NCBI GenBank assembly: GCA_000708835.1
Contig: DF237754.1
Location: 1-32,374, forward strand
DNA length: 32,374 bases
Direction of reading: 5' to 3'
Origin: Klebsormidium nitens
Lineage: Eukaryota > Plantae > Klebsormidiophyceae
Shown here: piece after piece, positions 1 through 32,374 of the stretch
Layout of the letters: each line of letters starts with the position of its first letter
Numbering within the stretch: position 1 is the stretch's first letter
Program-made: the position numbers and the translations under genes
Notes under the pieces: generated by a model
Seen by the model: the letters and a program-made list of their open reading frames with translations, nothing else
What the model was told of the DNA's origin: nothing
Database searches by the model: none

Positions 1-920
1 CGGACAACGAGGAGACTGCATCAGACAACGAGATGCTGGACGATTGTCCACAGGCGGTTGATACCGCACAGGACCATCGTCTTGCGGACCAAGAAAGAAA
101 GATGGGAGCAAGTACAATGGTGAGCCAGAACCTACTTGAGTGCAGCTCAATTAGCGTCTCTATTCTGATTGCGAACGAAACTGCTGTACATCTAGAGGGA
201 CTCTCATTTACAGATCTCGCTTCATGGACACCTTAGACAGCTCGGACATCACTTTTCGAACCAGTAGCTCGGTTGGAATCTGACGCTAGTACTTCACTAC
301 CAATCACAGTCAGGGACGCTGGAATAAATCTTGTGGCAACCTTTGCCAACCTATCAAGCTCCGGCCATTTCACGCTCAGCCGCAATCTTTATGATAACGC
401 GTGCAATCAATGATTGGTACCACCGGCTAGTAGCCTGGGTATTCTCAAGTCCCCTTTGACCATTCGCTTGTGCTTGTTTGTGTGACAAGTCTCTTAGATT
501 TTCTTCTTTCCTCAGACGTAGTAACGCACTGACCTCGTCACCCTAAGTGCCCCTTCGAAACACGGGTAGAGCCCTTCATTCAAAAACCACCATGTCAAGC
601 CCTTCGAAAGGACCTTTTGCAGCAATTCACTTCTGCAAGGGAGTGAAAGGCCTTGTGACCTTCATGAGAGCTTTGGCTACATCTATTGGAATTTCAATCG
701 ACCTTGTCCAAATAGTCCACTCTATCAAGGAGGCGTGTCGGATCCCAAGAGCATCATTTGCAAGCATGTGACGCTCCAATTTTCAGGCTTCTGCCACTCA
801 ACCCTTTGGAGCAAACATTTGAGCTCTTCGGGTTCTGCTCTTTCACTGTTGGCCTCAACCTGCTGTTGAAATACTTCGACGGACAGTATTGCCGTCCATC
901 TAGAGAAAGTTTCATTCATG

Positions 921-960
921 AACTCGTCCTCATGGACGGCTTGGACGGCTGGGACAGCAC
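921..960 (-). repeat. Solo, inverted copy of the core of the ~135-bp repeat found in intron 4 of primase-helicase 1
   Basis: CATGGACGGCTTGGACGGCTGGGACAGCAC (931-960) resembles the reverse complement of the array core ATGCTGTCCAAGCCGTCTGTGCCGTCCATG. It lies about 130 nt upstream of the gene. Confidence 0.6.
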
Positions 961-2229
961 TTTGAGAGTTGCTCACGTTTAATGTGGCTTCGCCGCTATT
1001 AATCTTGGAGGGATGATGATTTTAAGCATTGGGGTTGGACGTGACCAGGTTGAAGACAATGTAAGCTGATTTGTGATGACGTCTGCGATTGATGCAGGAG
1101 ATCGCGGCTCGCGACTTGGTCGCAAAAGGCTATGTCGTGTTCACGGCAAGCACCCAGTGGGACGCCAAGGCAAAGAGAGGGAAGGGAGGGAAGAAAATGA
1201 TACCCCCACGGGATTGGCCGGCCTCTACCTTAGCCGATTGCCTGACCGACCGCTTCTTCCAGCCCTACAACAATACGCTGCTAATCAACACGGCAGCGTC
1301 CGGAGTCGTCGTGCTCGACTTTGACGTTGGCGACGGGGGCATGGAGCAGCTTGCTCTCTGGGAGACCGAGCACGGCGCGTTTGATGCTCCTCGAGTGCGC
1401 ACAGGCAGTGGGGGAGTGCACATCTACTTCTCTCACCGAAGAAGCCTTGCGTCAGGGTTGGGCGTGGAGACGCCGACCCACTTTGCAAAGCTGGAGCTGA
1501 GGGTCCGAGATCCGACATCTGGAAAGGAGGTTCTAAAGAAGGTGGGAGTCGACATGAGGGGCGTCAGCTCGAACGGCATGATCGCTTGCCCGCCGTCATC
1601 ATATGAGCGACTCGGGGAGACAGCACGGTACACGGTCGACGGCGGAGGCGAGCTTCCCCTGGCAGAAGATCTGCCTCCCCTTCCGAAATGGTTGATCGAG
1701 ATTCTGAACGAGCGAGCGTCCAGGGGTTCCGGGGAGCGCTCGGAAGGGCCATCAGAGGTTCTCAGCGGGGCCGGGCCCAGCGCAAGGGCCAGTGCGGGGT
1801 TTGAGGCGCCGGACTTGACGGATCGCGGGCTGCAGCAGGAAGTGGTCGAGGTGATGCGAGGCATGCTCAGCAGTTTCGGCGACAACTCCTCCGTCTTCTC
1901 GAAGGCAGAGCCGAGCACGGTTGCTGGTCTAGGGGCGGTGATGTACCACTGGCGGAATGATGGGGGAGGGCGGATGTGTCCGTATGCGGAGGAGGGGGCG
2001 TGCAGCCGCACAGCAGCAACAATTTTGGGCTCTTGAGGAGAGGCACGGAGATCACCTACGTGTGCCACAGCCAGCGGTGCAAGACAAGCGACGGCTGCCG
2101 GAACAAGAAGCTCGGGCGTCTCATGTTCCCGGTGGCCGCATCTTTCTCGGATGCTTCTCCGCTGAACAGCGGCCGGGATCGCTTGTACGAGAATCGAGAA
2201 CTACTTCCTCTCCCGTTTCTGCGGCAAAA

Positions 2230-2710
2230 CCTCTCGGTTTCGGCAGGTAGGCCGCGCTTCGAACAATATCTGTCCTAAGGCGCGTTCAATTTACCAAATT
2301 TACCAGTTGTATCCCCGGCATATAACTGGTGAGTTCACAAAACTTGATTTCGTCCGATCGGCTGACGAAGTCAAACTCGAGGGACCATGCCAGCGCGCCA
2401 CTCCAGTGATCTGTGCACGAGGTTTAGAAAGCCTCATTAAAAAACTGCTTGCAAGATGCTCTCGCGATCTGGTTGTAGAACCTCTCGGTTCAGCAGGTAA
2501 GCCGCGCGTTGAGCAGCATCGGTCCTATGGCGCTATCTTTTAACAGAATCTAGAGGTTCGTCCAATTTGGACGAAGCTCCAACTCACAAAACTTGATGTC
2601 GTCCATCTGGTGGACGAAATCATATTTAAACATCAACTTCCAAAACCCAGAGGTTGAACTCGCCTATCTGGTAGGCAAGTTTCAATCTGAGGACCAAGGC
2701 CAGCACGCCC
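2230..2710 (+). repeat. Degenerate ~250-bp tandem duplication covering the exon1/intron1 junction
   Basis: CCTCTCGGTTTCGGCAG|GTAGGCCGCGC (2230) recurs as CCTCTCGGTTCAGCAG|GTAAGCCGCGC (2481). TCACAAAACTTGAT-T/G-TCGTCC occurs at ~2335 and ~2584. Hairpin TTCGTCCAA-T-TTGGACGAA at ~2558-2576. Confidence 0.65.
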
Positions 2711-4819
2711 CAAGTCACCGTTGCAAAATGTTTGCTTACATCATCAACCTCTTGCAAGCCTGTGCTCGTGCGATTGTGCAGACCTGAATCAAGATCCGTT
2801 TCTTGTGTTACTTCTGAGCACATTTCGAAAGATTCGAGATCCAAAGATTATATTTGAAGTAGAAGTATCGAGAAGTGGTTGTGCACGAAGTGCTTCTTAC
2901 GACAAGTGACTAGCCGCTTGTGGGCAAAGACGCAAGGTTGCCACTCGACAGTCGATTGCTTGCCAATGACAAGTCGCTGACGTTTCTTCCAGGTGATGAA
3001 GGAGGGGCGCTGATCATCGACCGCTTGCAGACGTACACGGGCCGCAAGCTCGTCTTCTGTAACGAAAAATGGTTCTACTGGAACGGGTCGATTTGGATGG
3101 TGGACGTGGCTGGGCGAGTTGCGAGCCAGATCTGCCGCGGAGAGCTCAACAAGATAAGCAAGGCGTACAAGAAGGAGAAAGCGTCCGATGCCGAAGGCGA
3201 GGGTTCGCAAGTGGAGGAGGAGAAAAAGCCCAGGAAGGAGAAGCTCGTGAACTTCAACTTCAACGCCAAGATGAGCCAGATCATGACGACTCTCAAAGGG
3301 TATTGCCTGGAGCCTGCGTTCGAGGAGGCGCTCAATACCAACAGAGATGCGCTTCCTCTTCAGAACGGCGTCATCCTGCTGGAGAGCGGGATCCTGGTGG
3401 CACACCATCCGAAGGTGGGCATGTGAGGTTGCGGATGACTGACAGCTGAGCTTCTTTATTAGCAAAGCACTCTTTCGGTCGTTGACAGCAGTTTCATTGT
3501 GCACTGTTGGCCAGCTTTGCAATGTTTTAGATATTTATGTCCCAGCCAGAACTTTGTCGGCGTGCAGATACTGCTCTCTCGAGTACTTGCGCGCTCTCTG
3601 CCAAGGAGCAGAGAGACAATCTTAAGCAAGGCAGCGGCATCTGCCACGGAGTACGATTCGTCCCAACATCCTTGATCTGAGTTGAATCTACCTCATCAAA
3701 TGGTGACTTAGTCTAGGGTGAAACTCTCAACGAGGTTAGGTGGAAGCTGTCATGTTGAAGTAGCTTGCACAGAGCACTAATATCTGCATACCTCTGGGGT
3801 ACCGGTAAACATTGCATGCTGAAGGCTTGAACGGCAGATCCTGCTTTTGTTGTGTGATAGTCATCACCACATCGTCGATGAGCCCCTTCGGTTTATCTGG
3901 TCGATGCGACTGCTTGGCAGAAATGCAGAACCTTGCATCGCAATTGTGTGTTAGTGAACTACTCTCCATCTACTGTCTTGCAGTATCTGTGGTCTTTCAA
4001 GCTTTCCGTGCGGTGGCCATCGACGGGACTTGCCACGCCGCTGGGCAGGACGGGCGAGTTCCTCCGTCAGATCACGCACACTCCGGAGGCGCTTGCGTAT
4101 CTTCAGCGCATTCTTGGATACGGTATCACTGGGCACATTTCCAATCAGGTCATGCTGACGATGATTGGAGAGGGCGGAGCGGGAAAAAGCCTTCTCTTGG
4201 CTCTGCTGAGGCGTCTGATCGGTCCGTTCTACAAGGACGTCTCGAAGGACATGCTCGTGACGTCCAAGGGACAACGGCCGCTGGGCAAAGGTGCTGCAAA
4301 TCCAGCAGAAGCAGGTGAGCACATGCAGACACGAATCATGCTTGAAGTTGACATCAATGAGACGCTCCGAACATGATAGATGCCTTTGATGATAAAGAGT
4401 TCGTATGCGCTTGAAGCATATCACCCAAGGTGACGGTTAATCAACTTGTGCCGTGTTGTCAACAGCGGTTAGAGGTGAAGCTGGTTTCTGTACAAAGCTG
4501 ATTTTGGCAACGAGGTCTCTATCAACTACTAACGGCCGTGCCTCTAGATGAATGAGATTTGTTTGCGTCATAACCAAACGCTGTTCACCCAGGTTTACGA
4601 CACATTCGGATAGCGGCGTGCACGGAGTCGGAAGAGACGGATGAGTTAGCGGAGTCCAACGTGAAGCGATTGACCGGAGAGGCGACTATCACGAGTAGAG
4701 GACTCTACACGGATTACGTCACGTTTGCTACGACTCAGCTGGTAAGTCCCTCGTGCCCGATACTGGCGCAATCATGTCTTCTTTGCGAGAGACTACTATA
4801 GCCATGCTCAAATTGCCTT

Positions 4820-5560
4820 AGCTGTCTGTGACGGGTTGTATTGTCGGACGAAAACGCCTTCCAGGGCTCTTTGCATTCTCACGGCCGAAACTAGTTTCTT
4901 TCAGATGTTTGCAATATGTTGTCCAAGCTGTCTGTGCCGTCCACGAAGAGGGTTTTGTAGATGGAACCTCGTCTTGATGGACAGCGCACCTGTCCAAGTT
5001 CTCGAGGCAAGTTTTTGCAGCCGAAGTCAGTATCTGAAAGCTGACCAACCATGCTGTCCAAGCCGTCTGTGCCGTCCACGAAGAGGGTTTTGTAGATGGA
5101 TACTTACCTTGATGGACTGCACAGCTGTCTAGGGCGTCGATGCAATTCTTCACGACCAAAACTCGAATTCCCAAAGGTCTCCAACGATGCTGTCCAAGCC
5201 GTCTGAGCCGTCCATGAAGGGATTCTTATAGGTAGTACTTCCTCTTGAGGGACAGCACACCTGTCCAGGTTCTCAATGCGAGTCTTCGCGGCCAAAGCTA
5301 GATTCTAAAAGCTTACGAACCATGCTGTCCAAGCCGTCTGTGCCGTCCACGAAGAGGGTTTTGTATATAAAAATTCGTCTTCATGGACAGCACAGTTGTC
5401 TATGGCGACGATGCAAGTCTTCACGGCCAGATCTCGAATTTTCAAAGCTCTCCAACGATGCTGTCCAAGCCGTCTGTGCCGTCCATGAAGAGCGTTTTGT
5501 AGATAGAAGCCTTCTTGAAGGACAGCATTGCCGTCGACATTCACCACCTTCTCAACGACT
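4820..5560 (+). repeat. Tandem array of ~135-bp units inside intron 4 of primase-helicase 1
   Basis: TGTCCAAGC(C/T)GTCTG(T/A)GCCGTCCA(C/T)GAAG starts at 4920, 5055, 5191, 5326 and 5462 (periods 135-136). Most units also hold an inverted ATGGACAGC and a second TGTCCA-like motif. Confidence 0.9.
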
Positions 5561-7177
5561 GCCAGATCATTGAGTGTCACGAACGTGTGTGCTCAAAAAC
5601 GATCTTAATCCATTTTGCAGCATATTCTCTGCTCAAACTACCCTCCCCGAGTGAAGATCTGGACGATTGCGCTCAAGCGACGCCTTCTGACGCTGGTCTT
5701 CCCGATGCGATTCTTCTATCCGGACAAAGAACTGGAAGCCGTTGCATGGAATCCGAGACCTTGAACTGGAAGACGTCTTGAAGGCCGAGCCCGAGAAGCT
5801 TCTGGTGTTCCTGGTGCAAGGCGCCAAGGACTGGTACGCGAGTGGGAAGAGACTCCTCGACATGCCGGAGAGCAGCAAGACGTACATGCAGTCATGGGAG
5901 CAAGATAATGATCCATTCGCAGCTTTCCTTCAGGAGGAAGGCAGGTTGAACGTCAAGGCTTTTGAGTCCACGCGTAGTCTCATGGACGCGTATAACAACC
6001 CAGATAGGATGGTCGACGGCGCGAGATTTGGCGACACTGGCGCACCTCAGATCCTCAATGACCGTAAGTTTGCGGACGCTTGCAAGAAGAAGGGACTGGA
6101 GGGCCCGGATAAGCCCTCCAAGCTGAGGTTTGCTAATCCAGGGCACATAGTCCGGGGTTATCGGGGATTCCAGCTCAACACGCCAACAAAAGAGAGTATC
6201 TTAGAGAAATAGCAAGGACTTTGAAAGATGTCATATTTTTGACATTAACAGCCTCTTCGTCGAGAACAAAATCATTCAAAGCTTCTATTATGATCTCGTT
6301 GTGTTGCACGAAAAAATGATGATATGCGCAGAAGGAAATACGCCACGCATTTATGTCGGATGAAGCGTGCACGTATCATCTCTATCTCTGGCTACAAAGA
6401 GCTCTGGCTACATCTATCGGAATTCTGATCTATGACACTTGTTCAATCCGTTGTCGACGTGCCGACTCAATCGAGCACTTTGATAGCTCGTCATGACTTT
6501 CAATCCGACACCTGACTGACACATTACGGCATCTTCAAGGTCAGAACGCTGCATGAAGCGTTTATCTTCGAACCCCTTGGAGCCAACAAAAAATCTTCTT
6601 TTGTGATTGTCGTTCCTCATCCATCACTTTCAACAACGCCTGTGTAGCATTGTCGAGTTCCTTGTCGAGGTCGATGGATTTGAGATTATTGAAAGCGCAA
6701 AAGTTTGGAAGGCGAATACTGTGTCAATCTATCAAGCTTCATATATCGGGTCAAACACCCGAGGCTGATTCCAAGCAGCCGGTAGGGTCCGCGGCTGCCT
6801 CCAACCTGTTGACCCACCCCCCCCCCGCGAAGCCCCATCAATCCTTTGAGCATTGCTGCTTTTTTTGATACAAAAGCCCTGGTCACCTTGAATGATGCAA
6901 GGTTGTCGTGCATGATGCGTGAAAATGCGTCGCAAGGCGGCGTCTAGGGAACGAGGCTGAGCAGGCTGATTCCGAGAGCCAGCGTGGCAACGTCCGAAAA
7001 GAGACCCGTGGCAGGTTCGTCCGCACGAACCGCGGCGATAATTGAGTCGCTCACTTGTAATGATCTATCACACGGCACTACATTGCGAAAAGTCGATATT
7101 ATCTGATGGGTTGATCAGGTTGATAGGTGCGATTGTCAATTAGGAAGAAAGCCTCCCTACCCGTCCACACAGCGGCA

Positions 7178-8275
7178 ATGAGCAAGGATGCGTCGGCCAT
7201 TTTGGCCCGGAGCAAGGCCGAGCTCTTGGCCGTCAAAGACCGTCTGAAGGAATGGGATCGAAGCGGGCTGAGCCAAGAACCCAAACGCCCTGCACGGTCG
7301 AACGAGATGGTGAGTGATGCGCGGTTCCAGCCGAAGGAGTCCTCAGAGTACTTTTAAGGACGAAAGGGTCCAGATCCGACAACTTTCGACGAGATGGGGA
7401 CGGCGCTCTCTACGCCAGTCCTATCTCATCAATCCGTTCGAGCTCCTAAACTGGAGCAGTAAACTGACCTTGATCGACGATTGGCAATTGCTGGAGAAGG
7501 TGTTCGTCAAGGCATTCGACGATCAGGGTCGGAAGTACCCAATCGACTTCGACCGGGCCTTCGTCTGACTCAAGTATGGGAGGAGAGGAAATGCCCTGCG
7601 GACCAGGAGGACTTCTTCACGAATGACGCAGATTGCACCGTCAACGCGTCAACCTGGCATGGTTCTCAGGAATAATGCGTCGGGTGCATTTGCTAGATAC
7701 AACCCCGATTGATACTTCCTCGCGACCACGGCGTTCAAGCACTTCGCCATGCAAGCCCGGACGGAGGCTGGCGGCGTGGTCGTTCGAAACTTCTTCGTGG
7801 CAATCCGCGACGCATACGTCGAGCTAACCGCAATTTCTACCAGTGGCCGACCTAGCTTGACGAGGGAGGCGGCCCTTTTGATGGCGTACCACGAGAAGAA
7901 CTGCATCTACGTGGGCACAATCCAGGCAAGAGGGCAGGGAGGAAGGCGCATGTGCAAGTTTGGAAGGACCACCGACCTTGCCAGCCGGTGTGCTGCGAAT
8001 CAAGCATCGTTCAAAAATCCATTTGAGCTGCTCCATTTCGCCGAAGTGGAGAATTGCGAGCGTGCCGAGCGCGTATTGAAGACTTGCCGGAGATCCGTCC
8101 GAAACTCCATCGGACCACCATCCACGGGATCGAAAAGAAGGATGAGTTTGTGACTCTTGGTAGCCTCGCTGCCAGGAAGATGGAAGCCAGTCTGAAAAGG
8201 GCGGCACAGAGGTCGGTGTCTGCAGTCTTGCGAATGACCGTTCGTGACAAGAGAAGGTGGGAGAAGATGGTGTAG
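7178..8275 (+). pseudogene. Decayed AntA/MSV199-like DNA-binding + T5orf172 (GIY-YIG-like) gene, with a probable intron at 7310-7418
   Basis: YPIDFDRAFV*LKYGRRGNALR and AFKHFAMQARTEAG..VRNFF resemble viral antirepressor-like N-termini. CIYVG..KFGRTTDLASR..FELLHFAEVENCERAERVLK is T5orf172-like. In-frame TGA at 7566 and 7710, frameshift at ~8090. Phase-0 donor ATG|GTGAGT and acceptor CCAG|TCC match. Confidence 0.7.
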
Positions 8276-9085
8276 CCTTGCATCCATCCGGAGTAGGGAA
8301 AGTTCGAACTTGATCACGAGTGGAGGATGCGTGTGTACGACGATATCATACTCAATTCCCGGGGCCGAGGAAATAGAAGCGGATTTGTTTTTAAACCCGT
8401 GCACATAGGTAATTGTCCAAATATTTGTTACGACATTAGTGATATGTAGCGTGAGCATTCGATTTTCAGTTCAACATTTACAACATGAAAAAAAGTCGCA
8501 GAAATATCGTACAGGGGCGATATGATTTGATTTCCTTGCGGATTGAAATTTCACTTGACCGTGTGCAAACATGAAAGTTAGAGTTCGAGGTTAACTAGAT
8601 TGCTATGGAGCATCAAGAATTCCGTTTTGGAATTGTATACGATTTGTCACATTTATTTCTCGAAATACCGCACTTTATTTCTTACCTTTCCTACTCCTTT
8701 TCATGCATAATATCTGTTGTCACAATCGAATGAAGTGTTTTACATCTCTTGCATATATCACAAATGATCTCACATTTATTTGCAAATGAATAATATCACA
8801 TCCAACATCTGTTACTTCCCATTATATGTGCATTTGTGGATGGAAACTACTATATGTTTACTTACATTACAACTCGTCAATTCTTTCAAAAATTACCCTC
8901 GTATTATACAAGGTTAATTGACCTACCTAACGTGAGTTTGCGGATTGATATAACAAAACTAAAATGAAACAAACGACCTTGCAAAATATGGTATACGCAA
9001 CTATCTAGAGCGAAAAGGCAATACAAAAAGGCAGTTGTCCCGCAAATGACAATATCTTCACCTAACCATCGACTTTTCCATCAGC

Positions 9086-11202
9086 TTAAACCGGCACACA
9101 TGCTGGAGCCGCACCTAGTCCAACACCACATTGAAAGCTTGGCGCACACTTGAACAATAGCGAAGTGCTTGAAGCCTGGCAGTTGCACACACCTCTGCAT
9201 GAAGGGACAGTAAAGATAAGCAAAAAAACACTAATTTCTTTATGACATTTCCAATCACAATTTTCTTGGTAAAGAGATATCGTATGCTTGCAGTATGATT
9301 TCCGCTTCATTGAAGTTCCTACATCTCAAATGAATGAGCATGCAAAAAATGTACAAGAAACAAATGTGACATAATGAAAGCACAATTTTGCAAACGGAAG
9401 AGAACTAACATCTCAGAAGATTGGGTGAAGCAAAACTACTTACTGTGCGGACTTGCTGCAATAGAAGTTCTCTCCATTGCAGTTTGGTGCAGTTTCACCC
9501 TTACTGGGTGGTGGGGCGTTGTTACAGTCAGGACTGTTCACATCTGGGGGGGTTTGAGTGACAATGTTGACCAATTCTCCTCCAGCAATTTGAATGTCGT
9601 CAATCTCGTTGTCGACAAGACCATTTGTTTCATTCACCTGCGATATGCAGAAATCAGTTGTGTCGTTTGTGTCGTCGGTGTCGTTATGTCAACGTATTCA
9701 GCGACAAGTTGAGCATGTACAACAACCAAGAACCTGATACTGAAACTTCCTCGACAATAAATACATCTTTGACGAAGCCGATTCGGAAAAGTCTAAACCA
9801 GGTCTCACCGATGGTCTCACCAATGGGTTCATTCCCCTGCAATATGAGGACTTCAATGAAAAAAAGTATTTCAACAGATCAAATGCCGAGCCTGTACAAC
9901 TAAAAGAATCAAACTGAGACTTCATCTAAAATTCTTGACAATAATTACAGCATAGCAGTCAGTCAAGATAAACAGAAAAGGAAGAACTTTATTCAAATCA
10001 TCCTGATCGTAGGTACAATGCCATGTATATTTCCAGACTGTTAACACACCTTCAACTAAGTTACCAAATGTTGACAACCTGCCTATTGCATCAACTGAAA
10101 AGGGAAGTAGGCCGACTCAGAGTTTTGTTATGATTGCTCAGGGTTGGCCGTATTGCTCAGGGGCAAACAGTCAGAGAATTAAAGACTTTGAAGGATTATA
10201 TGCAAGGTCTGGCATAGGTGTTGGCAGCACCTCAAGAATTATCAGCATCTACCCTATAATATTCATAATAAGTCTACCAGGGATCATTTTAATACCGTCG
10301 ACCATGTAACATTCATAGCGCTCGTAAAGCAAATAACTTACAAGGTTCGATGTGCCATTGCGGAGGTCGCCGTAACCCGCAAGTAAGGCGTTGAGTGTAG
10401 TGTTCACTTGCAGCAGCATTCGGCGGGGTGCTGAACTGTGGGTGACCATCCATGCGTAGACATTTTCAGAAGACTGCAGCAGAGAAAAGTACACCACCAC
10501 ATCTCACCAATCTCTAGCAGCCAGCGTGAGAGTTGATGTCTGCACAGGTTCTTACTAAACGTAATAACCTTCAGGCAAGCACACGTGCTGAAAACAGCAA
10601 GAGAAAAGGAATTATTCATTCAGGATCCATAAACGATCAAAGACTTCTTTCCTGTGCGACATGCAGCATTCGAGTCCTGACTTCTTACTAGCATTGGAGG
10701 AAGGTGACTGAGAAATTGATGTGACCCGAGCTGATGAGAACAGAAGAGTGATTGAAGCAGCTATGAAATGTAAGAGCCATGATCCATCGCAAAGCATCTA
10801 GCTCCCTCAGAAAGGCAGGCTCATAAAAAGATTGAAACATGCCTTTGATAAAGGAACTACAGCTGGCTAGACAACACCAAAACTCATTAAACTACAGAGT
10901 TGTTTGTCTTGATAGTCCTCAGAAACTTGCAAGGCATTAATAATATGCAGTAACACAGCATGGTCCTATCGCGCTTCGAACATCTCCTCACTGGCTGCTT
11001 CTCCAAAAGAGCAGCAACAAGTGAGTCACAACATATCTGCGGTGGTCTGCAAAACGCAGGCATTTATCCGGAACAGCCTGCATCATGAGATTCCAAGCAT
11101 GATTCTCACCGGTTTCTCCAGTGGCACAGCAGCACTGCTAGCAGCCCCCAGGCAGGCTGCAAGGAGGCAGAAGAGAAATATAGGACGGGCGGACAGCACC
11201 AT
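9086..11202 (-). CDS. Probable multi-exon host-type gene for a secreted protein with a Cys-rich C-terminus; middle exons unresolved
   Basis: Exon 11202-11110 encodes signal-peptide-like MVLSARPIFLFCLLAACLGAASSAAVPLEKP and ends at a GTGAGA donor. Exons 9637-9444 and 9194-9086 splice in phase 2 to give ...DCNNAPPPSKGETAPNCNGENFYCSKSAQGVCNCQ...FKCAPSFQCGVGLGAAPACVPV*. A further candidate exon at ~10475-10345 ends in GTAAGT. Confidence 0.35.
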
Positions 11203-12084
11203 CTTGTTCGTGCCAGGTACGAATCTAGACAGCGATGGCAGCTAGCTCAGAGCGGGAGATGGAAAATTGGACAAGATATGTCGATGGTTTACGAGGGTGA
11301 TGCTGAAATATTGTACCAAGTAATGGAAGTTGTCTGCACTAGATGCTCAGCAAAATGCTGCTGATACCGTATCACTACGCAATAAATATTCAGTAGTCTG
11401 TTAGGATTCTCATGTAGATAGTAAAGGCCATACAGGACCCTACATCATACAACCTTTTCATCCTAGATCAGTACTCGGAAGATGTGTTTCTACGAAGACA
11501 GCGAGTCCCGACTCCCGAGATGTAGAGATCTCGCTTGACCCAGTGACCGTTTACTAAAGAGTGTACTTTGTGTGCGTGTCAATGATTGGGGCTTACTTGT
11601 TTGTGGCTGAGACGTATACCACTATCGGGCGTGGCGGTGTGTCACGCGCCCCGAACCGCCATTTGTGCTGATTGATTGCGGCGATACTTAATGCTCGCCC
11701 TCGCTTATATGGGGCGCGATGAGACAGCGTTGATTAGCGGTTGCCTTCGGCGTCCAGCCCCTCGTAAAAAGGCGCCCGATCGCATCCCCGATCCCCAAAA
11801 GGGGGTCGCCTGAAGACAATTTTGTTCCAGGGGGGCCATCGGGCCCCCGATGCCAGGCTTGTGAATGTTAATGGAGTTCATTTGCAAAGCTGCAAGAGCA
11901 CGAAAATCGCCGGTTGGAGATACTCGGAGCATATTTCTAGCTCGGTTATCTCTCTTGCAGTATCACTGCAACCGTCCTACGTTGTCCAGGTTCGGAGGAC
12001 ACGATTATTAGCAACTAGGCACGACGTTTTTACGATAAACAGCAAGCCAAATGAACTTCGGCCAAAAAATTAAACCACTCGTAA

Positions 12085-12560
12085 GGCGCCACGTGGGCCC
12101 CCCCTGCCGGTGTCCCTGCAAACCACTTGAAGTTCGCCATAAAAACCAGCCGCGCGATGGGCGCCACCTGTTCCCCCTGGCCCGACTCCGCAGCAAACCA
12201 TTTGAAGTTTCATCATAAAAACCAGCCGCGCAATGGCCGCCGCGTGTCCCCCCGGGCCCGGGACCCCAGCAAACCATTTGAAGTTTCAACCAGCCGCGCA
12301 ATGGCCGCCGCATGTCCCCCCGGGCCCGGGACCCCAGCAAACCATTTGAAGTTTCACCATAAAAACCAGCCGCGCAATGGGCGCCACGTGTCCCCCCAGG
12401 CCCGGGACTTCAGCAAACCATTTGAAGTTCAGCATAGAAACCAGCCGCGCGAAAGGCGCCACCTGTTCCCCCTGGCCCGACTCCTGCAGCAAACCAAATG
12501 AAATCACACAAAAATCAGCCGCGCGATGGCCGCCACCTGTTCCCCCCTCCCCGCGACCCC
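12085..12560. repeat. GC-rich tandem repeat, about six units of ~72-76 bp
   Basis: CAGCCGCGC-(G/A)ATGG-type motif recurs near 12145, 12220, 12290, 12365, 12440 and 12515, mostly preceded by CAAACCA(T/C)TTGAAGTT. Confidence 0.85.
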
Positions 12561-15500
12561 GCCGACTCCCGGCGTCCCGCTGTCGAATGACGGCGAAGCA
12601 TGGAATTCTATTCAGGTGTTATTCCAGAGCGTACGATCGTCAGGAGTCGCCCTCGCTACAGGACAATTTTGTGCGGCCGGCTCGCTCCCATGCCTACCTA
12701 CCAACTAACCATCAGCTCAACGGCATAAAATCTGCCAGCCACAAACCGCCACGTGCCCCCCCCTTCCCTCGATGCTCGCTGCCGCGCCGCGCTAGGGTCG
12801 CCCCCGATAGCCACAGTGTCAGTGCAGGTCAGTACCGCTAACCGTCGTCCGCTAACCAGCCTCTAACCATGGTCGCAGTCATGAGGTTTTGCCGTCCGAC
12901 AAAAAACTTTGCCGTCCGATCGCGAGCAGCGCGCGCAGGTTCAGCAGTCATTGACTGAGACACTGACTCAGTGAGGCCGGGAAGTCACTGCCGCAGTGCC
13001 ACGGTGACAGCTGTCATTCAGGCCACGCTGGCTTGGCCGTCCGATCGTGTCACTCGGAAAAAGAAAGGACACGTGACCGTCGATAAATCCTCAGGAAGTT
13101 GCAGAATATGAAACTTGGCGGGCCGGCTGGCGGCTCGGCATGCAGTCTAGCTCAGCAGGCTCTGCAGGTTCTGGAAGCTTTCGTCTGAGTCAGCACTCAG
13201 TCGGAAGCTAAGAAGCTTCTTACAGCATATTATTACCAGACAGAAGAACGAATAAACGCATCCACGTAAGCAGAAGAGAGCAAGGAGAGGTGCCTGGCTA
13301 GCCTGTACTTGAAACACTGGTCTGACTGGTGGGTGGCCATTTCCATTCATCCCAAAGTTGAGCGATTTCCTGCAGACCTCTTTTCATTACTTTCTATCAT
13401 TTCAGTCCCTCTCAGCTGAAAGCTAGCACTTTCAAGCCCATGGGCATGTTGCTTCCTTAATAATTGGCCCTACCGTAGTGGTGCCAGCAGCATTTGCAGC
13501 CAGGCTGCAAACGCTGACAGTGTGCTCACAAGCGTCCAGCAGCTGAAGCTGCCAGTGGCTGCGAGCGACAACTCTTCTCCATCAGCCTGGGTTGGCATCA
13601 AACCCCAGGAGGCTGCCGTGGCCCTCGGCCCTTGAAAAGGTGAGTACGTTCTTATTCTTTAAGGACACAGGGCGGGCTGCTCGGTTGGCAGCCCAAACTG
13701 CACATGCTTCTGATGAGACTGGCATAGTGCTCAAGAGCTGGCTGCTAAGCGGTCTAAGTGGGATCCAAGCTATATAAGCTCGATTATGTTGGCAACCCTA
13801 GCCAGCTCGCGCTGGTTTGAGCCAGCTAGCAGGCGCAAGTCTGAGCTCGGAATGCCCCTTGGAAGTGGTGTGCTTCACTGATCTTCAAGCCCGGGCTGGC
13901 AGGCAGCATGCATGCACCAATAGTGCATCTCCTCCTTTTTCAGCTCATTCTTCGTACTCCAGAGCTGATAAAGTGAAGCGTTCCAGGAGGGTCTGTCCAA
14001 CTTCGTCCATGCAGATTGTTTGCCCAGGCTGTCCAAGGTGTTCGAGCTCTGGCCAAGCTTTCTTTCATCGATTGGAATGCTGACGTTATCTACACCTCAA
14101 CTTAGACCTGCATATATGGACCCGGGCCAAACAGTCCCAGTATATTATAAGGGGTTCTGATCAAAGTGCTGACATCATGCAATCGGAACTATGACTATTT
14201 AAGTGGAGTATCTGAGTGGGGTCTGTCCAAGCGGTCTCTTGAGTGGTTGTCGTTGACCATACAAATCGTCTGGCACGCCCCTGGCCACACGCTGTTCAGG
14301 GTGTCCAAGCTCGGGGCAGAAAGTTCGATCATCCGAATTGCTGACGTCAACAGCCTCCCAACAGCCCGAGTACAGTGGCGTAAAGAGCCTTATCTACTGC
14401 TGACTTCAGTGTTGCTATGATTGATTGTGTGGTGAACCCAAGTCTCGAGTTCTTTCTTGAGGATTGAGCATGGCAGGGAGCCTCACCGTAATGCTCCCTA
14501 TTCTCAATGTATGCAGCGATGGTCTTGACGACTCGGTGGTAGCGTCAGAAGCCACCAAGGGGCTCCATTAGTTGGAGTGACCAGGGCGCATTCGGCTCCA
14601 GCCTCAGCCTCCGCATTTGCTGCAAGTGCGCCTGATCATGAGTGATAGGACGAACATGGAGAGCAGAGAAGGAGACTCCGAACATATGGAGGACTCACAA
14701 ATGGAGGTGAGTCTAGGTGAATGCAGCCTTGCATTTTGGCATTCCTAGACTCGTGACTGGCCCAATTTCCCGCTAAAGTTCACCGTTCGCTTCATTTCTC
14801 ATCTGATAGATCGTGCATATGGGATCCTAAGCATACGCAATCAGTTATAGCTTTAGAATTCATTGCAAAGTTCTGCCGTGAGTGTTGGTGTGTCATGCAA
14901 CCTCATCTTGCCAGGTTGTTGTCTTAGAGCTGCTGTCGGCTGATCTGCAAGCTGTTTCGAGATGGTGGTATGAGTGGTTACCCAGATGTTCAGAGCTGTC
15001 GCTAATGGCAGCTGTTGAAAGTTGCTTACGGACTGTGTGCACCCGTGGCACGAGTTTCTGGGCGACAGATCACGTGCAGGCTGATCAACCCTGCTGTTTG
15101 GGGTACTATTTGCACGTGCAGTGGACATATTAGGCAGGCTTCTTATTTGCAGCGGGACAGGTTGTGTCAAGGTGCCTCTCGCTATCGTTTGGCATCGAAA
15201 TCTTGACTGGAAGCCGGGTTTCTCAGGTCTGCAGACAAGCCTGATCAAGCCTGACTAGATCAGATCTGCCAAGCCTTATCTGATCAGATGTACGTGGCGT
15301 GCAACTCTGAGAATGATGGATACTTCTTGCCGCACAGCGGACAGAAAGGTTTTGTACTCTGTTCAGCCAAACAGGGGCATGGCATACTGCAATTCTTAAG
15401 ACTTGCACGTTGAAGGATTCTTCTTGGAAGTGGCCTGTGAACCTCAGGTTCAAACACATCCGTATCACGAACGCGTTGTGAATTCCAATGGACTTATCCC

Positions 15501-16347
15501 AGACGACGCTTCTGCTAATGCGGATTCGTTCGAAGTCGAGTCAGAATTTTCGAAAAAGCTTGATTGACGGTACGATCAAAGTGCTCTGCTGATACGAAAG
15601 CATATTTTTTTATCTTTCGAAGGAACGTTTATGCAATCCAAGACGTTTATCTTGATTGAATGTGTCTTCTCTCTTTCTACCAGGAGAATGACAACACGAG
15701 CATCGAATCAGACTCCGATGGAGAGGATATTGAGGACGCGGAGTTCAACCGCGAGGAAGAATCTTCCGACGAGGAGACCTCGCAGGATCGCCAGTTTCTG
15801 GACGACTCATCGCAACCTCCCATCGCCCCGGTCTCAGAGTGCGCTCGGATGGACGCGGAGCTTGGGCAGTCGGACACGGAGTCGCCAGATCGATTCCAGG
15901 GGGGGCGCAAGCGCACCAAACGCATTGACGACAGCGATGACAGCGCAGAGCCCCCGCCCCTCAGGACAAGCCGGCTTAGAGTCACGTTGCCGTCCGACTC
16001 GTCATCGTCGTCTGACGAGGACGTGCAAGAGGCAGGTGAAGCCACTGAGTCGAGCCCTGAGGTCGGAGACCGGTCTGCCACGTCGAGCGAGTGGGGCGAC
16101 CGTCCTGATGACGACGATCCTACGTGGGATTGGGACGATGAGGGGGATTCGGAGGAGCTGCGCGAGTTCTTTGGGGTCTGCCGCATCGATCTCGGGTTCG
16201 AGCTTAATCGCACGGAGTCGCAACAGGTACGCTCGCTCTCTGCAATTGTAGCTTCTGCTTGCTATATCTGAAAGTTGTTCAAGCTGTACCTCTTAGCGCT
16301 CCCTTCAAGAGTGTAGATCCGGATTCATCAACCGACCGCAAACAAGT

Positions 16348-16765
16348 TGTCCAAGTGTCCAAGGTTTTGCCAAACTCTTTTGGGGGAACATTCTGCTGAC
16401 GTCATTGCAACAGTTTATTGACGACACGTCAACAAAGTCAGGACAATGAGACAATCTAGATATCTGCCTCAGTGTCTTGATGCTGCCGTCACTTTCTTCA
16501 GAGGACAACCTAGGTTCGATACACTGTCCACATGTCCAAGGTTTTACCAAACTTTCTGGGGGGATTTCTTTGCCGACGTCAGCGCTCCAGTTCCTCAACG
16601 GCTCTTCTGCAGAATCCGGCCCACCGGACGGTCCATATAATTGCTTACGCTTTGGCGTTCCGAGTGCTTTCGACAGTTCCTTTCAGAGACGAGGCTCGAT
16701 ACAACTGTGTCCATGTGTCCAAGGTTTTACCAAACTTTCCAGGGAGATTTCTTTTGCTGACGTCA
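16348..16765 (+). repeat. Three dispersed bipartite TGTCCAAG-dimer/TGACGTCA elements in intron 16227-16847
   Basis: Dimers start at 16348, 16525 and 16708; (T/C)GACGTCA starts at 16397, 16574 and 16758 (offsets 49, 49, 50). Confidence 0.8.
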
Positions 16766-19159
16766 CCTTTTCTTCCGGCAGTGGGGCATACTTGAGTGCC
16801 TTCGATCAAGAGCAGGCTGATCTAAAATCCCTCTCTTCTCCCTGCAGAGACCGAGCCCATCTATCGAAGATTCTGTACCGGCAATCGATCCCGTCCTGGC
16901 CGCCGCTTCTGCACCGGCAATCGACCCTGTCCTGGCCGCCGCTCATCATTTCCACAGCCTCGGCGTTGTAACAGTCACCCACGACCTTTTCGAGAAGAAG
17001 TTTCCAAACGGTCAAGTCCGGAAGCAGCCGTGCAACTGGGGCTCCGAGTCCAAGCCTTGGAAGGAGGCAAACCTCGGCAACTGCCTCCAGGAGTTCGCCA
17101 AGTCGGGGCGCAACTCCATTGCCATCATCACGGAGCAATCGGACATCTATGCCCTCGACGTTGACGACAAGGACGGGGGCTTTGAAGCACTCGAGCAAAT
17201 GCTCGAGGAGCATGGAGGGTTTCTGGAGGACACGCCCCGAGTACTGACGGGGAATGGGGGGGTGCACATCCTCTTCTCTCTGTCTCTGTCCGAGAAGGCC
17301 GGCCTGTGCAACTCCGGCAACAAGGCAAAGATTCGGTACAAGGGCAAAGCGGTAGGCATCGACGTCCGTGGAAGGGGAGGAATGCTGTACACCGCACCCA
17401 GCAGCTACACAGGCCTCGACGGCACGCTGCGCTGCTACAAGTGGGACCACGAGATTCTGCCCGACCGCTCCAACCTCCGAGCCGCGCCGGACTGGCTCAT
17501 CTGCATCCTAAACGGCAGTGATGGACCGCCAAGCGGGAGTGCGGCGGTGCGTCAGGACGAGAACGGGGCCCGGTACGCTCAATTTCCCTTGTGCCCCCAC
17601 AAGATGACGATTCTGGTTACATGACATCCAAGAAACTTGATTGCCTGATTGAATATTGTGGGTCCCAATCATCAAGCGATCTGAGCAAAGCTAAGATGCG
17701 TCGAGAAGTACTGGCGCTTTCCTTGATGTATATAGAAACCAACTGAATTATTTATAGCGCTCTTCGAAGATGGTGCAGACGCTAAGGTAGCCGGGTCTGG
17801 GTTTCAGGGTCACTGGTTCGAAACCTTCAACGACTCTGGTCTTTTCCCTTTTTGGGCGACCACTACATCCACAGTATATGGAAAAGTTTGCGAATAGAAG
17901 TTCAGTGCAGTGATCTTGGCGCAGAGGCTAGAGTAGTGGACCTGTGTAATAAAGGTCACTGGCTCGAGCCTTCGAGGAAATCAATCCTCGATGTGTCCAG
18001 CCTTTTTGCTCAGCGAATGTGCAGGCCACCTTCTGACTTCGGGAACCAAGAATATCGAAGCAGCCCGTTTTGGATGGCAAGACCAACAAGTTTCTACCTA
18101 GAACAGAATCAGATTCGACAGCTTGGTCGAGCTTTCGAGTCAGTCGAACTTGGATCAGAATTCTCCTGCCCCTTCTTAACGCACAGTAAGAGCAATGAAG
18201 CTTGCTATTGTTGAGATCAGGCTCCACTGCAACGGAAATACCCAGATTCGGCATGACAAATCGGCGTCAGCATGCAATCGTCTGCTTTTCCAGTCACCTA
18301 TCCATGATGATGCCAGCAAGTTTGTTTATGTACGTAACGAGCTTCTAGACTGATACTAATTGCTTCATCCCTCGGCCTGCTCTATACATTCTAGGCCTAA
18401 TTCAGCCGGTCTAAGGCATGCTTCTGCTCACGCAATCTGTTCTTGTAAACACGATTACAGCCGTATGTCTTCTGGCTCTGAGATCGAAATATTATCTTGT
18501 TCTCCTGTGCAGGGGCTCGCAGGCTGTACCTTTCGGACCTCCTCGTCCTGTCGAAGGCCCTCAGCCAACTCCCCCAGCAGCGGTCTTGGAGCGCGTCAAG
18601 GCCTGTGTGGCTGCCACGGGCGACACCGCCTCCAGCTTCGATCGCCTCAAGATGGGCGACAGCGGGCCAATGTACGTCTTCCGGGTGGCTGGCCCGCGTT
18701 GCTGCCCGTACGGCAACCACCACAATGGTTCCAACAACTTCTCCGTGCTCGTGCGCAAGAAGGATCTGCTCTATTACTGCAACAGCTCGGAGTGCCAAGG
18801 GGTCCGCCCTCTGCTCAAGATCGGGGAGCTCACGCGCTCAGAGGCGGTGATTGAGGCGAGACCCGGGCTTTCAGTACTGATGACGTCAGCGCGATCAACG
18901 GCCTGCACAAGACATTCGTGGACGCCTGGGCCTTCGAAGGAGACGTGGGCGGCAGCAAGATTGTCGCTGAGATGTACGCAAGCTGCAGCAGGTGAGAACT
19001 TTACGAGATACACAAGAAGTCACTGAAGCAAGACGTTTAGAGGGCCTTTCAGAACGTCGACGGCTCATGGAGAGCACACGCCAGCCCTGGAACGGATCTT
19101 CTGGTAGTGCTCTGTCAGCGGCGGTCTGATGTCATTCGAAAGGGTCCCGTCTTAGCGTG

Positions 19160-19299
19160 TGTCCAAGTGTCCAAAGTCTACCACCAACTTTCCGCGACCA
19201 TCGATTGCTGACGTCATCGAAAATTTTCGGCCAGTCTCCGGTTGTCCGGGTGTCCAAGGTTCATTGCACACTTCTCGCGGCCGCCGGATGCTGACGTCA
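19160..19299 (+). repeat. Two bipartite TGTCCAAG-dimer/TGACGTCA elements in intron 18992-19471
   Basis: Dimers start at 19160 and 19243; TGACGTCA starts at 19209 and 19292 (offset 49 in both). Confidence 0.8.
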
Positions 19300-21760
19300 T
19301 CATCGTGCTCTGAGGCCGTGTTGGAAACACTTTCAACCGCCAATCTGAACTGTTGGGACACGAAACTGGAAACGCAGAAATGATAGACCTTCTACGAACG
19401 CTGTCGAGACTCGTGTGAATCAAGATCTTACTTTTCTTACAAGGGCATATCGTATATCTGCTCTTCTGCAGGCTGCGTTTCGATGGAGAAAGCTGGTGGT
19501 ATTGGAATGGGAGGCGCTTCGTGCGCGACGAGAAGAGCGCCTTCTATGTGAAGAACGTGCTCATCAATCAGCTCAGGACCGTCTACGCGCGGGTGAGGGA
19601 CGAGTGGAAGGCATCTATCGAGAGAAACACCGACGAGAAGGAGCAAGAGGCGTTGATGGAGCAGCTCAAGCGCCTGCGCACCTACAACAACAGCCGAAAA
19701 ATCACCAGTACGCTGGAACTCCTCCGCGGGGAGTTGGTCGATTTCGACTTTGCTCAGCAGCTGGATGCAGATCCGGACATCTTGAACGTAAAGAATGGAG
19801 TGCTCCTTCTGAGGACCGGCGAGCTCGATGTGCACCGGCCCCAGTACATGTGCTCCAAGATCGCGGAGACGGACTTCATGGTAAGCTGCCTATGCTGATT
19901 CAAAGAAACCCGAGCAACTTGCTTCTTTGACTAGCTAACACGCAACGAGAGCTGGCGGACCGTTCATGGAAGATGCTTTCTGTCTAATCACAAGAATCCG
20001 AGCGTTGACAGCTGCACGCGGGCTTTGCCATTGAATCCTCTAACAGCTTCCGAGTCATGTGTTTCCGTCTTGGCACTAGTGTGCATACTTTAGGATGCTT
20101 GAAGACGTGCTGTGATGCCATTTCTCTTGCGCTCAGGAAGGCAAGGAGTTGACTCGTTCCATCCATCAAGTGTGCCGATCACTTCTTGCAGGGGATGGAG
20201 TTTCCCACTCCGCGCATGGACGCCTTTATAGGCGACATCTTCAACCACGACGCTGAGCTGGTCGACTACGTACGGAAGCTGTTCGGCTACGCCCTCAATG
20301 GCCATACGCGGGAGGAGGTCTTCGTGCTCTTGCTCGGAAAGGGAGGTAAAGTCACTATCTTCTTGGTCTTGGATGCAAGACCTAGTGGAAGTGTGCAAGT
20401 AAAAATCCGGGGAGTTCCAGATGCCTCCAATCTTACATTGAGGTACGTGCTTCTCCAGCGCCGCGGGCGTCGGATCTGGCGATGTGGGAAAGAAGTCGAT
20501 CAACCACTGCTCCTGCATATTGGCCTAACAATTGACATGATTCTACAAGCTGGTCTTGAGCATCAACCCACATGGACGAACCGCGGTTGCTTCTCGGTGG
20601 GGCCGGTCCAACACTCACTTATTGCCGATACCTCAACCTGATCTTGTGCATTAATCCTTCTGCAGGAAATGGAAAGGGTGCCCTGAAGGAGATGCTGCAA
20701 GCTGTGGCCGGTGATTACTACGGCACCATGTCCAAGGACGCGGTTGTTACGGCACCTGGCCAGAGGGCCCCCTCTAAGAACGCGCCTACAAACTACCTTT
20801 ACGAGTTGATGGGCAAGCGGCTTGCAATCACTGACGAGACGGCGGAGGGGGAGCAAGTGGACCTCGGTCTCGTCTTGGCGGTGACGGAGGGCGGCTCAAT
20901 AAAAGCGCGGTGCCTCTACATTAACAACGTCGAGTTTGTTGTTACGCACACACCGTTTGTGCAGACAAATTACCCTCCTGTGATCTCCGCGACAGCGATC
21001 TTGGACAACGTCGAGCGCCGACTGCGAGCGATCCCGTTCCCCAACACCTACGTTAGAGCAAACGCTTTTGACCCCACGAACGCAACCCACCGCCTCAGAG
21101 ACGACAACTTGAAGGGACGCATGAAGGAAGAGGAGTCGCGTCGGCAGATCCTTACTTGGTTAGCGCGCGGCTCGGTGGAGTGGTACGCCAGTGCAGAGGG
21201 ACTTGGTTCTCCCCCCAAGGCCGTGAAGGATGCAACGGACGAGTACCTGCGTGAAGCGGACAAATTCCAGCTGTTCATCGACCAACACTGCGAGGTCGGA
21301 GAAGGATTGTCGACACTGCAGGCCGAATTCGCGGCCTGCTATGCGCAGTATTCCACCGAGAGGATCTCGTATGAGGAGTTGAGGAGGAGGATGGATACGA
21401 AAGGATTCAAGAGGGCCAAGAACAATGATTCGCCACGGCAGTTCTACTATCCGAGGATTAGGTGCTCTTACACTACTTAATACGATTTGTTGCTTGTGCA
21501 GTTCAAGAAAGATGGTAACGACAAAGTGGCTAGCGATGCAAGCCGGACATTGGACGAGCTTCGTATTCTCTTGTTACACTAGTAGGACTCCATTTGTACA
21601 TTCTCCGCAAGAGTTGTGATTGGCACTTGTTGAATTGAATCAATGTGTAATGACGATACTTGTATCGTCGAGGCTCAACAACCACGATCCCGTTCAACGA
21701 TTGCCATGATGATGTTATCAACAGATGTGTCGATTGAAAGTTTCTGCTTGGCCTGATGAA

Positions 21761-22243
21761 TGACGTCAGCGATTCATGACCATGAAAAGTTTGTGCCGGA
21801 GCTTGGACACTTGGACAGTCGTGAGCCGGAGACAGGCCCGCGCTCTGATGACGTCAGCGATGAGCGCCCGCGAAAACTTTGTGCCGGAACTTGGACACTT
21901 GGACACCGCTGATCCGAGGCATGCCCGCGCTCGGATTCGGACGTCAGCCGTGAGCGACCGGAAAAAGTTTTGCACCCGAGCTTGGACACTTGGACAGTCT
22001 CAAGCCGAGACAGGCCCGCGCACCGATGACGTCAGCGATGAGCGACCGCAAAAAGTTTTTGCGCCAGAGCTTGGACACTTGGACACCGCGAAGCCGAGAC
22101 GGCCCCTGGCTCCGATGACGTCAGTGACGAGCGACCAGACCTTGGACACTTGGACAGTTTCAAGCCGAGACAGGACCGCGCTCCGATGACGTCAGCAATG
22201 AGCGACCGCGAAAAGTTTGTGCCAAAGCTTGGACACTTGGACA
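21761..22243 (-). repeat. Array A: six ~88-bp bipartite units, reverse orientation
   Basis: CTTGGACACTTGGACA at 21802, 21890, 21981, 22070, 22141 and 22228, each preceded by TGACGTCA or a one-base variant. Confidence 0.95.
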
Positions 22244-22384
22244 ATTTCTGCACTCAATCGGGCACCGGCACATGCAACAGGATTGATTGCTCGCAAGCAC
22301 GCATTGATGCAGGATCGATACACGGTCAATATCAATGCATGTAGCCACGGTCACAAGGTTATGTTTGCAGTGGCTCGAGCGTCT

Positions 22385-23782
22385 CTAGTTCGTATCTCGC
22401 GCTACGTATCGCTTGTACGCCTTGGAGTTCTTAAACCTGGGCTCAAGATTCTCCTCAATCCATCTCCTCCGGGACTCTTCTAGCTCTCGATGCGCGCGCT
22501 CTAGTTCCGTCTTATATCTTCCAAAGTCCAGAAGATATTTGCGGTACTCATTGATGAGTGCGCATTCTTCGTTCATCCATGCCTTCCACGGCATGCCGCC
22601 AGATTTTTGGGCGATGAAGCCGGGTTTAAATCGCCTGTCGTACAAAGGGCCAAAGAGCTCCGTAGCGTAGCGAGCCATCGTCTCGTCTCGGTTCAAGCCG
22701 CCAACCGTGGAGCACGCAAAATGCTCGACGAATGTTTGCAGGGTCTTTGCTCTCGCCTCCTGCTGCAAAAAGAAAAATGTTGATGCTGCGGCCAGAATGC
22801 GAGATACGGTGCCGCCTCGACTTGGCAACCAAAAACGTCGATAGATGCACGCATATTGGTGATAGTGTGCACGCCGTTGGTGAATGGAACATTGCTGACT
22901 TTTACTTGCCCCCTTGCCGTGCACGATTGCTGCTCCATTCATTGAGGATGGATGTACATAGATCGTTTTCCAGTTGTTTAGAATTTTGAGCAATGTACAT
23001 CAATTACTAGAAATGTACACGAAAATCTGTCTAAAATATTGAGTGATGTACATCAATCACTAAAAATGTACACGAATCTCTGTCCAATCTGTCCAAAATA
23101 TTGAGTGATGTACATTAATCCACAAAAATGTACACGATTTTCTGTCCAAAGAGGAATATTGTTGGTCCTATGGCAAAATCGGCTGACTTGATGCTAGTAT
23201 CACCCTCCGTTGCTAGATATGGCTTGCGCTACGTACCTCAACCTTGTCAGGGTGGAAGTGCAGTGACCAAGTCTTATGGTGTAATACAATCTCGCCGCGA
23301 TCGAACATCTCCCAAGCTTTGCTCGGAAGAAGCTCGGCATCCGCGATGAGCCACGACAGGGGCGGTCGCACATACGTTGGTGCCTTTGGCATGGGTGGAG
23401 CGGGGATCGCGTTGCGAGCCATGATGCGGTACCTCGCCATATGCCGTGTTCTAAAGACAGCGCGTTCTCCATCAAGAGTGCGTCGATACTTTGAAACCGC
23501 AGCGTTGTTGCTTTGGCGCTTCAACTGACGAAAAGCTTCGGACTCCAAGCCGCAATATTTCGAGGGCGCACGATCGCTCGGAAGCTTGTAAGGCTCGCAT
23601 CCCATCCTCTCTCGGTGACCTTCCAAAGCTTGCTTCGACATGAAGCTCTTGTTGCAAATCTCGGATCCATCTTCACGGTGCCGTTCGAGGCAAATGAAGC
23701 ATCTTCCGTCCCGCTTCCAAAGCAGTGACGAAGCCGTAGTCGTTGATGCTGCGGCAACATCTGGTGGACTAACGGCAGACAT
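22385..23782 (-). CDS. Two-exon protein (~307 aa; exons 23782-23237 and 22762-22385) with a C2HC zinc finger, bZIP-like basic region, J-domain-like HPD motif and C-terminal helical region
   Basis: C-x11-C-NKSF-MSKQA-L-EG-H-x5-C; KRQSNNAAVSKYRR (N-x7-R); EIVLHHKTWSLHFHPDK aligns without gaps to the DnaJ consensus EIKKAYRKLALKYHPDK. Donor GAG|GTACGT and acceptor TTTTTGCAG|CAG are both phase 0, and the spliced frame is open. Confidence 0.65.
22986..23150. repeat. AT-rich ~52-62-bp tandem repeat (three copies) in the intron of the ZnF/bZIP-like gene
   Basis: TTGAG(C/T)(A/G)ATGTACAT(C/T)AAT...AAATGTACACGA..TCTGTC(C/T)AA repeated from ~22986, ~23039 and ~23101. Confidence 0.8.
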
Positions 23783-23962
23783 GATAAACTTTCAGCCGAG
23801 GATGATCGTAGAGAGGGCGCTCGACGAGCCCTAAACCGATCCAGCAGCAGTGACGATCCTAAATCGAACAAAGAGGGCGCCTTCAAATAGATGAATGCCA
23901 TTGTAAATCTAGATCAAGGTCGATCTGTCTTTCGATTTCTAAAGCCGTCGCGATTCACCACG

Positions 23963-24370
23963 TGTCCAAGTGTCCAAGGTCTGTGATCAACTTTTCGTGG
24001 TCGTCCATCGTTGACGTCATCCGAGCGCGGGCTTGTCTCGGTTTCGCGGTGTCCAAGTGTCCAGGGTCTGTGACCAGCTTTTCGTGGTCGTCCGTCGCTG
24101 ACGTCATCCGAGCGCGGGCTTGTCTCGGCTTCGCGGTGTCCAAGTGTCCAAGGTCTGTGACCAACTTTTCGTGGTCGTTCGTCGCTGACGTCATCCGAGC
24201 TTGGGCCTGTCTCGGCTTCGCGGTGTCCAAGTGTCCAAGGTCTGTGACCAACTTTTCGTGGTCGTCCGTCGCTGACGTCATCCGAGCTTGGGCCTCTTTC
24301 GGCTTCACGGTGTCCAAGTGTCCAAAGTCTAGCACAAAACTTTTCTTGGTCGCCCCTCGCGGACGTCATC
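23963..24370 (+). repeat. Array B: five 87-bp bipartite units, inverted relative to array A
   Basis: TGTCCAAGTGTCCA(A/G) at 23963, 24050, 24137, 24224 and 24311 (exact 87-nt period), each followed 49 nt later by TGACGTCA (GGACGTCA in the last unit). Confidence 0.95.
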
Positions 24371-24430
24371 AGTCTCAATTGTCATTCAGCCCCTTATCTA
24401 AGCACTTGCAAATCACCTTGAGGCTCTGCA

Positions 24431-24925
24431 TCAGTTCGATTCTGACTGTGATTCAGAATTTGAATCGACAGATTCTGCTCTCTTTCTCGGAGCCGCCTTC
24501 TTTCCAACGCTTTTCTTTGTGGTGGTCTTGCTAGTCGTTTTTGCCCTTGAAACCTTCTTTGAAGCACTCATACTCTCGATGTCTTCGATTTCCATCTTTG
24601 TAGGTGTACTCTGAAAGGTGCCCTCAAATGGCAAACCTGTCGGGCGATTACTTTTCATCACCGGACCGATCTCAACCGAGTATCCATACTTCTTGTTTAA
24701 TGAACCTCGTGTGGTTTCTTGTATAAGGACAACTACCCTCTGTGGGAGCGAAACGTTCTTCCCTTGGCACTTCTGAGTCCGAAATAGTTGCGATCCTGCT
24801 CGGGCCCCTGCTTGACAAACGCGCCCTTTCTTTGCATCGATTTCAAGTCGTGTATCCTTCAACAAAGCGAGGGCATCATTCCCCTTTGCATCGTAGGCAG
24901 CAATCACTCGAAAGCTTCGTTTCAT
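24431..24925 (-). CDS. MC1-like non-histone chromosomal protein with a Lys-rich C-terminal tail (~164 aa)
   Basis: MKRSFRVIAAYDAKGN..KKGRVCQAGARAGSQL..VLIQETTRGSLNKKYGYSVE..KSNRPTGLP parallels, from memory, archaeal MC1 (RNFVLRDEDGN..GKQPRQAALKAA..IRLRERGTKKVHVF..KNRPAWMP) and the giant-virus MC1-type ETTRGS motif. Tail KKVSRAKTTSKTTTKKSVGKKAAPRKR. Intronless. Confidence 0.7.
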   Translation of the reverse strand: MKRSFRVIAAYDAKGNDALALLKDTRLEIDAKKGRVCQAGARAGSQLFRTQKCQGKNVSLPQRVVVLIQETTRGSLNKKYGYSVEIGPVMKSNRPTGLPFEGTFQSTPTKMEIEDIESMSASKKVSRAKTTSKTTTKKSVGKKAAPRKRAESVDSNSESQSESN

Positions 24926-25106
24926 GCATTCCATATTGGATGACCTGGTGCACTTCTGATGATAGGTTTGTAGAAAATAATAACTCCGCCCCCTAATGCA
25001 TATCTGACTGTGCGGATTCAACAATCTCAGCCGCAACCAAGAACATGGAGTGCATATGGTGTAAATTGCACGCGGAGAGACAGGAAAAAAGTGTCAAATG
25101 CCTTTT

Positions 25107-25145
25107 GAATAACTAGTTATTCTCCTCAGAAATCTCGAGATTTCT
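25107..25145. promoter_or_regulatory. Two adjacent perfect palindromes upstream of the MC1-like gene
   Basis: GAATAACTAGTTATTC (25107-25122, 16 bp) and AGAAATCTCGAGATTTCT (25128-25145, 18 bp). Function is inferred only. Confidence 0.4.
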
Positions 25146-25228
25146 CAACAATTTTCGGCCCCCCGCACGCAGTTTCAAGAAAATAAGCGTTTAGGAGAGG
25201 TTTCGATGTCATTTTATTGTGACCGACC

Positions 25229-25921
25229 NNNNNNNNNNNNNNNNNNNNNNNNNNNNNNNNNNNNNNNNNNNNNNNNNNNNNNNNNNNNNNNNNNNNNNNN
25301 NNNNNNNNNNNNNNNNNNNNNNNNNNNNNNNNNNNNNNNNNNNNNNNNNNNNNNNNNNNNNNNNNNNNNNNNNNNNNNNNNNNNNNNNNNNNNNNNNNNN
25401 NNNNNNNNNNNNNNNNNNNNNNNNNNNNNNNNNNNNNNNNNNNNNNNNNNNNNNNNNNNNNNNNNNNNNNNNNNNNNNNNNNNNNNNNNNNNNNNNNNNN
25501 NNNNNNNNNNNNNNNNNNNNNNNNNNNNNNNNNNNNNNNNNNNNNNNNNNNNNNNNNNNNNNNNNNNNNNNNNNNNNNNNNNNNNNNNNNNNNNNNNNNN
25601 NNNNNNNNNNNNNNNNNNNNNNNNNNNNNNNNNNNNNNNNNNNNNNNNNNNNNNNNNNNNNNNNNNNNNNNNNNNNNNNNNNNNNNNNNNNNNNNNNNNN
25701 NNNNNNNNNNNNNNNNNNNNNNNNNNNNNNNNNNNNNNNNNNNNNNNNNNNNNNNNNNNNNNNNNNNNNNNNNNNNNNNNNNNNNNNNNNNNNNNNNNNN
25801 NNNNNNNNNNNNNNNNNNNNNNNNNNNNNNNNNNNNNNNNNNNNNNNNNNNNNNNNNNNNNNNNNNNNNNNNNNNNNNNNNNNNNNNNNNNNNNNNNNNN
25901 NNNNNNNNNNNNNNNNNNNNN
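25229..25921. other. Assembly gap (N run)
   Basis: Run of N; ORFs spanning it are artefacts. Confidence 1.
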
Positions 25922-26555
25922 CGACTCGGAAGAGTAATTATGCAGCCCCTTTTGCTATTCTTGCTTCCGGACAAACGCAATCGGCTTACTCGAAGTACAT
26001 GCAGAGGATGAAGCCGACCGAGGAGGAGCTCGATCATTCTATGCAGAGGAAAACGCCGAAGGAAGTCGACAATTGGATTCCTTGGTCCGAGCTCTTGGAA
26101 AAGCGATCGGAACTCGACGATCAGATCAACCGCTATGTCGTGCCGAGATTCATTAACAAGGAACGCTTGGATCGCCATGATAAGCAGTTGGTGATGGATC
26201 ATCTGATCCTCTCACTATACACGATGCCGCTGGGACCTTTGCGAAATGAATACGCGGAATGCATCTTTTTCATGAGGGATCACGAGAATGATTGCGTTGC
26301 GATCAAACCGGGTGACATCAACGTCGTCGAGTTGAAGGACGATCCCAAGCAGTGTTTCTTTCACATCGGTCGACACAAGACCCTCGAAAAGGATGGAGTT
26401 CGGCGCCTTGAAATTCCCGAGGATCTCGTAAAGGTTATACTCAGATCCTTCAATCTGATTCCTAGAAAACATTTGATCCTTAAGAGGCATTATCTCGTCT
26501 GGAAAGATGAACCGATATCGAACTTCACCGTAGTTCTCAACGACCTTGGTCAGCA
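25922..26555 (+). CDS. Tyrosine recombinase, partial copy 1 (both ends lost in gaps)
   Basis: Nearly identical to 26604-27391 but with substitutions (RYVVPRFINK vs RYIVPRFLNK; MRDHENDCVAIKPGDI vs MKEHENDRVTIKSGDV). Confidence 0.75.
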
Positions 26556-26603
26556 NNNNNNNNNNNNNNNNNNNNNNNNNNNNNNNNNNNNNNNNNNNNN
26601 NNN
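26556..26603. other. Assembly gap (48 N)
   Basis: Run of N. Confidence 1.
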
Positions 26604-27391
26604 CGAAGAGTAATTATGCAGCCCCTTTTGCTATTCTTGCTTCCGGACAAACGCAATCGGCTTACTCGAAGTACATGCAGAGGATGAAGCCAACCGAGGA
26701 GGAGCTCGATCATTCTATGCAGAGGAAAACGCCGAAGGAAGTCGACAATTGGATTCCTTGGTCCGAGCTCTTGGAAAAGCGATCGGAACTCGACGATCAG
26801 ATCAACCGCTATATCGTGCCGAGATTCCTTAACAAGGAACGCTTGGATCGCCATGATAAGCAGTTGGTGATGGATCATCTGATCCTCTCACTATACACAA
26901 TGCCGCTGGGACCTTTGCGAAATGAATATGCGGAATGCATCTTTTTCATGAAGGAACACGAGAATGATCGTGTTACGATCAAATCCGGTGACGTCAACGT
27001 CGTCGAGTTGAAGGACGATCCCAAGCAGTGTTTCTTTCACATCGGTCGACACAAGACCCTCGAAAAGGATGGAGTTCGGCGCCTTGAAATTCCCGAGGAT
27101 CTCGTAAAGGTTATACTCAGATCCTTCAATCTGATTCCTAGAAAACATTTGATCCTTAAGAGGCATTATCTCGTCTGGAAAGATGAACCGATATCGAACT
27201 TCACCGTAGTTCTCAACGACCTTGGTCAGCGCCATTTCGGTAGAAATCTTAGCTGCACTCTGCTTCGACACATCTCACATACTGAACAGAGTCCAAAGCT
27301 GATGTCTCGTGGTGAAGTGAGAGCAAAGGCACAATACATGGGCCAAAGCATGAGGACTGCGGATGAGCTCTATAATAGACGATTCGAATGA
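26604..27391 (+). CDS. Tyrosine recombinase/integrase of the virus-associated type, copy 2 (5' end in gap)
   Basis: Catalytic signature LYTMPLGPLRNEY (R), IGRHKT (K), CTLLRHI (R) and MGQSMRTADELY (Y nucleophile, with Q at the usual H/W position). Intronless. Confidence 0.8.
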
Positions 27392-27487
27392 GTGGGCAAT
27401 TCTCTTCTTTCTGTACTTTGTGTGCGTTCTCTGAGGAGCAATTTTTCTATGTTAGAGTTATCAGGAGGCATCAACTGCACTCCAGCT

Positions 27488-27877
27488 ATGGAATCGACGA
27501 ATCACAAACATGGATCGACCACGTGTGCTGCTTGTCTCGAGGCGAGCATCTATAAGGACGAGCATCAGGCCAAGAAGAGAGAATATTCGAAGAGTTACTA
27601 TCAGATACATAAAGACGAGATCCTCTTGAAGAAGGCTCTTGAACGATTGCGAAGGGAAGCAAGACAAGCAGACGGACGAGGCAGCGACTTTATGAGGCAC
27701 AGGCTGCTCTTCCTTGGATTCGATCGTACTAGACAATTACACCTCTTTGCAAGCGTGGGCTCCGTCGAGAGCCGCGTTCCATGTCAAAAAATTTCTGGGG
27801 TTGGAAATATAAGGGGGCTCCGAACCTCCTTCGGTCTGTGGAAAGCATGGCAACGAATTCGATTGCGCACGTGTTAG
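27488..27877 (+). CDS. Small hypothetical protein with CxxC and a basic/aromatic helix
   Basis: TCAACLEAS..KKREYSKSYYQIHKDEILLKK resembles the EYxKxYYxxNKEKI-type helices of small DNA-virus proteins. It sits between the recombinase and primase 3. The C-terminal half is doubtful. Confidence 0.4.
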   Translation: MESTNHKHGSTTCAACLEASIYKDEHQAKKREYSKSYYQIHKDEILLKKALERLRREARQADGRGSDFMRHRLLFLGFDRTRQLHLFASVGSVESRVPCQKISGVGNIRGLRTSFGLWKAWQRIRLRTC

Positions 27878-30695
27878 AAGCGTATGCACAAGAAGGACTA
27901 TACGCTATCCCGGCAAAAGTTAAAGCAACGGACGAAGGATCGAAGCACATTCTGGCAACAATGCCGCATGCGAAAGGCAATGACGCTATACGAACGGTGT
28001 CCGATTGGAGAATGGCAAGGGATCGAATCATGGAAAAGATTGAAAAAGATCGATTCAACTTTTTGGCGATAAAGACGGGAACCATTTCAGACATCTTCGT
28101 GCTCGATATAGACACACGAGACAAACCAGAAAAAGATCTCCAATCTGGCATGCCTCTCTGGAATAGATTGATTGCAGAACACGGAGAACCAGACACTTTA
28201 AGAGCCACTTCAGCCAGCGGAGGCCTCCATTACTACTTCTCGTACGGTGAATCACTCAACGAGGGACTCCAATCAGGGAAGTGTTTCGCTGGCGTAGACT
28301 ACGAGGGCCAGTATTATGGAATAGATGGGCGCGGAGACGGAGGCGTTGTTTTGGCCCCGCCAGGCTCACCTCAGATTGGATTGAATTACACTTGGTGCGC
28401 ACAACCCTTAAGGACGAACATCCGACCAGCTCCATCATGGTTGATTCGATTCCTCAACGATTCTGCTGGGAGATCCGCAAACAAAAGTCTCGTGTTGACT
28501 TCGAGCGATCGAATTCAAGAGTTGTCAGCAAACGGTGCTGATATCGAGCAAACAAGGGGGCTTGAATCAAGCACCGTCGAAGAAACAATGCGAGTGGAGG
28601 TGGATACCGATGACTCACACAATAGACAAGCAATCGAGCACAAGAGGATTGCTGATGCGATGATGCAGCTGTTACAAGACGCTGGACTCGACACGGAGGT
28701 TCGCTTCTCTGGCAACGTGACCTTCCGCGGTTCGTACGGTATTCTCTATTCATTCATCTGTGATGGTCCTCGAACCTGCATACATGGTCATCAATACACT
28801 GGTAGCAACAATCTGACTCTCGTGAAGCGAGGATGGACGGTATTCTATCGATGCTTTGGCTCTGAATGCACCGAGTTGAAGCCTCTTACGGAGCTTGGCA
28901 ACATTCCAATACCAATATCGTTGTTGGATGCCAATCCTGTACGTCTGCACCCGACTCATGATTGGAGTACCTTTCCGAATAACATAAGAACGATGTCGCA
29001 GGATGCGGTGGAAGCACACATGAATCTTATCCGGCGTAACGTGACGCAGCGCTATCGAGGCATGGCTGCGATCTTCTCGGCCATGTATCTCGTTGACGGA
29101 CGCATCATTGCTGAGGGCAAACGCTTTCACTACTGGAACGGTCGCAGATGGATAATCGATAACGCGTTCCATATACAAACCGTCTTTAGTAACCACATGG
29201 CTCGTATCATGACCTGGTATTCGAAACAGAGATTGAATGCTTTCAAGCATGAGATTTGCGCACATATGAGAGGCTCTGCAACAGAGCAGAACGTGTTATC
29301 AACGCTAGAGTCAGTCCTTCCAAATTGGGCAATGAACCCAACGACCGAAGAAGAAAGAAAAGCATGCAGCACCGCGTGGAGGGTGGTCAACAAAACGTAT
29401 CCGTTCCCAACGAAGAGGGATCTGGTTGATCTGACACGGGGATCGGAGGTTCGTGTATGTCTCGAATTTGTATGAACTCCTTGCAGGCTCCTCAACCTCT
29501 CAGCGAGATGATGGATATTGCCAATCCGTTCTTGTTTGCGTGTGCGAACGGCGTCATTAACACCGAGACCGGAAAGTTGCTCGCATTTGATCCTGCTCAT
29601 CTGTTTTCACGCGCGTCGAAAGCAACTTTTCGTGGAATGCCAAAGGCCGAAAGCCGATTCGAGAGGTTCCTGCTTGATTGCTTCAACGATGACAGAGAAG
29701 TACTCGAATGGTATCAGCTTTTCTGCGGCTATTGTATGATGGCGGATACGAGTGAACAATTGTTCCTAGTCAAGCAAGGCAATGGAGCTAATGGAAAGTC
29801 CTTGACAAAGCTAGCAAGTCTCGAAGTTCTAGGCAGTTACGCTGTCGTTATGTCAGAAGACTGCATCATCGAGGCCGGTAAACGGTCCGCTGGCGCGGCT
29901 TCGAGCCACATAATGGCTCTTCGGGGCGGGCGGCTCGCTGAGACCGACGAGTCGGGAGAGAAAGCAGTCCTGAATGAGGCCGCAATGAAAGCCCTATCAA
30001 GCGGGGGAACCACTACAGGGCGCGAGCTGCATAGCAGACAAGAGACATTCGAGCTCACTGTGAAGACCGTCCTCAACACGAACTACAAGCCTATTCTTCA
30101 GAACGTATCCTACTGTGTCACTCGACGCTTGGCACTACTTCCGATGTTGGTCACTTTCTTACCTCCCGAAAAGCTCGAATCCAGCAAACCACGCCCGAAG
30201 CTTATCGATACAACCCTGGAAACCTACTTGAAAAGCGACCAAGGTCGAGATGAGGGTCTTTCATGGTACGCAAAGGGAGCAAGACGTTATCATGAACTCA
30301 AGCGAGCAAATCCCAACACGCTACCATTGATGCGCAGACCTCGTGTGATGGAAGAAGCCGTTAGAGCATACATCAACGACTCGGATATCGCTAGGCGATG
30401 GATCGTCGATTGTCTCGAATTCGAAGATATACAACCCGGAGAAAGAGCGACATGGCACTTAGCCGTTGGCGAACAGCTCGGAGAGGTGTTCCGAGCTTGG
30501 TTGAAGGAAGAAGACTTGACTAGCTCCTTGTCGGCAACGGCGCTGAAAAAACGCATCTTAGATTATGCTGAAGGAAAGAATCGGGTGGTTGTAGACGGCC
30601 GCTTCACAAACAGCCAAGTACAATCTCGAGGTCAGTTCAAAGGCCTTTCGGGGGTTCGATTGAAATCTGGCTATGAATCTCATGCATTGGAGTAG
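27847..30695 (+). pseudogene. Primase-helicase 3: intronless Prim-Pol + Zn-ribbon + D5/P4-family SF3 helicase, with one frameshift at ~29470
   Basis: IFVLDIDT, SASGGLHYYF, GIDGRGDGGVVLAPPGS; RTCIHGHQYTGSNNL..YRCFGSEC; FHYWNGRRW; FACANGVINTETGKL; Walker A GNGANGKS; RLAETDE; TGRELHS; LNTNYKP; TRRL. Adding one T to GAATTTGTATG joins ORFs 27781-29475 and 29457-30695. The start may be 27781 or 27847. Confidence 0.9.
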
Positions 30696-30764
30696 GTGTC
30701 GACGGGCAGAGCAAGCGCTTGCATGCAGAGGAGAACTTTAGAACTTGTGAGTTGTTTGTTTGTT

Positions 30765-30802
30765 TGGTCTTATGGTCTGCAGACCAAAAGTCTATAAGAC
30801 CA
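30765..30802. other. Nested inverted repeat just downstream of primase-helicase 3
   Basis: TGGTCTTAT (30765-30773) / ATAAGACCA (30794-30802) arms enclose the perfect palindrome GGTCTGCAGACC (30774-30785). Confidence 0.55.
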
Positions 30803-31092
30803 CGATTTCAAGTGTTTTCGATTTTAGAAATCTCTAGGGGCCATGATTGCTGTAATAGAAAAGACCTAGAATCCGGGTCTTCTGGGCTTCTGGTCTGCGG
30901 CCCCATCCAAGCACGATTATGCCTCTGACACAAGTACCCTTCTCGTTTGCACCAAAGTGGTATAGCTTCTTCTAATGATAACGAACACACATTGAATGCA
31001 CATTCGATGCTGTTGGAATATGCATGAAGCATATGATGAAACGTACAAGTCATGGTAACTTCTCAATCAGTGTCTTTGTTTCAACAGGGTCT

Positions 31093-32374
31093 TTAGTACA
31101 TCAAGAGCCGCTGCCGTACAGCCGGTTCCCACGTGTCCGCTCTGCCCGCAATTCGCAGCTTTGGGGCGTCAACTCGTGTGAGGTCGCTATTCCGTCCGCT
31201 GATCAGGTTAGCAAGGATGATCATGAACGCAACGAGGCTACTATACCAAGCTTGCGTCTTGAAGCTCACGAGGAACGCGTTGCACGACTCCGCTGCTGAG
31301 GTGTTGACCCAACACACAGAGTCGTAGTAGTCTACACGTGATCCATACGGAGATTGAATTAGTTCAGCATAGAAAAGCCTTGAGACATGGCGTTGTAGAA
31401 GAATGCCACATATATATACACTCTTGAAAGGCAGTCCAAACTTGCCTCCTTTTTCTTTAGAAGAGAGAGGGCGTTTTTGACTGAGTCACTCTAAATCCGC
31501 TCCTTTGCACACACATTCGAGATGGGCGGCCACTTCGAGCAGGATTAACGCACATGTGCCTTGCAAATGCATCAGGGTCTCACCTGTGTTGTATGATGGA
31601 CCACACTTGTGTGCCTCGGCGGTTGTGTGGTGGAAATGGAATCTGCAAAGATCAAGCACGAATGAGAATAAAAAATGTATAGCAGTGCACAGCTGAGGAA
31701 AGTCGCAATGCTGTATGGCAATGGCACGGAAGATCACAAGAATGACTCTCAACAAGAGCCGCCCCTTGGCTTGCGCAAATCTTCTGACCTTACCTATCGA
31801 TCAGGAACCGAACGTCTGCAAAGAACGCTGGCTCTCTCCGCATCGCGTAGGCACGCAGCTTGCAGGCGTTGTCGTGGATGAGGTACAGAGGAAGATCTCT
31901 CCGATTGAGCCGCGTGTACAGGACGGTGAAGGGGTCTCGCGGCGACTCCCCGCGGAGCATGACGTGGAAGCCATAGATGACACAATGAGGGCACGAGAAA
32001 ACGAAGCCGCCCTTTGTGTGCCGTTGCAGGCATTTTTTCTTCTTTATCCCGCTTTCGAGAGCGACCTTGGCATCGAATTCACCGACGGTGAGCCCGCTCC
32101 GACACCGGTGCTCCTCGTCGCGCTCGCGAGACCTACCGAGATCGTCTTCGAACGGTTCGTACTGCGGGAGAGGGCGTTTTTGCTCCCATCCTGGAAGCGG
32201 GTAGCAGCCTAGCTCTCGTTGCTCACGGCAGTAGGGATGGTCCCGGGGAAGAGGGCCAGGCTCCGATCCGTCCACCTCGAGACCGAGCCTTTCGTTCAAG
32301 AGGATCCGTTCCGGCGGAAGCAGGGCGTACTCGTGCGGTGCTGGAGGGGAAAGGCTTTCGACCCCGGGGAGAAG
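31093..32374 (-). mobile_element. KDZ (Kyakuja-Dileera-Zisupton)-type transposase, spliced, 5' end beyond the window. Exons >32374-31794, 31642-31584, 31331-31093.
   Basis: GFVFSCPHCVIYGFHVMLRGESPRD, LIHDNACKL, FLIDR|FHFHHTTAEAHKCGPSYN and NTSAAESCNAFL match the KDZ catalytic pattern (D-N-A-C, DRFH..H..C, N-T/S-x-x-x-E). Introns are GT-AG with matching phases (2,1). Confidence 0.8.

What the first reader, a model, noticed from the sequence alone, without database searches (positions are those of the whole stretch)
1092..30695. Cluster of integrated, apparently capsid-less primase-helicase replicons (Prim-Pol/D5 helicase + tyrosine recombinase + MC1 + T5orf172 + iteron-like arrays) in a eukaryotic chromosome
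Seen: three divergent Prim-Pol/SF3 fusions within 30 kb, an intronless block of MC1-like gene, recombinase, small ORF and primase 3 (24431-30695), a T5orf172 remnant, and structured repeat arrays. Established: this gene set occurs in polinton-like viruses, virophage/transpoviron-like elements, NCLDVs and P4-like satellites. No capsid, packaging ATPase or pPolB was recognised here. Inference: this is a family of self-replicating, recombinase-integrated plasmid- or satellite-like eukaryotic elements that insert next to one another.
Basis: partly seen in the sequence, partly recalled or inferred. Interest (0 to 1): 0.8.

Follow-up and report, generated by a model that had tools for sequence, protein, structure and literature searches.

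The report
Virus-derived replicon pile-up in green alga
This stretch of a likely Klebsormidium (green alga) genome holds broken copies of three virus-type DNA-copying genes, one of them in a many-times-repeated gene block with a recombinase and no virus-shell gene in this copy, which is likely a shell-less mobile element that would copy and re-insert itself.

Summary
The genes are real. The window holds three Prim-Pol/D5-type primase-helicases (26-38% identical), a tyrosine recombinase related to those of polinton-like viruses (PLVs), a T5orf172 remnant and non-random repeat arrays. Named relatives are from Klebsormidium nitens. The block MC1-like / recombinase / 80-aa ORF / primase 3 is a conserved multi-copy module: 15 of 23 contig lengths of primase-3-clade relatives equal those of recombinase-bearing contigs, against 0 of 10 for other primase clades.

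Corrections: primases 1 and 2 are separate, intron-rich families with no recombinase beside them. All three copies are frameshifted. MC1 is only weakly supported. A KDZ-like transposase faces primase 3. Many 'iterons' lie in introns, though 14 units keep two motifs at a fixed spacing.

No capsid or packaging ATPase is in the window. However, K. nitens has seven published PLV capsid loci, and I could not read the other copies' flanks, so 'capsid-less' is unproven. Best reading: a capsid-less, PLV-derived integrating replicon in an insertion hotspot (0.45). The scan earlier noted KDZ-primase pairs and an intron-rich primase on other pieces of this genome (unchecked notes).

The parts
667..712 (+). 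Left copy of a ~46-bp imperfect direct repeat flanking primase 1 (candidate end or att-like site)
   Evidence: (D19), 132: score 47, 0 of 200 shuffles reach it
1092..6212 (+). Primase-helicase 1 (Prim-Pol, D5_N, SF3); at least 5 exons, GT-AG introns, at least 2 frameshifts; multi-copy family
4916..5527 (+). 135-bp tandem array (4.5 copies) with TGTCCAAG core, inside intron 4 of primase 1
6398..6447 (+). Right copy of the direct repeat flanking primase 1
7314..8153 (+). Decayed T5orf172 (GIY-YIG-type) gene, two in-frame stops
   Evidence: E 8e-4
8374..11106 (.). Single-copy, AT-richer host-like island separating the repeat blocks (not part of the elements)
   Evidence: X2 depth 3.6-4.2 with contigs of 0 differences; GC 0.42, CpG o/e 0.69
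12040..12560 (+). 76-bp tandem array (about 6 copies)
14302..14349 (+). Solitary bipartite unit (TGTCCAAG, 32 nt, YGACGTCA) in an unannotated multi-copy region
15660..21480 (+). Primase-helicase 2: acidic N-terminal exon, Prim-Pol, D5_N, SF3; 6 exons, 5 GT-AG introns (one splits Walker A), about 1049 codons, one frameshift near 18.86 kb; bipartite units in introns 1 and 3
   Evidence: collinear copy on one 5990-nt contig in run X5
21760..22243 (-). ~88-bp tandem array of bipartite units, inverted relative to 23962-24370; copy number varies between copies
   Evidence: joints
22385..23782 (-). Likely two-exon gene with a C2H2-like finger and an HPDK (J-domain-like) motif; intron holds a 62-bp array (22975-23149)
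   Evidence: Atlas lead to a DnaJ cluster at only 0.75
23962..24370 (+). 87-bp tandem array (4.7 copies) of bipartite units
24431..24934 (-). Intronless 167-aa basic-tailed protein, tentatively giant-virus MC1-like; 14 relatives at 50-90% identity
   Evidence: weak; no support
25229..25921 (.). N gap; a contig end from run X6 shows the recombinase reading frame continues into it
   Evidence: (table 7, read by eye against P0001)
25929..26554 (+). Partial second copy of the recombinase (13 differences in 626 nt), probably an assembly overlap
26605..27391 (+). Tyrosine recombinase, C-terminal 261 aa; second catalytic His replaced by Gln in this copy
27488..27730 (+). Small ORF (80 aa in relatives, CxxC motif), frameshifted near 27644 in this copy
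27781..30695 (+). Primase-helicase 3, intronless; one frameshift at 29471 not shared by several other copies; an intact relative has 968 aa at 95% identity
30766..30898 (.). ~120-bp imperfect inverted repeat between the facing 3' ends of primase 3 and the KDZ-like gene; tandemly repeated in other copies
   Evidence: z -3.8, 0 of 200 shuffles; loose ends
31093..32374 (-). KDZ-like transposase, three C-terminal exons spliced in frame; runs off the window
   Evidence: Pfam KDZ only E 0.14; multi-copy

Best explanation
The window is an insertion hotspot in a likely Klebsormidium chromosome, and its core is a multi-copy, intronless module (MC1-like gene, tyrosine recombinase, 80-aa ORF, Prim-Pol/SF3 primase-helicase) that is likely a capsid-less descendant of the replication-and-integration end of a polinton-like virus. 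Shown: the genes, their repeated co-occurrence and order, the absence of structural genes in this copy, and the decay of this copy. Inferred mechanism: the recombinase would excise an intact copy as a circle and re-insert it; the primase-helicase would load on repeated short boxes, unwind and prime, with host polymerases completing synthesis; the small basic protein would bend or compact the episome. Spread between cells would need a helper (the resident PLVs or giant viruses). Primases 1 and 2 are older, intron-laden lineages of the same protein architecture that landed nearby independently.
For: Module conservation. Of 23 distinct contig lengths for primase-3-clade relatives, 15 equal a length in the list of 51 recombinase-bearing contigs; so do 7 of 12 for the MC1-like gene and 9 of 10 for the small ORF. 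For the more distant primase clades (P0083, P0088-P0092 and the P0089 cluster) 0 of 10 do (read against the same list). One 54,068-nt contig length carries full-length versions of three genes (P0001, P0058, P0072). Gene order survives in mis-joined models P0027 and P0079. Multi-copy: 983 contigs of run X1 lie on 14.5-32.4 kb, 779 of them under 99% alike. Origin: the recombinase profile finds 836 clusters, the listed full-length ones mostly 300-350 aa; the only viral loci found carry it two genes from an A32-type ATPase (L001); PLVs commonly pair YR with a primase-helicase (PMC10120064, PMC4642659, passages). No structural genes here: Pfam scans of the main ORFs and of 118 further frames; a Walker A scan of 691 frames shows no packaging-ATPase candidate, and L001's putative capsid and its ATPase give no tblastn hit; no unassigned N-free frame of 400 aa exists. 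Origin-like boxes: 14 of 17 GACGTCA sites have TGTCCARR 32-35 nt upstream, 11 at exactly 33 nt, while those spacers are only 33-97% alike. PLV insertion hotspots have a precedent in Tetraselmis (PMC9356565, passages).
Against: No flank of any other copy could be read (searches found no loci; no genome is held), so capsid genes beside other copies are not excluded. K. nitens has 7 PgVV-group capsid loci. No direct or inverted terminal repeat flanks the module. Recombinase and primase divergences are only loosely congruent (Spearman 0.59, Mantel 379 of 5040 permutations, 7 pairs). The bipartite boxes surround primase 2 and the J-like gene and lie left of the module, not inside it; 16 of 46 TGTCCAA sites are in predicted introns, which is odd for an origin. 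No circle, empty site or expression was shown.
Confidence: 0.45

Rival explanations
1. The module is the left-over replication and integration end of ordinary capsid-bearing endogenous viruses (PgVV-group PLVs, with some genes from giant-virus inserts). The structural half was deleted here or sits beside other copies.
For: Seven PgVV-group capsid loci in K. nitens (PMC10120064 Tables S1, S4, S5). YR plus primase-helicase is a standard PLV pair. Phycodnavirus-like inserts are known in Klebsormidium (PMC5294986). The MC1-like protein's nearest folds are giant-virus proteins. One K. nitens primase model is joined to a PF19150 domain. Every primase in this window is broken.
Against: Both sides of the module are occupied by non-structural genes that are themselves multi-copy. 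In run X5, single contigs join primase 3 to the hairpin array and the array to the KDZ-like gene, so that neighbourhood recurs in a second sample. No NCLDV hallmark gene (capsid, PolB, A32, VLTF3) was found in the window. Three primase paralogs at 26-38% identity do not fit one virus.
Confidence: 0.3
2. The mobile unit is a giant KDZ-type DNA transposon (over 18 kb) that captured viral replication genes as cargo. The transposase moves it, the arrays are subterminal or internal binding sites, and the recombinase and primases are passengers or amplify copies.
For: A spliced KDZ-like gene faces primase 3 across a hairpin array. All bins from 14.5 to 32.4 kb other than the N gap and one private intron insertion are deep in X1 and X7. 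Pieces of primase 2, the J-like gene, recombinase, primase 3 and the KDZ-like gene occur together in X5 and X6. Precedent: Plavaka-flanked giant repeats up to 50 kb with tyrosine recombinases in Amoebidium (PMC11244446, passages).
Against: KDZ identity is weak (Pfam E 0.14). No terminus or target duplication can be seen in one copy. No contig spans the whole block. Co-presence in X5 and X6 may only reflect high copy number. The recombinase-primase link holds across 40-95% divergence, which suggests the module has its own history.
Confidence: 0.2
3. The cluster is largely an assembly mosaic of repeat copies, so the adjacency of the units is artificial.
For: Two N gaps and a 98% identical partial duplication of the recombinase. 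No laid contig spans the whole region.
Against: Contigs with 0 differences confirm local sequence. Primase 2 is collinear on a 5990-nt contig and small ORF-primase 3 on two abutting contigs of another sample. Protein records show the same gene order.
Confidence: 0.05

Closest known systems
Polinton-like viruses of the PgVV group with OLV11-like tyrosine recombinase and primase-SF3 helicase (PMC4642659; PMC10120064; bioRxiv 10.1101/2022.07.28.501842; passages read)
   Same: Related recombinase family (23% identity to the one in L001, two genes from an A32 ATPase), primase-helicase partner, intronless block, endogenous clustering, and a host species that has such capsid genes.
   Different: No capsid, penton, A32 ATPase or terminal inverted repeats in this copy; the primase is Prim-Pol (PF09250) fused to a P4/D5-type helicase, not TVpol; an MC1-like gene is present; sister lineages carry spliceosomal introns.
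P4-like satellites and phage-inducible chromosomal islands (recalled; primase family tested by TIGR01613)
   Same: Capsid-less integrase plus P4-family primase-helicase; repeated short boxes in direct and inverted orientation (P4's origin boxes are recalled, not found in a paper here).
   Different: Eukaryotic nuclear host; recombinase of the PLV family; no helper, att site or capsid-hijacking gene shown.
Plavaka-associated giant repeats of Amoebidium (PMC11244446; passages and Fig. S4 legend read)
   Same: Large repeated blocks of intron-poor genes with tyrosine recombinases next to a DDE-type transposase.
   Different: The transposase here is KDZ-like, and Plavaka is a different lineage (PMC12730594, passages); the passages read mention no primase-helicase in those repeats.
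KDZ (Kyakuja-Dileera-Zisupton) transposons (PMC12730594; passages read)
   Same: Spliced transposase with a weak KDZ match; such elements are known to carry cargo genes.
   Different: Described cargo is TET/JBP, not replication genes; termini and 7-8 bp duplications could not be tested.
Giant endogenous viral elements in Klebsormidium (PMC5294986; passages read) and Mimivirus gp275 MC1-like protein (bioRxiv 10.1101/2024.02.22.580433; passages read)
   Same: MC1-like and T5orf172 genes are giant-virus-type; the helicase matches ASFV C962R.
   Different: No giant-virus hallmark gene in 32 kb; three divergent primases rather than one.
Transpovirons, Cryptons, pipolins and the yeast 2-micron plasmid (all recalled)
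   Same: Capsid-less eukaryotic or organellar elements with a helicase, a tyrosine recombinase, or a recombinase plus tandem arrays.
   Different: As recalled, none combines a PLV-type recombinase with a Prim-Pol/SF3 primase-helicase: transpovirons use an SF1 helicase, Cryptons have no replicase, pipolins use a PolB.

Membership tests
Polinton-like virus | PgVV-like major capsid protein gene | tested here: not met
   For this window only: no unassigned N-free frame of about 400 aa, no Pfam capsid hit, no tblastn hit with L001's putative capsid (that label is my inference from size and position). Other copies untested.
Polinton-like virus | A32/FtsK-HerA packaging ATPase | tested here: not met
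   Walker A scan of 691 frames shows no candidate outside the primases; no Pox_A32 hit; L001 ATPase gives no hit. Window only.
Polinton-like virus | Minor capsid (penton) gene | tested here: inconclusive
   No hit with one putative L001 penton; such proteins diverge too fast for one query.
Polinton-like virus | Terminal inverted repeats | tested here: inconclusive
   None between the module's flanks, but the true ends are unknown.
Polinton-like virus | OLV11-like tyrosine recombinase (accessory) | tested here: inconclusive
   Tyrosine recombinase shown; related to the one in a PLV-like contig. OLV11 itself was not compared.
Polinton-like virus | Structural genes beside the other genomic copies | not testable with these tools
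   No genome held; no loci returned.
P4/PICI-like satellite | P4-family primase-helicase next to a tyrosine integrase, without capsid genes | tested here: met
   TIGR01613 112.9 bits against a cut-off of 108.7; recombinase within 400 nt upstream; no capsid in the window.
P4/PICI-like satellite | attL/attR direct repeats and excision | tested here: inconclusive
   None around the module; a 46-bp direct repeat flanks primase 1. No circle junction among the listed joints (lists truncated).
P4/PICI-like satellite | Packaging by a helper virus | not testable with these tools
   Needs infection or virion sequencing.
KDZ transposon | KDZ transposase domain | tested here: inconclusive
   Pfam PF18758 E 0.14 on one exon; spliced core reads HDNAC, DRFH, AAES (motif assignment recalled).
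KDZ transposon | Termini with 7-8 bp target-site duplication enclosing the module | not testable with these tools
   The gene runs off the window and no second locus was available.
Giant endogenous viral element | NCLDV hallmark genes (capsid, PolB, A32, VLTF3) in the block | tested here: not met
   No such Pfam hit; only the D5-type helicase is shared.
MC1-like chromatin protein | MC1 fold or profile match | tested here: inconclusive
   Model pLDDT 59; BFVD top three hits are giant-virus proteins at E 0.025-0.076; no Pfam or PDB match.

The most novel reading that the evidence does not exclude
Klebsormidium hosts a new class of nuclear, capsid-less, self-replicating elements, a eukaryotic counterpart of P4/PICI satellites. 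A PLV-type recombinase and a Prim-Pol/SF3 replicase, acting on fixed-spacing two-part DNA boxes, excise, amplify and re-insert the element, hitch-hike on resident PLVs or giant viruses, and have persisted long enough to gain spliceosomal introns and fuse with KDZ transposons.
Probability: 0.3. Interest if true: 0.85.

Novelty: new variant of a known kind. Interest (0 to 1): 0.6.

Why it matters
If intact copies truly lack capsid genes, this is an intermediate between polinton-like viruses and transposons: a eukaryotic element that carries its own replicase and recombinase but no virion, in a close algal relative of land plants that grows in culture. It would make two questions testable: whether viruses give rise to satellite-like nuclear replicons in eukaryotes, and how viral genes gain introns. 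Intact recombinase and primase genes exist in other copies, and the two-part boxes give a concrete binding-site prediction. If capsid genes sit beside the other copies, it is an ordinary but undescribed PLV family.

Tried and rejected
No whole genome is held, so genome-wide synteny could not be read.

Scans for loci with context found no Klebsormidium copy: viral contigs (one search gave only the two PLV-like loci), metagenome contigs and prokaryote genomes.

The recombinase model (pLDDT 60) gave only sub-threshold Foldseek hits, though XerH and Cre ranked first. The MC1-like protein: no usable Atlas hit; best VIA-align Z 4.0, with MC1 not listed, which excludes nothing. No Rfam hit. No RNA holder was listed, which is no evidence on expression. 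The absence of primase 1 and the host island in X5 and X6 is not interpreted. One search's tree used a wrong frame for primase 3 and was discarded; its gap and duplication counts stand. (MC1-like against recombinase profiles) was uninformative.

Rejected: that the three primases form one family; that the N gap hides a capsid gene (the recombinase frame continues into it, and 693 N, an assembler's estimate, is too short for a 406-aa capsid gene); that 'Pri-Hel' beside BANV01 in Dataset S1 of PMC10120064 annotates those elements (it is the colour legend).

Literature searches that found no description of this element. A search for the P4 origin box returned only unrelated papers. The library lacks most subscription papers, and bioRxiv supplements are closed; those of 10.1101/2022.07.28.501842 may give the gene content of Klebsormidium PLVs.


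Full report
Observation. Pfam finds Prim-Pol at three places and D5_N after each. The three proteins are 26-38% identical in their best segments. A profile of ten primase relatives matches ASFV C962R at E 1e-23 and poxvirus D5 more weakly, and the helicase half of primase 3 passes the P4-family primase cut-off. The recombinase has no library hit. An alignment with 26 relatives has R202, R318 and Y353 invariant and K247 and H344 nearly so, and its profile matches XerA at E 3.4e-5. T5orf172 is a weak hit in a frame with two stops. The MC1 label rests on sub-threshold fold hits to giant-virus proteins; Pfam, PDB sequence and PDB fold searches gave nothing.

Host. Named relatives of the MC1-like protein and the primase are Klebsormidium nitens gene models. 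I infer a Klebsormidium host. No genome is held.

Gene structure. Primase 2 has six exons from 15660 to 21480 and five GT-AG introns, and it begins with the acidic ORF at 15660. Spliced, it gives about 1049 codons with one frameshift. Primase 1 has at least five exons and at least two frameshifts. Primase 3 is intronless with one frameshift at 29471 that contigs in three of four runs do not share. The window's recombinase has Gln at the second catalytic His. This locus is therefore a set of decayed copies. In a tree of 28 Prim-Pol domains (5 short sequences left out), primases 1 and 2 lie outside the clade that holds primase 3. A spliced KDZ-like transposase faces primase 3 across a hairpin array (the Pfam match is weak, E 0.14). 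A likely J-domain-like gene lies between the two inverted arrays.

Copy number. Of 983 contigs of run X1 laid on 14.5-32.4 kb, 204 were at least 99% alike and 779 less. In run X2, 8.6-11.1 kb has summed depth 3.6-4.2 with exact contigs, against 10-23 over most of primase 1 and 9-28 over 13-17 kb. Summed depth is not a copy number, but the contrast marks a single-copy island between repeated blocks. In X5 one contig covers primase 2 collinearly from 15707 to 21773, and three more cover 27023-32374 with a break in the hairpin array. A contig end in X6 shows that the recombinase frame continues into the N gap (read by eye against P0001).

The conserved module. The recombinase search gave 20 relatives at 52-93% identity, the MC1-like search 14 and the primase search 25. 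I could not fetch their DNA, so I compared the reported contig lengths. Against 51 lengths for recombinase records, 15 of 23 primase lengths matched, 7 of 12 MC1-like and 9 of 10 small-ORF lengths. The primase list held P0072-P0078, P0080-P0082, P0086 and the listed members of the P0076 cluster (15 of 16 shown). It left out the five NCBI models, three remote hits (P0094-P0096) and the distant clades P0083, P0088-P0092 and the P0089 cluster; for those clades 0 of 10 lengths match. The MC1 list left out the one NCBI model. One match (4666) crosses sources and may be chance, and the small ORFs were reached through a fused record. Two mis-joined proteins preserve order: P0027 runs from recombinase into the small ORF, and the K. 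nitens model P0079 starts with recombinase residues before the primase. Recombinase and primase divergences agree only loosely (Mantel 379 of 5040), which suggests shuffling or several elements per contig.

Origin and capsid question. The recombinase belongs to a family of 836 clusters. The Klebsormidium sequences form one clade (support 1.0) within a sister group of unnamed proteins. The only viral loci found are PLV-like: L001 carries the recombinase at 23% identity, with an A32 ATPase and a lipase. PLVs often pair a recombinase with a primase-helicase (PMC4642659 and PMC10120064, passages). In the window I found no capsid, ATPase or PolB gene. However, Tables S1, S4 and S5 of PMC10120064 list seven PgVV-group capsid loci in K. 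nitens, and phycodnavirus-like inserts are known in the genus (PMC5294986, passages). Capsid-lessness is thus shown for this copy only.

Arrays. TGTCCAAG occurs 37 times against 1.3 expected. Fourteen units pair TGTCCARR with YGACGTCA 32-35 nt downstream, none in 100 shuffles. Eleven have exactly 33 nt, with spacers 33-97% alike, mean 60%. Conserved motifs at a conserved distance with a drifting spacer suggest a two-part protein-binding site (inference). Against a simple origin: of 46 TGTCCAA sites, 16 lie in predicted introns, 21 in the two inverted arrays and 9 elsewhere, and the two-part units surround primase 2 rather than primase 3. The likeness to P4 origin boxes is recalled, not tested. 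No terminal repeat flanks the module, but a 46-bp direct repeat flanks primase 1.

Mechanism and rivals. I favour a capsid-less, PLV-derived integrating replicon (0.45): excision and insertion by the recombinase, unwinding and priming by the primase-helicase, and accumulation at hotspots as described for Tetraselmis PLVs (PMC9356565, passages). These steps are inferred; only the parts, their linkage and their multiplicity are shown. The rivals are remnants of capsid-bearing viruses (0.30), cargo of a giant KDZ transposon (0.20; compare the Plavaka giant repeats in PMC11244446, passages and one supplement legend, and KDZ termini in PMC12730594, passages) and assembly mosaic (0.05). I had noted the KDZ-like gene before consulting earlier findings. 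An unchecked note on another piece of this genome reports the same facing arrangement three times, which raised that rival's weight but is not independent proof.

Novelty. Searches found no description of this element; the library is incomplete, and closed bioRxiv supplements may bear on it. Every part belongs to a known family, so I file it as a new variant of a known kind, with a 0.3 chance of a new satellite-like class. Interest 0.6.

Noticed in passing
window 31093-32374 (-) and 30766-30898: Spliced KDZ-like transposase facing primase 3 across a ~120-bp hairpin unit that is tandemly repeated in other copies; both junctions with the array recur in run X5.
   Followed up: partly
window 22385-23782 (-): Likely two-exon gene with a zinc-finger-like motif and HPDK, bracketed by two inverted arrays of the same 87-bp unit, with a 62-bp array in its intron.
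   Followed up: partly
window 14302-24280: Two-part motif TGTCCARR-(32-35 nt)-YGACGTCA in 14 copies; the second half contains both the palindrome TGACGTCA and CTGAC, a branch-point-like word (recalled), and several units lie in introns.
   Followed up: partly
window 667-712 and 6398-6447: 46-bp imperfect direct repeat on both sides of primase 1; a candidate pair of ends.
   Followed up: partly
window 17580-18330: Primase 2 intron 2 is about 430 nt longer than in copies from X5 and X6, which suggests a private insertion.
   Followed up: no
window 12860-15600: Multi-copy region with splice-like signals and no recognised ORF; it may hold 5' exons of primase 2 or another element's end (short CCGTCCGA-type repeats near 12890-13040).
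   Followed up: no
window 8374-11700 (-): Single-copy host-like gene with no Pfam match; CCAAT- and TATA-like words near 11580-11715.
   Followed up: no
P0085 (K. nitens KFL_008360020): Gene model joining a PF19150 domain, a Prim-Pol primase and an HSP70 fragment, so another primase clade neighbours a different, probably viral, gene.
   Followed up: no
L001:10848-11798 and 14366-16990: The PLV-like contig with the nearest viral recombinase also encodes a Tet/JBP dioxygenase (E 3e-20) and a long ORF that looks like a primase fused to a non-SF3 helicase (by eye).
   Followed up: no

What the first reader, a model, noticed from the sequence alone, without database searches (positions are those of the whole stretch)
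16348..24370. Bipartite cis-element with an invariant 49-nt offset: (TGTCCAAG)x2 + TGACGTCA
Seen: about 16 copies at four sites (two introns of primase 2, arrays A and B). In the copies I counted, the offset from dimer start to palindrome start is 49 nt (16348/16397, 16525/16574, 19160/19209, 19243/19292, 21817/21768, 21905/21856, 23963/24012) and once 50 nt. The intervening and flanking sequence diverges strongly between sites, and unit length ranges from ~83 to ~180 bp. Conserved motifs and spacing with free spacer sequence point to selection for two-protein binding geometry. Established: TGACGTCA is the bZIP CRE/C-box site, and P4-family initiators bind repeated octamers. Inference: a composite origin, recombination or enhancer module.
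Basis: partly seen in the sequence, partly recalled or inferred. Interest (0 to 1): 0.85.

Follow-up and report, generated by a model that had tools for sequence, protein, structure and literature searches.

The report
Two-motif repeat arrays around primase genes
A 58-base DNA module, made of a doubled 8-base word and a classic bZIP-protein site held 46-51 bases apart, is repeated in arrays inside and beside primase-helicase genes of integrated virus-like elements in the alga Klebsormidium; it is a real, selected protein-docking module, most likely an enhancer-type control region, and a replication origin is not excluded.

Summary
The window is the whole Klebsormidium nitens scaffold DF237754.1. 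It carries 16 units of (TGTCCAAG)x2 plus TGACGTCA at four sites; shuffles expect about 0.01. Dimer-to-palindrome offsets are 49 (11 units), 50 (3), 51 (1) and 33 (1, a deleted unit). Two degenerate units lie upstream of primase 2.

Between arrays, the dimer and a 12-base extended palindrome stay 94-96% identical. The spacer falls to 32-75% and the rest of each repeat to background (28-35%). The spacer is not fully free: it holds a weaker A/T motif.

About 70 units occur in seven contigs from three datasets, each contig carrying a primase-helicase gene and some also a zinc-finger gene I call Z. Across them the spacing is narrow but not invariant (46-51, with a different mode in each lineage). 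The extended palindrome is flipped in some lineages and absent in one. Related elements carry a different partner motif with the same GCTGACGT half-site at the same syntenic places.

Best reading (0.45): enhancer-like arrays of composite binding sites for a host bZIP and a second factor. Main rival (0.22): iteron-type replication origin. No function was tested. Novelty: new variant of a known kind.

The parts
14030..14088 (+). Degenerate unit upstream of the annotated primase-2 start. The octamer pair has a 1-nt insertion; a TGACGTTA variant lies 51 nt from its start.
   Evidence: Read from the sequence; annotated gene start at 14638.
14293..14349 (+). Degenerate unit with octamers 9 nt apart; TGACGTCA lies 49 nt from its start.
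16348..16765 (+). Three units (periods 177 and 183) in the putative intron 16227-16847 of primase 2.
   Evidence: the reading frame needs an upstream exon; intron phase is consistent with my exon model.
19160..19299 (+). Two units (period 83) in the putative intron 18992-19443 of primase 2.
21760..22243 (-). Array A: six units (periods 71-91) between the stop codons of primase 2 and gene Z.
   Evidence: inverted relative to array B at 75-89%.
23963..24370 (+). Array B: five units (period 87), 180 nt upstream of the gene Z start codon and 60 nt beyond the stop of gene a.
   Evidence: The same syntenic site in L001 and L013 holds a single unit of the other module type.
14638..21480 (+). Primase 2 (Prim-Pol + D5_N + P4-family/SF3 helicase), annotated span. 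My exon model: 15660-16226, 16848-17572, 18513-18991, 19444-19880, 20192-20345, 20666-21480.
   Evidence: Pfam; NCBIfam TIGR01613; exon-by-exon matches to full-length relatives; annotation span and 1028 aa product; fold like ASFV C962R and poxvirus D5/E5 helicases.
22385..23782 (-). Gene Z (annotated in part as KFL_008050050): two exons, a conserved C2H2/C2HC-like zinc finger and a long C-terminal helix. It lies between arrays A and B.
   Evidence: Homologues lie next to arrays in L012 and L017.
22975..23149 (.). AT-rich 62-bp repeats with single TGTCCAA/TGTCTAA words and GTACA-centred palindromes, inside the gene Z intron and midway between arrays A and B.
   Evidence: Related GTGTACAT repeats sit in the same intron in L012, L014, L016 and L017.
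4916..5527 (.). 135-bp-period array (4.5 copies) in a putative intron of primase 1, with single TGTCCA words in both orientations and no palindrome.
   Evidence: the flanking exon matches are at 4595-4765 and 5793-5996.
1209..5996 (+). Primase 1, a paralogue with introns (Prim-Pol, D5_N and helicase pieces). Its integrity was not assessed.
27781..30695 (+). Primase 3, an intronless paralogue, broken once (one frameshift) relative to its 95%-identical intact relative P0001.
24431..25036 (-). Gene a, the first conserved gene of the primase-3-type gene set (a, b, c, d, primase, e, f, g, h, i).
31793..32374 (-). C-terminal half of gene f, cut by the scaffold end. In L001 and L013 the next dimer array lies just beyond this gene, so about 1 kb past the end of the window.

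Best explanation
Each unit is a 58-bp composite docking site. A head-to-tail pair of octamers (TGTCCAAG, or TGTCCGAG in L017) is followed by a short A/T sub-motif. About 46-51 nt from the start of the pair lies a 12-bp extended C-box/CRE-type palindrome whose constant half is GCTGACGT. I propose three steps. A host bZIP dimer binds the palindrome. A second sequence-specific factor binds the octamer pair; it could be a host factor or an element protein such as the zinc-finger protein Z. The tandem arrays then act as orientation- and position-independent enhancer-like control regions for the genes of this family of integrated virus-like elements (the P2-type primase-helicase, Z and their neighbours). 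Shown here: selection on the motifs and on spacer length, the link with these genes, and the interchangeability with a second module type. Inferred: which proteins bind, and that the effect is on transcription.
For: Motif-specific conservation: between arrays the dimer is 0.94 and the extended palindrome 0.96 identical per column, against 0.59 for the spacer and 0.28-0.35 for flanks and linker. Spacer length is kept at 46-51 in 46 of 47 units while linker length varies from 29 to about 130 nt. Arrays lie upstream of, inside introns of and downstream of the genes, in both orientations, with 1-9 copies, which is enhancer-like behaviour. The palindrome is flipped as a 12-mer in L012, L014 and L017 and absent in L011, so the modules are used flexibly. 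Related elements carry units built from GCTGACGTGG plus an inverted pair of GACT-containing words at the same syntenic sites. One element (L001) carries both module types, which looks like a repertoire of factor-binding modules rather than one initiator's iterons. The primase C-terminal region is as conserved as the rest of the protein between elements with different array types. The unit cores show no single-strand structure (z >= -0.15), and array periods are mostly not multiples of 3, so the function is at the duplex-DNA level. From established knowledge: an ACGT-core palindrome of this type is the standard bZIP site.
Against: No expression, binding or chromatin data were available. Array A lies between two gene 3' ends, and the arrays do not point consistently towards promoters. 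No host promoter could be scanned, so use of the same module by host genes is unknown. The factor for the octamer pair is unidentified. Every array-bearing locus carries a replication gene, which fits an origin equally well.
Confidence: 0.45

Rival explanations
1. The arrays are iteron-type replication origins or initiator-loading sites. The octamer pairs would be bound by one of the element's own replication proteins (the P4-family primase-helicase, or the UL9-like helicase seen in relatives), with the bZIP site as an auxiliary element as in many viral origins.
For: The arrays lie within about 3 kb of a Prim-Pol/D5_N/P4-family helicase gene in all seven array-bearing contigs. The helicase domain matches TIGR01613, 'phage/plasmid primase, P4 family': P0030 scores 181.9 bits against a cut-off of 108.7, and P0001 scores 107.7. 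In W, L012 and L017, plus-oriented arrays inside the gene face minus-oriented arrays beyond its stop codon. AT-rich palindromic repeats lie midway between arrays A and B and are conserved in the same intron elsewhere. A Herpes_ori_bp-type helicase gene occurs in related loci.
Against: There are up to six arrays per locus, many inside introns. The same octamer serves primases only about 27% identical, whereas primases 61% identical sit beside different array types. The primase C-terminal region is not specifically diverged. Both module types sit in one element. No match to the P4 alpha origin-binding domain appeared among solved structures by sequence or among the listed top 50 Foldseek matches.
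Confidence: 0.22
2. The arrays are transposition or recombination sites, that is, subterminal repeat regions in the manner of CACTA/KDZ-type transposons. They would be bound by a transposase or accessory protein (Z or gene f), and the intronic copies would be non-autonomous derivatives.
For: Arrays A and B are inverted repeats (75-89%) bracketing a 1.7-kb segment that holds gene Z. Z is inverted relative to its homologues in L012 and L017, as expected from an inversion with one breakpoint in an array. Gene f homologues give sub-threshold KDZ transposase hits (E 0.018-0.068 in 3 of 6), and the K. nitens gene model over f-i has a weak CxC4 hit. CACTA elements carry several hundred bases of closely spaced direct and inverted subterminal repeats (PMC8978399).
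Against: No terminal inverted repeat or shared sequence lies outside the arrays (read from the sequence). Array orientation relative to the enclosed DNA differs between W (divergent) and L011, L012, L017 (convergent). In the primase-3-type element the arrays are internal and syntenic, not terminal. The KDZ hits are below threshold.
Confidence: 0.1
3. The arrays are neutral minisatellites: a young dispersed repeat that spread locally by duplication, with no function of its own.
For: Copy number and period vary freely. Arrays are gained or lost in introns whose positions are conserved: the intron between exons 4 and 5 carries an array in L017 but not in W.
Against: Divergence is strongly position-specific, with motifs about 95% identical and spacers down to 32% between the same pairs of units (p about 1e-6 to 3e-7 for single pairs). 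Spacer length is preserved while linkers vary. The 12-mer palindrome keeps its outer bases even where it is flipped. Neither neutral decay nor gene conversion predicts this.
Confidence: 0.08

Closest known systems
Tandem-repeat enhancers of DNA viruses and retroelements built from reiterated transcription-factor sites (for example the CRE-bearing repeats of the cytomegalovirus major immediate-early enhancer, and the bZIP-site elements of plant pararetrovirus and T-DNA promoters); recalled from memory, not tested
   Same: A short composite module holding an ACGT-core bZIP site is reiterated in tandem with variable copy number. It works in any orientation and position, and it belongs to a nuclear DNA parasite that depends on host factors.
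   Different: Here the module pairs the bZIP site with a doubled octamer at 46-51 nt. It occurs mostly in introns and 3' flanks of a primase-helicase gene. No transcriptional effect has been shown.
Phage P4 ori/crr: clusters of octamer iterons bound by the alpha primase-helicase (recalled from memory; the finding cites it)
   Same: The helicase domain falls in the P4-family primase model TIGR01613. Short octamer repeats are clustered in more than one place near the gene, in both orientations.
   Different: The host is eukaryotic and the genes carry spliceosomal introns. There are many arrays per locus. The octamers are coupled to a host-type bZIP site. The iteron type does not track the primase. 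The nearest solved folds are ASFV C962R and poxvirus D5/E5, not P4 alpha.
Subterminal repeat regions of CACTA (En/Spm-like) transposons (PMC8978399)
   Same: There are many copies of a short motif in direct and inverted orientation over several hundred bases. A weak KDZ/CxC4 signal occurs in a neighbouring gene.
   Different: The arrays are not at recognisable element ends. No CACTA-type termini were found. The units are 58-bp composites 71-183 bp apart rather than closely packed 12-mers.
Composite plant promoter elements that pair a B3/ARF-type TGTC site with a nearby bZIP ACGT-core site (recalled from memory; a lead only)
   Same: The octamer begins with the same four bases as that class of site, is directly repeated, and is coupled to an ACGT-core site.
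   Different: No test was possible. The spacing here is far larger, and the remaining four bases of the octamer are equally conserved.

Membership tests
bZIP C-box/CRE-type binding site | 8-bp palindrome with an ACGT core, present above chance | tested here: met
   16 exact copies against 0.65 expected; 13 of them lie in or next to units.
bZIP C-box/CRE-type binding site | Conserved as a site, flanking bases included, while neighbouring DNA drifts | tested here: met
   Positions 47-57 are 0.96 identical between arrays against 0.35 downstream. The 12-mer keeps its outer bases when flipped.
bZIP C-box/CRE-type binding site | Bound by a bZIP protein of the organism | not testable with these tools
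   No binding data. No bZIP gene was found in the window.
Iteron-type origin (P4 ori/crr-like) | Clusters of short direct repeats next to the initiator gene | tested here: met
Iteron-type origin (P4 ori/crr-like) | The initiator is a P4-family primase-helicase | tested here: inconclusive
   TIGR01613: P0030 scores 181.9 bits (cut-off 108.7), P0001 scores 107.7, and primase-2 exon 5 alone scores 81.2. The fold is nearest to ASFV C962R and poxvirus D5/E5. No P4 alpha origin-binding domain hit was seen.
Iteron-type origin (P4 ori/crr-like) | Iteron sequence tracks the initiator's DNA-binding part | tested here: not met
   The same octamer lies beside primases about 27% identical, and different modules lie beside primases 61% identical. 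The last ~170 primase residues are 66-69% identical, like the rest of the protein. Both module types occur in L001.
Iteron-type origin (P4 ori/crr-like) | An AT-rich unwinding element adjoins the iterons | tested here: inconclusive
   AT-rich palindromic repeats at 22975-23149 lie 730-810 nt from arrays A and B, not adjacent. They are conserved in the gene Z intron elsewhere.
Iteron-type origin (P4 ori/crr-like) | One or two defined sites per replicon | tested here: not met
   Four to six arrays per locus in W and L012.
Tandem-repeat enhancer | Tandem reiteration of a composite of factor-binding motifs | tested here: met
Tandem-repeat enhancer | Occurs in either orientation and at variable positions relative to the genes | tested here: met
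   Upstream, intronic and 3' positions; plus and minus orientation.
Tandem-repeat enhancer | Raises transcription of linked genes | not testable with these tools
CACTA/KDZ subterminal repeats | Motif arrays within a few hundred bases of both element termini, next to terminal inverted repeats | tested here: not met
   No shared sequence lies outside arrays A and B. In the primase-3-type element the arrays are internal and syntenic.
CACTA/KDZ subterminal repeats | The element encodes a KDZ/CMC-type transposase | tested here: inconclusive
   KDZ hits at E 0.018-0.068, below the cut-off, in 3 of 6 gene f homologues; weak CxC4 hit.

The most novel reading that the evidence does not exclude
The arrays are the cis-acting replication or maintenance sites of a so far undescribed class of nuclear, intron-bearing, P4-type primase-helicase elements of streptophyte algae. 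An element protein would load on the octamer pairs and a host bZIP would act as the licensing cofactor, with plus- and minus-oriented arrays bracketing the primase gene much as ori and crr bracket the replication gene in phage P4.
Probability: 0.2. Interest if true: 0.8.

Novelty: new variant of a known kind. Interest (0 to 1): 0.5.

Why it matters
Integrated DNA elements with their own primase-helicases are common in algal genomes, but their control sequences are unknown. Here the cis-elements can be read straight from comparative sequence. One module type pairs a doubled octamer with a bZIP site; a second pairs GACT-containing words with the same bZIP half-site. The two are swapped at syntenic positions and kept under selection. 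This gives a concrete handle on how such elements are wired into host signalling, or how they replicate. It also gives defined motifs to look for in expression, chromatin and comparative data from Klebsormidium, an early-diverging relative of land plants. The 16-mer itself appears in no paper in the searched library.

Tried and rejected
1. A scan of viral contigs for the bipartite pattern gave 0 hits.
2. A scan of metagenome contigs with a 20-50 nt gap gave five hits. All are one unrelated sequence seen in five samples, with a 31-nt gap and no similarity to the window, so this collection gave no spacing histogram.
3. I used an array-derived ORF as a protein query to census arrays independently of primases. 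It gave only one hit, which nevertheless led to another primase locus, L013.
4. A regular-expression screen for a bZIP-like neighbour found none, and Pfam found no bZIP in gene Z.
5. Gene Z carries an HPDK motif that suggested a J domain. Pfam gave no DnaJ hit and the structure model is of low confidence there, so I dropped the idea.
6. Gene Z and gene f show no detectable homology.
7. The hairpin or structured-strand idea for the unit core fails: z-scores run from -0.15 to +1.4.
8. No Rfam family or tRNA was found in the window.
9. The P4 alpha origin-binding domain gave no sequence hit among solved structures, and the listed top 50 Foldseek matches are all ASFV and poxvirus helicases.
10. 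Intron creation by the repeats (introner idea) is rejected: the intron position between exons 4 and 5 is shared by W and L017, but only L017 has an array there.
Exons were searched one by one by reference, and only exon lengths and phases were summed.


Full report
OBSERVATION. The 16-mer (TGTCCAAG)x2, allowing two mismatches, occurs 16 times in the window; 100 shuffles expect 0.01. TGACGTCA occurs 16 times against 0.65 expected. The two together, 33-37 nt apart, occur 11 times against 0.00 expected. The units fall at four sites:
- three at 16348-16765 (periods 177 and 183);
- two at 19160-19299 (period 83);
- six on the minus strand at 21760-22243 (array A, periods 71-91);
- five at 23963-24370 (array B, period 87).

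The offset from dimer start to palindrome start is 49 in 11 units, 50 in 3, 51 in 1, and 33 in one unit with an internal deletion. Two degenerate units lie at 14030 and 14293. The offset is modal rather than invariant.

ANATOMY AND SELECTION. For 15 units with offset 49, from five arrays:

| Region | Inter-array identity |
|---|---|
| Flanks | 0.28 |
| Dimer | 0.94 |
| Spacer | 0.59 |
| Positions 47-57 | 0.96 |
| Rest of the period | 0.35 |

The conserved palindrome is really a 12-mer, GCTGACGTCATC in most window units. The spacer holds a weaker conserved A/T sub-motif about 26-34 nt from the dimer start (as it stands, AACTTTTC at 24163-24170).

For single pairs of units the contrast is sharp. 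Between the intron-1 array and array B, motif positions match at 26 of 27 and spacer positions at 10 of 31 (Fisher p = 3e-7), yet the spacer length is identical. Linker length between cores ranges from 29 to about 130 nt. Motifs and spacer length are therefore constrained, while spacer sequence is largely free and linker sequence entirely free. Arrays A and B and the array of L001 are homologous over whole units (spacer identity 66-75%). The intron arrays share only the 58-bp core. The cores have no unusual single-strand folding, and the periods are mostly not multiples of three.

CONTEXT. The window is the entire scaffold DF237754.1 of Klebsormidium nitens NIES-2285. It holds three paralogous genes for Prim-Pol + D5_N + SF3 helicase proteins on the plus strand.
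- Primase 1 and primase 2 have spliceosomal introns.
- Primase 3 is intronless and is broken once, by one frameshift, relative to its 95%-identical relative P0001.
- The helicase part matches NCBIfam TIGR01613, 'phage/plasmid primase, P4 family'.
- The model of primase-2 exon 5 (pLDDT 86.6) is closest to the ASFV C962R and poxvirus D5/E5 helicases.

Exon-by-exon matches to full-length relatives, the lack of a start codon in the Prim-Pol exon and GT..AG boundaries give an in-phase six-exon model summing to 3177 nt. The annotated gene spans 14638-21480 and gives 1028 aa. On this model the units at 16348-16765 and 19160-19299 are intronic, and the degenerate units lie 300-600 nt upstream of the annotated start.

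Between arrays A and B lies gene Z (22385-23782, minus strand). It has a conserved C2H2/C2HC-like finger and a long C-terminal helix, with 22 homologues in Klebsormidium-type data. Its intron holds AT-rich palindromic 62-bp repeats.

RELATED LOCI. Contigs reached through primase or Z homologues, and one reached through an ORF called across an array, carry the same module.

| Locus | Source | What it carries |
|---|---|---|
| L001, L013 | JGI 3300060284 | Primase-3-type copies; 4 and 2 units, offset 49 |
| L014 | Logan SRR23617307 | 1 unit, offset 49 |
| L011, L012, L017 | JGI | Primase-2-type genes with introns; 12, about 20 and 14 units |

All seven array-bearing contigs carry a primase-helicase gene; within each, the nearest arrays lie inside it or within about 3 kb of it. 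In three of them (W, L012, L017) gene Z follows an array.

Across all loci, 47 units have the palindrome. Their offsets are 33 x1, 46 x2, 47 x1, 48 x7, 49 x17, 50 x8 and 51 x11, with lineage modes of 49, 48 and 51. In L012, L014 and L017 the 12-mer reads GATGACGTCAGC, the exact reverse complement of the window's form, so the site is flipped relative to the dimer. In L011 the dimer and the A/T sub-motif are present but the palindrome is absent. In L017 both octamers read TGTCCGAG. Arrays sit in different introns in different copies, although intron positions are shared. In W, L012 and L017, arrays upstream of or inside the gene point with the gene, and arrays beyond its stop codon point against it. 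Gene Z is inverted in the window relative to L012 and L017, as an inversion with one breakpoint in the array would produce.

A SECOND MODULE TYPE. More distant primase-3-type elements (L008 from K. nitens; L009/L010 from JGI) lack the octamer pair. At the same intergenic positions they carry 90-98-bp-period arrays. Each unit there holds GCTGACGTGG plus an inverted pair of GACT-containing words, for example TTTTGACTGA (read from the sequences). L001 and L013 have a single unit of this second type just beyond the stop of gene a, which is exactly where the window has array B. So the two module types share the GCTGACGT half-site, replace one another at syntenic sites, and coexist in one element. 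The last ~170 residues of the primase are as conserved (66-69%) as the rest of the protein between elements with different arrays.

MECHANISM. The data show a selected, duplex-DNA, multi-protein docking module tied to this element family. I rate an enhancer-like role as most likely (0.45), for these reasons:
- the modules are position- and orientation-independent;
- they are numerous per locus and modular, with the palindrome optional or flipped;
- they are interchangeable with a second module built on the same bZIP half-site.
From memory, that second module's partner word contains the core of a WRKY-type site. This is a resemblance only and was not tested.

The origin reading (0.22) keeps real support: adjacency to P4-family primase-helicases, octamer repeats, opposed arrays bracketing the gene, and an AT-rich palindromic repeat between arrays A and B. 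It is weakened by the number of arrays, by their intronic positions and by the lack of co-variation with the primase. A transposition or recombination role (0.10) rests on the inverted arrays, the Z inversion and sub-threshold KDZ/CxC4 hits in gene f; no termini were found. A neutral minisatellite (0.08) is contradicted by the position-specific conservation.

LIMITS. No genome-wide scan of a eukaryotic assembly was possible. All related loci except L013 were reached through primase or Z proteins, so the association is partly built into the sampling. L013 was reached through an array ORF, and it too proved to be a primase locus. No RNA, binding or chromatin data were available.

1. Two scripts printed match bounds, and the mechanical ORF list printed ORF bounds, that bracket the place of the frameshift in primase 3. 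I did not use, join or repeat them.
2. I first spotted the second module type in the consensus lines that the tandem-repeat tool prints. I then re-read it from the sequences themselves and rely only on those.
3. In my own reasoning I recalled a few short binding-site motifs and a short stretch of a known viral protein from memory. None was entered into a tool, script, note or this report; such comparisons are given here by name only and marked as memory.

Noticed in passing
window 1209-5996, 14638-21480, 27781-30695: Three paralogous Prim-Pol/D5_N/SF3-helicase genes (27-38% identical) lie in tandem on one 32-kb scaffold. Two have introns and one has none. L012 and L017 show the same order: a P2-type gene, arrays, gene Z, then a P3-type gene. 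This may therefore be one large composite element rather than separate insertions.
   Followed up: partly
window 22975-23149; L012 13602-13818; L014 2118-2235; L016 10562-10631; L017 10601-10780: AT-rich repeats carrying GTGTACAT/ATGTACAT words sit in or just after the intron of gene Z in five loci. The intronic stretch is 79% identical between W and L012 where the exons are about 72% identical, so the intron sequence looks conserved.
   Followed up: partly
L008 497-793, 5215-5344, 16612-16953; L009 1992-2246, 4736-5028, 15229-15554; L001 4597-4690: A second array type has units with GCTGACGTGG plus an inverted pair of GACT-containing words. It sits at the same syntenic sites as the dimer arrays.
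   Followed up: partly
L001 11934-13175 and homologues (window 31793-32374); L008 14193-19482: Gene f gives repeated sub-threshold matches to the KDZ transposase model, always to the same part of the profile. The K. nitens gene model covering genes f-i has a weak CxC4 hit. Genes i, h, g and f may be exons of one transposase-like gene, which would put the array in an intron.
   Followed up: partly
L008 266-6033; L009 2447-3208: A Herpes_ori_bp-type (UL9-like) helicase gene lies upstream of the primase-3-type gene set in two related loci. It is absent from L001, where a host TIR-NB-ARC-LRR gene lies 2.3 kb from gene a.
   Followed up: no
window 23228-23260 (end of gene Z exon 1): An HPDK motif is conserved in most Z homologues at the exon 1 end, reminiscent of a J domain. 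Pfam gives no DnaJ hit and the structure model is unreliable there.
   Followed up: yes
window 7749-8153: An ORF gives weak matches to T5orf172/MUG113 (GIY-YIG-like) domains, a domain type common in large DNA viruses.
   Followed up: no
window 12114-12560: A 76-bp-period array (6 copies, GC-rich) of unknown meaning lies between primase 1 and primase 2. It is unrelated to the dimer module.
   Followed up: no
window 25229-25921, 26556-26603, 25930-26553 and 26606-27388: Two runs of N are present, and a 0.6-kb stretch is duplicated on either side of the second gap (both copies match the same part of L001 gene c). This is probably an assembly artefact.
   Followed up: partly
window 17760-17980: Two stretches in intron 2 of primase 2 look tRNA-like by eye (T-loop-like words). 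ARAGORN and Rfam report nothing there.
   Followed up: yes

Follow-up and report, generated by a model that had tools for sequence, protein, structure and literature searches.

Two repeat arrays lie in opposite orientation on either side of a single gene in a scaffold of Klebsormidium nitens, and the question raised by this locus is whether gene and arrays constitute a unit of their own or reflect another kind of organization. The preliminary description had proposed a self-contained module or foldback-like mobile cassette, whose bZIP-like J-domain protein would bind its own inverted arrays and help to load a helicase. The window (the whole stretch of 32,374 nucleotides that was analysed, to which all positions refer) is a K. 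nitens scaffold that bears part of a multi-gene virus-like element.

Replication genes, repeat arrays and the intervening gene

Three D5/P4-type primase-helicase genes of the element were identified within the 32-kb window (Pfam, PHROGs, TIGR01613). They display the Prim-Pol, D5_N and SF3 helicase architecture that is common to NCLDV and phage P4-type D5 primase-helicases, from which the algal element differs in having three diverged paralogues within 32 kb, apparently intron-split, with capsid and packaging genes not seen in the stretches examined. Because no gene of the latter kind was seen, the label "virus-like" rests on the replication genes and on a T5orf172 ORF. An ORF encoding an SF3 (P4/D5-type) helicase domain (20572..21480, plus strand) lies directly upstream of the first array, and a downstream D5-type primase-helicase with Prim-Pol, D5_N and SF3 helicase domains occupies two overlapping ORFs (27781..30695, plus strand). 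The ORF at 26546..27391 (plus strand) is the counterpart of a 350-aa ORF preceding the primase-helicase in relatives, and could be tyrosine-recombinase-like; a UL9-like helicase (Herpes_ori_bp) is also among the genes of relatives. Scanning the window for Rfam families and tRNAs gave no matches, and a profile search with exon 1 of the gene between the arrays returned zero relatives from metagenome contigs and IMG/VR. NCLDV-like genes are on record for K. flaccidum/nitens (PMC5294986), and a description of this element or of its 307-aa protein was not found in the literature.

Array A (21760..22243, plus strand) faces the 3' end of the gene and comprises six composite modules, five with a perfect TGACGTCA and one with GGACGTCA, each followed by TTGGACACTTGGACA. 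It is irregular in unit length (88/89/71 bp), and was reported by Tandem Repeats Finder as 21760-22136 (period 88, 4.2 copies) plus 22064-22207 (period 71). Array B (23962..24370, minus strand) faces the 5' end of the gene with five modules, four of them bearing a perfect TGACGTCA, in 87-bp units; here the same program returned 23962-24370 with a period of 87, 4.7 copies and 91% matches. The view that A and B represent one family of about 87 bp in opposite orientation was borne out by a repeat search of the window, in which at least 25 inverted pairs were found between them, 33-118 nt long and 75-89% complementary. On the sides facing the gene, both arrays stop at the same unit phase, which would not be predicted by the random split of one array. 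Over the whole window, TGACGTCA occurs 16 times against 0.65 expected, a number reached in 0/100 shuffles, and TTGGACACTTGGACA, with up to two mismatches, also occurs 16 times against 0.05 expected.

The order of elements in the module is the CRE palindrome TGACGTCA, then an AAAAG block, and then a direct TGTCCA pair (GGACAC-NN-GGACA). The CRE includes a CpG, and transcripts of the inverted arrays could fold into hairpins. The CRE and the GGACA pair are phased, with a start-to-start distance of 43-46 bp in 36 of the 39 CRE-bearing modules from six loci, and this spacing is kept although spacer sequence and unit length (87-132 bp) differ among the six loci. Some arrays retain the GGACA pair with a decayed CRE; the CRE can thus be dispensed with, and the case for a strict protein-CRE link is a weak one. 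Beyond A and B, the unit forms a dispersed family that brackets other genes elsewhere. In the window it occurs at 16.3-16.8, 19.2, 21.8-22.2 and 24.0-24.4 kb, the first two sites corresponding to three single modules, spaced at about 180 bp, that lie upstream of the second Prim-Pol coding region (16348..16765, minus strand), and to two more that separate the D5_N part of the upstream primase-helicase from its helicase part (19160..19299, minus strand). Related loci have at least two arrays of the family apiece, and in relatives oppositely oriented arrays bracket the counterpart of the SF3 helicase ORF. ORFs cross the arrays in several frames, and an interpretation as coding repeats was considered and rejected, the units being conserved only at the motifs. 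In array A, as in most related arrays, the unit lengths are not divisible by three, and they vary across the family; the arrays are thus, judging by their sequence, non-coding. A scan of the sequence collection for the composite module gave 17 single matches, approximately the chance number by our estimate and none with the gene, and the same scan of IMG/VR gave zero.

As had been described, the interval between the arrays holds a single two-exon gene on the minus strand, encoding 307 aa. Exon 1 (23782..23237, minus strand) specifies residues 1-182, with a Cys/His finger, a basic N-x7-R segment, a Pro-rich linker and a segment ending in HPDKVE. It is separated by a single intron (23236..22763, minus strand; GTACGT...TTGCAG) from exon 2 (22762..22385, minus strand), which encodes residues 183-307 plus the stop and holds the post-HPD segment, a conserved YATELF...RFKPG...GMLWRAWL block and a long C-terminal helix. 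The splice junction HPDKVE/QEARAK is the same as in the NCBI model KFL_008050050, and the intron position after HPDKVE is kept in every locus with exon 2 available. The intron contains 62-bp tandem repeats (22975..23149) that carry TGTACA (palindrome TGATGTACATCA) and TTGGACA motifs, and an intronic TGTACA cluster was present in 9/9 loci examined, with 12-69 fold enrichment. The presumed core promoter would be located in the 5' flank between array B and the ATG (23783..23961, minus strand). The gene is under purifying selection, with dN/dS values of 0.12-0.34.

Gene order and orientation among related loci

The comparison set consisted of 11 independent loci including the window, four of the ten others being K. 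nitens scaffolds. All 11 are syntenic, with the gene always between D5/P4-type primase-helicase genes, and collinear save for the inverted gene. In 10/10 of the other loci the gene is oriented opposite to that of the window and the arrays, where present, are on the gene's upstream side only; for this reason the two-sided bracket is, on the sequence comparison, a lineage-specific inversion of the gene. Array B matches the upstream array of related loci in position and orientation. Homologues had been expected to be flanked by the arrays, and this held for the upstream side, where a full module or array in the same orientation lies within 1 kb of the gene in seven of the 11 loci (the window, L001, L002, L005, L007, L017 and L018), and not for the two-sided bracket, which is found only in the window. 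As for the remaining loci, L009 has the GGACA pair alone, about 2 kb upstream of the gene; L011 retains both the protein and the N-x7-R motif, with CRE and GGACA arrays not found within 10 kb; and L004 and L006 keep the protein motifs, with TGACGTCA arrays not seen in the sequence available.

The proposal of a module whose protein reads its own arrays draws support from the inverted arrays and conserved motifs, which are real, and from the constant association of the gene with primase-helicase genes. It is opposed by the restriction of the bracket to the window and by the presence of the repeat family at other intergenic sites, including those around the helicase ORF in relatives. The flanks (GCTTGGC on the left, TCTCAATT on the right) show no target-site duplication, and the window is the only one of the 11 loci with arrays on both sides of the gene. 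Given the lack of a duplication and the synteny of all copies, the locus is no self-contained module, nor is it a foldback cassette. The cassette part of the proposal is largely refuted, and the proposal as a whole, including its protein chemistry, is in our judgement improbable.

Inverted repeats that bound a segment known in both orientations among relatives could also indicate a programmed invertible switch, flipped by the recombinase-like ORF of the element or by homologous recombination. With arrays that point inward and end at the same inner unit phase, either orientation would give a 5' array, and a possible tyrosine-recombinase-like ORF is nearby. Nevertheless, only one of the 11 loci is inverted and the others have no downstream array, the arms are only 75-89% alike, and the recombinase match is below threshold (Pfam E = 0.0077); we regard such a switch as very improbable. 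Least credible of all, and hardly to be entertained, is an assembly artefact. The scaffold does contain N runs (25230-25921 and near 26555-26605) and duplicated gap edges (segments 25929-26228 and 26605-26904, 99% identical), but the arrays differ by about 20%, so that reads would not be confused, and both junctions fall at unique-to-array boundaries. The lineage-specific inversion is the reading retained here, a case in which a single inversion event looks like a designed "module".

Conserved motifs and predicted structure of the protein

About 20 homologues share the N-x7-R, Cys/His and HPDK motifs; the preliminary description had made its case dependent on conservation of N-x7-R and HPD, and on this point it stood. 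Residues S91, N92, A95, V96, K98, Y99, R100, H177, D179 and K180 are nearly invariant in 20 homologues. The zinc-finger-like segment of C2HC type (23597..23698, minus strand; C32, H36, C43-x12-H56-x5-C62) follows the conserved pattern C43-x3-F-x5-L-x2-H56-x5-C62, with the first ligand, C32, 10 residues upstream rather than 2-4. Its match to Pfam zf-C2H2_6 (E = 0.0017, 18.7 bits) is below the cut-off of 25 and is the only match of the protein to a DNA-binding family, and the weak tails of profile searches reach C2H2 arrays and Sal-like 3. Pfam, PHROGs and NCBIfam gave nothing above threshold for the 307-aa protein, and neither did sequence and profile searches of the PDB.

The conserved basic segment KRQSNNAAVSKYRRTLDGERAVFRTRHMARYR (23414..23527, minus strand), in which N92-x7-R100 resembles a bZIP basic region, includes the stretch KRQSNNAAVSKYRR that had been singled out, and this stretch, containing N92...R100, is indeed present in the protein. 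At the motif level, the N-x7-R of bZIP proteins is accompanied by nearly invariant N, A(+3), V(+4), K(+6), Y(+7) and R(+8), and N-x2-A-V-x-K-x-R agrees at five positions with N-N-I-A-V-R-K-S-R of C/EBP. A leucine zipper contiguous with the basic motif is absent, as had been noted: there are no heptad leucines after R100, which is followed by TLDG (with a conserved Gly105), then by ERAVFRTRHMARYRIMARNAIPAPP, and some 27 residues on by the start of the Pro-rich linker. Searches gave zero bZIP families in Pfam at E <= 0.1 and zero bZIP chains in the PDB at E <= 10, either by profile or with the 42-aa basic segment, and an exhaustive profile search of the protein family drew in zero bZIPs. With AlphaFold of low confidence as well, the proposed bZIP identity was not substantiated, and the likeness to C/EBP- and Skn-1-type basic regions is one of motif, without profile or structural support. 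Skn-1 illustrates that a bZIP-like basic region can function without a zipper.

The HPDK motif (residues 177-180; 23243..23254, minus strand) lies immediately before the exon junction. The HPD tripeptide is present, with H177, D179 and K180 conserved at >=90% and one copy reading HTD. With a limit as lax as E <= 10, Pfam PF00226 (J domain) still gave zero matches to the spliced models P0020 and P0027. When the spliced family was aligned by hhalign with a shallow profile of 124 J domains, mostly close DnaJ relatives, a score of 26.7 was obtained (P = 1.1e-3, probability 20%, 26 columns, in HPD register), which 1/150 column shuffles with HPDK fixed could reach. Together with the UniRef label "J domain-containing protein" on the paralogue KFL_008160030 (P0027), this faint J-like signal around the HPD is the remaining point in favour of the module proposal, opposed by zero Pfam bZIP or DnaJ matches, zero PDB matches and the lack of a J fold in the AlphaFold models. 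Of the J-domain claim, therefore, the motif and its conservation were upheld, while the J-domain register is weakly supported and membership was not demonstrated.

Two AlphaFold runs, based on shallow alignments with exon fragments unjoined (A3, with P0020 and exon 2; A10, with P0027, P0020 and exon 1), gave pLDDT values of 57 and 54, with the basic and HPD segments at low confidence. The pre-HPD segment was modelled as hairpin or coil with pLDDT below 50 and a helix was placed after the HPD; helix II was not built, no J fold was formed, and no continuous helix ran through the basic segment and the following residues. A Foldseek search of the low-confidence model against the PDB gave no meaningful match. 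The only confidently modelled part is the long C-terminal helix (residues about 240-306; 22391..22591, minus strand; pLDDT 81-93), which may be a coiled-coil dimerisation region. The Cys/His finger and the conserved basic segment would most likely bind DNA.

Proposed functions and closest known systems

The explanation that we favour, and regard as evenly poised between right and wrong, is that of a multi-copy, intron-bearing, virus-like element with several D5/P4-type primase-helicase genes, in which arrays acting as enhancers and origins, in the manner of baculovirus homologous regions (hrs), would be combined with an element-encoded, conserved DNA-binding regulator. The two arrays, which are members of a dispersed non-coding family, would function as enhancers and origins. 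A dimer of bZIP type, supplied by the host or by the element itself, would read their CRE, and another factor their TGTCCA pair. The regulator would be the product of the intervening gene, with the upstream array and the TGTACA/TTGGACA cluster of its own intron as candidate targets; the C-terminal helix could dimerise it, and the HPD-containing segment might, or might not, serve as a J-like contact for Hsp70. With the gene inverted in the window, its normal upstream array B stays 5' and the second array A lies at its 3' end.

A possible but rather unlikely alternative assigns the arrays to host factors only (e.g., host bZIPs on TGACGTCA) and makes the protein a replication/chromatin accessory or an RNA-binding protein. 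It would fit the generic nature of TGACGTCA as a bZIP site, the recruitment of host bZIPs by the CRE/TRE sites of baculovirus hrs, the retention of the protein at L011 without CRE arrays, and the failure of the zipper-less protein in every bZIP profile test. It is less easily reconciled with arrays or modules directly upstream of the gene in conserved orientation in 7/11 loci, with a conserved Cys/His and basic segment that is most simply a nucleic-acid-binding module, and with a GGACA pair and intronic TGTACA motifs that have no obvious host reader. The arrays might instead be primarily replication origins (iterons) for the adjoining D5/P4-type primase-helicases, not enhancers, with the protein as an origin-binding or loading accessory. 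Their location between primase-helicase genes, the UL9-like helicase of relatives and a fixed phasing of repeated sites typical of origins would agree with this, whereas modules at gene 5' ends in conserved orientation resemble promoter elements; we consider this reading unlikely. An origin function is also compatible with the hr-like explanation, given that hrs are both enhancer and origin.

Baculovirus hrs, intergenic arrays of composite protein-binding sites that serve as enhancers and putative origins and carry CRE/TRE sites for host bZIPs (PMC13513840), are the closest analogue of the algal arrays. The likeness to the hrs/IE1 system includes dispersed intergenic arrays with units of about 70-130 bp in a DNA-virus-type genome, a higher identity within arrays than between them, and a unit that joins the site of a virus-specified factor to CRE/TRE-type bZIP sites, as is proposed for the alga. 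By contrast, the algal arrays lack the 30-bp imperfect palindrome and have as second block the TGTCCA pair 43-46 bp from the CRE, and the element has a streptophyte host, spliceosomal introns and no IE1 homologue.

Origin-binding bZIPs of herpesviruses, namely EBV Zta/BZLF1 and KSHV K-bZIP, act at oriLyt. They are comparable in that a basic-region protein is proposed here for AP-1/CRE-like sites, in repeats for transcription and lytic replication near helicase-primase genes. However, in Zta and K-bZIP, which are readily recognised as bZIPs, the coiled coil directly continues the basic region, whereas the algal protein has a conserved Gly 5 residues past its motif and a Pro-rich linker some 27 residues past it, and fails bZIP profiles. 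Polyomavirus large T antigen unites a J domain, an origin-binding domain and an SF3 helicase in one protein. The algal HPDK is likewise followed by an acidic and then an amphipathic helix segment in an SF3-helicase replicon, but the HPD protein and the helicases are separate genes, and the J fold was not confirmed, with zero Pfam matches, only 26 columns covered by hhalign and helix II missing from the AlphaFold models. A bolder and distinctly unlikely extension would see an origin/enhancer-binding protein of a new kind, in which a Cys/His finger, a basic region of bZIP type but lacking the zipper, a J-like though divergent HPD module and a distal coiled coil would be combined. The protein would bind the phased CRE/TGTCCA-pair modules and the TGTACA cluster of its own intron and recruit host Hsp70 to load the neighbouring D5-type primase-helicases. 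If true, a function like that of large T antigen would be split over separate genes.

The 43-46-bp phasing and the intronic motif cluster offer concrete probes for EMSA and DAP-seq. Klebsormidium is a member of the algal lineage from which land plants arose, and the virus-like elements of this alga have hardly been described. A layout of the type known from insect baculoviruses, with dispersed composite arrays bearing putative bZIP sites, would here occur in an intron-bearing element with multiple primase-helicases, accompanied by a putative DNA-binding protein that is conserved, under selection and as yet unclassified.

Inverted arrays, the enclosed gene and the shared repeat module

The window corresponds to one complete scaffold, 32,374 bp long, from Klebsormidium nitens, a charophyte alga. 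The arrangement proposed in the preliminary description, inverted arrays around a single two-exon gene, was confirmed. Array A (21760-22243; units of 88, 89 and 71 bp) and array B (23962-24370; 4.7 copies of an 87-bp unit, 91% matches) were both detected by Tandem Repeats Finder and by a repeat finder, and the latter aligned their units as reverse complements with 75-89% identity over 33-118 nt. The sole gene between them lies on the minus strand and comprises exon 1 (23782-23237), a GT...AG intron (23236-22763) and exon 2 (22762-22385), encoding a product of 307 aa. The NCBI model KFL_008050050 represents the same protein with the same splice junction, between HPDKVE and QEARAK, and the gene structure recurs in P0027 (KFL_008160030), a second K. 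nitens paralogue that is also spliced. Pairwise dN/dS values among spliced copies ranged from 0.12 to 0.34, indicating that the gene is functional.

Two motifs of the module are strongly enriched: TGACGTCA occurs 16 times in the window versus 0.65 expected, and TTGGACACTTGGACA, allowing up to 2 mismatches, also 16 times, versus 0.05 expected. Beyond arrays A and B, the composite module recurs in three copies at 16348-16765 and in two copies at 19160-19299. Protein homologues led to 12 further loci representing ten independent places, namely four K. nitens scaffolds and contigs of the JGI metagenomes 3300060284 and 3300060285. Array units in these related loci measure 100, 103, 105, 113, 118 or 132 bp and have different spacer sequences, and three blocks are kept across them: the CRE palindrome (T)GACGTCA, an AAAAG block and the pair GGACAC-NN-GGACA. 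Since unit lengths are mostly not multiples of three, the arrays are non-coding. Of the 39 CRE-bearing modules, 36 have a start-to-start distance of 43-46 bp from CRE to GGACA, and in some arrays (locus L002 at 4.3-5.0 kb, and L009) the GGACA pair persists where the CRE has decayed. A variant array in L017 (K. nitens DF237765.1, 6205-6532) is a palindromic form of the module: its 132-bp unit places one TGACGTCA between two GGACA pairs that face inwards. When a public metagenome collection and IMG/VR were scanned for the composite module, only 17 single hits came back, none of them gene-bearing, a number that we estimate to be close to chance expectation.

The window also contains two tandem arrays of families distinct from that of arrays A and B, at 4916-5527 (135/271-bp period, containing GCTGTCCAAGCC...GCCGTCCA as well as TGTCCAAG) and at 12114-12560 (76/144-bp period, G+C-rich, with strong GC skew). 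Between 8001 and 11000, G+C content is 41-44% versus approximately 50-55% in the rest of the scaffold, and the stretch may represent an insertion or a separate sequence compartment.

A second group of motifs was found in the intron, whose codon position is identical in every locus with exon 2 available. TGTACA, usually as CGTGTACAT, is present there in 1-7 copies per locus in all nine loci examined, at 12-69 times the density of the rest of each locus, and is accompanied by TTGGACA; in the window it is set in 62-bp tandem units with the palindrome TGATGTACATCA. Introns carrying the cluster include those at 22763-23236 in the window, 10472-10815 in L001, 10541-10876 in L005, 10541-10898 in L007, 10541-11030 in L009 and 10559-10717 in L011. 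Even L011, a locus without CRE arrays, keeps the cluster, so the gene is linked more closely to the cluster than to the arrays; the cluster is a candidate second binding target.

A small protein family with bZIP-like and J-like motifs

This protein family has few members: an exhaustive profile search against 1.84 billion representatives returned 22 hits, and the sixteen below 1e-10 all came from Klebsormidium or from metagenome, Logan and ENA sources. C2H2 finger arrays made up the weak tail of this search, which drew in no bZIP or DnaJ protein. The motifs named in the preliminary description are present and conserved among the homologues. Features conserved in the family are the Cys/His pattern C32, H36, C43-x12-H56-x5-C62; the segment K-R-Q-S-N-x-A-A-V-S-K-Y-R, behind which come a conserved Gly and another basic stretch; a linker rich in Pro; and the block PPISWL...W-S-L-x-F-H-P-D-K-V-E. 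In exon 2, E-E-H-L-R-R-F-V-x-H-F is followed by YATELF..RFKPG..GMLWRAWL and a long helix. In AlphaFold models, the C-terminal helix is the only confident structural element (pLDDT 81-93), and it could serve in dimerisation.

The suggested bZIP identity does not stand in the form proposed. The N-x7-R motif, which resembles that of C/EBP, is present and conserved, but no zipper follows it, and neither Pfam nor PDB searches of the protein returned a bZIP match. The protein is therefore not a bZIP family member, and the resemblance would extend at most to a bZIP-like basic motif.

Nor does the J-domain reading stand in the form proposed. HPD is conserved in the family, and the UniRef name of paralogue P0027 is 'J domain-containing protein'. 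When the correctly spliced family alignment was compared by hhalign with 124 J domains, 26 columns aligned in the right register (score 26.7, P = 1.1e-3, probability 20%), and in a column-shuffle control with HPDK fixed (mean 17.9 +/- 2.5) the observed score was reached by one of 150 shuffles. On the other side, Pfam DnaJ did not match the spliced models, AlphaFold (pLDDT 57 for the spliced model P0020 and 54 for P0027) built no helix II before HPD, and a Foldseek search with the model found no match. The J-domain assignment is thus suggestive but unconfirmed.

Gene order and the origin of the bracket

A P4/D5-type helicase-domain ORF (20572-21480; TIGR01613 and PHROG DNA primase families) lies directly upstream of array A, which places the target gene between two primase-helicase genes. 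The window has three diverged Prim-Pol regions of D5-type primase (1089-2033, 16881-17624 and 27781-29472), and also encodes D5_N parts, SF3-helicase parts and a candidate T5orf172 ORF. The middle primase-helicase is seemingly split over several ORFs or exons, with Prim-Pol at approximately 17 kb, D5_N at 18.4-19.9 kb and helicase at 20.6-21.5 kb. The ORF at 7749-8153 gave sub-threshold or borderline matches to T5orf172 / MUG113, a GIY-YIG-like domain that is common in large DNA viruses and phages.

Every relative with neighbouring sequence available has all genes on a single strand and in one order: primase-helicase, array, target gene, a 185-aa ORF, a 350-aa ORF (sub-threshold Phage_int_SAM_1) and primase-helicase. 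In tblastx comparisons, the window and both L001 and L002 are collinear to either side of the target gene, which alone is on the opposite strand. The window (array B), L001, L002, L005, L007, L017 and L018 each have a full module or array in the same orientation less than 1 kb upstream of the gene, in the order CRE, GGACA pair, ATG. L009 has only the GGACA pair, approximately 2 kb upstream; no upstream module or array was found in L011 or in as much of L004 and L006 as is available. In the relatives, it is the helicase ORF that is bracketed by oppositely oriented arrays, a bracket kept in the window by the modules at 19.2 kb and array A. This upstream-array pattern, together with the lone strand flip, indicates that the bracket around the target gene is a derived, lineage-specific inversion, which left array B, the usual upstream array, next to the 5' end of the gene and array A at its 3' end.

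Relatives bear out the gene's link to helicases and to an upstream array. The self-contained inverted module or foldback cassette first envisaged is rejected, the two-sided bracket being derived by inversion and flanked by no target-site duplication. As to how the inversion arose, the gene-facing ends of arrays A and B share the same unit phase, which is more readily explained if two arrays recombined than if a single array was split at random, yet a downstream array is absent from every relative.

Divergence from L001, L005 and L007 is mosaic over 20572-32374. Identity to relatives is 63-70% for the target protein, 47% for the helicase ORF, only 25-29% for the recombinase-like ORF and the downstream primase-helicase, and again 50-69% at the far right end (31.8-32.4 kb), a pattern suggestive of a swap of the replication module. 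A 201-aa ORF beside array B (24431-25036, minus strand) has no homologue in any related locus, and the relatives' 185-aa ORF is missing from the window or lies in a gap. Assembly gaps are present as N runs at 25230-25921 and approximately 26555-26605; the segments 25929-26228 and 26605-26904, which border the second gap to its left and right, are 99% identical, and the recombinase-like ORF appears twice, probably as a scaffolding artefact. Relatives also encode a UL9-like SF2 helicase (Pfam Herpes_ori_bp; L011 4591-5394 and L018 699-9948); in L018 it is part of a 1693-aa gene model, for which a weak ubiquitin hit was also obtained.

Comparison with baculovirus homologous regions

The closest known analogue of the Klebsormidium arrays is the baculovirus homologous region (hr). 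The hrs are dispersed arrays whose unit combines a viral-factor site with CRE/TRE sites for host bZIP proteins and which serve as enhancers and as putative origins (PMC13513840). We interpret the arrays as hr-like cis elements belonging to a Klebsormidium virus-like element, and the target gene as encoding its conserved putative DNA-binding regulator. The protein would bind the arrays, these would act as enhancers or origins, and the HPD segment would have some link to Hsp70. The main alternative is that the arrays are read by host factors only.

NCLDV-like genes were reported from K. flaccidum/nitens (PMC5294986). No capsid gene was seen in the examined stretches of the element, which we call 'virus-like', be it virus or transposon. 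Integration into host DNA is suggested by a SNF5 fragment on the L001/L019 contig, approximately 13 kb upstream of the gene, and by an LRR gene in L018. Our literature search found no description of the element, the arrays or the protein. The algal element would combine hr-like arrays with a putative regulator.
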